In this document: piece by piece, positions 1 through 64,000 of the stretch
How positions within the stretch are numbered: the first letter of the stretch is position 1
Layout: every line of letters begins with the position of its first letter
DNA from: Macrostomum lignano
Taxonomy: Eukaryota
Length of the DNA stretch: 64,000 nt
Direction of reading: 5' to 3'
Assembly: GCA_002269645.1 (NCBI GenBank)
Contig: NIVC01001849.1
Location: 144,235-208,234 of the forward strand
Translations under genes and position numbers: made by a program
Notes under the pieces: generated by a model
Database searches by the model: none
Told to the model about the DNA's origin: nothing
The model's input: the letters and a program-made list of their open reading frames with translations, nothing else

Positions 1-290
1 TAATTGAGCCTCTAACTGAGCATCAAATCGCCAGTCTCGAATCCAGCCTCTAATTGAGCCTCTAATTGAGCATCAAATCGCCAGTCTCGAATCCAGCCTC
101 TAATTGAGCCTCTAACTGAGCATCAAATCGCCAGTCTCGAATCCAGCCTCCAATTCAGCATTGAATCGCCAGCCTCTAATCCAGCCTCCAATACGAGCCT
201 CAAATAGCGAGCATCAAATCTGGGTCATTTTTAGAGGCTGCCACACCCAAGAGTCGAGCCTCTAACCTAGCCTCTAGCCTCCCATTGGTT
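1..290. repeat. 50-bp tandem repeat (3 near-perfect copies, then decaying)
   Basis: TAATTGAGCCTCTAA(C/T)TGAGCATCAAATCGCCAGTCTCGAATCCAGCCTC at 1, 51 and 101; GAGCCTCTAA motifs continue to ~290. Confidence 0.85.
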
Positions 291-364
291 TAGTGTAACC
301 AAATAAAAAAATCATTAGAGGCTAGCGCCAAAAAGTGAGCCTCCAACATCTCTCTAGATTTCCC

Positions 365-550
365 ATCGGGCTAAACGAAAAGCTTTACGAATATCAATAG
401 AGCTATAAGAAAGGCACAACATATCAGAAGATGAACATTGGGCCTGCCTCCAATCAAAGCAATAGCAATTTTTGTGTTTAAATAACAAAAGCTTCCAATC
501 TCCGTAGTGTATTTTTCGGCGAAAACTAGCCTCATAAACATTTTCTTAAA
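365..550. repeat. Dispersed repeat fragment
   Basis: CGAAAAGCTT..GAATATCAATAGAGCTA..AAGCACAACATATCA..TATTTTTCGG.GAAAA.T.GCCT is shared with ~10710-10890 and ~15757-15937. Confidence 0.65.
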
Positions 551-711
551 AACGATTGTTTCCCTTCCTACTTAAGTCCTTGGCTCAGATTTTAGATCAT
601 AAATTTATTGAAATTCTTAAATTTTATTGACTAAGTGCGCTTGTTGCTACTAAAAAGTCAGTAGTCAGTATAGAGAGTTTAAACATTTATTTGATTTTGT
701 CAACTTTTCAG

Positions 712-907
712 TGGCGCCGACTCGCCCGCCTGGTTCGAGCAGGCCGGGCGGTTGCGGCGGCCTATCGAGGCCCGGCCTCTCCTGTCCTCCATGGTGGACA
801 TCAGCGGCGGCGTCGGTGGTGGCCCCGACATTGAACTGCAGCCGCCTGACTCGCCAGCCGGCCCGGGGACGCCCCTGATGATGACGCTGCTGCAGAGCCG
901 AACTTGA
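712..907 (+). CDS. Probable terminal coding exon of an unidentified upstream gene
   Basis: Acceptor TTTGTCAACTTTTCAG at 710-711, then a GC-rich island with C/G-ending codons, GADSPAWFEQAGRLRRP...MMTLLQSRT-TGA(905-907). No recognisable domain. Confidence 0.4.
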
Positions 908-1474
908 ATAATCAACAGCCTCCTGACCGAGCATTGTGTATCTTATTGAACTCGCAATCAGCTACTTATGTGTCTAGTGCATCCCGTTTGGCGTTGGTGC
1001 ATTTCTCTACTATAATGGGTTCTTCACGTTTCCCTTGTCTCTTTTTTGTTTCCAAATTGCCGCTATTAAACAGAAAGAATAAACTTTGTCTGTAGGAGAT
1101 TTTTAATTGTTAAAATCAGAGACAATAATTCTGTTTATTTCTGTTGTCTCTTGTTTGTTATTATCTATGTTTAATAAGCCAGCTTTGCTTCCCTATAAGT
1201 TGCATTCTCCCGCTAATTTTGTCCTGACGTCTTCCTTTGTCTCCCTGTACATTTTGCTGCAATTTGCTGTCTCTGAAAATAATTATTGATAAAATTCAGA
1301 TGTTTTCACTTTTCTTATTACAACTGCACTGTGTTGTGTGGGTTTATTCGGGATTCATTGCAATTGTCCTTTATTTTATTTTTAATGTTTAGGCATAAAA
1401 TGTTAGCTTTAGGAGTTTTTAGATTAGGAAAAATGAATACGAAGATGTCAGCTTTCTCTTATCTCCCTGGGTTT

Positions 1475-2002
1475 TGATGTGGCGCCACTCCCTTCTCCAT
1501 TGGCTGTTAATGTGGCGCCACTCCCTTCTTCAGTGGCTGTTGATGTGGCACCACTCCCTTCTTCGATCAGTGGCTGTTGATGTGGCGCCACTCCCTTCTT
1601 CAGTGGCTGTTGATGTGGCGCCACTCCCTTCTCCATTGGCTGTTAATGTGGCGCCCTTCTTCAGTGGCTGTTGATGTGGCGCCCTTCTTCAGTGGCTGTT
1701 GATGTGGCGCCACTCCCTTCTTCAGTGGCTGTTGATGTGGCGCCACTCCCTTCTTCAGTGGCTGTTGATGTGGCGCCACTCCCTTATACAGTAGCTGTTG
1801 ATGTGGCGCCACTCCCTTCTTCAGTGGCTGTTGATGTGGCGCCACTCCCTTCTTCAGTGGCTGTTAATGTGGCGCCACTCCCTTCTCCATTGACTGTTGA
1901 TGTGGCGCCACTCCCTTCTTCAGTGGCTGTTAATGTGGCGCCACTCCCTTCACCATTGACTGTTGATGTGGCGCCACTCCCTTCACCATTGGCTGTTGAT
2001 GT
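1475..2002. repeat. 33-bp minisatellite (~16 copies) just upstream of RPL10
   Basis: Unit TGGCTGTTGATGTGGCGCCACTCCCTTCTTCAG. Confidence 0.95.
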
Positions 2003-2115
2003 ATTTGCTGTATACTCGTAGTGGATTAGCATATACAGTTTGTAGATGCCCCAGCTCTAGTTGCTGTCTAACTAGCCGTTGCTTAACCACTTCTTTGCAT
2101 GCTTGATCGCTCAGC

Positions 2116-4042
2116 ATGGGTCGCCGCCCCGCCCGCTGCTACCGCTACTGCAAGAACAAGCCGTACCCCAAGTCGCGCTTCTGCCGCGGCGTCCCCGATC
2201 CCAAGATTCGAATCTACGATCTGGGCAAGAAGAAGGCCCGAGTGGACGACTTCCCGCAGTGCGTCCACATGATCTCGGACGAGTACGAGCAGCTGTCCGC
2301 CGAGGCTCTTGAAGCCGCCCGTATCGCCGCCAACAAGTACCTGGTAAAGAGCTGCGGCAAGGACTCCTTCCATCTGCGCGTCCGGCTGCACCCGTTCCAC
2401 GTGACCCGCATCAACAAGATGTTGTCCTGCGCCGGCGCCGATCGCCTCCAGACTGGCATGCGCGGCGCCTTCGGCAAGCCGAACGGCCTCGTTGCCCGCG
2501 TGAACATCGGCCAGGTTTGACATTTTGTTGCAGTGGGTGAATGCGCCTGTAAACTGCCCTGGTTATCCCAGCATAACTGCCTTGATAGTCTTATAATTCC
2601 TCATAACTACCCTTAGAATCCCCTCATAACTACCCTTAGAATCCCCTCATAACTACCCTTAAAATCCTCTCATAACTACCCTTAGAATCCCCTCATAGCT
2701 ACCCTTAGAATCCCCTCATAACCACCCTTAGAATCCCCTCATAACTACCCTTAGAATCCCCTCATAGCTACCCTTAGAATCCCCTCATAACTACCCTTAG
2801 AATCCCCTCATAACTACCCTTAAAATCCCCTCATAACTACCCTTAGACTCCCCTCATAACTACCCTTAGACTCCCCTCATAACTACCCTTAGAATCCCCT
2901 CATAACTACCCTTAGAATCCCCTCATAACTACCCTTAGAATCCCCTCATAACTACCCTTAAATCCCCTCATAACTACCCTTAGACTCCCCTCATAACTAC
3001 CCTTAGACTCCCCTCATAACTACCCTTAGACTCCCCTCATAACTACCCTTAGACTCCCCTCATAACTACCCTTAGAATCCCCTCATAACTACCCTTAGAA
3101 TCCCCTCATAACTACCCTTAGAATCCTCTCATAACTACCCTTAGAATCCCCTCATAACTACCATTAGAATCCCCTCATAACTACCCTTAGAATCCTCTCA
3201 TAACTACCCTTAGAATCCCCTCATAACTACCATTAGAATCCCCTCATAACTACCCTTAGAATCCCCTCATAACTACCCTTATAATCCCCTCATAACTACC
3301 CTTAGAATCCCCTCATAACTACCCTTAGACTCCCCTCATAACTACCCTTAGAATCCCCTCATAACTACCATTAGAATCCCCTCATAACTACCATTAGAAT
3401 CCCCTCATAACTACCCTTAGAATCCTCTCATAACTACCCTTAGAATCCCCTCATAACTACCATTAGAATCCCCTCATAACTACCCTTAGAATCCCCTCAT
3501 AACTACCCTTATAATCCCCTCATAACTACCCTTAGAATCCCCTCATAACTACCCTTAGACTCCCCTCATAACTACCCTTAGAATCCCCTCATAACTACCA
3601 TTAGAATCCCCTCATAACTACCCTTAGAATCCTCTCATAACTACCCTTAGAATCCCCTCATAACTACCCTTAGAATCCTCTCATAACTACCCTTGGAATC
3701 CTCTCATAACTACCTATAGAATTTGCCATAGCAACTGTAGGGCTCATAGCTGGCAACCCCGGCGAACATGTTGGCCAGGTGATCATGTCGGTGCGCGGCC
3801 GGGAAAACAACGTGAACTCCATGGTGGAGGCGTTCCGCCGATCCAAGATGAAGTTCCCCGGCAGGCAGAAGATCGCCGTCAGCCGTCGTTGGGGCTTCAC
3901 TAAGTGGGACCGAGCCGACTACGAGCGGATGCGGGCCGAGGGCCGCCTGCAGCCTGACGGCGTCGGCTGCAAGTACTTGCCGGAGCACGGGCCGCTGGAC
4001 AACTGGAAGCAGGTGCAGGCTGCTATGCGCATGGCCAGCTAA
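2116..4042 (+). CDS. RPL10: 60S ribosomal protein L10 (uL16), 220 aa, join(2116..2514,3779..4042)
   Basis: [35 protein letters not shown]...[21 protein letters not shown]...RVNIGQ continues exactly into [10 protein letters not shown]...KFPGRQKI...WGFTK. GT at 2515, AG at 3777-3778, phase 0; AATAAA at 4144. Confidence 0.95.
2597..3714. repeat. 23-bp minisatellite (~48 copies) filling the RPL10 intron
   Basis: Unit CCCTTAGAATCCCCTCATAACTA. The variant TATAAT unit recurs at 3281 and 3511, indicating a 230-bp (10-unit) higher-order duplication. Confidence 0.95.
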
Positions 4043-4523
4043 ATGACGGCTAAATGCTAAGCGGAACTTGGACTAAGGATGCTGGTTGTGACCTGTTGCC
4101 GACTGATTAATCATTGATTTGCAATGCAGATTAATTAAGCGGAAATAAAAAATCAATCCAAATTATTGGATAGCACTGGCTTTGGCAGTTGCCGGAATTG
4201 TCTTCTGGAAGCACTTACTGCCTGCCTGTTTATTTGTTATATTTGATTTTTAGTTTACTTAGAGCTCATAACAATAGTAGTCCCTCAAGCTGAAGGCTAG
4301 TACTGAAATGAATTCAAGTTCCTCCTCGTTATTACTTCATTAGTATGAAACTAATAAAATAGGCTTATTGTTTTATATCGGTATTAGGTACGAATTAATA
4401 CGATTTCTAATTTTACTGCATGCTCGATTTCTTCCAAAGCCGCGCTACTATTAGTAGGACAGACGTACACTACACGGATTGACGCTACATTAACTGGTCT
4501 AATTTCCAAGCGATAGCTAGAGC

Positions 4524-5102
4524 ATGCAAGCTATCAAGTGTGTTGTAGTGGGCGACGGAGCTGTGGGAAAAACCTGCCTGCTCATCTCCTACACGACCAA
4601 CGCCTTCCCCGGCGAGTACATCCCGACCGTGTTTGACAACTACTCAGCCAATGTGATGGTGGACGGCAAGCCCATCAACCTAGGCCTGTGGGACACGGCT
4701 GGTCAGGAGGACTATGATCGGCTGAGGCCGCTGAGCTACCCGCAGACTGACGTGTTCCTTGTCTGCTTCTCCCTCATCAGCCCGGCCAGCTATGAGAACG
4801 TGCGGGCCAAGTGGTACCCGGAGGTGAGCCACCACTGTCCCAACACGCCCATCATCCTGGTCGGCACCAAACTGGACCTGCGCGACGACAAAGACACAAT
4901 TGAGAAACTGCGCGAGAAGAAGCTGGCCCCCATCACCCACCTGCAGGGCATGACAATGGCCAAGGAGATTAACGCGGTGAAGTACCTGGAGTGCTCAGCC
5001 CTGACTCAGAAGGGACTGAAGAACGTGTTTGACGAGTCCATTCGGGCCGTGCTGTGTCCGAGGCCGAGGCCGTCCAAGCGAAACAAGTGCGACTTGCTGT
5101 AA
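4524..5102 (+). CDS. Rac1: Canonical Rac GTPase, 192 aa, intronless
   Basis: [55 protein letters not shown], polybasic tail, CAAX CDLL. Confidence 0.97.
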
Positions 5103-7648
5103 CAGTGCGCGACCCCAGGCCCGACTCATCCTCGGACACAGCTACTGTAGCTAACAGTTTTGTACATGCGTATAGATGCGACCGATATAAAACTAGATTT
5201 ATTATGCACTAATTCACCTCTGCACCGCCCTCTGTCTCCCTCTGCTGTACGCCACTAGCGGCGGCTTTCCATCGCCCTGGCAACCACGCTGAGATGCTGA
5301 ATCTGTGTCTCTGGATTTAAAAAATAAGGCAATCTACCGTGTCTTTTTGTAGTTTGTTATTTAACTGATTATTGTCTGCAAATAAGAAATCTGGTCGGCT
5401 GCGTCTCTAATATTTATTTCATGCTCCAGGTAGTCTTAACATCGCTTTTATATTGCTTGTATAATATATATTATGATATTTTCTGCAATTTCAACTAATT
5501 TGATCGATTTGTGTCTTCTAGTGGCCTGACATACCATTTAACGGTGTTGTTCTTCTGTCCCCTCTACTCCCACAATGCTGTTTAAGTTTCTTTGCTCTAT
5601 TTGGTAAACAGTTTCTGCTCTTAACTCATCAAAGTTTAAATTATGATTCTATTCAATATACGAGCTATATATATTATATGTTCCGAGTTTTACCTGTCTC
5701 AAATATCCTTTCTAATTGTCTGTCACTTTTGCAACGCGTGCTTGCCTCCTGTTTCTTTCTCTCATGCGCACTCTTATGCTTTTTTACCATTGTACCTTAG
5801 GTAGCAAGTACATGATGTACCCGCAGCACCTGGGGTTGCGTAACATCTTTATTTACTATTCTCAGTCGGTTTTACTTGTACAAATAAATGGCAATAAAAT
5901 ATATTTGAATATACATTATAGTCGCTTAAAAATCTATTTATTCCTGCTTGAGTCTTTGCTACGACGATTGAGTCCAGTGCGTCATAATGAGTGGAATGGC
6001 CCAAATCTCATATTTTACTGGTTTCTTCTACTTATGATTTCTTTTTTGGATTGTTTAGAACAGTTGGCATGTATGTTGGTCAAAAGCTAGGTAAAAAAAT
6101 CGAGGCTATGATTTTCTTCGACCAAGGAGGGAATATAACATTAATAAGCTAAGTAAAAAACAGTAAAATGCATAGAATCTCTACTGAAGGGTGTTCCAAA
6201 AGTTCCCTGAATGTCTACGAGTATTACAGCTCATCCATGAAAGGCAGCTTTAATACGAAGAAGGTGTAGTTAAAATTATGTCAGTGTCATTTGACATTTT
6301 CCATTCATGCGCCGCATCAAAACTGTCTGCACAAGTCAGCACTAGTGTTACACATCCTCAAATTTGTGAGAAGTCGGGGACTCAACAGGCTGGGATCATT
6401 AAGAGTTCCAGATCAGTTGGTAGATGTCCAATCGATCAGACATCTCTCGAACTGTCACACGAGCATTCGAGTTGGACTGGCCATCCTTAGGCCGTTCGAT
6501 CTATTCGAACAAGTAAACAGTCGTTTTCCTAATGCTGTTCTCATCATGGATAGAGAAGAGATGCTCAGAAATCTTGACTCCACTCCATACGGCTGACTAC
6601 AGGGCAAAAACTTGACTCCGTTGACTCTCAGGGCTGTAGAGAGAACTAATCTTTTAAAGAAATCTGCAGCCAAAAGCAAGCACTCGGTATGGGATCGTTG
6701 CGCTGGAAACACCGGTTGCTCTGATACACAGAATCAGCAATTCAACCGGTTGGCCATAGACATTTTGACATTTTTCCACGAAAGTTGATAATGGGCATGC
6801 GACATTTAAGAATGTGGACCGATATAGTACTGAATTGTGCAGACATGATGCAGCGCAGCAATGGAAAATAATATTGACATTATTTTAACTACTCGTACAC
6901 CTTCGTATGAATTTTGCATTTTATTTTACATGCAAGATTTAACGAACACATTAATGAGCTGCTCTATTAGACATAAAGAGAACTTTTGTGACATCCTTCG
7001 TATTTTTAATCTTTTGCTTGGTAGAGGAGGTGCGACAAAACAGGCAAGCAATGCGCCCAAGCGAGATGACGAAGTCTTGCTGCATTTTCAAACTTTTCGT
7101 CATGTGATACGTTTTAGTGGGCAGTTATTAAAAGGTGTCTAGTTAGAATTGTACTGTACGCTAGAGTTGTTGCGCGCACTCGCATGTGTACACTTCATTT
7201 CTAGTAGTTAGCAGAAAATGGGGTGCACGAAAGCCTCGCTGGGGCTGTCGCTGTCGGTTAAGCCTGCGGTGCAGTTTATACTCGTACTATGTACTCGTAC
7301 ATAGTCAATGGTTATGCTGCATGCACAGGAGTTTGTTTGTGTGAAATCTGAAGTTCTCAAAACAACTTTGATGAATAGGCTTTACAATATGGTTTTTTTA
7401 TAGCGAGCATATCAGTGATGCTAGATTAGAATTACATAGCAGGCGGAAAGTATCCTTCACAGTTTCTGCTGCGCTCACATGGAGAGTCTCGAAAACATTT
7501 CAAATGTGGTTTTAATAGAAAACAAATGCGGTGTTCTTTCCGCCTACTGCTAACACAAGGTTACATGATTAGGGGGGGGGGTAAAGTTACAAATTTGATT
7601 ATAATACCTGGGAAATCGTAATCGTGCTAAGAATTGGTTGTAGGAGGC

Positions 7649-8242
7649 CTACAGCAGGCCGCAGGAGAGTTGCTTCTTTTTCTTCTTGCCATCGTCCTGC
7701 AGCGCGTGGAAGTGTGCCCGAACAGCCTCGGTGAAGACTGCGTCTAAATTCTTGCTCTTCTTAGCCGAACATTCCACGAAACGGTCGGCATTGATCTCTT
7801 TGGCCAGCTTTTCGCCTTCTTCTTTGGAAATCGGGTCCTTTAACGCTTCTCCGCCGACTTGATCGTCCCGGGTATCGGTCTTGGTTGCAACGAGAACTAC
7901 CGGAGAACGGCTGAACCCACCGAAGTGACGCAACTCCGGCACCCACTTGGCTTTTACGTTTTGATAGCTATCTCTGTTATCCACTGAATAGCACAGCAAG
8001 AATACGTTGGTGTCTTTGTAACCCAATGGCCGCAGTCTGTCGTAGCTCTCCTGCCCGGCCGTGTCGTATATGGACAGCCTTACTGCCTTTCCGTCAACTG
8101 AAATGTAATGCGAGCTATCGTCGGCCACGGTTGGCGCGTACTCTTCCGGAAATGTGTTTAATGTGTAGACCAGGACCATGCTGGTCTTTCCAACTGTACC
8201 GTCACCAACCAGCACTAACTTTATCGTGGTTATGTTCGACAT
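7649..8242 (-). CDS. Divergent Rho-family GTPase (RhoX1), 197 aa, CAAX CGLL
   Basis: ATG at 8242 (MSNITTIKLVLVGDGTVGKT), YAPTVADDS, YDTAGQESYDRLRPL, TKTD, ECSAK, KKKKKQLSCGLL. Convergent with Rac1. Confidence 0.92.
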   Translation of the reverse strand: MSNITTIKLVLVGDGTVGKTSMVLVYTLNTFPEEYAPTVADDSSHYISVDGKAVRLSIYDTAGQESYDRLRPLGYKDTNVFLLCYSVDNRDSYQNVKAKWVPELRHFGGFSRSPVVLVATKTDTRDDQVGGEALKDPISKEEGEKLAKEINADRFVECSAKKSKNLDAVFTEAVRAHFHALQDDGKKKKKQLSCGLL

Positions 8243-8700
8243 GTTTTGAGGCACTAGCGTGCTGATACACTCGAATGTGGTCTTATCGGCGTTCAAAATA
8301 CTGATACGAGCTATGCTATTACAAACTTATCATAGATATTTATAATGTTAGACGCACCCATTTACCTGTACTAACACAGCTTCGTACCCCTTGCGTGCCC
8401 CCTCTGTGTTAATTCGTCTAACTAGCAAACTATGAAAAAAGCAAAAAGGATGGGTAGGGCGGAAAAATACCACGCCACCACCCAACACTACCCCCGAGCA
8501 CAATGCCGAGGGTTTTAAATACAAAGCTCAAACCTAAGAAGACGACTTGTCTCAGTTCTTCAAAGCTTCTGTCTGTTGTGGCAGTGGGGGTAGCAGGCGT
8601 GTAAGGTAGTTGGCGTGAGAGGTTATCAGAGACTACCGATAAACGACCTGTTACAGGTTTAAAACTATGGCTGGCTATTCGAGACACCATTTCTAAGAAC

Positions 8701-8842
8701 AGCATAGTGTTCATTGCGATTGTGCTCAACGAACTGCTCATGGTGGCCTGCACTGTGCGCACCTGGCACTGGCTGATGTCTGTAGCGGAGCTGCTCAGTC
8801 TGCTCTGCTACCTGCTGGCTGTTGTTCTGCCTAATTATTTTG
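8701..8842 (+). pseudogene. ATP9: Isolated exon of a class II P4-ATPase (ATP9-type flippase), C-terminal TM region
   Basis: [47 protein letters not shown] matches the ATP9A/B motif ELLMVALT..TWHWLM.VAE.LSL.CY; GT donor at 8843. No other ATP9 exon found. Confidence 0.75.
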
Positions 8843-9355
8843 GTTTGTTTGCGCTTAATTTGTCTGTGTATTCCTGGAGATTGTTGCAGATTAGCGAGGA
8901 GACTGTTGCAGATTAGTGAGTAGCCTGTTACAGATTAGTGAGGAGACTAGTGATTAGTGAGAAGATTCTTGCAGATTAGTGAGGAGACTGATACTACGTA
9001 ATGCGCAGTTAAGTATTGATTTTTAGGCAGATTTGATGCAAAAAATGCAAATTATACTACTATCTGAAAATGAAGTAAGTAGTATATGAAAAGGCTATCC
9101 TAAGCGTGTTATATGCGTAGCATACCTCAATATGTACTGGTGTATGTACATTAATCCCATGTGAAATGGCACGGCTCAGCTCATTGGTTTTATGAATCTA
9201 TTTTGCCATTCTTAGATGACTGTGTAACAATATGTGTGACAGAGATTATAAAATAGATTATCAAAACCAAAGATTCGAGTTGTGTCATGTGTGATGCCGT
9301 GGCTTTCGCCCGAGATAGAACAAGGATTTCCCTGGGTGGTCGGGTAGGTCTTGTT

Positions 9356-10665
9356 ATCCCACCGCTGCCACCAGTGTAATGGCTGTGCCTAATGCTCTCC
9401 GCTGCCACCAATGTAATGCTGGTGCCGAATCCCACCAATGTAACCAATGTAATGGCCTTGTGGATCCCCGTCTCTTTGGTGATTACTGCTGTTGCCTACT
9501 ACTTCCTCTGTCTGCCCTCGCTATCTGGCACGGCCGGTAGCTGGCCTGAGTGGTCTAGCACTATGGTCCGAATTAACCCCTCTTAGTCTCCACTGAGTAC
9601 AGTTAGATAATAACCGAGTATTGGTAGTTGGGTTGCTGCCACCTTGTAGGTCTACAGGTGATATCCTCGACAGGTTACCCCTAGGTAGGCCTACTGATAA
9701 GTAGAAAATAAATAAGACAAACAAGTCAGTTAAACGTTTATTAATGTGAGTAACGGTCACAGGCCGATCCTAGAATATCGTTTAATAGCTCAACTGGTGT
9801 CGCAGTAACAAGTCCTAACCCTATTAGGTGTCACTGATGTTGCCCAACAGCGTAGGTTGTAGGCCACGAGACCAGGTCCAGACGGTGTTGAAGGTCTGGC
9901 GAGCTGATGACACAAAGACCTGCGGCAGTCTTAATGAGCAAATGGCAGCTGCAACAAGGATTTGTTAGCAGGTTATCCCTAGGAAAAGCGTCTAGCGATC
10001 TGCCTAAGCTAGTTCATCTAGGAAAAGCATCTAGGAATACTAGCCTTTGCTCGAAGCCAAGCAGGCGGTCTCCGAAAGGAGATCGTCTCCTGAACGAGGA
10101 TGGTCTCTTTGGGCCTTCACCTACTCTGTATTTATACTAAAATTCGGGGGTCTCAGGGCCAATGGGAAGCTCAGAGGCAGTTCCGTGGCAGATCCCATGG
10201 CAGTTCCGTGGACTACCCGGAGCCAGGAGCGATCTTGGAGATGCCCATAAGACATCTGCCTCATCATGCAGCCTCCGCATGGCCTGCTGGTACACTGCTT
10301 GCATGTTGCGGCATGCAAGGAGTGCACCAAGACCCCACGAGAGCCTACCCCGGGCGGAGAGCTATGCTCTCACTCCCGCTGACTAAATAAGCCTGTACTA
10401 AAGGAGAAATATCCCACTGACTAATGTTTCTATTTTTAGCCCATTGCAGACTGCGCCAGGGGGAGAGGGGGAGAGAGTTTCTCTCCCTGTCCCGCGACAG
10501 CTGCACACCTGAGCCTGCACAAGGGAGGGGGAGGAAGGGACAGCCCTATGCCCAGCTCCCACTGCTGCAGCCCAAGCACTAACTGACTAAGAGGGGATCC
10601 CAGGAGCAGCCTATGCTAGCTACGCTGGATCACCACACATGTATTTTTTTGATTTTTAGGGTACA
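9356..10665 (-). mobile_element. LTR-retroelement remnant: tRNA-Leu primer-binding site plus probable LTR
   Basis: ATCCCACCGCTGCCACCA (9356-9373) equals the 3' 18 nt (with CCA) of tRNA-Leu, next to TGTAAT (minus-strand LTR end ..TACA). The distal boundary is a guess. Confidence 0.5.
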
Positions 10666-11098
10666 GGAAATACACGTAGGATAAAAAATTAACATTAGAA
10701 TCCTGATTTTCTGACCGAAAAGCTTAATGAATATCAATAGAGCTACGAGGTATAAGAAAAGCACAACATATCAACAGATAAACATTGGATTTGCGTCCTA
10801 TCGAAAGTAATAATTTTTGTGCTGAAAAATCAAAAACTTCTATCTCCGTGGGGTATTTTTCGGTGAAAAGTGGCCTTCAAAACATTTTCCATGGATTTTG
10901 AGTGTCGCGTCTTGTATATACTCGTTAGTTGCTTTAGTTGTCATTGTCCTTGGTATTAAATTGACTTCAAGCTCCTCTTTATTACTTTTGTAGTAATAGG
11001 CTTAGTGTCTTATATCGTTATTATCGACAAATTAATCCTTATTTTTTTTAGTTCTTCTTTCAGATTAATCTCTTTCAGAGCTGCGCTACTGTTAGTAG

Positions 11099-11773
<675 letters not shown>

Positions 11774-12608
11774 ATCTTTTGCTTTGTCGAGGGGGGTTAT
11801 CGCGTCAAAACAGGCAAGCAATATGCCCTAGCGAGAAGACGGAGTCTTGCTGCATTTTCAAGTTTTCGTCATGTGATCTGTGTTTTAGTGGGCAGTTAAA
11901 AGTGTCCAGTTTAAATCTAAGATTTTGCACAGTTGCTACAGAACTTGTGCAAAGAATTCGCGCACTCGCATGTACGTACACTTCATTCCTAGTAGTTAGC
12001 AGGAAAATGGGGTGCACGAAAGCCAATTGCTCGAGCTTTTGCTGTTGGTACAGCAGTTTGCAGTACAGTTTATACACGGTCAATGGTCATACGCAGGAGT
12101 TTGTTTTTTGCAATTTAAAGTTCTCAAAACAACTTTGACGAATAGGCCGCTTTACTATTAAGCTGTTTATTAAGTGCGAGCATATCAGTGATACGTGATG
12201 CTACGGGCAGATTGACTTACATAATAGCTTAGAAAGTAAGCTTTGTAGTTTCTGCTGCGCTCAAATGGGAAGTCCTGAAAACATTTCAATGGTGGTTTTA
12301 TTTTCTATTCTAGAATTTATAGTCCTTGATGAGATTTATGTGCAGGAACTCGTGCTAGTTCGATTTAAAAACTGAAACGGATAAAAATTTGTTAATTTTT
12401 TAATACCCTATTCGGGCGAATCAACTGGTTCGTCAAATTATTGTCAATCCTCAATGTTTTTTTTACTTACTGTAAGTCTTGCAGCAAAAATGTGACAAAT
12501 TTTCAGCGGGATTTCAGCATTGTAGACTGGAGAGTTTGCACTGTTCTATTCGTGAAAAGCAAAAGCAGTGTTCTCTCCGCCTACTGCTGGCTCGTAACGC
12601 AAGCTTGG

Positions 12609-13289
12609 TTACATGAGTAGAGGGGCATAAAAGTTGCAAACTGGAGTATCATACATGAGCAATCGTAATCGTGCTAAGAATTGGTCGTAGGAGGCGAACA
12701 GCAGGCCGCAGGAGAGTTGCTTCTTTTTCTTCTTGCCGTCGTCCTGCAGCGCGTGGTAGTGTGCCCGTACAGCCTCGTTGAAGACGGCGTCCAAGTTTTT
12801 CCTCATCTTAGCTGAACACTCGACAAAACGGTCGGCTTTGATTTCTTTGGCCAGTTGTTTGCCTTCAGCTGTGGAAATCGGGTCCTTTACCGCTTCTCCG
12901 CCGACTTGATCGTCCCGGGTATCGGTCTTGGTTGCAACGAGAACTACCGGAGAACGGCTGAACCCGCCGAAGTGACGCAACTCCGGCACCCACTTGGCTT
13001 TTACGTTTTGACAGCTATCTCTGTTATCCACTGAATAGCACAGCAAGAATACGTTGGTGTCTTTGTAACCCAATGGCCGCAGTCTGTCGTAGCTCTCCTG
13101 CCCGGCCGTGTCGTATATGGACAGCCTTACTGCCTTTCCGTCAACTGAAATGTAATGCGAGCTATCGTCGGCCACGGTTGGCGCGTACTCTTCCGGAAAT
13201 GTGTTTAATGTGTAGACCAGGACCATGCTGGTCTTTCCAACTGTACCGTCACCAACCAGCACTAACTTTATCGTGGTTATGTTCGACAT
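12609..13289 (-). CDS. RhoX2: chimeric RhoX copy with stop-codon loss, 226 aa
   Basis: ATG at 13289. TAG of RhoX1 is TTC here, so SCGLL reads on into FASYDQ...APLLM. Confidence 0.85.
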   Translation of the reverse strand: MSNITTIKLVLVGDGTVGKTSMVLVYTLNTFPEEYAPTVADDSSHYISVDGKAVRLSIYDTAGQESYDRLRPLGYKDTNVFLLCYSVDNRDSCQNVKAKWVPELRHFGGFSRSPVVLVATKTDTRDDQVGGEAVKDPISTAEGKQLAKEIKADRFVECSAKMRKNLDAVFNEAVRAHYHALQDDGKKKKKQLSCGLLFASYDQFLARLRLLMYDTPVCNFYAPLLM

Positions 13290-13747
13290 GTTTTGAGGCA
13301 CTAGCGTGCTGATACACTCGAATGTGGTCTTATCGGCGTTCAAAATACTGATACGAGCTATGCTATTACAAACTTATCATAGATATTTATAATGTTAGAC
13401 GCACCCATTTACCTGTACTAACACAGCTTCGTACCCCTTGCGTGCCCCCTCTGTGTTAATTCGTCTAACTAGCAAACTATGAAAAAAGCAAAAAGGATGG
13501 GTAGGGCGGAAAAATACCACGCCACCACCCAACACTACCCCCGAGCACAATGCCGAGGGTTTTAAATACAAAGCTCAAACCTAAGAAGACGACTTGTCTC
13601 AGTTCTTCAAAGCTTCTGTCTGTTGTGGCAGTGGGGGTAGCAGGCGTGTAAGGTAGTTGGCGTGAGAGGTTATCAGAGACTACCGATAAACGACCTGTTA
13701 CAGGTTTAAAACTATGGCTGGCTATTCGAGACACCATTTCTAAGAAC

Positions 13748-13889
13748 AGCATAGTGTTCATTGCGATTGTGCTCAACGAACTGCTCATGGTGGCCTGCAC
13801 TGTGCGCACCTGGCACTGGCTGATGTCTGTAGCGGAGCTGCTCAGTCTGCTCTGCTACCTGCTGGCTGTTGTTCTGCCTAATTATTTTG
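13748..13889 (+). pseudogene. ATP9: Second copy of the ATP9-like exon
   Basis: Identical to 8701-8842 (+5047). Confidence 0.75.
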
Positions 13890-14402
13890 GTTTGTTTGCG
13901 CTTAATTTGTCTGTGTATTCCTGGAGATTGTTGCAGATTAGCGAGGAGACTGTTGCAGATTAGTGAGTAGCCTGTTACAGATTAGTGAGGAGACTAGTGA
14001 TTAGTGAGAAGATTCTTGCAGATTAGTGAGGAGACTGATACTACGTAATGCGCAGTTAAGTATTGATTTTTAGGCAGATTTGATGCAAAAAATGCAAATT
14101 ATACTACTATCTGAAAATGAAGTAAGTAGTATATGAAAAGGCTATCCTAAGCGTGTTATATGCGTAGCATACCTCAATATGTACTGGTGTATGTACATTA
14201 ATCCCATGTGAAATGGCACGGCTCAGCTCATTGGTTTTATGAATCTATTTTGCCATTCTTAGATGACTGTGTAACAATATGTGTGACAGAGATTATAAAA
14301 TAGATTATCAAAACCAAAGATTCGAGTTGTGTCATGTGTGATGCCGTGGCTTTCGCCCGAGATAGAACAAGGATTTCCCTGGGTGGTCGGGTAGGTCTTG
14401 TT

Positions 14403-15712
14403 ATCCCACCGCTGCCACCAGTGTAATGGCTGTGCCTAATGCTCTCCGCTGCCACCAATGTAATGCTGGTGCCGAATCCCACCAATGTAACCAATGTAAT
14501 GGCCTTGTGGATCCCCGTCTCTTTGGTGATTACTGCTGTTGCCTACTACTTCCTCTGTCTGCCCTCGCTATCTGGCACGGCCGGTAGCTGGCCTGAGTGG
14601 TCTAGCACTATGGTCCGAATTAACCCCTCTTAGTCTCCACTGAGTACAGTTAGATAATAACCGAGTATTGGTAGTTGGGTTGCTGCCACCTTGTAGGTCT
14701 ACAGGTGATATCCTCGACAGGTTACCCCTAGGTAGGCCTACTGATAAGTAGAAAATAAATAAGACAAACAAGTCAGTTAAACGTTTGTTAATGTGAGTAA
14801 CGGTCACAGGCCGATCCTAGAATATCGTTTAATAGCTCAACTGGTGTCGCAGTAACAAGTCCTAACCCTATTAGGTGTCACTGATGTTGCCCAACAGCGT
14901 AGGTTGTAGGCCACGAGACCAGGTCCAGACGGTGTTGAAGGTCTGGCGAGCTGATGACACAAAGACCTGCGGCAGTCTTAATGAGCAAATGGCAGCTGCA
15001 ACAAGGATTTGTTAGCAGGTTATCCCTAGGAAAAGCGTCTAGCGATCTGCCTAAGCTAGTTCATCTAGGAAAAGCATCTAGGAATACTAGCCTTTGCTCG
15101 AAGCCAAGCAGGCGGTCTCCGAAAGGAGATCGTCTCCTGAACGAGGATGGTCTCTTTGGGCCTTCACCTACTCTGTATTTATACTAAAATTCGGGGGTCT
15201 CAGGGCCAATGGGAAGCTCAGAGGCAGTTCCGTGGCAGATCCCATGGCAGTTCCGTGGACTACCCGGAGCCAGGAGCGATCTTGGAGATGCCCATAAGAC
15301 ATCTGCCTCATCATGCAGCCTCCGCATGGCCTGCTGGTACACTGCTTGCATGTTGCGGCATGCAAGGAGTGCACCAAGACCCCACGAAATCCTACCCCGG
15401 GCGGAGAGCTATGCTCTCACTCCCGCTGACTAAATAAGCCTGTACTAAAGGAGAAATATCCCACTGACTAATGTTTCTATTTTTAGCCCATTGCAGACTG
15501 CGCCAGGGGGAGAGGGGGAGAGAGTTTCTCTCCCTGTCCCGCGACAGCTGCACACCTGAGCCTGCACAAGGGAGGGGGAGGAAGGGACAGCCCTATGCCC
15601 AGCTCCCACTGCTGCAGCCCAAGCACTAACTGACTAAGAGGGGATCCCAGGAGCAGCCTATGCTAGCTACGCTGGATCACCACACATGTATTTTTTTGAT
15701 TTTTAGGGTACA
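14403..15712 (-). mobile_element. Second copy of the PBS/LTR remnant
   Basis: +5047 copy of 9356-10665. Confidence 0.5.
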
Positions 15713-16145
15713 GGAAATACACGTAGGATAAAAAATTAACATTAGAATCCTGATTTTCTGACCGAAAAGCTTAATGAATATCAATAGAGCTACGAGGTAT
15801 AAGAAAAGCACAACATATCAACAGATAAACATTGGATTTGCGTCCTATCGAAAGTAATAATTTTTGTGCTGAAAAATCAAAAACTTCTATCTCCGTGGGG
15901 TATTTTTCGGTGAAAAGTGGCCTTCAAAACATTTTCCATGGATTTTGAGTGTCGCGTCTTGTATATACTCGTTAGTTGCTTTAGTTGTCATTGTCCTTGG
16001 TATTAAATTGACTTCAAGCTCCTCTTTATTACTTTTGTAGTAATAGGCTTAGTGTCTTATATCGTTATTATCGACAAATTAATCCTTATTTTTTTTAGTT
16101 CTTCTTTCAGATTAATCTCTTTCAGAGCTGCGCTACTGTTAGTAG

Positions 16146-16820
<675 letters not shown>

Positions 16821-17655
16821 ATCTTTTGCTTTGTCGAGGGGGGTTATCGCGTCAAAACAGGCAAGCAATATGCCCTAGCGAGAAGACGGAGTCTTGCTGC
16901 ATTTTCAAGTTTTCGTCATGTGATCTGTGTTTTAGTGGGCAGTTAAAAGTGTCCAGTTTAAATCTAAGATTTTGCACAGTTGCTACAGAACTTGTGCAAA
17001 GAATTCGCGCACTCGCATGTACGTACACTTCATTCCTAGTAGTTAGCAGGAAAATGGGGTGCACGAAAGCCAATTGCTCGAGCTTTTGCTGTTGGTACAG
17101 CAGTTTGCAGTACAGTTTATACACGGTCAATGGTCATACGCAGGAGTTTGTTTTTTGCAATTTAAAGTTCTCAAAACAACTTTGACGAATAGGCCGCTTT
17201 ACTATTAAGCTGTTTATTAAGTGCGAGCATATCAGTGATACGTGATGCTACGGGCAGATTGACTTACATAATAGCTTAGAAAGTAAGCTTTGTAGTTTCT
17301 GCTGCGCTCAAATGGGAAGTCCTGAAAACATTTCAATGGTGGTTTTATTTTCTATTCTAGAATTTATAGTCCTTGATGAGATTTATGTGCAGGAACTCGT
17401 GCTAGTTCGATTTAAAAACTGAAACGGATAAAAATTTGTTAATTTTTTAATACCCTATTCGGGCGAATCAACTGGTTCGTCAAATTATTGTCAATCCTCA
17501 ATGTTTTTTTTACTTACTGTAAGTCTTGCAGCAAAAATGTGACAAATTTTCAGCGGGATTTCAGCATTGTAGACTGGAGAGTTTGCACTGTTCTATTCGT
17601 GAAAAGCAAAAGCAGTGTTCTCTCCGCCTACTGCTGGCTCGTAACGCAAGCTTGG

Positions 17656-18336
17656 TTACATGAGTAGAGGGGCATAAAAGTTGCAAACTGGAGTATCATA
17701 CATGAGCAATCGTAATCGTGCTAAGAATTGGTCGTAGGAGGCGAACAGCAGGCCGCAGGAGAGTTGCTTCTTTTTCTTCTTGCCGTCGTCCTGCAGCGCG
17801 TGGTAGTGTGCCCGTACAGCCTCGTTGAAGACGGCGTCCAAGTTTTTCCTCATCTTAGCTGAACACTCGACAAAACGGTCGGCTTTGATTTCTTTGGCCA
17901 GTTGTTTGCCTTCAGCTGTGGAAATCGGGTCCTTTACCGCTTCTCCGCCGACTTGATCGTCCCGGGTATCGGTCTTGGTTGCAACGAGAACTACCGGAGA
18001 ACGGCTGAACCCGCCGAAGTGACGCAACTCCGGCACCCACTTGGCTTTTACGTTTTGACAGCTATCTCTGTTATCCACTGAATAGCACAGCAAGAATACG
18101 TTGGTGTCTTTGTAACCCAATGGCCGCAGTCTGTCGTAGCTCTCCTGCCCGGCCGTGTCGTATATGGACAGCCTTACTGCCTTTCCGTCAACTGAAATGT
18201 AATGCGAGCTATCGTCGGCCACGGTTGGCGTGTACTCTTCCGGAAATTTGTTCGATGTGTAGACCAGGACCATGCTGGTCTTGCCAACTGTGCCGTCACC
18301 AACCAGCACTAACTTTATCGTGACTGTGTTCGACAT
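17656..18336 (-). CDS. RhoX3, read-through RhoX copy, 226 aa
   Basis: ATG at 18336 (MSNTVTIKLVLVGDGTVGKT), YTPTVADDS; same 29-aa extension after CGLL as RhoX2. Confidence 0.85.
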   Translation of the reverse strand: MSNTVTIKLVLVGDGTVGKTSMVLVYTSNKFPEEYTPTVADDSSHYISVDGKAVRLSIYDTAGQESYDRLRPLGYKDTNVFLLCYSVDNRDSCQNVKAKWVPELRHFGGFSRSPVVLVATKTDTRDDQVGGEAVKDPISTAEGKQLAKEIKADRFVECSAKMRKNLDAVFNEAVRAHYHALQDDGKKKKKQLSCGLLFASYDQFLARLRLLMYDTPVCNFYAPLLM

Positions 18337-18718
18337 GTTTTGAGGCACTAATGTGCGCTCGAATGTGGTTTAGAACTTTGCTTCTTATAGCCGTAGTAAA
18401 TCAAAGGGAACTTTCTAATAGCTGTGGTCCTTTCGCGCACAGAAGTTTCTGAATTTCTCCGACATGCTGAACAGCTTCTTATACCGGGCGTGCATGCAGC
18501 TAATTGTCTGTTCATCTTCTCATAAACTTGCGTTCTTTAGTTTCTAATTATAACTGAAAATTTCTATAGCTCAACAGTCGTGCATACGAGCAAGTCTGGC
18601 CGCATTGCAGCTTTAATTGAAGCGGATTCGAATAAATACGAGTAGTACAGTCATTTAGTTTTCCTGAGCATTGCAATGCAGCACCTTTAAACTGAATCAA
18701 AAAGTGGGGTATCTGGAT

Positions 18719-19010
18719 CAGGGGTCGGCAAACTCCGGTCCGCGTTCCCACATACGGCCCTCAAAGCGTCTCTATGGCCCTCGGGTCCTTTAAAACTTTA
18801 CAATAGCAATCTGGCTCGCTTAAGGTTAATGTCTGTCCCCTCTTTCCTTTCCCCTCTCCCTCTCCATTCTCTCCCCTATCCCCTCTCCGCTCTCTCCATT
18901 CTCTCGTCTTCCCTCCTATTCTCTTCTCTGTCTTCTTTCTTATCTCTTCTCTCATCCCATCTTTAAATTCACTCTTCTATCATCTATTCCTTTTCCTTTC
19001 CACTCTCATC
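18719..19010 (+). mobile_element. Non-autonomous hAT/Charlie-like element fragment with TC-rich body
   Basis: Starts CAGGGGTCGGCAAACT..CGG.CCGCG (hAT-Charlie-type terminus). CGGCCCTCAAAGC...GTCCTTT.AAACTT.ACAAT.GCAATC plus the pyrimidine tract is homologous to the reverse complement of 41060-41364. Confidence 0.55.
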
Positions 19011-20257
19011 TGAGCCATGAGCTGGATGCTTCATCTGGCCCTTGAAGTAAAAAGTTTTGCCTAGATAAATATGGGATCGTAATACGTATCATGCATTGAA
19101 TGACTAGCAAATCCATCTCTCTACAAGTACTTCTTTGTATTCTTCGACGTTGAAATATCGATCCAAATGATTCTCTAGCAGACTGACGGTGGTTAAAGCT
19201 TTTCTTTGACAGTGCTAACCTTATCAGCTCTTGGCTTGCCAGGATTTCCTCGATTTGCTTCAAAGTTGATCGATGCCCGAACCCACCCTACCGATTGATA
19301 AGTCACCCCCAAAAAGTTTGAAATCCCTGTAAGCAGTGCATGATGAGCTGAGCAGGAACTGAACTGAAGTGAAATTCGATCAGGTCGGAAGAGGTTCACA
19401 AGGACAATTTCTGCACAGCATGCATCATTGCATTCGCTCACTTTTCTGTACATATAGATAGCTCAAACCAGCATAGAATACAATCTCAACTTTTGGCAAC
19501 TCTGACATTTGTACTGCCAGCCTGCAATTTCTGAAATACTGGTTACTTGATAGTTTGTCTGTTCGCTATTCGTTGACTAAAGTCTTCTCGAGTTCAGGCC
19601 TATGATTATAGTTGAAGAAATTAGCACAGTCATTATCTTGTCTACCCTTGCTGTGTATTTTTCTCTTTCTTCATTCTCTCTGTGGTGTGACTTATCTTTG
19701 TTTTATCAAATGTACTGACTCTATTTATCTGTGACTTTCCAAATTGCAACTAAGCATAACACGTAACTTCACTCAGTCAAATGCTTCATTTCTTCGAAAT
19801 GGTGTCTAGAGCCATAATCCGAGCACTGCATGATGCATTCAAAATTCAACGCACTAGTCTCAAGAGATTAGCCATTTTTACGAAGTATGCCATATAGTCT
19901 ACTTTTGATTACTACGCTCGTATCATATTCTCTATGATACGAGCTCGACAGGCTGAACCAGTGAGAGAAAAGTGAGAATACTTTGCTAAAAAGCGGATAC
20001 AGTCCGTGCATCTCAAGGATGTGCAATGTTCGGTATTTCGTCACGTTTATTGTTGCTATGTGGCTGTCAAGAGCGCAAGAAATGTATTGCCCATTCATTC
20101 AGTTAATACTGTAGTAGCTACGACGCGTACTCAGCGTGAGCACTGTACGAATATATTTTGGGCTGAGATTAGCAGTAATGTATAAAATTACACACTAAAG
20201 CATAGTTAACAAACGATTTAAAAAAATTTAGTTTTTTACAGAAACTTCTCAGTGGAG

Positions 20258-20884
20258 TTACAGCAGAGTGCAAGGTCTCGTCTTATTATTTTTCTTCTTC
20301 TTGCCGCAGATGCCTTTAGCCATTAGGTGGGCTCGCACAGCCTCCTCCATAACCTGCTGCAGGCCGTGCCCAGTCAGTGCTGAACACTCTACGTACGTTT
20401 TGGCGCCAATTTCTGTCGCCATTGCTCGTCCCTCGCTGCTGTCAACCATGGTGATATTTTGCCGTTTCAGATAGTCGATGGCAGCCGAGTCAGTACGAAG
20501 ATCGGCTTTGGTGGCCACTAAGATGATGGGCACGCTTGGGCCATAGTGCCCCAGCTCTGGGCGCCACTTATCGCGCACATTCTTGAAGCTGTTCCGGCCG
20601 TCAACTGAAAAGCACACTACGAACACGTCGGTGTTGGTATAGCTGAGTGGTCGCAGTCTGTCGTAATCCTCCTGGCCTGCCGTGTCCCACAGCTGCAATC
20701 GCACTGGCCGGCTGTCTACAGTGACGTCGTACGAGAAGTTGTCAACAATCGTTGGCACATAAGTCGTCGGGAAGCCTTTCTTCATGTAGACGCTTAGCAT
20801 GCAGGTCTTGCCAACGGAGCCATCGCCAACTAGAACGACTTTGAGCGTATCTACTCTGTTGCTGCTGTTAGCGTTATTAGACAT
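20258..20884 (-). CDS. Rho-family GTPase, 208 aa, CAAX CTLL, intronless
   Basis: [57 protein letters not shown]. Confidence 0.95.
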   Translation of the reverse strand: MSNNANSSNRVDTLKVVLVGDGSVGKTCMLSVYMKKGFPTTYVPTIVDNFSYDVTVDSRPVRLQLWDTAGQEDYDRLRPLSYTNTDVFVVCFSVDGRNSFKNVRDKWRPELGHYGPSVPIILVATKADLRTDSAAIDYLKRQNITMVDSSEGRAMATEIGAKTYVECSALTGHGLQQVMEEAVRAHLMAKGICGKKKKNNKTRPCTLL

Positions 20885-22118
20885 TTGCTATTGCCTTTGG
20901 CCAGCCACTCTAAACTTTTGGGGCTGGGGGAGTCTAAGTTGCAACTCGTATAGAGTATAGAGCGAACCAGATGAAGATAGAGCAGAGTGTGTCTCGTTTG
21001 GTTTATTTGGAAGGTTTCTCGTGGAAGCAAAGTAAATAGCACAGTAATGGCATATGTTCTGCAAATAGCGTTCCTGCTTTTATGTGCAGTGCGCAAGAAA
21101 TTCGGCTTCTTTCTTCACCAGCGTACTGGCTGCGCCCGTGTAGAGTGCCGCAGGCGAGCGGTTTGTCCAAACCCTCTTCCACTCTGTCCCTGTCTGTACA
21201 CTCGAGAAAGGCATACCTCGGGGCTCTTTCAAACAGAAAACTTTTATTTTGGCTCTGACTAATTAGGTTAAATTTAGCGTAAGAAGTCTGTCCATTATTT
21301 TGTACAGCATCTATCATTTAAACTTTTTTTTCTGAGTAATCATGACCCCTCGAGCGAAGATGCTTGCTGCTACTGAGTGCACGTTGGTCTTGAGAAAGCT
21401 CTCTCTTTTCTCTCTTCTTTCCTGTCTTTTCTTTGATAACTTAAGGAATATTGAGTCGTTACTGTTTGCTTCATTTCTTAGCTTGAAGCTTAGATGACAA
21501 GAATGTTTACTTGGAGATGACATTTCCTAGTCAAATCAAGTTCTCCATTTAAATGTAGACAGAATAAAAACTTCTCTTAAAACTGTCCATTTTTTTCTAG
21601 GCTTGAATAGAGTTAAAACATGAAACAATTTAAAGCAACGGAGAAAACACTGACCCGTTTGTTTGCGCCTGTAGCTGCAGTAACATTTAAATGCAAATTT
21701 GTTATTGTCATTTGCGCATCTTATCTCACAACTAAGCATCGGGCAACAGTCGCTGCCGCCCTTGCTCCGCAAACTGCGCAGAGGCTACATGCTGTTTCGC
21801 TTTTTGGGGATGCAATGAGCCGTTTTGGTTTTCGAGGAGCGGACGAGCAAGCAGCAAGTCAGGAAAAATTAATTCCGCACAAAATTTCCTAATTTAGTTT
21901 ATTTTATGCAAACGCGTGCGTACGACGAACTAAACGCATGTCCGCCAACAATTAACGACAGAGTATATGTATTATTCTAGTTCTGCTTTAAAATTGTATG
22001 CACAAACACAAAGATGCTGAAATCCATGGTGAAAAGTCTACTGAAAGATTGGAATGATTAGTGCGTCATGATTTCTGTAAATTTATGGTCCATATGTTCC
22101 TGTTTTCCAGCTTAGTTC

Positions 22119-22700
22119 TTAGAGAACGCTGCAGCTAGGGTTTGGCTTCCTGTGCGGCTTTGTTGGCATCATCACTGCTCGAATGGCCTCATCGAACACA
22201 GTTTTAAGTCCCATCTGCATGCGAGCTGAACACTCCAGGTACTTAACCGCGTTGATCTCCTTGGCTAGTGCCAGGCCCTGCGCCTGAGAAATCGGAGCCT
22301 GATTCTTGCTCTTTAGTTTATCAATGGTATCCTTTTCCTCCCGAAGGTCCATCTTGGTTCCAACTAGCACGATTGGCTTGTTAGGACAGTGGTGGCTCAC
22401 CTCCCGGTACCATTTGGCTCGGACATTCTCATAGCTGGCTGGGCTTACTAAGGAGAAGCAGACCAGGAACACGTCCGTATGCGGGTAGCTCAGCGGCCTC
22501 AGCCTGTCGTAGTCATCCTGGCCTGCCGTGTCCCACAGGCCTAAGTTGATGGGCTTGTTATCGACCATGACGTTTGCTGAGAAGCTGTCGAACACTGTTG
22601 GAATGTACTCGCTTGGAAAGGTGTTGGTTGTGTAAGAAATCAACAGGCAGGTCTTGCCGACACCTCCGTCGCCGACAACAACGCACTTGATTGACTGCAT
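22119..22700 (-). CDS. Rac-like GTPase, 193 aa, CAAX CSVL, intronless
   Basis: [55 protein letters not shown]. Confidence 0.95.
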
Positions 22701-24124
22701 GGCTATGTTTTATCAGTAGCTGTGTGCCTGTTCGCAACAGAGGAAGGTCACTTTATGCTGAATCAAGCCTCAGTCTGGGGTCGGCTAGAGCACTGAGCCA
22801 TTGCTTTTTCAACGCACAATAGGCTATAAATGCAGCACAGCTGGAGGGCAAGGGGAGGGTTTCAAATTTGAGTTTCAGATTTGGTCAGCTTCTAAAAATA
22901 GTACAGCAGTCTCTCGGGGTAAGGTGGACGTTGTAGGTCACTGGGTGGGTACCTGGGAGAGTGGGGTACTCGGAAAACATTCGAGTCTTCAACCAATCAG
23001 TGAAAAGAGCTTGAGGTGTTACCGCGACAAAATTGGCCTGCGTCAGCCTCAAAGCGTACTAGTTTTTCTCTTCAACTAATTATTATTTCGGCTGTTTTCG
23101 TACGAGTGTACGCTTTCAGCGAATGCTAAATCTCAATATAGAGATAAAAAAGAGAGCAAAAAAGCTGGGGCTTATGCCAGTCGCACGAGGTCTAGCGTCT
23201 CACAGGCGTTTACGAGTCGCAATTTACATCCGGTTGAGAGAGCAATTTGGGCCGAGTAGTTTAGTTATGCTCTTACCGGGAGTAAACAAGCTAAAACCTG
23301 GAGTTTTAGCAGCAGTTAATCTGATTCTTTACCTATTGCGAAAAGAATACGCTGGATAGTGAATACACGTTACGAGTAGTAATCAATTCTGGGTGAATTT
23401 TATTTATGTGAATAAATTTTTCAGGTCTGAAGTATTCAAAACTACACGTAGCGACGAAAGTTCGTTTACGCTTATTACTCGAATAGTAGCTTTCTAATCG
23501 GTCGCATTCAAGACTTGTTATCTAGAAAGTTTACTTATAGTTTATTTATAGTGTACTTATATTTTACTCAGTTGCATCACTTAATTAAATGAAGTTTTTC
23601 ATGACTAGGCCTGCCAACAAAAGTCCAGATTTTTTAGCAGCTAGATTTTCTTGCCTAAGCTGGATCTGAACTTGTTAAATATGAAAATATACTGTTCCAT
23701 TGGTTAATTAATCTCGAACTGTTATATATGTGTGCCGAAGCTAGTTCATATTAGTTGTATATTGCCTGAATGATGACAATTTAACGTCCGGCCTAGCTGA
23801 TAACGATTTTATCGCTTGAACACTCCATTGCTTGCGACTGTACTTGAAGGACGAATGAACCAAACACTAAATAAGTTTGTACAGCCACCGCAAAGGATAG
23901 TGCTCTAACCTTCGAAACTTACCGTGAATATACAGTAGAGCTGAGATAATGGTCAATCTGCATTTCTTTCCCTGACTGAGGCCAAAGTGGCCCTGTATCC
24001 GAAGTAAACAACCAACGGATGCTAATTAAAACATAGTTAAAACTTGGACGCACCCGCTACATAAAGTTTCAACCCGAAATTCGATTAAAAGACACTGCAG
24101 CATTTGGCAATAAGGAAACCCCCA

Positions 24125-27100
24125 ATGCCACGAAAGTGGTGCTCCTGGTCATGGAGCCCGACGCATCAGGAGAGTTCACCGGAGCCGAGCCGAGTTCAAA
24201 CCAGCATCAAGTGCCTTGCAGTCGGAGACAGAGCCGTTGGCAAGTCCTCGCTGTTACTTACTTTAGCTCACGAAGGAGCAAGGCTGGTTTTTTTAATCAA
24301 ACAGAACTCATCAACCATTTTGGAACGAACAAGGAAGCTCTTCTTGCTGGATATAGGGTGCTTCGAAGGAGACTCAAACAGACAGGTGAACATTGACTAC
24401 TCCCAAGCAGATGTGCTTCTCGTATGTTTCTCTCTAGTCGGACAGGGCAGCTTTGAGAGCGTACAGACAAGGTGGCACGCTGAGTTGAGTCAACGCTGTC
24501 CAGAAATTCCAATCATTCTTGTTGGAACGAAGCTGGACCTGCGAAACGACAGCTCAACAATCGTCAGGTTAAAGGAGAGGGATCAGGCACCCATAACAAA
24601 TCAGCAGGGCATGACAATGGCAAAGAAAATCAATGCAATGAGTTACCTTGAGTGCTCCGCCCTGACTTGTGATGGTCTGACTGAAGTCATCGGCGCAATC
24701 GTAAGAAGCAGTGTTTCGGGATCTCCAAGAGATTCAGTCACAGTGGCACGGAAACCAAATCACAGAAGGTACGCTTGTCAATAAAAATTTAATTTTAAAG
24801 TATATTCTTCGATAGTAAAAGTCATGGAATCAGTAAATATTAGTAAATCTCATATTAACTGACGCGAATACTTGCATTGTAAACGTGATAGAGTGGCCAT
24901 CACATAGTTACATGTGAAAAGCGTGATTCAACTAGACAGATATGTAAAGATATTCCAAGAGAAAAGTTTCCTAAGACATAAACATCTCCAGGACCTTAGC
25001 TGAGGTTATCAGTACAAAGTTGCCATTGGTACGGTATTGCACCTGATGAATTGTTTCTTCTCAGTGATTTCTTCAAGTTACTCTGGAAACTTGCACGACT
25101 GATTTCTAGGAGGCTTCTCGGCATCAGGTCTTTCTTCCGCTCGATAAGGGAATCCTGGAAAATGAACCCAGTGTTCAAACTAAGTTATGATTTGTAAGTA
25201 ATACTCGAAGTCTTCATAAAAAATTTGCAGGCCCCTGCTATTGCCAGATATCCGCAATTGACTTTGTGCTTTCAATTTATAGTTCCATAATCGATGCACC
25301 AACTGAAGATTGCGACAATGATGACTGTGTATACGATTTACTTCAGGATGCAGCGACGGGTATTTTGACTGCGTGAGTAATCCAACCATTTTTCCTCAGA
25401 TGCAGAGCCACAGTTCAACGTTGAAAATAATCAAACACATTTTTAGTTCGGAAGCTGAACCCTGTTCGGAATACGAGATTGTTGATTCGGACGATGAATC
25501 GAACGGAAACAACGCTAGTTCGAACAATCGACACTATGAGAAGACCGAACTCAAGCACGCAGTTCAAACTGATTTTCTACAGCAGAGGGATGACCTTGCG
25601 GAGAACAGTGCTAATGGGTGAGCAGGAAATCCTTTGTAGACAGAGCCGCTGTAGCTCGTACTTCCCCCTGTAGTGTGTGTGTATTTAGGGATCAACGGAC
25701 TGGGCATAACTGTTTGTCACTGTGCTAGCTTCTGGCGTACTTGCCATGCAGAGCACAAAGCCCTAAGCTAACTAAGTTGTACAATGTAAACGCACATTTT
25801 TACAGCGAGGAGGAAAGAAAACATGCTGATTTTACGTCAACAAAAATGGACAAAGTATCGGAGCAAGAGTTAAGGCAACCAACAACAAAGCGGAAGATCG
25901 TGCTGATCGGTGACGAAGGCGTGGGCAAAACCTGTCTGATTTTGTCCCATGCCAAACGCATCTGTCCTGCTGACTATGTTCCTACTGAAGCTGACGATTG
26001 TATTCCTAGCTCGGATGGCAGCGCCGACCTCGGTCTGTGGGACCTCAGCGGCTCGAGGGACTTCGACAGAGTGCGGCCAGAGAGCTACGGACTGGCGGGC
26101 GTCATCCTCATCTGCTTTTCCATAGCCAGTCCATCCACTTTCGACAGCGTGCTTAACCGCTGGCGGCCGGAGGTGGCTCGCTACTGCCCTGACGCCCCAA
26201 TTATTTTGGTTGGGACCAAAGCAGACTTGCGGACTGACCCAGTCGCTCTGAAGAGGTTGCGACGCATGAGACTAGTCCCGATAGCTCCAACCCAGGGCGA
26301 TGACCTGGCCAAGGAGATCGGCGCTGTCGCCTATCTGGAGTGCTCGGCCTTGCATCGAATCGGAATAGACGATCTCTTTAAAAAGGCTTCACAGGTTTCT
26401 TTCAGGCAAGTTTGGTTTTCGATGATTTTTATGAATTTCTTTGCAAGTCATTCTGAAATCTAAAAAAATCAAGAATAAGCTAGAGTTGATTGGTTTGATG
26501 TTATTACGATTTCACAGAATTTTCTATATTTTCTATATCCATACACTAAAATGGTCTTTTCCGCTAGAAATATTTAATCAGGGTTCAGCTTTGAGTTTTA
26601 AAGTTTGTCTTAATCTCTGTAAGTCTTTGAACATTTGAGTTCTTAAATCTTAAGTAATCGATACTGAATCGGCCGATATAAATATCCACGACAGACAGGC
26701 AGATGATTGAATTTGAATTTTTCTGTGGTTGAATTGCACTACTGCTCAATGTGTTATGTTCGCTGGGATAAAAAAAGTGCTTTCAGACATACAAGCCATA
26801 AATCTCATATTCTATCGATACTAGATTTATTCTTAGTGTGATTATTATAGCTTTTTCCAGCCATTTTAGGGCATTTGCGCATTTAAATTAATCCTTAAAG
26901 ATGCTTCCCAAAGTAATGGAGCTTTTGTCTTTGGTACCAAGGCTGGCATGGCACTGCAGCATTAATATTGGTCCAACAGGCATCAATTTGGTCCATAGCG
27001 GCTATGAAACCCTATCACGAGTTTGTAATGCAATTTTTCACTTTACCAGTGCAAGGTGACGTCAAAAATGCAATCTGCTCAACTATAACAAAGAGCATTT

Positions 27101-28388
27101 TAGTATGGTCGAAACGTTGCTTTAATCAGAAGCCCTTGATGTTCGTTCGATAGCCTAGCGTATGGCCAACGATTCAAGACCAGATTTTGCACCTCTTCAG
27201 CAGTTGCAAATGAAGCATTGTTTTCGTCCACATTGCTTGATAGTCATGCCTAAATGAAAATCTAGGGGTGAAACTATAGAGCTATGGACCGGATTGATGC
27301 TTGTTGGACCAAATTAAATGCAGCTGTGCCATCCTTGCTACCATAGACAAAAGCTCCGTTACATTGGTAAGCATATCTTGGATTCAATTAAATGCGTAAA
27401 AGCCCAAATGAGCTGCAAAAAGCTTTATCATATTTAATCAGTATCGACTACGAACGTGAAAGAGATAAGAGATCCGCGGCACAAACACTCTTGTTTTATG
27501 CGTTTATGGATTCACTTAAGTTGATAATTAGCTAAAGCTTTCCTCTCAAATTTACCATCCAGACGGGATGACGTCTACGCACATGTATACAGCGAAGCGA
27601 AGTCCTCTCACCCTAGAGTTCCGCGGCCGCCGCCTCTGCCGCCGCATCCGAATGAATTCTACAAGGTCACATCGCCGCAGGGTCTTTGTCTTGTTGTGAA
27701 TATTTACAAATACGATAAAGGCTTCAATCTCGAAAATCGACTTGGATCCGATTTAGATGTAAAGCGAGTAGAGAGCGTCTTTCGCAAGCTCAACTTTCAG
27801 GTGACAGTGCTGGAGAATCTGAAGTGTCACGAGATTGCAAAGCTCATGAGCAAAATAGCAATCTCCGAAGAAACTGAGTCACACGGCTGCTTCTTCTGCT
27901 TTTTGATGGCCCACGGCTCAAACGGACGCATCTACGGAAGCGATGGCGAGTCTTTGGAGATTCGCTCGATCCTGGAGAGATTTCGCGCCAACCAGTGCTT
28001 CAATCTGCGTCACAAGCCGAAGGCGTTCTTCATCCAGGCATGCCGTGGAAGCGACAATGAGTCCGAGAAAGATACTCAGGTGGACAAGTTTGTCTCTGAC
28101 AACACGGGATTGCACTGTCCCTTGGACAGCGATTTCCTGTTGTGCTACGCCACAACCGAGGGCTACTCTGCCCTTCGGGACAAAGAAGGTGGTTCACCAT
28201 TCGTGCAGACCCTGTGCGATGTACTTGAAGAGCGACACTCAAGTGAGCACCTGGTGGATATCATGACTAACGTAAACTGTCGGCTCAAGGAGAACCCGAT
28301 CAAAGAGAAGAGCCAAAATTTGTATTCCGTAACCGAGACTGTCACCAGGTTGTCCAAGAAGTTTTTCCTTGATCCAACTCTCGCATGA
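24125..28388 (+). CDS. Predicted fusion gene 1: pseudo-Rho domain + atypical Rho domain + caspase, ~746 aa; join(24125..24768,25447..25617,25806..26405,27563..28388)
   Basis: Donors AG|GTACGC (24769), GG|GTGAGC (25618), CAG|GCAAGT (26406, GC type). Acceptors TTTTTAG (25446), TTTTTACAG (25805), TTTACCATCCAG (27562). All phase 2; total 2241 nt, open. Caspase motifs YKVTSPQGLCLVVN, ENRLGSDLD, FLMAHG, IQACRG (28035-28049), DFLLCYAT..SALR..GSPFVQ. Start codon uncertain. Confidence 0.7.
26847..27426. mobile_element. MITE-like element with ~150-bp imperfect terminal inverted repeats, in gene 1 intron 3
   Basis: TAGCTTTTT.CAGC..TTT.AGGGC...GGAGCTTTTGTCT...TGGTCCAACA.GCATCAAT.TGGTCCATAGC is inverted at ~27278-27426. 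Confidence 0.75.
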
Positions 28389-30239
28389 TGTTTTGTTAAT
28401 ATTTTAACGTCTGCAGTTCTCAACAAAATAGTGCGCTCGAATAGTGGAAGTTATCTGCTATTTTAATTTAGACCAATGATCACTTTGATCGTTTGGTCAC
28501 AGACTAATTAACTGATAAAGTCTTTCTAGATCTTGTGCGTTCCATTCAAGGATTGATACGAGTATATACTGCCTGATTGCTGGGGTCTGAAGACGAAAAT
28601 CTTAACTACGCAAAGCGAAGGACCTGCCCTGCCATTCACTGTTATTGGATGAAATTTCAAAAAGTTTTTTTGGAATTCTCTATGGAGTCTCGTTCCCTAA
28701 TTTAATCAGAAATTTAGTCTAGCTGAGCTATAGTCTGAGCTATAGACTTTCGTGTCTTCGATTCCAGTGTCGCCTTATTTGAAAGAATAAGGGACATCAG
28801 GGCGGAACATTTTCGTGTCGTTTGAGTGCTCATTGCTACTGAATTGGCAAAAGTACAAGATAAACACTTGGAAACTAAAATCTGCACTAACAAATGCTTG
28901 ACTCGAGTAACCAGGGTGGGCAGAACTTGTAGCTCAATTTGACCATAGACAAAATTTCTGCTTATTGTGGGGCCAAGGTTCAACTAAAATTTCATTCAAT
29001 AGCAGCGAACGGTAGGAAAAGTCGCTCACTTTGCGTAGTTAAATTTTTCGTCCCCGGACTGTCAATCCAGGTACAACTAGTACTGTTAAATCTCATCAAA
29101 CCAGGTGTTTACGATTTTTGTTGACTTGTTGACGGGCCGCTTTCAGTGTTGACGATCTCACCGCCTGCTATCTAGTTAATAAACACAGTTTTGATTACGA
29201 GCCGTGAGGATTTGCGAACCCAAGTCAATACGGTATATTGCGCATATTTTTAGTTAGCAATTAGTGAGTCAGTTTGCAGGACTCTGTTCTGACTGAATAT
29301 TGTGCTGATAATAATGAATAAATACGTATTACTTGCAGTGTGATAAGATTTTCAGTGCAATCTAGAATAATAATGAATTATTAATACGTATTTTACTTTA
29401 TGCAGTGTGATATAGACATTTTCCTATACTTGTATATTTGTTTAGGAAGCATATCTATCGAATAGGTACATGTAAACTCATCATGCTATTGTAAATGTCA
29501 GAGTTACGAGCGGACTTCGCATGTGCAAAACTTAGGCCAGGGGCTGTTCTATCCAGAAAAAAATGTCAATAAAAGTGACAGATACAAATTTTTCTTTATT
29601 GCACCTTGTCACTTCAAAAACTACAAATATACAAAACACAGCCCTGCTGATCCAAAACTTCTGCGTTGCCTGTCTGCAGTTACGAAACCGAATCGGGGTG
29701 AATTTCCAGGCCCGCATTGCAGCGGAAGCTTTTGTTGCTGGAAGCTCGACTTTGCAAAATAGGGAAATCTGGACCATGAGGAGAGAATAGTGTTGTAAAG
29801 TCTGCCATCAGCACTCTATATCGATTTTTGTCTCTTTACCAAGACATGCATGCAGCTCACTTCCGGTGACAGAATTCACTCTTCTACATGCCTCTCTATC
29901 ACAAAATGCGAGCATTAACAGTTGTATAAATGCATGGCATCATGCACAGCTGAATTCTTAAGTACACTTGGGTGTGTTGCGATAAGCTTGAATGTACGTT
30001 CGTCAAGTCGACTCGTTGTGTACATAACTGTTTCAGCGCAGAAATTGTTGCCCCAACCATTAAGGCTAAGAAATGATTAAGTGTGGATTTGCTTAGTTTC
30101 GATTTGGCTCTTGATCTACAAGCTAAAATGCCAATCTCGAAGTGAACCGTTGCTGGCGAGCCATCTAAGCAACGAATCAATTTTCCACCGTCCTTTCTAC
30201 AAAAATATCTGATGCCTATTTAGCCTCTGTTTGAGCAAT

Positions 30240-30410
30240 AGAGCCCTAACAACCCAGTTATTCTGGTTGGATCCAAGCAGAACTTCCCAGAGCGACAAGA
30301 CAACCAATAAAAATGGAGAGAGAAAAGAAGTGGACACCGATTTCTAGACGATAAGCGGAAAAAATTAGCTACTAAAATCAAACAAATATTTTAAGAGCTC
30401 CGCACCTATG
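30240..30410 (+). pseudogene. Decayed Rho-GTPase fragment (G4 region to helix 4)
   Basis: Translates as NNPVILVGSKQNFPERQD..*..KKLATKIKQIF*EL, compared with [14 protein letters not shown]...KLAKEIGA.YLEC. Confidence 0.5.
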
Positions 30411-30739
30411 AGTTTGACTACTTATAAGAGTTTGACTCAAGAGTGTTTTCAAAAGAGCCCGTTGAAAACGATACCGTGACAAGAATCGCTAAAGAGCCAT
30501 TGCAAACAACTCACTAGTGACTCTTGTGCGTCTGGGGCGACTCTTGTGACTTTTTAACAACTAAAACTGCGACGGAGAGGTGACTGTTGCATCACAAGCG
30601 CATCACGTGAGTTTTAGAATCGTAAAAGAGTCGCGAAAAAGTCGTCCAATAATCGTTGTGCTGGCGCTTAAGTTCCTACAACTCGGTAGGCTAGTTTAAG
30701 TGCAATTAGGGTTCATAGGCTAATACTGAGTGTTCCTCG

Positions 30740-31544
30740 CCCGATGAAAACGGTACCTAGGCCAAGAAGTGTCCCGGAATCACTTGCGTCGCCTCAGAGT
30801 CGTTTCCGACGTGTTGCAGATGACAGGTCAATTAGGAAAGAAGTGATTCGAAACGACTCTAAAACGACCAGATGAATTCGAGTCACATTTCCGGCGTTTC
30901 AGAGGCGTTCTGCAGTCGCATAAGAGTCGCAGAAGCTCTTCAGCGTTGCTGTAGAATCTTGAGCGCATCACTTCTGAGCCGATGAGCATGCGTTTTCTAT
31001 TCGCCAAAAAATGGCCGGTAGTAACGACTCTGTAACGCGTCCATAACGCCTACGAAGTGACGCACTAACGATTCTACAGTGACGCTAAAGCTCTTCTTCT
31101 GCGACTTTTTTGCGACTGCAGAGCGCCGCTGAACCGCCGGAAATGTGAGTCTAATTCATCAAGCGATGCAAATGCGCTTCATTCACAACTCAGCGATTAT
31201 AATGCAACTCTGGAACGCTTCAAGTATGACTCTACGTCCCCCATAATTGTTAGGCTCGTATACCGTCGCCCCAGAGTCACTAGATTCGCGTCAGAATCAC
31301 TTGCGTCGCCCCAGAATCAGAGCCGCAGACAAGCCGCAGACAAGTTTCAAAGTGATTCTGGGGCGACTCTTAGACGACTTTTTGGCGACTTTTACCGTAG
31401 ATGTCGTCGTTTTAGAGTCGTTTAGAGTCACTTCTTTTCTATTTGACCTACTCTGTATGTCATCTGCAACGCGTCTGAAACGACTCTGGGGCGACGCAAG
31501 AGACTCCGGGACGCTTTTTGGCCTGGGTACCGTTTTCATCGGGG
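30740..31544. mobile_element. Foldback/MITE-like element with nested inverted repeats
   Basis: Outer arms 30740-30871 / 31405-31544 (CCCGATGAAAACGGTACC..GGTACCGTTTTCATCGGG); inner arms 30876-30958 / 31071-31157. Related GCGACTC/GAGTCGC motifs extend to ~30470. Confidence 0.7.
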
Positions 31545-31896
31545 AGGTCACAAGGATTGTCTTAGCTATAGCGCTTCTCAAAGAATAAAGTTAGAATTAG
31601 AAATTTAATTTTAGAAACTTCGATCGTTTCACCCTATGCCACTCTTTACCGAACTATTCGTTCGGGTTCTTATTCACACTCCGTGCTTTTAGAAGAAGAC
31701 GTAAGTTTTCTGACAAGCAAACCTGGCTAGCTCCTATATAACCTATGAATCAACATTTCATTTGCATGCTACTACTCGTATAGTGTCTAAGCACTGGGAG
31801 GCCGCCTCGCCTTACTTGCCCAGCTACCTTACGCGGGCACCGTTGAGACAAAATCAGATCCTTGCCGATGGGGTATTTAAATTAACTTGACAACAG

Positions 31897-32450
31897 GTAC
31901 CATCAGGTGACATCCCCAGGGCCTAGAGCTTTGGTTATTAATCTCTGTGAATTCAATCAGAATGAATAGAGACGGCTCACAGACATGAGAGCCCGTGTGC
32001 ACGAGAATTTGAAGTGCAACTAGATTGCTGAACTACGTAAAAACTGCTTCGCACTCATCTCTAAGATTAAAGATCACGGATGCTTTTTCTGCTTCATAAT
32101 GGCTCACAGAATGCACGATCGGATCCATGGTAGTGACGGCGAGCCTCTAGAAATTCAATCCATCCTGGGCCGCTACTAAGTTAGAGAACGTACTTGGTCG
32201 ATCCGAACTACTCGATGGACAGCGAATTCTTGATGTGCTACACCAACACTGAGGACTACATAGCTTTCAGAGATGAGATCAATTTATTCAGGCCATGTGC
32301 GACCTCGAGAAGGCGCATGGAAGAGCGCATATCGGACATGCGGACTCATGTAAATAAGCGCCTCAAACCCGGACTGCGGCAGGAGGCAGCAAAGTTTTTG
32401 CAGTCTCGCAGACGGCGTTGCAGTCATCAAAGAAATGCTTTCTACATGTA
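31897..32450 (+). pseudogene. Caspase pseudogene, paralogue of the fused caspases
   Basis: YHQVTSPGPRALVINL...*; DHGCFFCFIMAHR..RIHGSDGEPLEIQ; MDSEFLMCYTNTEDYIAFRD. Has stops and frameshifts, and the QACRG segment is absent. Confidence 0.8.
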
Positions 32451-32764
32451 AATCCAACCCCTGGCTGATCTTGATGGCAGTCTCCAGTGACTCGACTCTA
32501 TTAAGTTTAAAAGCAGACTTAATTAATAAAAGCAGACTCATGTAATTCAACTCCGAAGCAATGGGTCAAGAGTTTTAATTCTAATGGTGCTCTTAATTAA
32601 AATGTTTAATTTTTAGTTTTTCCTCGGAAAGTTTTTTTTCAGAAAACTACTCGACATTCTTCGTGACGGTTGTAGACTTGCTCACTTAGTATGCTACTCG
32701 TACGAGTAGTAACTTGCAGTATATTTTCTTTGATACATAATTCTGTAAAACATAGGGGGGACTT

Positions 32765-32767
32765 GAA

Positions 32768-32845
<78 letters not shown>
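32765..32845. repeat. (TCTCTG)n/(TC)n microsatellite
   Basis: Direct reading of the sequence. Confidence 0.95.
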
Positions 32846-32847
<2 letters not shown>

Positions 32848-33243
32848 TTTTCTGCCCTCTTTTATTCTTAAACATAAATAGAAATTTCAAGCACACAAAC
32901 ATTTACCTGCTGGCCTTGATGGATGTACAGATACTATTTTGTCTACTTCTCTACTTCGCCCAATGCAGTGAAAACTCAGAGGCCCTCTTTTCATTCTTCT
33001 GCCTTTTTTGTAGTTCGCCTGCTTACCCGTCTAGACGTACACGGTGCTATCAGAATCGCGGAATTGTGCTGTCTTCTGTTTTGTAAGAGCTAAATATAAC
33101 TCCGGCCCTTTCTATCCAAATATGTACACCCGAAACATCACGGATGAGAAATAACGATGTAGAACGTTATTTAGTGCCTCCTTCGACTTGGCAGTTAACC
33201 CAGCTCTGCAAAAAAACTTGTCGGAAGTTTGATAGCAGCAATC

Positions 33244-35593
33244 ATGAGAATGATCAAATGTGTTATTGTTGGCGACTCTACCGCTGGCAAGACCTGCATG
33301 ATTGAGACCTACGTAAATGGCTCAATGCCAGACACGTTTATTCCAACAATTTACAAAACGTACTCAGCTCGGCTGCCCATGGAATCGGAGTCTATCGAAC
33401 TGGCGCTGACAGACACGGGAGGCAGTGAAGGCTACGACACTCTCAGACCAGTCGCCTATCCGCAGACAGACGTGTTTATCATCTGCCTTGACTTGACCAA
33501 GTCAGCCGAACTTGTGCTTGGCAATGTGCGTACAAAGTGGTACCCGGAGTTGAGCCACCACTGCCCCTCAGCACGCATTATTTTGGTTGGAACAAAGCTT
33601 GACATGCGAACAGGTTTGAAAATAAGCGAGACCAAGGAAGAAGATGCTGAGAAAAACCTTACAGCTGAGCAAGCCAACGAATTCGTCAAGGAAATCAATG
33701 CGGCAAAGTACATGGAATGCTCCTCAATTACTCAGCAAGGATTAAAAGAAGTGTTCGAAGAGGCCGCTCGCTTAGTTCTTAACTCTTCTGACGCTCGCAA
33801 TGGCAAAAAGAAGAAAAATGAACACCACGGGTGCGTAAAGATAGTTTCAGCCACTGTTTGAGTTCACTTGTAGGTTAAAAATGTTGTACATGTGTATCAA
33901 GAATCTTTTATAAAGGGCCAACAGAAGTGAAAGTTATCAGCAAAGAGCTTTGAAAAATAATCAAAGCTCTTTAGATTCTGGCTTGGGTACTTCTCGAGTT
34001 TTTTCACAGATTTAAAATGCACGAGCTATCAAAATGCGTGAGCGAGAACGCTTTCAAAAACAAGATCGCCACACACTACTTAACAACTTGCAATAATTTC
34101 AGAGATTCCAAGAAAGTCGTTTCGTTCCTTCATTCGCTATCGTCGTCGAGAAGGAACTCTGAAACGTCTATCAAGTAATTTGCTGGAGCACACTTTATTC
34201 CTGAAATATATTCATTAAAATATTTTGCAACAAGATTTCCAATGAACCCTTGCAGGCAAAGTGTTCTTTCCGATGGTGGAACCAAAGATTCCGAGACCGA
34301 AACTTCACCTGATGAGCCGAGCATTAAGTAAATACTCTAGCTCCTCTTCTGGAGTAATTTTTGTTTTAAAATTCTGTTAGAATTCTTTTTAATTAGCCAC
34401 TAATACGAGTTTTTTGCACGAGCTTATTTAAAAAAACTTGCAGATCTCCATCATCGATTAAAGCCTTTTTCCGCGGTTTACGCCCTGGGAAAACATACTC
34501 GTACAATATCGCATCGTACGACTGTTTCTTAAATTTGAAATTATTCAGAATAATAGCATTCCTTGCCAAAACCAGAGCAGTGGAAAATGTATCCCATATG
34601 CTCATATTTTTTAGACAACAGAAGTCGCACGATAAGAAAACCAAAGCTTCGAGTGAAACTTGCGAGCCAGCGGACACTTCATCCGCTGAAGTTTTGGATC
34701 AGCCCCAACAGCCTGCTTCGAGGTAAGCTTTTTCTAACTGGAACTCAAGCTATGAAGGATTGCAGACACAGTTATCTGTCTACGGGAATGCGTAATCTTC
34801 CCTCTTAACAATGTCTTGCAGTACACAAGAAGCCGTGAGTCCCGAGCTCAGCGAAGACGAGCAGCCGACATCCGAAACAGAAAGTGACGACGAAAGCTCG
34901 GACACGGAGTCCGCCAGTGCTCAGCGAGAGCCAGTCTCGGAAAACCTCAGAGAGCCTAGTTCTCGAGTTGATTATCCGGAAACTATTGTCGTGTTTCGAA
35001 CCGCCGAATCAAAGACGAAGAGTGACACAATAACATTAAAAGTCGTCATAGTTGGAGATGAAGCGGTTGGCAAGACCAGTCTGCTGACCGCATTCGCAGA
35101 GGACCAGTGTCCTCAGGAGTATGTTCCCACAGAGACCGACGACTGCTTTGCCGTGGAGGGTTCACTGGCTGGAAGCCAACTGTGTCTCCGCTTGTGGGAC
35201 GTGAGCTGTGCGGAGTCCTTTGACCGCTTAAGGCCTCTGCGGTATCGCCAATCAGATGTGTTTATCATCTGCTTCTCCCTCATCAATTCTGCTAGTTTCG
35301 AGAATGTACGGGCCAAGTGGTACCCGGAAGTGAGCCGTCATTGTCCTGAAAAGCCATTTATCCTGGTCGGAACGAATTCCGATCTGCGCGATGACCCAGA
35401 GACCATCGACAAGCTGGAGGAAAGGAATCTCGTTCCAATCAGCGTGACTCAGGGCGAGCAGTTGGCTAAAGAGATCGGTGCTGAAGTGTATCTAGAGTGC
35501 TCCGCTCTGTGTAGAACAGCTGTGGAAGACATCTTTAGACAGGCGGTATTGGCTTCCGTGAGAAAAACAGAAAGCAAAAATCATCACGGGTAG
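33244..35593 (+). CDS. Predicted gene 3: tandem double Rho-like GTPase with acidic Ser-rich linker, ~536 aa; join(33244..33830,34103..34174,34256..34327,34615..34722,34822..35593)
   Basis: Donors GG|GTGCGT, AA|GTAATT, AA|GTAAAT, AG|GTAAGC; acceptors ATTTCAG, CTTGCAG, TTTTTTAG, TCTTGCAG. All phase 2; internal exons of 72, 72 and 108 nt are open; total 1611 nt. No CAAX. May continue from GG|GTAGAT at 35590. Confidence 0.7.
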
Positions 35594-37283
35594 ATCGATC
35601 GAAATTGAATACAAGAAACCAACGCACTCATGACAATATGGGCTAAATCTGTATTCAATACAAATCGTGCATGACAACCTCTATTAGCAGTACCATTTTA
35701 AACGCATATTCGGCTCCATATTAAAATGATCCTGAATTCACAGTACCTGCTGTTTTTCGTTCGTACTCTCGTAGCTTTCGATTTCCAGACTCATAAGAAC
35801 TTTAACATAACTTGTAAGCCAATATCATCAGTTGCTTTGGTCCGTCTTTGATGACATTACACCATATGTGCAGACGCTTACGCAGGACCCGTAACTTGAT
35901 AGATACGAGCGTAGATTAATGGATTAGGTCGTAGTAACTGCGCACTGTAATTGCACATGTGTTGTTGAGCAGCTCCCGTTCTTAGATTACCGTTGATTCT
36001 TAACGTACTCATTTTTTCACATTCACATAGTTCCCTTGATATTCAGTTGTAAATAGGCTTGCTATTTTTCTGCCATATTTTCACCTTAAAACTATCAGTA
36101 GCACACAGATTCTTTGCTTCTTTTGTTATCATGCAGTGTGTTGAGGTCTCATCAAATTCAAATGCAGCGCCCCATTTTTAGATTTATCCATATTTTCTGC
36201 GCCTTCCTACTTTAAGTGACTTTTTGAGCAAAATATCTCCTTTAAGCAGAAATTAAAGGAGACTAAATAAAATATTTTTTGTTACCCGCTACTCTCTGAT
36301 AGCTGCCGCACGTGTTTCTTTAGACCTAAAGAAATGAGCTTTATTGAAAACCAGGCCTGAATTTTAGTGAAGATTACATGGCATACGAGGGTACTAAGCA
36401 TACGACGTATGTCACTGTATGTTAAATTTAATGTCGAATGCATGTAAAAGTCGACAAGTAAAGCAAGTCTGCATCTTCAATAAAGCGTCTCACAAACGAC
36501 AGTCAATCATGCTTTGCAGTCGGGGTCGCCATCCATTAATTGTCAGATTAAAAATGGCACCGAAACGGCGTTTAAAAGTGCGTGAGAAGGTCGCAAAAAG
36601 AGGTATCTTATGAAAGACACTCTTTGAGTACAAGGTTGGCGCTTACAGCGTTATCAGAGTGCTTGCATGAGAGGCTGGGTGCTGGCGGAATATACGAAGT
36701 AGACGGAGTAAGGCAAATACGAGCCATAGCTCTCTGTTGTCTACTCTCTCTACTCTTGGCTCCAAGGTTGCTTGGTCGTATTGGAGAGGAGAGTTGCACT
36801 CAGCAGCATCACCGTCACGTCTTCAGCGTAAGCCAGGCTCGAGCTTCTACTCTGCAATATGCAAACAGATTTTTTTCGAAACCCTTTTTCAAAGAATTTT
36901 TTTTTGTTTATTCGCTCCAGCTCAAAATGTGCTACAAAATGTGGTGCTTGAGTCAGATTCAATGGAGCTGGCCTGAAGAACAATGCGTTTCTGATATCAA
37001 TGATATTGTGCTCAAATGAATACCCCTCTTCCCTCCCCCTCCCCAGCATTAGGGCCAGTGTTTTATGCTTGCAATAAAGACAGTTTAAACTGAAAGATGG
37101 ACGCTTCATGAACAATAACGAACGTTAGTTTCCGAGGGCATTTTATCCACTAGACTGCAGAGCAAAGAATTACCATCTTAAATTGAATGCAATCTTGAAA
37201 ATGAGACGGGACTTTGCCCAGTTGTTTTTTAGGTATACAGCGTTGATAGACAGCCTGGCGCTAGCAGCTGACAGAGCAGCAGC

Positions 37284-40200
37284 ATGAGTTCAAACAAGAT
37301 CAATTGCCTCGCCATCGGCGACGAAGCGGTTGGCAAGTCCTGCCTGATTGACTGCCAATTAGGCATAGAATTCCAGCGCATGCACATCCCCACTGACTGC
37401 TTTAAGAAACACAGCATGGAGAGCACTTTAGAGGGACACACATTTCAGATCACACTGTGGGACTCGCCCAGTAAGGACGAATGCTTTGTCGACATGCCGA
37501 GTTACCCAAAGGCGAATGTTGTGCTTCTCTGCTTTGCCATCGATTGCCGAGCGAGCTATGAAAACGTGAGAAGAAAATGGTTTAAAAGGTGCAGAAAGCT
37601 CTTCCACAAGGCGTCCTTTATTCTGGTTGGAACCAAGCGGGACCTGCGAGACAGTTCGACATCGATTAGTCAGTTCGAAGGCCGTGATCTGCGAAAAATT
37701 ATCAACGCTGAGACTTACAAAGAGTGCTCCGCTCTGAATCCTGAGAGTGTCCGGGAAGTTTTTGAAGAGATTATTTTCACGAAGTACAATCAGACTTTGT
37801 CAAAAACAAACAAAAGGTACGTGTTCATTTTACTTTTTATTACTTTTCGTCTGATATGCCTTACGCTGAATATTTTACTACGCTCTCCTAATATTCGTTT
37901 CCTTTAAACTTTATTGCAGCAGGGCACTAAGTATTCTCCCGTCAAAAGCCATCTTTTGGAGAAGAACTAAGAGTTCGAACGAGTACAGGTATCTTTTATA
38001 TTAGAATGGCTACGTGTACGAGATGTTCTTGGTCTCGAATCATTTGATTGCGTCTTTGATTCAGAGAGTATCGACCATATCTTATCTGATACTGCGTGAC
38101 AATATTCTCTGTGCAGATTTCACAATTTGCCATTGTAGCATCCTTTAGTCATTGGTGTCTCAAGTTCATCAGTAAATTGCACTGATGACCTTCACGAAAA
38201 TGATAGGAAGAGCAACGCAAAAGCGCGAACAGTCAATACTCTCTTTATCTGTCGCAAACAAAACAGTAAATTAAAATCATTTTCTTAGAAAAAATTAACC
38301 GTGAAAAAATAATCATATTTCCTCAATAGTGCCCAAAAAAACTGATGAATGTGAGTATCTACAACCCGATCCGATTCGAGCGGCGACACGTGATCAAGGA
38401 ATCGAACCGTAAGCTTAAAATTTTTTGGTGTTCAATCTCGACAACTTGTTTAAGTTTGCTCAGTATACTACTAGCATACTACATGTACTCAAAAGCTCCA
38501 GTTGGGTGCGCTGACAAAACAATGCTGTTCTGCTCTGCTTAAAAAAATCTGAAAAAAATTTAAGCTCCCGTTTACTTTCCATCACTCATATGAGAGGCGC
38601 CGCAACTGCGGTATTTATTTACAGACTTATACCTATCAATAGCCAGTAGTAGTTTTCCATTGATTAAAAGAGTTTAAAAGCAAATTTACCAAAGTGGAGT
38701 TCAAAAAAGGCGGAACAGAGTCACCGGAAAACGCGTCTGACTCTCGCGATGCGACCTCCCTCTGGTACCTCATTTGATTAAATGAACACCCACATCAACT
38801 TGGCGCTTGCACTCGTAAATTCTCGTCGTGCTTTTCACACCCTTGTGGGCAACCCCCCCCCCACCCTATAGCACAGAGAGTGCACATGCCTGACAATTAG
38901 AAAGTCAAATTGCGGGCAACCCCCCCCCCTATAGCACAGAGAGTACACATGCCTGGCAATTAGAAAGTCAAATTGCGGGCAACCCCCCCCCCTCCAAGGC
39001 ACGGAGAGTTGCACATGCCTGGCAATTAGAAAGTCAAATTGCGGGCAACCCCCCCTCCAAGGCACGGAGAGTTGCACATGCTTGGCAATTAGAAAGTCAA
39101 ATTGCGGGCAACCCCCCCCCCTCCAAGGCACGGAGAGTTGCACATGCCTGGCAATTAGAAAGTCAAAGGGCCGCTTTACAAATTTGCGTACAGAATGAGT
39201 TCAGGAGTCAGCGGAATCAGAATTGCCTCAGCGCCGGGTTGTGGGACGATTTCGCACATCACATTCCCACGTCACACAAAGCGATGCGTCAGGGTGCCCA
39301 CAGCCCTCCTGCAAATATGAGCGTTCTTCGTTATTTCTAAAAAAAGTCGGTCTTCCCTAGTTGAGGATCCCCCATCAGTTACGGTGCTTGAAAAATGTCG
39401 AAATAGGGTGCCTACGTAGTCTCGCACCCAATGCCTGCTGAATGTCCGGAAGTTTCGCCTAGAAGAAGGCCGTTAAAGTCAGAGACAATAACGAAATTTG
39501 AAGGCTTGGCAAGGCCGCACTGAGTTGCAGCGCTTGCTCGTAATTTCTGCCTAGGGGGTGCACTGAATGCATTCTGAGGGAAAAAATCCGGACCTTCTGG
39601 CAAAATCATTGAATATCTTTGAATATCATTGTTGAATATCATTATTATTGAATGTCATTGAAATCTCGGACGATTTCGAAGGCTAGTGACATGAATCTTC
39701 TTTGACCATGTGCGAGAAAAATCTAGCCATCCTTGTGAATTTTCACTGTAGCAAAAATGTCTGGCTGGATCCTTAACAGAAATTGTTTTTTACTCTTCCT
39801 GTTATTAAACATAAAATTCGTTTTCTTCAAATGAAATATTTCTAGAGATTTTGATTATCCTTTGGCCGGAGCAACTGGAGGCGCCGATCCAGACATCTAT
39901 ACGTGTCCGTCTATAGATTTATACAACCGGCATGGCTACATGAAGGCGGATGTTCAGGCAACAAATCCGTGAGAAAAAGAAATTTTATTTTACGAGCTAC
40001 ATTTGACTACTCGCAATAAAACATAATAGGGGCGCTTCACAAGAAATTTCACAACTTTGAAAACCCGTGCTAGTCACTCCCGCAATCCAAAATTTAAAAT
40101 AACTTCGCGATATGAAAATTTGAGCTTGTGAAGTTTCACTCTTCAAAAAAGTAACAGATAAGACTTTTCCAGGATGTGAAATTTCAAACTGGCGAATGCG

Positions 40201-43200
40201 ACCCCGAAATTCTTAAAATGTACAAATACGAGCTAGCTTGACTAATTACATGACTTACGTAGAGGCAGAATGGGCATACCTCACTGAGGATTTTTTCCTG
40301 GAGGCAGCGATGTCTGGCAACACAGTAACGTCCCGAGGGCCATATGTCCTTGCGGTTGAGTTGGACAGGGCCTGCGGAGGGTGGGGGAATGACAGGAGAT
40401 AGGCACGCGGGATTTCCGGCAGTTGGGGTGTTAGCCCACCTCTCCCTGTGCTGCCACCCACTGATTGATCCGGGTGGTGACAACGTACAAATAGCTACTT
40501 GAAAGCCTAATTTAGGTCAAATCTTTCTCTTCAGCAAACAGGAAACTCTTCAGCTTAGATTTCTGCACTTTTGAGTATCACTTGAAGCCAAAGTGTATCT
40601 TGAATAAATCGATCAGCTATCGATATCTTGAAATAATTTCTGATATACAAGAGAAAATATTCAATCTATACTACTTATAGTACACTTTTAATATTTTTTG
40701 TTTCGCATCTGGGGTCTTTACTCAAACCATCAAGCCGACGTGATAAAAGCACTAAAACGGTTATTTGCAGGACTAATGCGGGCTGCTACAACAGGGAGGC
40801 TACAAATGAAGAATATGTGTACGACTATATTGATGATGAGCTATCGGAATCTAACAAACAAGACACAATTCAACAAAGTCCGTTCAAGACTGACGACCTT
40901 GGTCAGAGGTAGGCATGCAAGATTCTCTTAGTGTGTCTTTCTGGATATATTTGCAATGCTCTTCCTTGAAATTCCCTCCACAGAGCACCTTAGATAGTTA
41001 ATACGAGCGTATGTAGTGCACAAGTTTAATAAACAGTTTAGTCACAATTTCAACTGTCACAGTTTAGATTTGCAAACCAAAAACTGGCCCGCGAAACAAT
41101 AAGGACTGTGAGACCAAAGATCCCTTACGAGACCGGAGAGGAGAATGAGTAAAGAGTGGAGAGGGGAGATGAGAGATGGAAGTAAAGAAAGGAGAGGATG
41201 GGAGAGAGGATAGAGGGGAGAGGGGAGATGAGAAAGGAGAAGAGAAAATGAAAAGAGAGCTGAGAAGAGACAAACCTTGAGCGGATGGGATTGCGATTGT
41301 GAAGTTTCAAAGGACTGGAGGGGCGGAAAGAGAGGCTTTGAGGGCCGGAGTTTGACAACCTCTGGGATAAGACCAAGCTTTGACAATTGGCTTATTTTTG
41401 TTGCAATTTCTCTGTACGAGCTAAGCTATTAGTCCAACGACCTTATGTAGATTATTGCTAATTTATTGTGAATTCTGAATTATAAAGCCTATTATTGAGC
41501 CTTCATCGAAGAATATTCAACCTAGTTGTAGGGCTTTACACGATTAATCAACTTCAGTTAACTGATAATTGAACGCAACAATATAACTTAAACATTTCTA
41601 CACCTTTGAAGGCCTCTACCACAAGCCCAGGAAATACCTCTGCCACCACCACAGCTTCTGCCTCCAGTACCTGACAGGTACATATTTTTTGCATGAAACT
41701 TCTAAATCAATGATAAAAGCGTTATGATTTTATCCTAGTTTTCAACTAAAAATCAACAAACATCGAATCGTTTTAGAGCGTTAAAAAAGAGACAGGTTCA
41801 AATGAAAGCAGAGCAAGAGGAACGGAACAAAAACATAGCTGCCGTTGTCCCTGCGTTGAAACTAAAAATCAATGTCGTTGGTGACGAGAAGGTCGGCAAA
41901 ACCTGTCTGCTCGTGGCCTATGCTGAAGGACTCTGCCCAGTTGAGTATGTTCCTACTGAGACCGACGACTGCTTATCAAAAGAGGTTCAGGTAGATGGAT
42001 ATACGATTCGCGTTGGCCTGTGGGATAACAGTGGCTCGAGAGACTATGACCGAATGCGGCCGGGAAACTATGAAGGGACAGACGTCGTCCTCATCTGCTT
42101 CTCCATTGCCAGTCCCGCTACCTTTGACAGCGTGCGCACCCGATGGCTTCCAGAGATAGCTCTTCACTGCTCGAACACTCCAATAATTTTGGTTGGGACC
42201 AAGATGGATGCGCTCGACGATAGAGTTGAAATGGAGAAACTGCACAGAAAGCGGCTTGCTCCCATCAGCAGCTTGCAGGCGACAGCTCTGGCCAAAGATA
42301 TTGGCGCTGAATTGTACATTGAGTGCTCGGCTCTGAGAAGATCGGGGCTAGATAGCCTTTTCAAGGCGGCCGTAAGAGCGGCTTTCGAAAAACAAAAGTA
42401 AGATTTTTTAAGCATCTATCTCAAAAAAACTTTGCAACAGCAACAGCTGAAACTATCGTTTTGTTGTTCCTACGCTCGTATTATGGTAAAGTTTCAACGA
42501 TGATGGGGGTTCTTTTGTCCACCATTAGATTTTGCGTCTTGTTTTTACAGAAAAATTCTGGAAGTCGGCTCAATACAAGAAAAGGAAAGCAGCAAAACTG
42601 AAGCCTCAGAGCCTCACGATCAGCTGGATGAGCCTCACCGTGATTTCGACGAGTGTAACGAATTTGCCTCGTAAGTTAACTTGAAATATCCTATTAAAAA
42701 GTATACATGCAATAGATGATCACCGAATCTCACATTTAAACAGTGCTCAAAGTTTCGACTCCAACGACCATAGAGACGTGGAATATGACGTTTGTTCTGG
42801 CCAATCTGAGGGTTTATTTAAGCCCCATAAAGCACAGCCGCCGGTTGTGCCTCCGCATCCGATTCCAAAGCCGCGAGGTATTCGTCGATTAAACTCCAGT
42901 ACTGAGGCACAGTCAGGAGTCATCGAACAAACAGAAGTTTATCCTTCACAGGAACCTACTGGACCCGCTGAACAAACTGAAGTTTATCCTTCACAGGAAC
43001 CTACTGGACCCGCTGAACAAGCTGAAGTTTATCCTTCACAGGAACCTACTGGACCCGCTGAACAAACTGAAGTTTATCCTTCACAGGAACCTACTGGACC
43101 CGCTGAACAAACTGAAGTTTATCCTTCACAGGAACCTACTGGACCCGCTGAACAAACTGAAGTTTATCCTTCACAGGAACCTACTGGACCCGCTGAACAA

Positions 43201-44521
43201 ACTGAAGTTTATCCTTCACAGGAACCTAGAGTTTCGTTCCAAGCTGCGACACAAAAGTTAAACGATCTGAACAGGTGAGCTCTGGGTGCATGCACTCTTT
43301 TACTCTTGCGCTAGACTAAAAAAAATTTTTATGTTCGGATTTTGGCAGTTAGCAAAGCATGGTGTCTGAATTGAGTGAAAGTAGGTGAGCAGGAAGGTGT
43401 CTGACTCTCGTGCCAAGCCAAATTACGAGTGACTTTGGGCTTTTGCGAGAAAATCAAGCTTATCAAATTATTCTTGACAATCTCCGAGGTACAGAGTGTG
43501 TACATGTTTGACGATAAGAAAGTCAGGGTTGCTTACATTGTGTGAGTGTGTGCCTTTGTACGTATCCGTGTGCGTTCGCGTGCTCAGGGGTTAGAGGAAT
43601 AGGTATTGCTGTTTACCTTCAGGATTCTTTATTTTGAGGCCTTCATTTTGCAGGGGTACTCAACGGCCCTCTTTGAACTGACTAAAATAACTGCATTTAA
43701 ATAATATCGAAGCTACATTACGACCTACAAAATCGTAATTCAACAATTCCAGACGAAACAAGGAGGCCATTTATCCAGTTACCTCACCTCAGGGCTTCTG
43801 TCTGATCATCAACATAAAAAAATATAGAAATCGCGCGCTATTTGAAGAAAGAATTGGCTCGGAATTAGACGTGGATAGAGTGAAGAGATTGTTTACCAGA
43901 TTAAATTTTATTGTCGAGGTTCACGAAGATCTAACTTGCAATGAACTCGTTCGAATCGTAAGTCTTAAAGCCCTCTCTCCGGACCTTTCTAACCATGGCT
44001 GTTTCGTATGCTTCATCATGGCTCATGGTGACGAATCCTCCATTTACGGCATCGATGGTGAAGCATGGGAGGTCCAGGCCATCGCTAAACGGTTTCGAGG
44101 AAACGAGTGCACCGGACTGTGTAACAAGCCGAAACTCTTCTTCATTCAGGCATGCCGAGGAAAGGGTTGCGAAACCATTCCAGGTGCATGGGTGGACCAG
44201 CAAGTGTCTAATGCATATTACTGCCCGAGGGATAGCGATTTCGTGTTGTGCTTCGCCACTCCAAGCGGCCAGGCTTCTCTAAGAAACCCTACAGAAGGGT
44301 CGCCATACGTGCAGACAGTGTGCGATGTGATTGAAGAGATGCACAAGACCGAGCACCTGCTCGACATGCTGACTATTGCCAACGACCGTCTCAAGAAAAA
44401 CCCAGTACTAAGAGATGGGAACAGGTTATTCGTCGTGTCGGAGACGTTGACACGATTATCCAAGAAGTGCTTCTTGGACCCCGGACTAGCTTCCGAGTTT
44501 GAGTCGAACACAGAAAAGTAG
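37284..44521 (+). CDS. Predicted fusion gene 2: pseudo-Rho domain + atypical Rho domain + repeat linker + caspase, ~948 aa; join(37284..37816,37920..37988,40771..40908,41612..41677,41777..42397,42551..42670,42744..43274,43753..44521)
   Basis: Seven GT-AG introns, all phase 2 (GTACGT, GTATCT, GTAGGC, GTACAT, GTAAGA, GTAAGT, GTGAGC). Internal exons of 69, 138, 66, 621, 120 and 531 nt are all open; total 2847 nt. An in-frame TGA upstream of ATG 37284 marks the start. Caspase motifs IYPVTSPQGFCLIIN, EERIGSELD, FIMAHG, IQACRG (44147-44161), SLR..GSPYVQ. Confidence 0.8.
38835..39167. repeat. ~63-66-bp tandem repeat (~5 copies), intronic
   Basis: GCACATGCCTGGCAATTAGAAAGTCAAATTGCGGGCAAC(C)n..GCAC(G/A)GAGAG. 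Confidence 0.9.
40260..40483 (-). mobile_element. Internal fragment of the LINE family seen at 60345-64000
   Basis: Homologous to 60688-60935 (HRERWAN.PTAGNP..LSPV.PPP...CPFC). Confidence 0.85.
41060..41364 (-). mobile_element. Second copy of the hAT-like non-autonomous element
   Basis: Minus strand begins CAGAGGTTGTCAAACTCCGGCCC; GA-rich body; homologous to 18719-19010. Confidence 0.55.
42925..43227 (+). repeat. Coding 45-bp tandem repeat (EQTEVYPSQEPTGPA x ~6.7)
   Basis: Unit GAACAAACTGAAGTTTATCCTTCACAGGAACCTACTGGACCCGCT inside exon 42744-43274. Confidence 0.95.
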
Positions 44522-45741
44522 CCTCAACAGTGAATTTGGAATAATTCAGTTTTAAACTAAACAACTAAACTAAATTCAAGGACCACTAGTAGATAGAGGA
44601 CGTTACACTCGGATTTCGTGGAAATTTTTTTGAAGTCCGATTTTCACCGCAAAATACATTGGCGAGATAGCAAATTTTCACGTTTTTAATATTCAGAAGC
44701 CTGTTGTAATTGATTTAAGCCTGCTTCAAAAAAACCCATCTAACATTTTACTTTTAAGACCCTGTTCTATTGGTTTCTATTATGTTTTAGTCGCGAAAAC
44801 GTTCTATAGATATAGTTTTATCACATTTTGACGTAGTCATGAAATTACATAGACTAGGGGGGGCCTATATATGCACTTTGGCTAGTGAGGCAGGCCCGAT
44901 GTGTTTAATATTCACGTAACCATGATTTTAAATTTCCGCCAAACTACGCTTAACAACGCATTTTTGTTAGAACGAAATCTTTGTTTTAATGGGTTTGTTT
45001 TATTCGGGAAAATTATTTTGTTAAACCGCTATAAAGAAATTTGTTTATTCACGACCCGCGCACCCCACCTCCCCCTTTTTGAGACTATAAATACAAGCGA
45101 TTGCGGGCAATTTCCCCTTTGCCCGCCGTTTCCTCGATTCGGTCAAGAAAAGCAAAACGTGTTGTCTTAGTCACTGGAAAGCAAGACAGGAGAAAAAGCT
45201 GTAAGAGGCCAGAAAAGCCGTAAGAGGCCAAGAAAGCTGTGAGAAGCCAGAAAAGCCGTAAGAGGCCAAGAAAAACTGTAAGAAGCCAGAAAAAGCCGTA
45301 AGAGGCCAGGAAAGCTGTGAGAAGCCAGAAATAGACGGTTGACGAGTCGGGCAACTCCTTCCCAGGGAGCCCGCAACTAAATATAGGGAATTAATAGTAG
45401 TAATAATAATAGTAGTGAGATTCATAATTACATGTAGACCAGTGTTTGCCGCTCGACACTGCTACCAGGGCGCCTTGCATAGATTCAAGGAGTCCTTAGA
45501 TTAGAATTCTAGACTTGATATTTTCTAAGAAGCAGCAATTGACTAAGCAATTTTATGGAGTAATAACTATCTTAATTTACAACAACTTGGTAACAGCAGT
45601 GGGATTTTAGCAGACAGAAATATCCCCTGCGACAACTTGGTGACATCGGTAGGATAGTCTACAATTTAGTTAAACACCCCCTGGTACAACTTGGTGGCAG
45701 CGGAAAGGGATTGGAATCCGACTAAGTCGACCGCTAAAGCG

Positions 45742-45838
45742 AATAACGTGAGAGTACAGCAAATAACGTGAGAGTACAGCAAATAACGTGAGAGTACAGC
45801 AAATAACGTGAGAGTACAGCAAATAACGTGAGAGTACA
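45742..45838 (+). repeat. 20-bp tandem repeat x5 abutting the gag ATG
   Basis: AATAACGTGAGAGTACAGCA. Confidence 0.9.
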
Positions 45839-46737
45839 ATGGCAGCACTTAATGACGCTATAGGTTTATTAGCAGAGGAGCTTAGGAACAGGCTAGAACT
45901 AGGGCCTATGAGGCATGTAAAGATCCAAAAGTACACTCCCAGCCAGGATGTACGAATTTGGTTGACTGCATTCGATCAAAGGTGTGATCAGGAAGGAATA
46001 GATCAGGAGCACAGGAAAACTGAACTTCTAGCTAACCTAGATCTATCGACTGCGTTTGCAGCAGTGCAGCGATTAAATTTACCCGAGGATTTGACGTATG
46101 AGGAATTTAAGGAGAGATTGGTGGAAGATTTGGCCGGATTGGTAGCTCATCTGAGTGCAGAGAAGAGTTTAGAGGTAGGATGCAGGGTAGAAACGAGGCA
46201 ACCGACGTGTTCGCCGATGCTTTGATCGAACTAGCAGCTAGGGCGTTCCCAAATATGAACGCAGAACAGCGTGAAGAGGAAGTAATCGAGCAATTTATCA
46301 AGGGAGTAAGAATTTCCTCCGATACCCGGGAGAAACTCATTTTTGCTCAGCCCACTAGCCTGCAGGAGGCCAGACGCATGCTTAGGAGAATAGAAGCAGC
46401 CTGGCATATGTCGCATAAGAACGGTGTCAGAGTCGTGAGAGACGAAGATGATGAGAAGAGCAAGTTAGAAAAGCTAATTAAGCAGCAGAAATCTGAGCTC
46501 GAAGAGCAGAAGAAGCTAATTCAGGAACTGCAAGCTGAAAAGCAGCAGCCGCCAGTTACTCAGACTAGGCCGCAATACTATCAGCCAAGAGTTCAGGCGT
46601 TCCAGCCACAGCTTCGCCCGCTGATGCAGCAGCAGATAAGGAGGCAGATCCCGTGGAAGCCAACACAGAATGTAGTGCGACCTGGCTTTAACAACCAGAG
46701 TCGATTCCCTGCCCGCAACCCCAATCAGGGAAACTAG
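45839..46737 (+). CDS. gag: Gypsy gag (one frameshift near 46130)
   Basis: ORFs 45839..46225 and 46180..46737: capsid-like LTYEEFKERL, F..QGRNE...F...L.ELA..AFP, EQFIKG; coiled-coil and Q/P-rich tail. Confidence 0.8.
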
Positions 46738-46874
46738 GATTCGAGGGTCGATATTCGAGGCCACGTCCCTCTAGGAAACCCCAAAGCGAAGCTCAGGCCT
46801 CTCATTTCTCCCGCAAACCCGTTTTCAACCCACTCCCTGGAGGATGGCGACAAGTCCCATTTTCCAGGAATTCA

Positions 46875-49800
46875 ATGCGTAATGCACCAATGCGTAATGC
46901 ACCAACGCGTAATGCACCCATGTATAGAGCACCAATGCGTAATGCACCTGTAAACAGCGCGTCTCCCATCGCGCTATCTCCTAATATGTTTGAGTTATTG
47001 GCGTCAGAGCCCAGTGAGTCAGATGCAAAAGCATCAGCATCCGAGTTGACAAAGTCCCCAGTGACTAAGCCAGCAAATGCAAAGCAGAAGGCGAGAAAAT
47101 CTCGCAAAGCGAAATATCGAGAAGCTAAGAAAGCAGCTGAGAAAGCAAAAGTTGATTTGATAAGCGAGAAAAGTAGCGAAGCAATTGTCTTTGGAGACGT
47201 TGAAGGTCAAGAAATTGACTTCTTGCTTGACACCGGAGCCGGAAACTGCTTCCTGAGCAAGTCAGTATGGTCCAAGGTGATCAAGACAGAGCAAATCCGA
47301 GAAACCAATAAGAGAGTTACCACATTTGATGGTTCCTCAGTGCAGCTAGAAGGAGAAGCTAGTGTGTCTGTAACCTTTGGAGATATTCAAATTAATACCA
47401 GCTTTTTGCTGTGCAGCTATGAATGTGATAACATTCTTGGCATGGACTTCTTCCTTTCCCACTGTAAGAGCATTGATTTAGACAATGGCATGCTTGTACT
47501 AAAAAGAGGCCTCTGTGTGCCTATGCAGTACACTCGCCAAGCAGTTAGAATTTGCCGAGTTTATACTCGAGAAAAGGCAGTAGTACCTGCTAATAGTGCA
47601 TTGAGAGTTCCCATTAGGCTAGCGAAAGACCATGAGCTCAATCATGGCACTCCTATGACAGTAGAAGTGATCGGAGAAGGCGTGAGAGCCAAGGAATTGA
47701 CAGTAGAGATGGTTCCGACATTGGTCACCATGAGAGACGGCAGTGCCATCGTGGAGATCGTGAATCGACACTCTGTCGACGTGAGACTGCCGAAGTCGAC
47801 ATTGATTGGTCTGGCCAAGCCCATGAGAGCCAAGGACCTCGTCTACTGGTCAGCATCGCCTTCCGCCGCCGAATCAGCTTCGCCGACAATTGCCGAAGAT
47901 GCCACAACCCGCCGGACGTGTCAATCAAGCTCAGGCAACTGAAGATGCTTGGGTGAGCGAAATTAGTATTGGTGCCAATTTATCTGAAAGTCAGCGAAAA
48001 GCAGTAATTGATCTCGTGAGAGAGAATAGAGAAGCATTTTCCCAGCATGATTTAGACATGGGATTGACTCATCTAGTCACTCATGAAATTTCCCTGAAGA
48101 CGAGACCCCTGTTAGAATCCCTACCCGCCGCATCCCCCCTCATCTCCAAAAGCAAGTCGACGCCCAGCTAGACGACATGCTAGCCAAGAATCTCATTCGC
48201 CCCTGCTATTCTACCTATTCTACCCCATTAGTCATTGTGCCAAAGAAGGATGGCACCATCCGAATAGTGAGTGATTTCCGAGTGCTCAACTCTAGAGTTA
48301 ACTATTTTCCCTATCCCCTCCCCAATATTCAAGAAACTTTTTCTAATCTTACTGGCAGTAGGTACTTTAGTAGTTTAGATCTTAACTCAGGTTATTGGCA
48401 AGTGCCTATAAAGGAAGAGCATAAGTTCATGACCGCGTTCTCTACTTTGACGCGAGGACAGTTTGAGTACCAGGTTATGGCGCAAGGGTTATCCAACGCG
48501 CCCGGTACATTTCAAAGACTGATGAACTTAGTGCTAGCCGGAATCCAGCATAAGTTTGCAATGTCGTATATTGACGATATAGTTACTTACTCGAAGCAAT
48601 TTGAGGAGCATTTATCCCATCTAAGAGAGGTGTTTCAGAGATTGATCACCGCAGGTTTAAAGTTGAGAGCGAAAAAGTGCAACTTATTTCACTCTGAACT
48701 CAAGTATCTAGGCCATGTGATAGGTAGAGATGGCATTCGCACAGACGAAGCCAAGATTGAAGCCATTAGAACCTGGCCAAAGCCAAAGGAAGTAAAGGAA
48801 TTGAGAAGCTTTTAGGATTGTGCAATTACTACAGCAGATTTGTCAAAAATTATGCTGAAGTAGCGCATCCTCTTTTCCAACTGACTCGTAAGGGAGTTCA
48901 AAACTTCCAAGCAAAATGGACAGCAAAGCATGATGAAGCGTTTGAGCTATTGAAAACCCGTATGATGAGTACTGACGTGTTAGCATACCCTGAGTTCATA
49001 GACAATGAGAAGGTGAAGATGGTTCTCGATGTAGACGCCAGTGATGGACGCATAGGTGCCTGTTTGGGACAAATCCAATCAGACGGTGTCGAGAGACCAA
49101 TCGCCTACTTTAGTCGCGCTATGAAGGAGTCAGAAAACGCTATCCCATAACTCGCAAGGAGTTGCTAGCTCTAGTAGATGCCATGAGGCATTTCCGCTTC
49201 TATCTAATAGGAAAGAAATTTCTAGCTAGGACCGACCATAAGGCTATACTTTGGTTATTAAGGCAGACAGAAGCCCAGGGCATTTTAGGCAGATGGATTG
49301 AGCGCCTCAACGAGTTTCAATTTGAAATCGAGCATAGGAGTGGCGCGAAACATTCAAATGCCGATAGCTTGTCCCGAAGGCCAGCCGAGGCTGCCCAGCC
49401 AGATTGTAAAGCCAATGAGAAGGCGGAAGCCGAGAAAAGAGTCAAGAGATAAGCAAAATCACCAGCAAAGGCGTAAGAGCCGAAGTGAACCAAGAGATAA
49501 GAACTGATAAAGAGGAGTTTATCCCCAGCGAACGCGTGTGTGCAAAGCAGAACCAGAATGGGAAGGCTAAGGACAGCATAAGCGATCTGACCCAGCCCCC
49601 ACTGAGCTGAGAGAAGGAGAGACCAACCCCCCTGAGCCACAGAGGAATAAAATAGTCTCTGGTGAGAAGAGTGTAAGGATTGACAGTGTGAAAACACAGA
49701 GCTCCTGCATTATGCAATCGAGCAGAGTCACCCCACAATCTGAGCACAGTGAGGAGTATGGCACGCTGAAGGTTGGAGCATTATTAGTTGACTTCCTACC

Positions 49801-51155
49801 CAACCCCCTGCGGAGAGAGCAGATCGTTAATGCCCAGCGAGAAGACCCCAATATTAGTACTTTGCTAAATTGCAAACTCGAAGGAAAGGAACCCCCCGCC
49901 GAGCAAAAGAGCATTAGCTCAGAATTAAGGCAGTTGAGCAAATTTTACGAGAAAATGAAAATCGAAAGCGATATGCTTGTTATTGAAGAAGAAGGAGTAA
50001 GCAAAATTGTGTTGCCAGTGTCACTGGACAAATTAGTGCTGGCTGATCTACACGATAGCCCACTAGCAGGACACTTGGGCCGTGACAAGACAGTGCAAAG
50101 AGTTAGGGAGAGATTTTGGAGACCCGGCTTAGTGACAGCCATTGAGAAGTACATATCTGAGTGTATTCCGTGTTTGGAAAGCAAAAGAGGATGCCCTGTT
50201 CAGGCTCCAGTGCAGTCATTCCCAGTCAACGAGGCATTCCACCGCCTGCATATCGATATCATAGGCCCCATCTCGAAAGAAAGCAAGAGAGGCCATAGAT
50301 ATGTGCTGACTGTAATTGATAGTACTACCCGCTACCCATTCGCGTTCCCGATCCGTAATCAGAAGTCTGATACCGTGATCAAGATCTTACAGGAGCGAAT
50401 TTTCAGTGAATATGGTCAATGCCATTGGATACATACTGACAATGGGAAAACCTTCACAAGCAGACAGTTTAAAGCGTTTTGCGATACAATGTCAAGCACA
50501 CCTGTACCACCCCGTACCATGCCCAAAGTAATGGCTTGGTAGAGAGGTTTAACAAGCAAGTGAAATCCATCATTACCTGTTTAATTAAAAGGACCATAGC
50601 AATTGGGATTTAATGATCCCAGCAGCGCTTGTTGCAGTGCGCACTAGTGTGAATCAAACCACAGGCTATTCACCCCATTTCCTGTTATTCGGAAGGGAGC
50701 CAGTTTTGCCACTAGACAGTCAAATTCGCCAGCCAAATCAGTACTCAGGCTATCCAGCCTATGTCGCAGATCATGCCGAAAGGCTAGAAATTGCCAGAAA
50801 AATCGTGAGAGATAAGCTCGAGAAAGTTGCTGATAATAGAAAGAATATTGCTGAAACAGCCAAGCAGCCTAAGGAAGTACCAGTAGGGAGTTTAGCGCTA
50901 ATAAATAACCCGCAGTTAGACAATGAGGAGTCTAACAAATTTCACAGAAAGAAGAGAGCCGCCTATAGAGTGATTGAACAGATCTCAGATGTAGTGTTTA
51001 GAGTGCAGAGAGAGGAAGATGGTGAGCTTGTAGGGAATAAATTATTAGTGCATAGGGACAATTTAACACTAGTTCCTAATTCGACCGCGAATTGCCAATT
51101 AAGGGAAGCCAGCAGGAGAGCACCGGAAGAAAAATCAGTCAAGGAGGGAACCTAA
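46875..51155 (+). CDS. pol: Gypsy pol: protease, RT, RNase H, integrase (several frameshifts)
   Basis: FLLDTGA; PLVIVPKKDG, YWQV, QGLSNAPGTFQR, YIDD; DVDASDG, ARTDHKA; H-H-C-C zinc motif, LHIDIIGP, IHTDNG, GLVERFN. Confidence 0.92.
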
Positions 51156-51554
51156 AGCTAAGGGAAGCCACCCGCCGAGGAAGCATAAGGAGGTAGTGAT
51201 TAGTGAAGAGTCTGAGTCTGACACTGAATCTGAAGATGAACGAGTGCAATGGCAATGCCAACTGAGAGAATCCGAAACGGAACCAGCAACTGAGAGCGAA
51301 GATGAGAGCCAAGAGTCAGAGAGTGCAGTAGAAGAAGAAGGAATAATGAGCAATGCAGAAGACGCCAGAGAGAACAATGAGATTGAGCATGAGCACGAGG
51401 AAGCTAATTCAGAGAGGAGATACAATACACGCAGGCAGGTCAGGCCCCCCAAGTGCTATTGTTGCTTGAAGCGGCTGGCCACTGTGCTGTCTTTGTTGAA
51501 CAATCTCAGTTTCTGAGTGGAGGAGAAGGAAGGAAGGAGAAGGAGGAGTGAGAG

Positions 51555-51772
51555 CCAATGAGAGGAGGCGTAGAAGTGAAGGGATTTCGAGGCCGTGGAT
51601 AGGAGGAGAGAGGCGAAGAGACCGACAGCCAATAAGGAAGAATCATCAGCCAATGAGAGAAGACCTGCCATTTAAACAAATAATTGTTTGTTTGAATAAG
51701 CTTGAAACATGATGCCCCCCAAAGTGGAATGTTTGCAAACCTATATAAGCGAGATCCCTGACGCAATCAGTT
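51555..51772 (+). promoter_or_regulatory. Putative internal Pol II promoter for the Gypsy extra ORF
   Basis: AGCCAAT at 51555, 51629 and 51650; TATATAA at 51742-51748; TCAGTT initiator at 51767-51772; ATG at 51843. Confidence 0.6.
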
Positions 51773-51842
51773 CCTCATCCTCAACAGAGCAATAAGGCAG
51801 CAATTAAGTAGCAATAAAGAAGCAGTCAAGAGCAAATCCGTT

Positions 51843-53201
51843 ATGGATAAAGAAAACGAAGAGTTAAATATTTTAGCAGACGGTAGTGAATTTGACGATC
51901 TATTAAAAGAGCTTGAAGGGCCTTGGCCCATGCAGCAAGATGAGCAAACTGAGCAACCAGAGCCAGAGCGTTCAGCGCAGCAAAACGAGCAAGAACAGCT
52001 AGCTGAGGCCCGTCGCAGCCGCCTGCTACGCAGCAGCCTGCTCCGACGCTGGCACCGCCGTCAGAGCCATTACGGGAGCGTCAGCCAGCTGACCTGCCCG
52101 GGCCCTCGCAGCCACCGGAGCCCTCCACCAAGCCAAAGCGACCTGCTGCAGAAACGGATCAGGGTACACAAGCGAAGAGGCCGGCCCCGTCAAGGCTGCC
52201 AGTGTCCCAGGATCCGGCAGCAAGACAGGAGCTCGTTAGAGTGAAGTCGGTGCAGTCCGTGGTGGTAAAACCGACGGTTATGCAGAGGCACCCGGCTGGC
52301 GCGCGGCCCACACTGATGTTAGCTGCCCCGCCTCAGCAGCAGCGGCCGGCTCAGCGGTCGCAGCCTCGACGTGTGGCGTCGCGAGCAGAAGTCCGACAGC
52401 AGCTGCCAGTGCACCGCAGGCTGGCTCCGCGGCCGCCGCCGCAGCAGCGCCGGCAGTCGCCGCCGCAGCGCCGCCACCAGTCTCCGCCACGGCACCGCCA
52501 CCAGTCGCCGCCGCAGCGCCGCCACCAGTCTCCGCCGCGCACATCAGCAGCCACCGCCGTCTCAGCACATCAGCAGCCACCGCCGTCTCAGCACATCAGC
52601 AGCCACCGCCGTCTCAGCCTCATCAGCAGCCACCGCCGTCTCAGCACCATCAGCAGCCACCGCCGTCTCAGCACATCAGCAGCCACCGCCGTCTCAGCAT
52701 CATCAGCAGCCACCGCCGTCTCAGCATCATCAGCAGCCGCCACCGCAGACTGCAGTGCCACCACAGGCGTCAACCTGCCGTGCAGCTGCAAGTTATTTGT
52801 TCGCCCCCGGCAACCAAGACATCCAAAGGCTTGCTGCGATGGGCGCCGACTTCAGCGCCATCATGGACGGTTTGTCGCCAGAACAGCAGGCAAGAATGAA
52901 GCGACTGATTGCTGCCCTGAAGGAGTATCTAATGCGAATCGGCCACTTGCGGTTGGACCGGCCGCTGCCACAGCGGGCCCAGGTCCGGCCAGCCTGCATT
53001 GTGCTTCGCCAAGAATTCACGCCTGAGCAAGCTGTCGCGGCTTGGCGCCGCGCCGTGAATTACGTACTTCATGACCTGAATGCGGCTGGCCAGCCGTACT
53101 TTCGCACGCTGCTTATCATCGAGATTAAGTGGCTCGCCGAGCAAGTCGGATGGCCTCTACGCGACCTTTTGCCGGACGAATTTAATCTGAATGATAATTA
53201 G
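51843..53201 (+). CDS. Extra ORF (ORF3) of the Gypsy element: acidic N-terminus, P/Q/R low-complexity repeats, small helical C-terminal domain; frameshifted
   Basis: Pieces 51843..~52010, a frame change to ~52550, then back to ..53201; QRRHQSPP and HHQQPPPSQ repeats; no signal peptide or TM segment. Confidence 0.65.
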
Positions 53202-55233
53202 GTGACTATAATTGAACTGTCATGTACTGTTATTTTTTTTCGCATTGCATGCATACCTATTTAGCCTTCACTAATTTGCATGGATACTTATTTAGCCAAA
53301 ATTCTTGTGTGCTCAACTTTGTGCAACTTTATATTTAGCCAAACATCTTTTTGTACGCTCAACTTCGTGCCATTTTAATAATAGCCAACCTTGCTCAATT
53401 CTTCCACTAACTATATTACTGATATTACCATGTTGTGTGCTGTTTTAATGTTTTAGTGTCAGCCAATTTTATCTAGTGCCTACGTTTTGTGATTAAAAGC
53501 CCCTTTTGCACTTTAACTACACATTTATTCACTCACTAGTTTATTCATAAATATGTAGAAGGGAAGCCAGTTGAGGCAGGCCCGATGTGTTTAATATTCA
53601 CGTAACCATGATTTTAAATTTCGCCAAACTACGCTTAACAACGCATTTTTGTTAGAACGAAATCTTTGTTTTAATGGGTTTGTTTTATTCGGGAAAATTA
53701 TTTTGTTAAACCGCTATAAAGAAATTTGTTTATTCACGACCCGCGCACCCCACCTCCCCCTTTTTGAGACTATAAATACAAGCGATTGCGGGCAATTTCC
53801 CCTTTGCCCGCCGTTTCCTCGATTCGGTCAAGAAAAGCAAAACGTGTTGTCTTAGTCACTGGAAAGCAAGACAGGAGAAAAAGCTGTAAGAGGCCAGAAA
53901 AGCCGTAAGAGGCCAAGAAAGCTGTGAGAAGCCAGAAAAGCCGTAAGAGGCCAAGAAAAACTGTAAGAAGCCAGAAAAAGCCGTAAGAGGCCAGGAAAGC
54001 TGTGAGAAGCCAGAAATAGACGGTTGACGAGTCGGGCAACTCCTTCCCAGGGAGCCCGCAACTAAATATAGGGAATTAATAGTAGTAATAATAATAGTAG
54101 TGAGATTCATAATTACATGTAGACCAGTGTTTGCCGCTCGACACTGCTACCAGGGCGCCTTGCATAGATTCAAGGAGTCCTTAGATTAGAATTCTAGACT
54201 TGATATTTTCTAAGAAGCAGCAATTGACTAAGCAATTTTATGGAGTAATAACTATCTTAATTTACAACAACTTGGTAACAGCAGTGGGATTTTAGCAGAC
54301 AGAAATATCCCCTGCGACAACTTGGTGACATCGGTAGGATAGTCTACAATTTAGTTAAACACCCCCTGGTACACTAGCTAAACTATAGCCAGCCTGGCCT
54401 AGCATATCAGGCCTTCTATATTAAATCTCTCTAATAAAAAAATTAAATTTGTATTGCCATAGCATATCTCATGTCATACAAACATGATAACAAGATGCTA
54501 AGTTTGAGAATGGACACTCATTCATAATATAGGCCCATACTCAATTATATTTATATATCCATACTCCAACCAAGTTCCCTAATAAGTGGTTTCATCCACT
54601 GAAATTCATTGATACAGCTGTTGTAGGCATTCAAAATACATGTCTACTGTGTACCACCTATGCTATTAAACCTAAGGTCTAAGCCCTGTATAGAGATAGA
54701 ATAAACACATGAAATTTTCTAAATGTAAATGTCTTTTATGATTTGTAAATCATAATCCACTATTTAACTTTAAATTTGTAAGTAAACTTAGCTATGTATG
54801 CCATTTTAGGAAATAGTTCATGTTAATCTAAGTGACTCTGTCAGATAAAAATGAGATTCAAACTTTTAAATAAAATTAAATAGGGCCTATATAGGCCTAG
54901 TAAGGTGGGTAGGCCTATCTAGTAGTATAAGCTAGCCTACTTTTGTTTTTGCAATTAAAAGGGTAGTTTTAGTCAATTGCAGAAGTGTTGTCATTTGGAT
55001 TCCATAACTTCAAAGAACTATGTATTTATAGATATTGTATATATTGATTTCAATTGCTTACATTTCTTCCCTGGACAAAGATTTCCCTTAACCAAATTAT
55101 CCTAGGGCCTACTCCACCCTAGTCTCTAGGCCTAATCAATGTTATATTTTGCATCTTCTATTGAGAAATCTAACTCACTGCTTATGCCTATCTTTATCAG
55201 CTTATCACCTATTATTACAGCTATCCATTGTTA

Positions 55234-58128
55234 ATGCCATTTAAGTGCGGCATTCCCAACTGCAAAGGCAACTATTTGACTGGTCCAAAGGTTGCTGTTT
55301 ATAGCTTTCCAAAGGACAAAGCAGATTGTGATGCCTGGATGATGGCTTTGCCCACTTCAGTTAAGGTACATGTGTTGTTATAATATATATATTATCTTAT
55401 GCACTATTATTAAGTTTGGTCAAGCAAGTGTGCATTTAAATTTCATAGGTGACCACAATAAAAAAGATTTGTGCCCAACACTGGCCTGAAAATGCTCGGA
55501 TGATAAAAGTAAAGCGTTTTCTGCGACCAGTTGATCCTCCAAGTATCTTTTCATCTGTCCCTATCAGTGCAGTACGCCAAACTGTGCCAAGTAAGATCTG
55601 ATTCATCTGACTTATGCTATGCTATTCATTAATAATATCCTTTTGGATGTGGGTCTATTGTTACTAACCATAATTTATATTTAGGATCATCCAGGGAGGT
55701 TTCTCAACGTTGTGTGCTTCTGAGCGAGCGAGCTGCTATTCCAGATGAATTAGAAGAATTCAATGCTCAGGACCGCATCAGTTCATGGCAGACTTTTACT
55801 GAGCAGGTTCCCAAACTAGCCTGTGTTGTTACTGACAACTGGCTTGTGCAGCAAAAGTCAGATCGAGTGAACTTGATGATTGTAACTGAACGAACAGTCG
55901 AGGTGTCTATTACCATCAGAAGCAACTTTGCAGCTGAAGCACACCGACGCAATACCCCTGTCAGCATTTCTGATCTGCTTGGCTTTCAACACCGAATGGA
56001 GCGGTTCAGCCAGTTGGAGGCAGTTTTGAATAGGGTGAGGCATGCCGAGTTTACTCAGTCTGCTGAATTGGATAGCCATTTGCAGGCGTTGCAAGCTACT
56101 ACTGGTTCAACCAGCTACAGTCCTCAGCAGTTGTTTCTTCTCAGACAGCTAAAACTAAGTTCGCTTAATCCCAACGGAATCCGATACACTTCTGAGGACA
56201 TCATGACTGCAGCCAGGTTCTATTTTGCCGGGAGAGGAGCTTATAAAACTTTGAGAGAGTACACCTGTTTGCCTCACCCATCTACACTCAAGCGGCACAT
56301 TGGTGGTCTTGGCAGTGTTGGGTCAGACAGTGACTGCCAGTCGATTGTGCAGTCACATCTTGAAAACTGTAGCCCATTGCAGCGGTACTGCATCATTCTA
56401 TTCGATGAAGTGTATGTCAAGCCGTCGCTACGATTCAGTGGCTGTCATACCATTGGGTATTCAGAGGATGCTCCCCGTCAAATTGCTCGTACTGTTTTGG
56501 CGCTGATGGTAAAGTCGTTCATGGGCGGTCCCGCTTATGTTGCACGGCTGATACCCATTTACAGCTTGCAACCAGCCTTCCTGTACGACCAAGTAGTGCA
56601 TCTCGTCCAACTAATACATCAGCTAGGGGGCACAGTTGTCAGTCTAATTTGTGACAACCACTTCACCAATCGCAACTGCTTCCAACTGTTGCAAGGGGAT
56701 TCTGCTGTTCCCTGGTTGGCGAAGAATCCAGCTGATCCCGATCAGCCGCTGTTCCTGCTGTACGACCCAGTACACTTGATGAAGAACATCCGGAACAACT
56801 GGCTGACGCAGTCTTTTTGTGAGATCGACTTTCAGCCAGTGATTGGAGAGCCAGTCAAGCGGGCTAAGTGGAACGAAATCACCAGGCTTGAGGAAGCTTC
56901 TCGAAATCATATTGTACGGACGACACGTCTTAATCCAGTCGCGTGCCGCCCCTCTCCTCTTGAGAGACAGAAAGTTTCGCTGGTGCTTGATGTATTCCAC
57001 GAGAAAACAGTTGCAGCATTACAGCTGAATGGCTATTCTGAGACTGCCGACTTCGTCGAGCGCGTTCTCAACTTTTGGACAGTTGTAAACGTAAAGTCAC
57101 CAGAGTCCCACATTCGTCTGAATGACATTCGGCGAGCCCCAATTAGCAGCACCAACTCAAGTGCAATTCAGGAGCTGCTCAGTTTTGCAGCTGTCGTTGA
57201 TCGCATGCCAGGTGGTAGGGGTGCTAGCCGCCCTCGATCGCTGACTACTGAGACACGCAAGGCTATCCATCAGACTGCGAACGGCCTGGCTGATTTGTCT
57301 AGACATTTGCTGATGAAAGTAGGGTTTTCGTACGTGTTGCTCGGTACGTAGTATTATTCACTACTCCCTGTTTCCCGTAACATTACGGGAATTTTTTGGT
57401 ATTGTTATTGCCATAATAAATTGACACTCAATAAATATGACCTGCATACCCAGGCACTAACTTCAAAAATTTTTAGGTGAGCTGCAGACTGACCGGCTTG
57501 AGGGGAGTTTTCTATTTATCGGCAAGGCCACGGCGGGTGTTATTATATATCCGTTGATCAAATTTTGGCCAGTGCGCGGCTACGCCGAATGCAACTTTAC
57601 AGTAAATTGGAGTTAGTCTGTGACGACCATCAACCGTTGGCCTGTTGCTCTGCTGAAATTTCGCAGGGAGACTGGAAAATTGTTGACAATCTCCCACAAC
57701 TGTCCGACAACATTTCTGACGCGGAGAATGCAGCGCTATATTTTATCAGTGGCTACGTGGCCTTTAAGGAAAAGCTCGACTGTCAGGCTGCTACGGTTTA
57801 CGAACCAGCCTGTAGCAGTGAATTCACTTCGCTTCTTTCACGAGGGAAGCTGTGTCACCCTCCTGAGTGGCTGGTGGTATTTGCTTGCCTATGCTACGCT
57901 TACTTCAACGCTGCAACACCTCGTTGCGTCAACTACTTCCGGTCTGTCTTTTTAATTGTTTTCGATGCGTTCATGGATGTCCAGCTGCAGTCGGGGCAAT
58001 TGACCCACGTATCTAGGCGTCTAGCAAATACCTTCTTTAAAGGATTGGTGCGACGCGAGTCACAGGCTGATGGACGTCCGCCCGATTCAAGTCAGCGGCG
58101 CTTGCGAAAGCTTGTGCCCTCAGGCTGA
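55234..58128 (+). mobile_element. THAP-domain P-element/THAP9-like transposase; join(55234..55365,55449..55590,55685..57343,57477..58128), 1-nt frameshift at the G run 57502-57505
   Basis: MPFKCGIPNC...YSFPKD...W / ICAQHW...P.IF (THAP); ILFDEVYVK, LICDN, YDPVHLMKNIRNNW, LQTDRLE..F..YRQ..GG.Y. Splice phases 0, 1, 1 are consistent. TIRs not identified. Confidence 0.88.
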
Positions 58129-60344
58129 GTAGTTCAGTATTTATAATGCAAGTTAATCTTGGTCTCTGCCATAATTGCCACTGTAGCGCTACATGTATTT
58201 TAGCACTCCCGCGCAGTTAAAGTGTATTGCGCTGAAATTGCTTAAAGTTTATTGTTTCTGCGCTACAACCAGTTTCTTTAGTTACGTTATTTAGTTAAGG
58301 TGATCGAGAATAAGATGTTTGGATCAGAATTCTAGGAATGACAAGACCAGGATTCAGATGAATATTTATGGAAGCAGCCTGTTATTTGTGGTTACTAGTT
58401 ACTATTTTACTAGTTAATACCTTCGCAACATTTTCCAGTTTTCTTGTGGCAAAAATGGTCCTTACATCGCTAGTATTTTGTTATATTTTTAAGCGTTTTT
58501 GATATTTCTATTCCGTGTTTTCTAGTTTAAGATCAAGGCCTTTATGTCCTTCCTTTGTTCGTGTGAGCTAGGTTGTTTCGTTGTGCTGTTTTTCTCTGTT
58601 GTGCGTTTTAGGAGTTTGTTTTGCATAATACTTCGACTATGTAGCATAGAAAAACATATTTTTTTATTTATTGAGCGAAAGATGGTTTTTAAGTATTGAC
58701 AATTTAGAATTTTCAGTTTTTCAGTTCAGGATCGCAGGCTGCAATTAGCCAGCTGCATTTTGTGCTTTATTGCTTGTAGTAGAGATCGTTTAGCTTGTGC
58801 TTTACAGTTTTTGTAAAGTTTTAGAAGTTTTCGTTTTGCATTTTTTAAATTATTATTTACATGTTTATTGTAGTTTGTAAATACAAATCACTTATTATTC
58901 TCTAGGTTTATTTCTTTCAAGTTTTATACAAAACTTTTCGCTACAGCTTCCTACAGCAGGTCTGCAGGATGCGATTGTCTTTGCGTTGTTTTTTTGTTAC
59001 TGTGTAGAGAATGAATGTATGCCTAGTTCTGAGTAATTAGTCATCTTGAGTAACTTTTAAAGAGCAGTAGGATCATCTTCATAGTGTCCTAGCTTCGTAG
59101 CTTTTGGAATTTCTAGGGGTACATGTCTCTACTGTACTTTTATTCCGCAAAAATGCTTTTAAAGCTACAAACTAATATTTTATATAAAACTGGAATAAAT
59201 TCTGGACAACCTGGTGAAAGAATCAGCTCTTTATCTGCAAAGAAAAAAAAATGGCAGCAGTTTGAAAAATCGGCCTTCAAAAAAATTTGTAACCCCTGTC
59301 CCAGTCAAGTCTTCAATGGCTTTTTTAACAATATGAATACATGTATTTATGGAAACTATCCATTTATACATTTTGTTATACTCGTACTCCTATTGTCGAT
59401 TGAACGTGAGTATTGGTTGTAGTCGCTGTGATTTCAACCCAATGTCTCCTTACAGTGTAAGGATAGTATGTGATAAATGTTTTTGTTATATTTTTATAGT
59501 TGTTTCTTGTTAAAATATGTGTAAAAAATGTTATACTTGTATGGTTTTTTTGGCTGGGCGTGCTTTTCGGCCCAGGCAGTTCGTATTATCCACATACCGT
59601 TTTGGCCCTTGCTGCAAAGAGAAGACTATAAGGTTCTCAAGATTTTAACCCCGATGTCTATTTACTTACGTAAATGTTTGACACAATTATCACACATTCG
59701 ATCGCTTTCAAACATGAAATTTGCTAATAAAAGAGCTAAGTACTTTCCCGCATAAATCTATGGTTTAGACAATGTTCGTGCTTTTTATTTTTTGAACTGA
59801 CAGAATGCTTTAAAAGAGTACGGTGAAAAGACATTTTGCTTTAATGTGATTGCCAGCTAGTTATGTGAAATCAAATGGATTCAAACTTTCAGAATATTTT
59901 CTTGTCTCTGATTGGTTTCTGACCTAACTTTCGGACCGAAAATTCCGAATGAAATTATAGAACATAGTAATACAATCGAAAAAAGATGACACTGAAACTT
60001 GCAACTATGTTCAGCTGCCTACTTCATTGTTTCAGCTTATGCAAAGTCTAAAGTATTTCAATGGTTGCTACAATCAAATTTGAGGGAAATAATATATTCT
60101 AGGACAATCAGAAATTTTTTGTTGATTCAAATTTTCGTGTATGCAAACACGAGCTAAGAATATGATATTGACAAGTAAACTTACTAGTAATGTACTCATA
60201 GCATTTGAAACGCTGTCCAAGGACATCTATTTTGCTGGTTGCATGGCACTAAGCTGGACCTTAGAGACGATACTAGTACAGGAACGGACGATTTTGAAAA
60301 TGTAACTCTAGTTACAAAATCAAAAGATATTCAATTAGCAGGAA

Positions 60345-64000
<3,656 letters not shown>

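Follow-up and report, generated by a model that had tools for sequence, protein, structure and literature searches.

The terminal 64 kb of Macrostomum lignano contig NIVC01001849.1 (the window, to whose positions all coordinates refer) raises the question of what Rho-type GTPase domains are doing in front of caspases. An earlier note on this DNA described about 15 such domains and proposed an integrated-decoy immune locus. A tblastn search with human Rac1 puts the number of Rho-type segments at exactly 15, spread over 4524-42386 and matching the classes listed in that note: canonical Rac1, two prenylatable relatives, three RhoX copies, two truncated Rac copies, six fused domains (labelled A to F) and one remnant. 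Two intact caspase domains are also present (Table 1). Transposon material lies within the array and adjoins it.

Table 1 Features of the Rho–caspase array, in window coordinates.
Feature	Position	Strand	Description
Canonical Rac1	4524-5102	+	Intronless, 192 aa, ends CDLL; 88% identity to human Rac1
Tandem array of 5,047-bp unit	7559-18356	.	~2.1 copies; RhoX (-) and truncated Rac (+) per unit
RhoX1	7649-8242	-	Canonical G motifs, polybasic tail, CGLL then TAG stop
Truncated Rac copy 1	11168-11584	+	Rac1 residues 1-139, then unrelated sequence
RhoX2	12609-13289	-	Stop loss (TAG to TTC); CGLL no longer terminal
Truncated Rac copy 2	16215-16631	+	Cut after residue 139
RhoX3	17656-18327	-	Stop loss as in RhoX2
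Rho, 208 aa	20258-20884	-	Canonical motifs, polybasic tail, ends CTLL
Rac paralogue, 193 aa	22119-22700	-	81% identity to local Rac1, ends CSVL
Gene 1, RhoA-RhoB-caspase	24125-28388	+	Annotated 804-aa product; Ras and Peptidase_C14 matches
Gene 1, placed exons	24125-24768 (RhoA), 25283-25372, 25447-25617, 25806-~26394 (RhoB), ~27532-28388	+	In-frame GT-AG junctions
RhoA domain	24203-24727	+	GDRAVGKS; switch I lost; DIGC replacing DxxG; TKLD and CSAL retained
RhoB domain	25894-26388	+	GDEGVGKT, DYVPTEADDC, DLSGSR, TKAD, CSAL
Caspase 1 domain	27660-28388	+	MAHG His, QACRG Cys, P1-pocket Arg/Gln/Arg present
Decayed Rho-caspase unit	30188-32444	+	Rho remnant ~30188-30328; caspase pseudogene 31892-32444
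RhoC and RhoD	33244-35557	+	RhoC 33244-33831; RhoD exon 34820-35557
Gene 3, RhoE-RhoF-caspase	37275-44521	+	Annotated 757 aa in window, 1015 aa on sister contig
Gene 3, exons, 5' part	37275-37817 (RhoE), 39835-39969, 40772-40909, 41613-41678, 41778-42398 (RhoF)	+	GT-AG
Gene 3, exons, 3' part	42552-42671, 42745-43275, 43754-44521 (caspase 2)	+	GT-AG
45-nt tandem repeat	42925-43228	+	In frame, 6.8 copies, 98% identity; encodes EQTEVYPSQEPTGPA in linker preceding caspase 2
Caspase 2 domain	43772-44521	+	MAHG, QACRG

The array begins with a Rac1 gene whose G motifs are all canonical and for which three contigs carry an annotated gene of 192 aa. Beyond it, the two copies of the tandem unit (7559-13309 and 12607-18356; start-to-start spacing 5047) are 98.9% identical, and two sister contigs each carry one unit fewer. 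An annotated gene covers RhoX1 (7649-8317), while RhoX2 has no gene call in the public annotation. Together with the two truncated Rac copies, the stop losses in RhoX2 and RhoX3 and the transposons, the tandem repeat bears out the signs of birth and death listed earlier. The accompanying claim of a fresh duplication holds for the RhoX/truncated-Rac unit only; the fused domains are paralogues of long standing, their dS being saturated.

Joining of Rho and caspase exons in one gene, as previously claimed, is supported by GenBank models of 804 and 757 aa and a 1015-aa sister-contig model, and PAA63380.1 and PAA49772.1 each combine Ras and Peptidase_C14 matches in a single product. PAA63380.1 (757 aa, RhoF and caspase) maps to 39940-44521 and starts at the ATG at 39940, and the 1015-aa model begins at the RhoE ATG. 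All mapped exon junctions are canonical GT-AG and in frame. The last exon of gene 1 encodes a proline-rich linker together with caspase 1; for the splice path that leads there from RhoB, the 804-aa models are candidates. The annotation of M. lignano is based on RNA-seq (StringTie, TACO, TBONE and TransDecoder), and its mRNAs are frequently SL trans-spliced (PMC5730564). Across a scan of 1.84 billion representative proteins, the combination of Rho and caspase was found at this locus only.

Such models could in principle be read-through chimeras of adjacent tandem genes, or the Rho sequences could be pseudogene debris in an untranslated part of a caspase transcript. The transcript models for this one locus are indeed mutually inconsistent (757, 1015, 560, 244 and 1207 aa), leaving the number of Rho domains per mature protein uncertain (1-4), and the 1207-aa UniProt model contains implausible 'introns' of 1 and 17 nt and skips most of the caspase. 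In addition, 7% of M. lignano transcripts are multi-gene precursors (PMC5730564), and the array contains a genuine pseudogene unit. However, we consider an artefact or decay highly improbable, because two haplotype/homeologue copies preserve open frames for six Rho and two caspase domains, RhoA and RhoB of the sister contig among them, dN is well below dS, and the joint architecture is retained in two paralogues with saturated dS. No ATG of its own was found before the fold start in either caspase exon (for caspase 1, no in-frame ATG upstream of the fold's first strand), so the caspase exons are untranslatable alone. Splice phases are compatible, RhoA and RhoE have their donors at homologous positions, and it is precisely the internal domains that lack a CAAX box.

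In the basic unit of the locus a caspase follows two Rho domains, the first variable (A, C or E type) and the second conserved (B, D or F type), and this unit has itself been duplicated. One copy has decayed: what had been recorded as a Rho remnant does exist, but that call was incomplete, since the neighbouring caspase pseudogene, with in-frame stops, frame changes and a missing QACRG region, makes it a decayed Rho–caspase unit. RhoC and RhoD are connected by small acidic exons (34257-34328 and 34616-34720); the annotation gives a two-Rho gene of 560 aa on the sister contig and a gene of 244 aa in the window. Immediately past its splice donor, RhoC retains a vestigial polybasic KKKK followed by CVKI, which counts toward a Rac origin, and RhoX2 and RhoX3 exemplify the step of stop loss. 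Intronless Rac paralogues were tandemly duplicated beside a caspase of a clade expanded in M. lignano. Some copies, having lost their stop and CAAX box and acquired a splice donor at the 3' end, were taken into the caspase gene as in-frame exons upstream.

Sequence comparison identifies the fused domains as Rac-derived. All six match Pfam Ras (76-128 bits, cut-off 21.6) and are closest to Rac1 (38-53% identity), with lower values for RhoA and Cdc42 in every case; the database proteins closest to RhoB are Rac1 without exception, and the best PDB matches of RhoF are likewise Rac1 (E = 2e-59). The Rho insert helix is retained in A, B, D and F, diverged in C and deleted in E. Gly12 has been lost from each domain (R in A; E in B, D, E and F; S in C), as has Gln61 (F in A; S in B, C and F; A in D; K in E). 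The P-loop, with its Lys and Ser/Thr, is intact throughout, A alone lacks Thr35, an unaltered DxxG occurs just in B, C and F, TKxD is found in five domains (D has TNSD), and each has an SAL or SSI motif. Because the P-loop, Thr35, Asp57, TKxD and SAL are mostly kept while positions 12 and 61 are substituted, most fused domains probably bind guanine nucleotide without hydrolysing it or responding to GAPs, a reading that draws on knowledge of the Ras superfamily. RhoA and RhoE, whose switch regions are badly degraded, may bind no nucleotide. Most of the domains earlier labelled 'pseudo-GTPases' are better termed GTPase-deficient atypical Rho domains than nucleotide-free ones. None of the six ends in a C-terminal CAAX box, and they are probably not lipid-anchored.

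This pattern resembles that of Rnd1-3, RhoH and RhoBTB, in which (judged against Rnd3, RhoH and RhoBTB2) positions 12 and 61 are substituted and the P-loop, NKxD and SAx are retained; RhoBTB, which also lacks a CAAX box, likewise couples its Rho head to a further functional module. However, none of the fused domains is an orthologue of any of them (27-43% identity to Rnd3, RhoH or RhoBTB2, below Rac1 for every domain), and they differ in having a protease as partner and in occurring in tandem.

By sequence, both caspases keep the full catalytic apparatus. Their Peptidase_C14 matches are strong (168.5 bits for caspase 1 and 156.9 for caspase 2, cut-off 21.4), the catalytic His (MAHG) and Cys (QACRG) align to caspase-7, and NRLGSD or ERIGSE, QACRG, and ALRD or SLRN align with its P1-Asp pocket, where we take the Arg, Gln and Arg to have their accepted roles. 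Among solved structures the executioner caspases-3 and -7 are most similar, so that initiator-type proximity activation is an assumption here. A conserved proline-rich motif, PP[LV][PV]PHP, lies just ahead of the protease (encoded in gene 3, with 15-aa repeats, by exon 42745-43275), and the acidic linker contains VYD. No CARD or DED was detected upstream of the caspase in the window reading frames or in P0021, where Pfam reports only Ras and Roc, and the same search gave no Ank match. Paralogues from M. lignano itself, with ANK, kinase-ANK or LRAT front ends, are the nearest caspases; identity to the ANK- and kinase-ANK-caspases is 41-50%, the highest being to the ANK-caspase P0024 (50%). Exchange of prodomains is therefore frequent among these caspases, and an unusual one need not point to a decoy.

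Unusual caspase prodomains are documented in lophotrochozoans, including a ROC GTPase domain noted once, in the annelid Owenia fusiformis, as well as platyhelminth ANK-caspases and a kinase-prodomain caspase of M. lignano (PMC11463336). The Rho–caspases share with these non-death-fold caspases a long N-terminal module that is neither CARD nor DED, joined to a complete caspase domain. Unlike them, the prodomain here comprises one to four tandem Rac-derived Rho domains made in place from a neighbouring Rac array. As no other unusual prodomains were detected in platyhelminths in that survey, the Rho–caspase genes were not reported there (PMC11463336).

We think it probable that the locus encodes a lineage-specific long-prodomain caspase whose locked Rac-like modules serve as a docking or regulatory domain, the tandem G domains standing where other caspases have CARD, DED or ankyrin repeats. 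The fused domains would act as static, GTP-locked binding modules comparable to Rnd, RhoH or the RhoBTB head, with the caspase-proximal module offering its switch I to a dedicated partner. In B, D and F this segment has the derived but conserved form YVPTE[AT]DDC, in which residues 36-40 are replaced, and it is their best-conserved segment after the P-loop. Since it is common to three paralogues with saturated dS, it points to a fixed partner rather than to diversifying selection. Binding of that partner, aided by PP[LV][PV]PHP, could recruit or cluster the zymogen or relieve autoinhibition, and so activate a fully equipped caspase, in a setting that could be stress, immunity or tissue turnover. 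The proposal that a small-GTPase domain regulates a cell-death enzyme within one molecule recalls the ROCO proteins DAPK1 and LRRK, in which a Ras-like ROC is coupled to a death-associated kinase; unlike ROCO proteins, those described here lack a ROC-COR tandem and a kinase output, and their G domains are of the Rho family with its insert.

Alternatively, the locked Rac-like domains might bind Rho-pathway proteins (effector kinases, GAPs, GEFs or GDI, for example) and so deliver the caspase to substrates of the cytoskeleton, where it would serve remodelling or cell turnover outside immunity in a regenerating animal. Mammalian caspases cut ROCK1, PAK2 and D4-GDI, the motif pattern implies a GTP-locked state, and the proline-rich motif and the acidic VYD linker are possible docking or cleavage sites. 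Expression also fits, being broad, somatic and non-gonadal according to one linked record of positional RNA-seq: the 2274-nt entry Mlig000293.g3, tied to the locus by its cluster prefix and by a CDS of the same length rather than by sequence, is classed as 'Non-Specific', with read counts of 248, 207, 175 and 143 across fragments A to D (PMC7336406). What makes substrate targeting rather unlikely is that Phe37 and Tyr40 are replaced in every fused domain. Canonical Rac effectors require both residues.

The integrated-decoy proposal fares differently in its two parts. Its structural basis stands, in that Rac-derived domains without their catalytic residues share genes with caspases that retain theirs, but its functional half, toxin sensing by a plain Rac1 mimic, is putative and has several results against it. 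In such a tripwire, glucosylation or AMPylation of the mimic at Thr35 or Tyr32 by a bacterial toxin would release or cluster the caspase and kill the cell. The fused domains are paralogues of Rac1, a classic toxin target itself present in the array, and, as the earlier note observed, the caspase-proximal domains B and F keep Tyr32 and Thr35 (YVPT), as does their relative D; Thr35 is found also in C and E. These residues are compatible with sensing of Fic-type or glucosylating toxins, and a GTP-locked state would suit Fic-type AMPylators. That the protein scan found the fusion at this locus only also counts in favour. The pseudogenised unit and the copy-number variation would fit an immune-type family, as would the fast-changing linkers: coding changes between sister contigs comprise 11 nonsynonymous and 2 synonymous in linkers and one in a domain core, a distribution that also indicates constraint on the domains. 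However, Gln61 and the CAAX cysteine context are lost from all six domains, so that CNF1-type or YopT-type attack could not be reported, and identity to Rac1 is only 38-53%. Switch I, replaced at 36-40 yet conserved across B, D and F, shows the reverse of what a diversifying bait would, and dN/dS among the fused paralogues is 0.16-0.35 where computable (pairwise, three or four sequences, with dS mostly saturated). Constitutive, broad expression in the one linked record, and sibling caspase heads (ANK, kinase, LRAT) that are not obvious toxin targets, add to the case against it, and we judge a decoy distinctly improbable.

Two known kinds of sensor bear on this proposal. In plant NLR-IDs and in mammalian NLRP1 and CARD8 (PMC11781737) a copy or mimic of an effector target likewise sits within a death-signalling protein, effector-dependent activation has been demonstrated and the bait is typically under diversifying selection; by contrast, the would-be bait surface of the Rho–caspases is conserved among paralogues. 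The pyrin inflammasome, the functional analogy on which the earlier note drew, provides a precedent for guarding Rho status in animals and for tying it to caspase activation (PMC6698799). Its sensing of RhoA is indirect, with PKN phosphorylation and 14-3-3 as intermediaries, and caspase-1 is recruited via ASC; unlike the fused proteins pyrin has no Rho domain, and the two systems have no homologous component in common.

Rho-type sequence was found in 15 segments of the window (tblastn, human Rac1 query) and caspase domains in two (tblastn, human caspase-3 query), and both sets were confirmed by translations and Pfam. This inventory agrees item by item with the roughly 15 segments of the earlier note, and the fresh duplication noticed there is a recent one of 5,047 bp that holds RhoX2 and RhoX3, two of the minus-strand free Rho copies. 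The single Rho remnant also listed there is present but is more than a remnant, as it and a caspase pseudogene form one dead Rho–caspase unit. The window comprises the final 64,000 bases of NIVC01001849.1, such that subtracting 144,234 from a contig coordinate gives the window coordinate. By exact look-up, the intronless Rac1 reading frame is present on three contigs of GCA_002269645.1 (Mlig_3_7), and NIVC01000540.1, NIVC01000686.1 and NIVC01003792.1 are sister copies of the window region (98.6-99.6% identical), consistent with the known redundancy of this assembly (PMC5730564).

Features of the Rho/caspase array and its surroundings, with related gene models (window positions)
Feature	Position	Description
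Phospholipid-flippase gene	ends near 907	
33-bp satellite	1474-2002	16 copies
23-bp satellite	2599-3722	49 copies
Canonical Rac1	4524-5102	ends CDLL
Rac193		Rac paralogue, 193 aa, ends CSVL
Rho208		Rho, 208 aa, ends CTLL
RhoX		three copies
Truncated Rac		two copies, cut after residue 139
Fused domains A-F (RhoA-RhoF)		six, upstream of caspases; A, B in gene 1; C, D, E, F in second locus
Gene 1 model	24125-28388	804-aa product; Ras, Roc, Peptidase_C14 matches
Inverted-repeat, MITE-like insertions	26883-27392, 28585-29059, 30740-31543	one in RhoB-caspase 1 intron
Rho remnant	30188-30328	relaxed searches
Caspase pseudogene	31892-32444	in-frame stops, without active-site region; relaxed searches
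PAA63380.1 (BOX15_Mlig000293g2)	39940-44521	757 aa; RhoF, repeat-bearing linker, caspase 2
PAA49772.1		1015 aa; RhoE-RhoF-caspase; sister contig
RhoC-RhoD gene		560 aa; sister contig
A0A1I8GCE2 (UniProt model)		1207 aa; chains C, D, E, F
LTR retrotransposon	44927-53911	starts about 400 bp past caspase 2 stop
545-aa reading frame	55714-57351	TNP-like RNase H N-terminal domain; DNA-transposase-type protein
GC-rich block (56%)	60331-64000	overlapping reading frames, both strands
RNase H-domain reading frame	60775-61698	minus strand; within GC-rich block

The locus combines unconventional caspase prodomains with atypical Rho domains. That Rac-type domains are fused to caspases, as previously claimed, is borne out by the public annotation of the assembly, which is based on RNA-seq (StringTie, TACO, TBONE, TransDecoder; PMC5730564) and joins Ras and Peptidase_C14 matches in one model; RhoA, RhoB and caspase 1 are all needed to reach the 804 aa of gene 1. 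All mapped exon junctions are GT-AG and keep the frame. Furthermore, an in-frame ATG ahead of the first strand of the fold is absent from both caspase exons, so that the protease could not be produced without upstream exons. Given this evidence, it is unlikely that the fusions are an annotation artefact. Little weight was given to the UniProt model A0A1I8GCE2, because it contains pseudo-introns of 1 and 17 nt and leaves out the greater part of the caspase.

In gene 1, we placed four upstream exons as well as the last one, whose start was narrowed to near 27532 by homology with gene 3 (RhoE-RhoF-caspase 2). Enumeration of GT-AG exon chains of a length matching the 804-aa model gave 45,691 solutions at relaxed thresholds, with a 64-nt exon and an alternative both being candidates for the bridge from RhoB to the last exon. 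Since this bridge is not fixed, the number of Rho domains per mature protein is bracketed, at between one and four, and isoforms could realistically arise by alternative spliced-leader trans-splicing (PMC5730564). The 804-aa protein was absent from the results of all three homology searches. Part of the intronic MITE-like insertion may have been exonised in the annotated model.

We aligned the Rho domains of the window with human Rac1, RhoA, Cdc42, Rnd3, RhoH and RhoBTB2. Canonical G1-G5 motifs were found in the free genes (Rac1, Rac193, Rho208, RhoX), and all six fused domains came closest to Rac1 (38-53% identity). In the databases, RhoB is nearest to Rac1 proteins across animals, and the best structure matches of RhoF are likewise Rac1 (E = 2e-59). 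GxxxxGK[ST] and a G5 motif of the SAL type survive in all six fused domains, TKxD in five; Gly12 (to E, R or S) and Gln61 (to S, A, K or F) are replaced in every one, and none has a C-terminal CAAX box. Judged by its motifs, this pattern is that of predicted atypical, GAP-insensitive, constitutively GTP-bound Rho domains; the fused domains resemble the known atypical proteins in motif pattern but are not their orthologues. Degradation has gone furthest in A and E, where switch I or DxxG is gone; the Rho insert is also missing from E.

Two types of fused domain can be distinguished. B, D and F share 49-55% identity and a derived switch I, [DE]YVPTE[AT]DDC, where the share of invariant columns is 56%, compared with 38% overall, and only the P-loop is better conserved; YVPT is thus indeed kept in the caspase-proximal domains B and F, and also in D. 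A, C and E are each nearer to Rac1 than to one another and have nothing in common in switch I. We therefore read the repeating unit as a variable Rho domain followed by a B/D/F-type domain and a caspase, occurring as A-B-caspase 1, C-D without a caspase, E-F-caspase 2 and the dead unit.

On balance, we favour the interpretation that the locus encodes lineage-specific long-prodomain caspases in which Rac-derived modules, predicted to be hydrolysis-dead, would serve in docking or regulation by way of the derived switch I that is conserved in the caspase-proximal type. The earlier note had instead proposed an integrated decoy. Taken furthest, this idea makes the locked Rac-like domain a putative tripwire: a pathogen enzyme that modifies its Tyr32 or Thr35, by AMPylation or glucosylation, would directly activate the attached caspase, as a one-polypeptide counterpart to the pyrin-RhoA guard. 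The Rac-derived fusions, the retention of Tyr32 and Thr35, the predicted locked state of the Rac-like domain and the local turnover of the gene family are all in keeping with this proposal. However, the bait surface is conserved rather than diversified, Gln61 and the CAAX box have been lost, and sibling caspases swap prodomains promiscuously, which makes a decoy improbable in our view. If true, no earlier animal example would precede this integrated decoy in joining a toxin target to a caspase.

Caspases are usually activated via death-fold prodomains (CARD or DED). The DED/FADD route has been lost in flatworms, where ankyrin- and kinase-headed caspases are known (PMC11463336), and Rac-derived, hydrolysis-dead G domains at the front end of a caspase would represent a third solution beside these heads. 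The locus could provide a tractable case for how death proteases recruit new activation modules and for the role of locked small GTPases as protein modules, with the longer shot being whether toxin targets are incorporated into executioners in animals. Even if the Rho modules only dock, it is a clear case of domain accretion through tandem duplication. Transgenesis and RNAi are possible in M. lignano.

In both caspases the catalytic His (MAHG) and Cys (QACRG) are retained, as is the Arg/Gln/Arg P1 pocket, and the intersubunit linker has Asp residues. Their closest solved structures are caspase-7 and caspase-3 (E about 2e-37), and the sequence matches of RhoF to Rac1 and of the proteases to caspase-7 settle both folds. 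The closest proteins overall are M. lignano caspases with other heads, namely ankyrin (P0024, 50%), kinase-ankyrin (P0037, P0050 and P0144) and LRAT-like (NlpC/P60-like; P0062 and P0074, which are PAA65113.1 and A0A1I8GH60). Lophotrochozoan caspases were surveyed in 2024 (PMC11463336): besides ANK caspases, the survey covers one caspase with a kinase prodomain from M. lignano and one with a ROC prodomain from Owenia, states that platyhelminths showed no further unusual prodomain, and does not mention the LRAT-caspase combination. Our literature searches found no published description of Rho-caspase fusions. When 1.84 billion cluster representatives were scanned exhaustively by HMMER with RhoA-RhoB-caspase as query, Rho and caspase were combined among the top matches only in proteins of this locus, in a set that collapses relatives above 50% identity and would thus hide close Macrostomum orthologues. 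Word-indexed searches with caspase 1, RhoB and P0021 (an M. lignano Rho-caspase protein), the last swamped by low-complexity repeat words, returned no orthologue from other species closer than about 44-51%.

Just before both proteases lies a conserved proline-rich motif, PP[LV][PV]PHP (27600-27650 and 42840-42880), whose sequence is PPPLPPHP for gene 1 and PPVVPPHP for gene 3, and the acidic inter-Rho linkers have a VYD core in common; both elements are possible docking or cleavage sites. After this motif, the gene 3 linker contains a 45-nt in-frame tandem repeat (42925-43228, 6.8 copies, 98% identity) that looks like a very recent expansion. Outside the locus, two Logan and JGI sequences (P0061 and P0186) carry an N-terminal PF17111 domain, the HeLo-like domain found in STAND-type cell-death proteins of fungi, fused to Rho-type G domains, in P0061 also with TPR repeats. 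These may represent an independent tethering of a Rho-like module to a death-related domain. A long Elasticomyces elasticus protein (P0038) ends in tandem Rho-type domains and has no PF17111 match.

The steps of the fusion are readable from the sequence of the locus. Free Rho genes are intronless, and every fused Rho domain still occupies one exon. Directly past the splice donor that ends the RhoC exon lie a vestigial polybasic run and CVKI, a former CAAX box (33820-33861), and the RhoC and RhoD tails share K-N-[EH]-H-H-G. The splice donors of RhoA (AAG|GTACGC, after NHR) and RhoE (AAG|GTACGT, after NKR) occupy homologous positions. On the minus strand, RhoX1 keeps its stop (7649-7651), whereas in RhoX2 (12696-12698) and RhoX3 (17743-17745), neither of which has an annotated gene, the stop after CGLL has changed from TAG to TTC, adding 29 residues and burying the prenylation box so that CGLL is no longer terminal. 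This stop loss is a present-day instance of the first step of fusion. With stop-loss intermediates next to the canonical Rac genes and to a dead copy, the route from signalling switch to protease prodomain can be followed at a single locus.

Pairwise dN/dS was 0.16-0.35 wherever dS was defined (0.17 for B versus F); dS was saturated in most fused-domain pairs, which limits the statement to ω < 0.35 where defined. Together, these values indicate that the fused domains are old and on the whole constrained. Reading frames are all intact on the sister contigs. The small number of coding changes between sister copies comprises 11 nonsynonymous and 2 synonymous in linkers and only one in a domain core, against a background of patchy divergence. 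We rejected an argument for purifying selection from exon (0.27%) versus intron (0.77%) divergence between sister contigs because of this patchiness. Against a sister contig, the window has no substitution over about 7.4 kb (32855-40271), followed by a dense 1.5-kb patch of about 70 substitutions (40271-41745). Within this patch, a linker exon (40772-40909) differs by 7 nonsynonymous and 2 synonymous changes. Such a mosaic points to either gene conversion or recombination between haplotypes.

In a re-analysis of positional RNA-seq (PMC7336406), transcript Mlig000293.g3 is covered by 248, 207, 175 and 143 reads in fragments A to D, is classed as Non-Specific and did not respond significantly to the social environment. 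Its length of 2274 nt is exactly that of the CDS of the 757-aa protein, and from this and the common cluster name we infer that it represents this locus. The record points to constitutive expression in the soma and speaks against a role restricted to the gonads. A role specific to testis or sperm was dropped given the Non-Specific class and highest counts in the head fragment. No gene identifier of the locus turned up in the supplements to PMC5946080 and PMC12896417.

Beyond caspase 2, the LTR retrotransposon encodes an aspartyl protease, reverse transcriptase and integrase, with 99% identity between its two LTRs across the 300 nt that were compared (44927-45226 versus 53612-53911); the polyprotein is interrupted, as its domains lie in several separate reading frames. 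The GC-rich block is probably another retroelement. At the other end of the window, the 23-bp satellite lies, apparently in an intron, within the span of an annotated Ribosomal_L16-domain gene (about 2116-4042).

Follow-up and report, generated by a model that had tools for sequence, protein, structure and literature searches.

Caspases are normally activated via death-fold prodomains (CARD, DED). Lophotrochozoan caspases have exchanged these prodomains for other modules (PMC11463336). The closest described systems are the platyhelminth ANK caspases and the protein-kinase-prodomain (PK) caspase of M. lignano (PAA56209.1, PAA46841.1, PAA47029.1; PMC11463336), in which a long non-death-fold region stands in place of CARD/DED, and a caspase with a ROC prodomain from the annelid Owenia fusiformis, which belongs to the CARD-type 'caspase-Y' group (PMC11463336). 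In the 2024 lophotrochozoan survey (Genome Biol Evol), no further unexpected prodomain was detected in platyhelminths (PMC11463336), and no literature report of a Rho/Ras-caspase fusion in animals was found. The gene described here for Macrostomum lignano, termed gene 1, represents a new type among caspases with unconventional prodomains, carrying a tandem Rho-type GTPase region that was not found in flatworms by that survey. With a probability of about 0.7, gene 1 is a real gene that is transcribed and kept by selection, its product is a single polypeptide of about 750-800 aa, and it has the origin and mechanism proposed below.

The window analysed covers the terminal 64 kb of contig NIVC01001849.1 (GenBank) from the M. 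lignano assembly Mlig_3_7. The gene models on this contig were built solely from RNA-seq/transcriptome evidence with StringTie, TACO, TBONE and TransDecoder, and in the TBONE pipeline transcripts are split wherever a trans-splice or poly(A) site has been found by experiment (PMC5730564). About 7% of M. lignano transcripts are polycistronic precursors (PMC5730564), and in such a species StringTie-type assemblies are able to chain adjacent genes. Gene 1 is already present in GenBank and has never been described in the literature. Its four exons (24125-24768, 25447-25617, 25806-26405 and 27563-28388; forward strand, as for all features of genes 1 to 3 and the decayed copy) have a total length of 2241 nt and encode 746 aa. 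Re-splicing bore out the initial annotation, according to which these exons form an open frame across three introns, each in phase 2; the single stop is at the end. The deposited coding sequence, known here from its range, product length and Pfam hits (Ras, Roc and Peptidase_C14), begins and ends at the same positions (24125 and 28388), and its product of 804 aa is about 58 residues longer than that of the four-exon model. At least one of the proposed junctions 24768/25447, 25617/25806 and 26405/27563 therefore differs from the 804-aa isoform. The likeliest one is 24768/25447, because single exons of 174 nt (25020-25193 or 25199-25372) fit into intron 1. A wider enumeration gave 17 canonical splice solutions for the extra 58 aa, 12 of them in intron 1 and five in intron 3. 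The probable site of the extra 174 nt, 25020..25372, has a GC content of 0.40-0.42, intermediate between introns and exons; its coding frame scores best of the three, and it shows low divergence from the homeolog, i.e., the second, 98.6% identical copy of the locus. An extra exon inside intron 1 is the most likely source of the missing residues. The protein of gene 1 was not returned by searches of two large protein databases although it is annotated in GenBank, so that absence from these databases is not evidence against annotation or expression.

The polypeptide begins with two degenerate Rac-like GTPase domains, G1 and G2, which are separated by a disordered acidic linker; a proline-rich linker then connects G2 to the protease, a complete caspase-3/7-like domain. 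In exon 1 (24125..24768), the Rac-derived G1 is preceded by an N-terminal extension of 27 aa, and the exon ends with the phase-2 donor AG/GTACGC. It is followed by the acidic linker exon (25447..25617; phase 2 on both sides; pLDDT <50 for residues 201-297) and by an exon encoding the end of the linker and G2 (25806..26405), whose phase-2 donor is GC instead of GT (CAG/GCAAGT). Intron 3 (26406..27562; 1157 nt, GC-AG) is AT-rich and 2.2% diverged from its homeologous copy. The last exon (27563..28388, stop codon 28386-28388) encodes the proline-rich segment PPLPPHP followed by the complete p20/p10 caspase domain, and an alternative in-frame acceptor for this exon is located at 27617. In each of the four exons, the correct frame has a positive codon-usage score. 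As splice-site enumeration allows many further in-frame donor/acceptor pairs in intron 3, the 26405/27563 junction rests on homology and not on uniqueness. The AF2 model shows three confidently folded domains with disordered linkers between them; its inter-domain packing is unreliable (pTM 0.40) and gives no basis for a structural mechanism.

The homology in question is provided by gene 2, which was deposited as P0002 (BOX15_Mlig000293g2, 757 aa; 39940..44521) and could be rebuilt exactly from the window. Its exons are 39940-39968, 40771-40908, 41612-41677, 41777-42397 (G2), 42551-42670, 42744-43274 (a 15-aa repeat present seven times) and 43753-44521 (caspase), and all deposited introns are GT-AG and in phase 2. 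P0002 starts with the small 29-nt ATG exon at 39940 and contains one GTPase domain plus the caspase. A first GTPase exon encoding the most degenerate of the domains is located outside the GenBank model at 37284..37816 and can be spliced to exon 40771 without a frame break, resulting in an open 925-aa double-GTPase gene 2. The same domain order as in gene 1, which had been claimed for gene 2, is therefore possible as an open frame, but the deposited protein has a single GTPase domain, and only the poor UniProt model P0001 includes the upstream exon. P0001, with four GTPases and a caspase tail, was not accepted as evidence, because the 45-nt repeat is read out of frame in it and frameshifts are patched. 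After the first domain, the homologous donors are AGA-AG/GTACGC in gene 1 and AAA-AG/GTACGT in gene 2, so the R/K-AG/GTACG boundary noted earlier is seen in both genes. For the caspase acceptor, the supposed homology of CCAG/AC holds in part: CCAG/ACG in phase 2 occurs in both genes, but the distance to the YxVTSPQG motif differs (the acceptor is 32 codons upstream in gene 1 and 6 in gene 2), so that positional homology is not certain.

Further copies are found in the same cluster. A decayed copy of the GTPase-caspase unit (30242..32460) consists of a GTPase remnant (30242-30328) and a caspase pseudogene (31892-32460) with three in-frame stops, a frameshift, a deletion of the Arg179 region and a change of His-Gly to His-Arg; this third caspase copy serves as a neutral contrast. 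Gene 3 (33244..35557) encodes two atypical GTPase domains (33244-33831 and 34820-35557) and is not followed by a caspase; its GenBank annotation is limited to 33244-34331 (244 aa). Finally, eight conventional Rho/Rac genes or copies, each with a single domain, are clustered at 4521..22709 and, where complete, have intact GDGxVGKT and DTAGQE motifs and a CAAX box, the complete genes ending in CDLL, CGLL, CTLL and CSVL. The closest relatives of the GTPase domains are Rac-like genes of this cluster (45-53% identity), which is likely, as judged from sequence, to be their source.

In the 746-aa protein of gene 1, Pfam matches Ras in two stretches (3.1e-52). G1 shares 47% identity with the Rac gene located at 4530 (E 2e-41) and keeps the P-loop, TKxD and SAL motifs. 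It has lost the switch I threonine (Thr35), the DxxG glycine and Gln61; the equivalents of Gly12 and Gln61 are Arg and Phe, and the switch regions have low pLDDT in the AF2 model. G1 is thus likely to be a pseudo-GTPase. G2 has Rac1 as its best PDB match (2.4e-49 over 165 residues, ungapped through the Rho insert) and retains all nucleotide-binding motifs (GxxxxGKT, Thr35, DxxG, TKxD, SAL). It carries the substitutions G12E and Q61S and a diverged effector loop (V36E, F37A). Gly12 and Gln61 are also replaced in the GTPase domains of genes 2 and 3, and a CAAX box is absent from the spliced protein as well as from the unspliced read-through of every GTPase exon of genes 1 to 3. Rnd1-3, RhoH and RhoBTB are atypical, GTPase-deficient Rho proteins, and RhoBTB harbors its Rho domain within a larger protein without a CAAX box. 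As in these proteins, Gly12/Gln61 are substituted in gene 1 while the nucleotide pocket is otherwise intact, which predicts constitutive GTP binding and regulation outside the GTPase cycle. Unlike Rnd, the GTPase domains of gene 1 have no CAAX box or farnesylation signal; they are not orthologous to any of these atypical Rho proteins and are fused to a protease. Since G2 keeps the nucleotide-binding motifs and lacks Gly12 and Gln61, it should stay GTP-bound, and we infer a permanently GTP-bound state like that of the Rnd/RhoH class.

The ROC caspase of O. fusiformis also has a Ras-superfamily GTP-binding domain N-terminal to the caspase, and the Roc profile matches gene 1 as well (2.2e-23), as a match secondary to Ras/Rho and with no COR match. 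By description, to which this comparison is confined, the annelid protein differs from gene 1, whose domains are of the Rho/Rac type according to the Ras and Rac1 matches and the Rho insert, are arranged in tandem and occur in another phylum. Together with the different caspase group, this points to an origin independent of the Owenia protein.

The protease domain has the profile of a caspase (MEROPS C14A), matching Peptidase_C14 over p20 and p10 (2.7e-48; residues 512-723 versus profile positions 2-221 of 233), and its sequence is most like that of the executioner caspases 7 and 3 (E 1.6e-37 for the caspase-7 alignment). The catalytic His-Cys dyad is present, LMAHG and QACRG aligning with LLSHG and QACRG of caspase-7, and the same residues occur in gene 2. 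The equivalents of Arg179, Gln283 and Arg341 in the Asp-specific S1 pocket are kept (NRLGSD, QACRG and SALRD versus VRNGTD, QACRG and YSWRS of caspase-7). Candidate autoprocessing sites, TQVD and FVSD, are located in the intersubunit loop (residues 635-654), which is predicted to be disordered. This layout of a long N-terminal region, a complete p20/p10 domain and an Asp-containing intersubunit loop resembles that of initiator caspases (caspase-2, -8, -9; Dronc; CED-3) and supports a working model of activation by induced proximity. Unlike in initiator caspases, no CARD or DED was found, death-fold families being absent from the Pfam matches at E up to 0.01, and the protease domain is nearest to caspases 7 and 3.

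The caspase exon had been supposed to be unable to work alone, and its reading frame agrees with this. A frame scan found no ATG, GTG or TTG before 27696, and the first Met follows β1 and the Arg179 equivalent, as had been stated. The possibility that the spliced leader of M. lignano, which ends in ...GCATG, supplies a separate caspase mRNA with its start codon was rejected: joined at 27563 or at 43753, the leader results in TGA in the caspase frame and reads ATG-ACG-GGA-TGA in its own frame. A stand-alone caspase produced from this exon is thus unlikely on the evidence of its reading frames.

These results bear on the possibility that the fused frame is an assembly artefact, the GTPase exons and the caspase exon residing on separate mRNAs of one polycistronic or read-through unit and the true caspase beginning at an unrecognised short 5' exon. 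Polycistronic precursors and operons are numerous in M. lignano, the deposited gene 2 begins downstream of its first GTPase domain, which indicates that GTPase exons are not always included, GenBank contains the stand-alone 244-aa GTPase gene at 33244-34331, and chance in-frame splice combinations in intron 3 are many. Such a chimera is nevertheless improbable, as a single CDS from 24125 to 28388 remained after TBONE had cut at the observed spliced-leader and poly(A) sites, and a continuous ORF requires true removal of introns, beyond mere co-transcription. In addition, the spliced leader cannot give a usable start at the caspase acceptors, and the loss of the CAAX box and of catalytic residues from both GTPase domains fits internal domains and not free Rho proteins. 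Finally, G2 and the caspase are linked in two paralogues whose synonymous divergence is saturated.

The reading as a single fused polypeptide is further supported by phylogeny. In domain trees, the caspase domain of gene 1 is sister to that of gene 2 with 91% bootstrap support, and the second GTPase domains are likewise sisters (98%), while the first GTPase domains pair weakly (66%). Each domain thus pairs with its positional counterpart, which fits one ancestral fused gene that was subsequently duplicated; from these trees, fusion before duplication can be deduced firmly for the G2-caspase part and with moderate confidence for the first GTPase domain. Between the two genes, pS is 0.70-0.79 and pN 0.27-0.43. 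As dS is saturated, dN/dS proper is not estimable, and the contrast of pN with pS is the only usable measure. Both copies are old yet constrained, with frames open and catalytic residues kept while the third copy decayed. The claim that the architecture predates the duplication and reflects selection instead of chance splice sites is supported by these trees, by pN being lower than pS, and by the CDSs of genes 1 and 2, which, being RNA-based GTPase-caspase models, show that the splice sites are not due to chance. The fusion is real and under selection, and its proposed function is an inference.

Comparison with the homeolog revealed one change in the 600 nt of the G2 exon versus 23 in 1036 nt of the flanking introns (Fisher p = 4e-4). 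The three differences found in exons are all non-synonymous and all located in disordered linkers, with none in the folded domains. The region 23548-24809 (1.26 kb, including non-coding flank) is identical to the homeolog, so that this comparison is uninformative for the first GTPase exon, whose flanks are identical as well. In another scenario, gene 1 would be transcribed but decaying, a young by-product without function that rampant tandem duplication has left in a hidden-polyploid genome and whose frame has stayed open through chance or gene conversion between homeologs. The exclusively non-synonymous exon changes and the identical stretches, which suggest recent conversion, would agree with this, as would the loss of the G1 switch motifs and the presence of a dead copy and a caspase-less GTPase pair in the cluster. 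However, this scenario is very unlikely, considering that a frame of 2.2-2.4 kb stays open over four to five exons, that codon-usage scores are positive in the four exons of the model, that the caspase catalytic and S1 residues and the G2 nucleotide-binding motifs are all intact, that pN is well below the saturated pS, and that the three changes are confined to linkers.

Under the preferred reading of a maintained fusion gene, gene 1 would have originated among the ordinary Rac/Rho genes that lie in tandem here. In copies of Rac, a phase-2 splice donor would have taken the place of the CAAX box and the stop codon, which allowed them to be joined to a caspase cassette starting with a phase-2 acceptor. 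In sister genes, the same cassette is joined to ankyrin, ankyrin-kinase or LRAT modules. The closest relatives are indeed M. lignano caspases that carry an ankyrin, kinase or LRAT domain: both genes group with ANK caspases (78% bootstrap) within a wider clade including PK- and LRAT-caspases (100%, NJ tree). The ANK/PK caspases share the N-terminal [FY]YxVTxPQG motif with genes 1 and 2, and a phase-2 intron immediately preceding the caspase core is common to these two genes and the LRAT-, ANK-PK- and ANK-caspases. They differ in that the prodomain of gene 1 consists of two Rac-derived GTPase domains instead of ankyrin repeats or a kinase, no Ank family being matched by Pfam in the gene 1 protein, and in that ANK caspase genes, unlike genes 1 and 2, carry an extra intron inside the caspase domain. 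Duplication of the fused gene would then have led to gene 1, gene 2, the decayed copy and the caspase-less copy. Among 1.84 billion protein representatives, no protein combining a Rho-type GTPase with a caspase was found outside M. lignano, and when the caspase domain was used by itself in a word-index search, seven matches and no new architectures were returned.

In the proposed mechanism, the tandem GTPase region would take the role of the CARD/DED prodomains of initiator caspases, with G2 serving as a fixed docking or dimerisation module and G1 as a pseudo-GTPase scaffold. Binding of a partner or clustering would pull two caspase domains together, and these would cleave themselves in the intersubunit loop (TQVD/FVSD) and perhaps also in the linkers, at Asp-rich sites (DSDD, RRDD).

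By analogy with the pyrin inflammasome or with integrated decoys of plant NLRs, but acting in cis, the GTPase domains could alternatively mimic host Rac/Rho as bait for Rho-modifying microbial toxins or effectors, with modification or binding releasing or dimerising the caspase and causing cell death. Switch I Thr35 of Rho GTPases is a common toxin target, and G2 retains it together with an intact nucleotide pocket; the domains derive from adjacent ordinary Rac genes, the family is lineage-specific and tandemly expanded with the birth-and-death turnover that immune genes often show, and the ankyrin, kinase and LRAT domains of sister caspases could be other protein-binding or enzyme baits. This decoy function is the least probable of the alternatives; against it, V36E and F37A in the effector loop and the missing Gln61 remove some known toxin target sites. 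It would make gene 1 a single-polypeptide invertebrate analogue of pyrin-type guarding of Rho GTPases and the Ank-, kinase- and LRAT-caspases further baits of the same innate-immune family.

Under the preferred reading, the locus shows how caspases with unconventional prodomains are made, with Rac genes beside a caspase cassette, phase-2 introns, and a splice donor replacing the CAAX box, and living, dying and partial copies adjoin at one place. As transgenesis and RNAi are available for M. lignano, control of the caspase by the GTPase domains and its role in death or other processes are directly testable. The gene also exemplifies how transcript-based models and homology can validate an unusual fusion where the genome is marked by redundancy and trans-splicing. 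Regarding the linker exons, homology among genes 1, 2 and 3 was not demonstrable (shuffle p 0.03-0.8); the linkers share the motif PPxxPPHP with a p of about 0.01, which is only suggestive.

Gene 1 is located on the forward strand in the final 64 kb of contig NIVC01001849.1 (assembly GCA_002269645.1, Mlig_3_7; window position = record position - 144234). Over the 24.6 kb compared (29940-54521), the contig record and the window agree completely. In the initial annotation, it was proposed to consist of four exons at 24125-24768, 25447-25617, 25806-26405, and 27563-28388, and recomputation from the sequence confirmed an open frame of 2241 nt with one terminal stop and three introns in phase 2. 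The donors are, in order, AG/GTACGC, GG/GTGAGC, and CAG/GCAAGT, and the respective acceptors are TTTTTAG, TTTTACAG, and CCATCCAG. The third donor (26405) is a GC donor, which had previously gone unremarked. Numerous alternative in-frame donor/acceptor pairs are available in intron 3, and the 26405/27563 junction is favored on the grounds of phase and homology rather than uniqueness.

A gene called on the contig spans exactly 24125-28388 (+; 168359-172622 of the contig), and its 804-aa product matches Ras, Roc, and Peptidase_C14. It is already deposited as a hypothetical protein, the architecture of which is undescribed. The GenBank annotation of the assembly rests on transcript evidence only (PMC5730564). 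It draws on RNA-seq data mapped with STAR, on StringTie and TACO, and on a de novo transcriptome; TBONE trims the transcripts wherever trans-splicing or polyadenylation had been observed, and the ORFs come from TransDecoder (PMC5730564). Therefore, one transcript model links the ATG of the first GTPase domain to the stop of the caspase in a single ORF, and the deposited CDS provides second-hand evidence for a transcript joining the GTPases to the caspase. The deposited product exceeds the four-exon model by 58 aa (174 nt). Single-exon solutions of 174 nt are found at 25020-25193 and 25199-25372, both in intron 1, while a wider enumeration of the extra coding segment yields 17 canonical solutions, with 12 in intron 1 and five in intron 3. 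The region 25020-25446 has an intermediate GC content, its predicted frame is the best-scoring of three, and its divergence from the homeolog, a second copy of the gene 1 locus in the same assembly, is low. The initial exon model is essentially right, except for the GC donor, some 58 aa that it lacks, and the first GTPase of the paralogous gene 2, which lies outside the deposited model.

The first Met of the caspase exon follows β1 and the Arg179-equivalent (NRLGSD), as had been stated, and ATG, GTG, and TTG are all absent from its frame before 27696. The spliced leader of M. lignano ends with ...TTGCATG (PMC8629364). When it is spliced to 27563 or 27617, or to the gene 2 acceptor at 43753, its last two bases and the first exon base form a TGA in the caspase frame, and the leader's own ATG frame reads ATG-ACG-GGA-TGA. 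Trans-splicing at these acceptors therefore yields no caspase, and a spliced-leader start for a stand-alone caspase at these three sites is ruled out by the reading frames. An overlooked small ATG exon, as represented by the 39940 exon of gene 2, could start a separate caspase, but the deposited CDS 24125-28388 speaks against this as the main form. That the transcript model joining the GTPases and the caspase is itself chimeric is considered unlikely.

In the gene 1 product, Pfam detects the Ras family twice (3.1e-52) and Peptidase_C14 (2.7e-48). The protease domain aligns with caspase-7 and caspase-3 (1.6e-37) and keeps the equivalents of the catalytic-motif His (MAHG) and Cys (QACRG) as well as of Arg179, Gln283, and Arg341. 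The second GTPase domain (G2), which aligns with Rac1 over 165 residues (2.4e-49), retains the P-loop Lys/Thr, Thr35, DxxG, TKxD, SAL, and the Rho insert; Glu stands in place of Gly12 and Ser in place of Gln61, and the effector loop is altered. The first domain (G1) retains the P-loop, TKxD, and SAL and lacks Thr35 and the DxxG glycine. Gly12, Gln61, and the CAAX box are absent from all six GTPase domains of genes 1, 2, and 3, the latter being a GTPase-GTPase pair without caspase at 33244-35557. The G1 splice donor occupies the site expected for a polybasic-CAAX tail, and unspliced read-through ends with ...KPNHRRYACQ and a stop. With a 22-sequence alignment as input, AlphaFold2 predicts three well-folded domains, ill-defined switch regions in G1, and disorder in the linkers 201-297 and 485-510 and in the intersubunit loop 635-654; reliable inter-domain packing was not found in this model (mean pLDDT 72.7, pTM 0.40). 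In the linkers, acidic Tyr motifs of the type [DE][DE]x(0-2)Yxx[ILV] occur repeatedly (SEYEIV, DDCVYDLL, DDVYAHV, and EEYVYDYI; encoded at 25199-25617, 27563-27600, and 40771-40908), the linker alignments themselves not being significant. These motifs could be short linear docking motifs or a mere effect of composition.

A survey of lophotrochozoan caspases from 2024 describes ANK caspases of flatworms, a single kinase-prodomain caspase of M. lignano, and, in the annelid Owenia, a caspase with a ROC prodomain, and it reports no further unexpected prodomain in platyhelminths (PMC11463336). Gene 1 is of the same general kind as these caspases with unconventional prodomains, from which it differs by its undescribed GTPase-GTPase-caspase order. 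Literature searches for Rho/Ras-caspase fusions in animals found none, and among the best 150 of 1.84 billion representative proteins obtained with the full-length query, both domain types are combined only in two M. lignano models of the gene 1/2 locus. The survey calls ANK caspases restricted to parasitic flatworms and gives the kinase caspase as the sole unusual one of M. lignano (PMC11463336). In GenBank and UniProt, several ankyrin-caspase and two LRAT-caspase proteins of this free-living species are present (P0123, P0193, P0288, P0162, and P0176; contigs L005-L008). P0003, a protein of 786 aa encoded on an ENA contig, has a hydrophobic N-terminal segment and three tandem Rac-like domains, one of them with an intact DTAGQE; tandem Rho-domain proteins lacking a caspase therefore also occur outside the gene 1/2 locus.

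A protein search with the spliced gene 1 product returned the M. lignano proteins P0001 (UniProt) and P0002 (GenBank BOX15_Mlig000293g2), both of which are about 100% identical to the window. P0002 is reproduced exactly by seven gene 2 exons (39940-39968, 40771-40908, 41612-41677, 41777-42397, 42551-42670, 42744-43274, and 43753-44521, +), and every intron is GT-AG and in phase 2. It contains one GTPase domain, a repeat-bearing linker, and the caspase. The first GTPase exon of gene 2 (37284-37816) gives an open frame of 925 aa when joined to 40771, but is found in no GenBank model and is joined to gene 2 by P0001 only, which was rejected as support since the model is unreliable. Therefore, of the two paralogs to which the same domain order was initially assigned, gene 1 is a documented double GTPase, and in gene 2 this order is no more than plausible. 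A 63/129-nt tandem repeat (38843-39167; five copies, 91% identical) lies between this exon and the 39940 exon, and overlap with it may account for the filtering of the respective transcripts from the GenBank submission (such a filter is described in PMC5730564). The linker exon carries at 42925-43228 6.8 copies of a 45-nt unit (98%) encoding TEVYPSQEPTGPAEQ, which P0001 reads in another frame and which is without counterpart in gene 1.

In neighbor-joining trees of the individual domains, the two G2 domains (genes 1 and 2) pair as sisters with 98% bootstrap, and the second domain of gene 3 joins them (91%). The caspase domains are likewise sisters (91%), and the G1 domains group together at 66%. 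This pattern, as predicted by duplication of an already fused gene, supports the proposal that the architecture is older than the duplication, firmly for G2-caspase and moderately for G1. Around this pair of caspases, the larger clade is made up of M. lignano proteins that carry different N-terminal modules: ankyrin repeats (P0123, P0177, P0193, and P0288), ankyrin together with a protein kinase (P0135), or LRAT (P0162 and P0176). In four genes of this clade whose exons were mapped, the [FY]YxVTxPQG motif is preceded at a distance of 3-7 codons by a phase-2 intron, and the same holds for gene 2 (6 codons); thus, the caspase cassette with its phase-2 acceptor predates the GTPase fusion, and the diversity of prodomains in M. 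lignano caspases has the appearance of exon shuffling.

The exon boundaries noted as homologous do match in sequence between the genes, both for the donor after G1 (AGA-AG/GTACGC in gene 1, AAA-AG/GTACGT in gene 2) and for the caspase acceptor (CCAG/ACG, phase 2 in both). The gene 1 acceptor is, however, located 32 codons upstream of [FY]YxVTxPQG, and a Pro-rich motif is common to the gene 1 caspase exon (RPPPLPPHP, 27620-27650) and the gene 2 linker exon 42744-43274 (QPPVVPPHP; PPLPPHP versus PPVVPPHP, shuffle p about 0.01). Therefore, the positional homology of the two CCAG/AC boundaries is uncertain. The common motif is a hint that gene 1 has lost an intron or that gene 2 has gained one, and it may be a docking site, of the SH3-type RxxPxxP in gene 1.

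Between genes 1 and 2, pN is 0.31 (caspase), 0.27 (G2), and 0.43 (G1), far below the saturated pS of 0.77, 0.70, and 0.79, which precludes a proper dN/dS ratio. The homeolog (NIVC01000686.1, 98.6% identical) covers gene 1 only up to 27253. It differs at one of 600 nt in exon 3 and at 23 of 1036 nt, plus indels, in introns 2 and 3 (Fisher p = 4e-4); over all model exons, the numbers are 3/1415 nt compared to 27/1714 nt in introns (p = 5e-5). All three exon changes are non-synonymous and lie within disordered linkers. Exon 1 is uninformative because the surrounding 1.26 kb are identical. Codon-usage scores are positive in the correct frame for all four exons. Together with the domain trees, the low pN and the exon-intron divergence support the initial claim of an ancient fusion kept by selection, and a decaying locus is regarded as improbable.

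In the favored mechanism, the tandem GTPase region would serve as a prodomain in place of CARD or DED. Rnd, RhoH, and RhoBTB are precedents for hydrolysis-dead, permanently GTP-bound Rho-type modules. By the same logic, G2 would be a Rac-like module that is unable to hydrolyze GTP and stays permanently bound to it, and G1 a pseudo-GTPase scaffold. Together, the two domains would tether the zymogen to a partner or promote dimerization, and proximity would lead to autoprocessing at TQVD/FVSD and perhaps also at DSDD or RRDD of the linkers. A role as an integrated-decoy immune sensor is the least probable reading and very doubtful.

Eight conventional Rho/Rac copies are encoded upstream in the window, the complete ones with canonical GDGxVGKT, DTAGQE, and CAAX. 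A Rac gene (22119-22700, -) adjoins gene 1 in the annotation. Of a dead unit, a GTPase remnant is left at 30242-30328, together with a caspase pseudogene (31892-32460) that is interrupted by three stops and a frameshift and has lost the Arg179 region. In a third copy of the neighborhood (L004 1-3347, end of NIVC01000540.1), similarity stops at window position 23816, 309 nt upstream of the gene 1 ATG, and no resemblance to GTPases or caspases was found over the 3.3 kb from there to the end of the contig; this could reflect an insertion, an assembly break, or absence of gene 1 from that copy. At 7500-18400, a unit of about 5.05 kb is tandemly duplicated (copies 98.5% identical); it includes one Rac-like gene (+; 11168, 16215) and one Rho-like gene (-; 8230, 13277, 18327). 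The Rac copies at 11099 and 16146 end abruptly after ...PITHL, which suggests an intron or truncation. Gene 2 is followed downstream by transposable elements at 46180-51155, 55714-57351, and 60775-63599 (reverse strand), namely an LTR-retroelement gag-pol with aspartyl protease, RVT_1, and integrase, a TNP/THAP9-like transposase ORF, and a non-LTR element encoding RVT_1 and RNase H.

Follow-up and report, generated by a model that had tools for sequence, protein, structure and literature searches.

One gene of the flatworm Macrostomum lignano carries two degenerate Rho-type GTPase domains N-terminal to an intact caspase. It lies on the forward strand of contig NIVC01001849.1 (assembly Mlig_3_7), within the 64,000-nucleotide stretch analysed here, which we call the window. 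That a single gene encodes both Rho-like domains and the caspase is supported by the transcript-derived coding sequence of a sister locus, a 99% identical copy on a separate contig. The GenBank coding sequences that combine Ras and Peptidase_C14 domains are PAA49772.1 from the sister copy (1015 aa; Ras, Ras, C14), PAA63380.1 from the window copy (757 aa) and an 804-aa gene at 24125-28388 of the window. On balance, we think it probable that this is a lineage-specific M. lignano caspase gene, in which a caspase of the ankyrin-prodomain (ANK) clade is combined with tandem Rho G domains that serve in recruitment.

Gene model and linking exons

The sister-copy model PAA49772.1 consists of ten exons and nine GT-AG introns, all of phase 2, and its product is ordered as Rho-like GTPase 1, GTPase 2, a linker of seven 15-aa repeats and the caspase. 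All of the internal exon lengths in this copy are multiples of 3. The GenBank coding sequences of the M. lignano assembly are transcript-derived, from StringTie/TACO and a de novo transcriptome; the transcripts were divided wherever a spliced-leader or poly(A) site occurred, and the ORFs were called by TransDecoder (PMC5730564). The first-pass annotation had joined the GTPase, repeat and caspase ORFs by seven introns. We rebuilt this chain (37284-37816, 37920-37988, 40771-40908, 41612-41677, 41777-42397, 42551-42670, 42744-43274 and 43753-44521), and its eight exons give a 2847-nt frame with seven GT-AG introns, every one of phase 2, and a single terminal stop, exactly as claimed. However, the introns number nine and two exons had been left out: the 37988/40771 junction is unsupported, and exons 38330-38408 and 39846-39968 fall between its ends.

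Exon 1 (37284-37816) contains the start codon and GTPase 1, a domain of A-type, and is the same as residues 1-177 of PAA49772.1. Exon 2 (37920-37988; 69 nt, phase 2-2, GT-AG edges) carries SRALSILPSKAIFWRRTKSSNEY and corresponds to residues 178-200. The two overlooked exons follow. Exon 3 (38330-38408) has an A7 run at 38335-38341 that leads to SAQKN and then a stop, and exon 4 (39846-39968) holds ATG 39940, the start of PAA63380.1. Exon 5 (40771-40908) encodes an acidic, Tyr-rich linker (EEYVYDYIDDE) and lies within the sole block that diverges between the copies, its variants falling at 40775-40879, and exon 6 (41612-41677) encodes a proline-rich linker, PLPPPQLLPPVPDR. GTPase 2, a B-type and Rac-derived domain, occupies exon 7 (41777-42397); the acidic linker of exon 8 (42551-42670) is present in both GenBank models. 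In exon 9 (42744-43274), a Pro-rich segment, PPVVPPHPIPKPRG, precedes a tandem repeat at 42925-43228, which TRF describes as 6.8 copies of 45 bp with the 15-aa unit EQTEVYPSQEPTGPA; its EVYPSQEP core occurs seven times. Finally, exon 10 (43753-44521) contains the whole caspase domain and the stop codon. A Pfam search of the linkers gave no domain match, and that of the full protein showed nothing beyond Ras and Peptidase_C14.

The small linking exons were examined for stops as defined by the RNA-based transcript models of the sister copy. Exons 2-6 (474 nt) and exons 8-9 (651 nt) are stop-free, with estimated chance probabilities at the local base composition of P ~1e-4 and P ~2e-6, respectively. 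In the 2847-nt frame, Met residues occur at positions 1, 33, 45, 71, 259, 345, 429, 479, 488, 849, 956 and 965. Met849 is the first residue of MAHG, and from GTPase 2 to the catalytic His there is no in-frame Met, which agrees with the earlier observation that the caspase and linker exons are Met-free up to this point. The M. lignano spliced leader ends in ATG, and at none of the nine phase-2 acceptors does this ATG fall in frame. A caspase-only isoform produced by spliced-leader trans-splicing was therefore rejected: with the leader ATG off-frame and no Met ahead of MAHG, such a product is impossible from these exons.

GTPase and caspase domains

Judged by matches to solved structures, the identity of the caspase and Rac-like domains is unambiguous. 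The ORFs at 37284 and 41802, previously read as Rho-like, match Pfam Ras (PF00071) with E values of 7e-26 and 1e-34, respectively, and the ORF at 43871, previously read as a caspase, matches Peptidase_C14 (E = 2e-37; 129.6 bits against a gathering cut-off of 21.4, and 153.5 bits for the full protein). The top PDB matches are RhoG and Rac1 for GTPase 1 (E ~1e-30) and Rac1 for GTPase 2 (E = 2e-59). The alignment shows that G1, G4 and G5 are retained in both domains. GTPase 1 has the P-loop GDEAVGKS (37317-37340) and a degenerate G3, DSPSKD (37461-37478), and GTPase 2 has the P-loop GDEKVGKT (41880-41903) and the G3 sequence DNSGSR (42024-42041). Nucleotide holding requires the P-loop, Thr35, an NKxD-type motif and an SAx motif, and both G domains still have them. 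Both also carry G12E, which is accompanied by Q61S in GTPase 2 and by G60S and Q61K in GTPase 1, where the DxxG glycine is lost. The Rho insert is present in GTPase 2 and is removed from GTPase 1 by an 11-residue deletion. A CAAX box is absent from both fused domains; the stand-alone Rac/Rho genes nearby have the endings CDLL, CSVL, CTLL or CGLL.

Since both domains lack Gly12, Gln61 and the CAAX box, a hydrolysis-timed GTPase switch is unlikely, and these residues rather favour a recruitment module that stays loaded with nucleotide. In Rnd and RhoH, substitutions at the Gly12 and Gln61 positions abolish hydrolysis, leading to constitutive GTP loading. Control by a GTPase switch or pseudo-switch had been proposed, and of these the true switch is the part that the substitutions make unlikely. 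GTPase 1 may be wholly unable to bind nucleotide, because its DxxG glycine is lost. The switch-I sequence YVPTE[T/A]DDC is common to all three B-type paralogues; its retention in domains with an overall identity of just 49-56% suggests a conserved, non-canonical partner surface.

Exon 10 matches caspase-7 (E = 1.6e-36) and caspase-8 (E = 4.6e-35). The caspase domain is approximately equidistant by sequence from these effector and initiator enzymes, which counts against taking initiator-type activation as given. In the alignment with caspase-7, eRiGs is paired with vRnGt, aHG with sHG, QACRG with QACRG and sLRn with sWRs. The catalytic His and Cys are kept in MAHG (44018-44029) and QACRG (44147-44161), and the S1 Arg/Gln/Arg set (Arg179, Gln283 and Arg341 of caspase-1) is kept in ERIGSE (43847-43864), QACRG and SLRN (44276-44287). 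The equivalents of conserved caspase-1 residues named in the first pass are confirmed by this alignment of catalytic and S1 residues. A candidate intersubunit Asp is located in WVDQ (44189-44200), and an Asp is also found at PRD-S. Going by its sequence, the caspase looks catalytically competent.

Origin of the fusion and alternative readings

The 804-aa gene at 24125-28388 (gene 1) is a 50%-diverged paralogue annotated as a GTPase-caspase fusion, and the exons drawn between its GTPases A and B are stop-free and of phase 2. Enumeration of splice sites for this model gave many fitting chains and no unique 804-aa solution. An upstream tandem-GTPase gene is annotated with 244 aa in the window and with 560 aa on a sequence-identical copy, and our attempted reconstruction of an exon chain for the 244-aa form gave none. 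Transcript models at the duplicated loci are inconsistent with each other, and this counts against the explanation that we favour.

In a rough neighbour-joining tree, based on distance only, the caspases of gene 1 and of the present gene are sisters (69/100) inside an all-M. lignano clade (100/100) that also holds ANK and ANK-kinase caspases; this clade groups with cestode ANK caspases (72/100). The domain-architecture search for Ras with Peptidase_C14 suggested in the first pass was run exhaustively with HMMER, and the GTPase-caspase architecture was found in M. lignano only. Word-indexed protein searches, queried with the caspase of gene 1 and with the GTPase 1-linker region, failed to recover sequences that the database does contain; because this prefilter is lossy, the distribution rests on exhaustive HMMER and exact look-ups. 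GenBank and UniProt already list the fusion proteins, as hypothetical or uncharacterised. Our literature search on the accessions, locus tags and GTPase-prodomain caspases found no paper describing or testing such a protease, so the claim that no Rho-caspase architecture had been described holds for the papers searched and fails for the databases. The expectation that animal caspases normally carry CARD/DED prodomains or short peptides proved too narrow, as flatworm caspases include ankyrin-prodomain and kinase-prodomain types according to a 2024 lophotrochozoan survey (Krasovec et al. 2024, PMC11463336). A GTPase-prodomain caspase is unreported in that survey, which this class escaped. The survey likewise overlooks the ankyrin caspases of a free-living flatworm.

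The window copy differs from its sister in a way that bears on GTPase 1. The reading frame of its ten-exon mRNA stops after GTPase 1 as assembled, since exon 3 has A7 where the sister has A6; deleting one A regains a 1015-aa ORF with nine residues different from PAA49772.1. This extra A shifts the frame and accounts for the GenBank annotation of 757 aa (PAA63380.1), which comprises GTPase 2 and the caspase and starts at ATG 39940. Either an error of the assembly or a genuine lesion could explain the extra A, and given the frameshift, GTPase 1 may lie outside the caspase protein of this copy. If the lesion is real, which we consider unlikely yet deserving of weight, GTPase 1 would either form a short product by itself or be a defunct ORF upstream, and function would reside in the 757-aa form from Met 39940, whose mRNA may have received the spliced leader at the acceptor of exon 4. 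A leader joined there creates just short upstream ORFs, so that Met 39940 could be used. Length errors in homopolymers and tandem repeats are typical of PacBio/Canu assemblies, however, and the copies differ upstream of 39969 by zero substitutions and only by such lengths; skipping of exon 3 would also bring the frame back. Copy divergence is confined to 39969-41776, and the introns elsewhere are mostly identical too. The contrast between conserved exons and diverged introns expected under selection was absent from the comparison of the copies, the introns being as identical as the exons; therefore, constraint on GTPase 1 cannot be inferred from them.

The remaining alternatives concern what the fusion is for, or whether it exists as a protein. 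It is improbable, in our estimate, that the Rho-like domains are an integrated decoy baiting Rho-modifying toxins or effectors, with modification or binding releasing or oligomerising the caspase and causing cell death. Circumstantially, this would suit the tandemly expanding and copy-variable cluster, which includes a caspase pseudogene; the fast-diverging A-type G domains (~30% identity between paralogues); and sister caspases with other swapped, sensor-like prodomains (ANK and ANK-kinase). Tyr32, Thr35 and Gln61 of Rho GTPases are common toxin targets, and GTPase 2 retains Tyr32 and Thr35 while its hydrolysis residues are gone; but Gln61 is absent, and the B-type switch I departs from Rac at the effector positions F37 and Y40, making it an unfaithful mimic of a host GTPase. 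If true, the decoy would be a single-polypeptide guard that answers attacks on Rho by killing the cell; with the ANK and ANK-kinase sisters, it would indicate that this free-living flatworm has an immune repertoire of modular caspases with swapped sensors. An annotation artefact, in which read-through or polycistronic precursors of the cluster give separate mature GTPases and caspase, is very improbable. Approximately 7% of assembled M. lignano transcripts are precursors that span several genes, and transcriptional units were split solely at places with evidence of a spliced leader or poly(A) (PMC5730564); annotation also differs between identical copies. Against this, the cis-spliced linking exons are open and in frame over nine phase-2 introns, the caspase exon lacks its own start codon and gains none in frame from the leader, and the ~50%-identical paralogue has the same fused layout in a single annotated CDS. 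Least probable of all is a young, effectively neutral fusion, transcribed but decaying, which tandem duplication and exon shuffling would have left behind in a genome that became polyploid recently. The restriction of the architecture to M. lignano, the nearby pseudogene, the one-copy frameshift and the strongly degenerate GTPase 1 are in keeping with it, but in both ~50%-identical paralogues the ORFs are intact and the active site of the caspase and G1/G4/G5 are retained, which is hard to reconcile with the lack of purifying selection.

In the explanation that we prefer, of an ANK-clade caspase with recruiting G domains, the caspase domain would descend from the flatworm ankyrin-prodomain caspases, its N-terminal region having been swapped for two tandem Rho-family G domains from the surrounding Rac/Rho cluster. 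These would be followed by long, domain-free Pro/Tyr/acid-rich linkers including the repeat of seven 15-aa units. The full product would be the 1015-aa protein of ten exons, and the window copy as assembled would give the 757-aa GTPase 2-linker-caspase form. With Gly12, Gln61 and the prenylation box lost, the G domains probably do not cycle by hydrolysis and may be permanently nucleotide-loaded, like Rnd or RhoH. They would act as a recruitment or oligomerisation module, in the role that CARD, DED or ankyrin takes elsewhere among long-prodomain caspases. The zymogens would be brought together when a partner binds or the G domains dimerise, and this proximity would lead to dimerisation, autocleavage at an intersubunit-linker Asp and Asp-specific proteolysis. 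These steps draw on established knowledge of Rnd/RhoH-type substitutions and initiator-caspase activation.

Comparison with known systems

To our knowledge, caspase activation is understood nearly entirely through death-fold adaptors (CARD, DED). A prodomain made of a small-GTPase pair would add another input logic, nucleotide- or effector-dependent recruitment, and it strengthens the emerging view that flatworm caspases have repeatedly swapped prodomains (ankyrin, kinase and now Rho). The idea is testable, since M. lignano offers transgenesis and RNAi together with regeneration and cell turnover, in which caspases matter.

The pyrin inflammasome, which guards RhoA, resembles the fusion in that the state of a Rho GTPase is functionally linked to caspase activation, and the decoy reading would be its one-protein analogue; there, however, the proteins are separate and Rho is a genuine host GTPase, which leaves the analogy speculative. 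In ROCO proteins, a Ras-like G domain is joined with an effector domain that is death-related. Conceptually, the fusion shares with these Roc-COR proteins (e.g. DAPK1 and LRRK2) a G domain that regulates an attached catalytic domain in one polypeptide. Pfam Roc matches are weak and secondary to stronger Ras matches, and ROCO membership was rejected because the Pfam search shows no COR domain; moreover, the G domains are clearly of the Rho family and the output is a caspase rather than a kinase. The atypical Rho proteins (Rnd1-3, RhoH and RhoBTB) are likewise Rho/Rac-derived and substituted at the Gly12 and Gln61 positions. In contrast to them, the fused domains stand in tandem within a protease without CAAX, and in GTPase 1 the DxxG glycine and Rho insert are missing; unlike Rnd and RhoH, they are nearest to Rac1 and RhoG.

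Among caspases, the initiators (caspase-8/-10 with DED, caspase-9/-2 with CARD) share a long prodomain, a caspase domain that is 30-36% identical and the presumed logic of recruitment followed by proximity-induced activation, whereas the fusion protein has no CARD or DED match in Pfam. The nearest caspase domains are those of the flatworm ANK caspases and the M. lignano ANK-kinase caspase (e.g. PAA56209.1 and PAA47029.1), with 45% and 41% identity. They share the YPVT-PQG-CLIINI and LSKK-LDP signatures and a long N-terminal region that is not of the death fold. The fusion protein, however, has no kinase and no ankyrin repeats (no Ank match even at E<=1 for the full protein and the linkers); its prodomain consists instead of two Rho-family G domains and repeat-rich linkers.

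Exon structure of gene 2 and its two genomic copies

In gene 2 (37284-44521, +), Pfam bears out the Rho-like GTPase and caspase ORFs of the first-pass annotation: ORFs 37284 and 41802 contain Ras-family domains, and ORF 43871 contains Peptidase_C14. Aligned with caspase-7, the caspase retains both catalytic residues (His and Cys) as well as Arg/Gln/Arg of the S1 pocket, as had been claimed. An intact caspase active site is found in one reading frame with Rho-derived G domains, and the proposed fusion of GTPase domains to a caspase is supported. PAA63380.1 ('hypothetical protein BOX15_Mlig000293g2', 757 aa; Ras, Roc and Peptidase_C14 in Pfam) is 100% identical to the spliced GTPase 2–linker–caspase model from the window. 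An exact look-up locates it on NIVC01001849.1 (GCA_002269645.1), the record of which agrees with window positions 29940-54521 at every base. The other member of its 90%-identity cluster is PAA49772.1 (BOX15_Mlig021837g1, 1015 aa), with the domain order Ras, Roc, Ras, Roc, Peptidase_C14; it is encoded on NIVC01003792.1, a 99% identical copy of the gene 2 region (the sister copy). Mapping PAA49772.1 onto the gene 2 locus gives ten exons on the forward strand: 37284-37816, 37920-37988, 38330-38408, 39846-39968, 40771-40908, 41612-41677, 41777-42397, 42551-42670, 42744-43274 and 43753-44521 (exons 1-10). All nine introns are GT-AG and in phase 2, and every internal exon of the sister copy has a length divisible by three. 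A0A1I8GCE2, an ab initio UniProt model from an older assembly, has a different exon chain again, with four GTPases fused. The eight exons originally proposed do join to exactly 2847 nt with seven GT-AG introns, all phase 2, and one terminal stop, and residue 488 (in GTPase 2) is indeed followed by no in-frame Met until that of MAHG (residue 849). The frame of that chain therefore stands; its completeness does not, since exons 3 and 4 are absent from it, and we found no support for its junction 37988->40771.

As assembled, the copy of gene 2 in the window is frameshifted. The run at 38335-38341 in exon 3 is A7 in the window versus A6 in the sister copy; A7 makes the ten-exon mRNA terminate after SAQKN, and this is why GenBank starts the window locus at ATG 39940 in exon 4. 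One rival reading is that the window locus makes the 757-aa form alone. With one A taken out of exon 3, the ORF extends to 1015 aa, 9 of them different from PAA49772.1; skipping exon 3 also regains the frame. Across 37000-39968 the copies show zero substitutions and differ only in homopolymer and C-rich tandem-repeat lengths; since the assembly (Mlig_3_7) was made from PacBio data with Canu and Pilon polishing, the extra A may be an assembly error, a genuine lesion or slippage of very recent date.

Substitutions separate the two copies, identical elsewhere, in one block only (39969-41776). Intron 4 diverges by 8%, exon 5 carries 10 substitutions, 8 of the 68 amino acids of exons 5-6 are changed, and a retroelement-like fragment at ~40180-40500 differs by indels; the source is possibly another paralogue, through gene conversion, or a different haplotype. 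The C-rich tandem repeat of intron 3 (~63-66 bp x 5, 38843-39167) has unequal copy numbers in the two contigs. A 9.5-kb stretch directly 3' of the caspase (44885-54374) is an insertion when compared with the sister contig, and within it lies a Gypsy-type LTR retroelement whose ORFs (gag-like, aspartyl protease, reverse transcriptase and integrase) span 45839-51155.

Evidence for a single mRNA and the paralogue gene 1

The GenBank annotation is a filtered genome-guided transcriptome from StringTie and TACO plus de novo assembly, in which transcripts were split at spliced-leader and poly(A) sites mapped by experiment and TransDecoder supplied the ORFs (PMC5730564); the exons were therefore set by RNA and not by ORF maximisation. 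Exons 2-6 (474 nt) and exons 8-9 (651 nt) are in phase and free of stops. The M. lignano spliced leader has an ATG at its end (PMC8629364). Joined to any of the nine acceptors, this ATG is out of frame and meets a stop after 2-50 codons, so no caspase-only product can come from these exons.

The strongest support for a fused mRNA is gene 1, a diverged paralogue in the same window (24125-28388, +), for which the GenBank annotation is one 804-aa protein that carries both Ras and Peptidase_C14; this annotation was obtained via exact look-up of the adjoining intronless Rac gene. Its CDS starts in the first GTPase exon (GTPase A, ORF 24104-24784, +). Next come GTPase B (25741-26463, +) and a caspase (27696-28388, +) that shares only 52% identity with its gene 2 counterpart. 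We sought the exact exon chain of the 804-aa model and did not reproduce it; that length is attainable only with both GTPase exons included. A second, truncated gene 1 copy lies on NIVC01000686.1. The fusion might instead be a read-through artefact of annotation, and transcript models at duplicated loci do disagree (244 aa versus 560 aa for the gene at 33244-35593, on identical DNA); alternatively, it might be young, neutral and decaying. Against both explanations, the same fused arrangement is kept in a 50%-diverged paralogue.

The gene at 33244-35593 (+; ORFs 33229-33861 and 34811-35593) is a tandem-GTPase gene without a caspase, annotated with 244 aa on NIVC01001849.1 and with 560 aa and two Ras domains on the sister contig (segment 3486-5835); the DNA of the two contigs is identical over 33100-35700. 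Between it and gene 1 lies a caspase pseudogene (31892-32459, +) with in-frame stops, in which MAHR replaces MAHG and the QACRG region is lost; its identity to the caspases of genes 1 and 2 is 34-40%. A Rac/Rho array, mostly intronless, with CAAX boxes and on both strands, occupies 4524-22700. It holds three copies of a ~5-kb unit, with identical ORFs (11168 = 16215 and 8430 = 13477) and near-identical ones (7649, 12609 and 17656). The window also contains a ribosomal protein L10/uL16 exon (2116-2520, +), a TNP-like transposase ORF (545 aa; 55714-57351, +) and a LINE-type reverse transcriptase/RNase H element (60775-63599, -).

G domains and linkers

Motif states were read from an alignment with a canonical Rac of the window. 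Both P-loops carry G12E (GDEAVGKS in GTPase 1, GDEKVGKT in GTPase 2), and Thr35 is present in both domains, with Tyr32 also in GTPase 2. The G3 motif is DSPSKD in GTPase 1, with Gly60 and Gln61 lost, and DNSGSR in GTPase 2, with Gly60 kept and Q61S. The G4 motifs are TKRD and TKMD, respectively, and G5 is CSAL in both. The Rho insert is present in GTPase 2 and has an 11-residue deletion in GTPase 1. Neither domain has a CAAX box; stand-alone Rho genes nearby end in CDLL, CSVL, CTLL or CGLL. The best PDB matches are RhoG/Rac1 (1e-30) for GTPase 1 and Rac1 (2e-59) for GTPase 2. The G domains thus retain nucleotide-binding motifs, and the residues for hydrolysis and prenylation are gone. The three 'second' domains of the cluster (34811, 25741 and 41802) are 49-56% identical and have in common an unusual switch-I, YVPTE[T/A]DDC; the three 'first' domains have a mutual identity of only ~30%, with G1, G4 and G5 kept in all.

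A Pfam scan of the 1015-aa protein and the linkers gave no further domain beyond Ras, Roc and Peptidase_C14. Exon 9 contains a 45-bp repeat in 6.8 copies, with the 15-aa unit EQTEVYPSQEPTGPA. Direct reading of the linker segments (40771-40908, 41612-41677 and 42744-43274; 27563-27660 in gene 1) shows PxxPxR-type proline motifs (LPPVPDR, PIPKPR), many acidic tyrosine motifs (EEYVYDYIDDE, EVYPSQEP x7, and DDVYAHVYSE in gene 1) and a PP-x-PPHP motif common to gene 1 and gene 2. Judged from sequence, the proline and tyrosine motifs suggest SH3-type or phosphotyrosine-type docking.

Relatives of the caspase and proposed mechanism

The 1015-aa query was searched exhaustively with HMMER against 1.84 billion cluster representatives. 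Pfam was run on the ten longest multi-stretch matches among the best 150 proteins, and none of these ten combined Ras with C14 beyond the query's own cluster. The next matches listed comprise proteins with several Rho domains but no caspase, ordinary Rho proteins, and caspases. The closest caspase domains among them are all from M. lignano, including those of an ankyrin-repeat (ANK) caspase (PAA56209.1, 45% identical to that of gene 2) and an ANK-kinase caspase (PAA47029.1, 41%). Neighbour-joining pairs the caspase of gene 1 with that of gene 2 as its sister (69/100) within an all-M. lignano clade (100/100), which groups with cestode ANK caspases (72/100). In the simplest history, an ANK-type caspase arrived within the Rac/Rho tandem array or next to it, a G-domain exon pair was then gained via phase-2 symmetric exons, and the unit was duplicated afterwards.

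A 2024 survey of lophotrochozoan caspases reported ANK caspases, confined to parasitic flatworms, and one M. lignano kinase-prodomain caspase, with no other unexpected prodomain in platyhelminths (PMC11463336). Several ankyrin-repeat caspases occur in the free-living M. lignano (PAA56209.1, PAA46841.1 and PAA63849.1). Our literature search found no mention of the accessions or locus tags of the fusion proteins and no GTPase-prodomain caspases; the architecture is therefore, as far as can be told, deposited yet undescribed. The novelty claimed for it is reduced by the existing GenBank and UniProt entries and by the other non-death-fold caspase prodomains known in flatworms. Gene 2 remains a lineage-specific variant without a published description; it merits experiment, and its host is a tractable model organism.

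The earlier reading of the GTPases as a switch is probably wrong in detail, and we infer that the G domains do not work as a timed switch. The caspase would be activated by induced proximity and then by autocleavage at an Asp of the intersubunit region, e.g. WVD-Q. As a rival, the Rho-like domains may be the integrated decoy of an immune sensor. In the mechanism that we propose, the G domains would be a constitutively loaded interaction or oligomerisation module, by analogy with Rnd or RhoH, and this module would stand in for the ankyrin, CARD or DED recruitment domain of other caspases.
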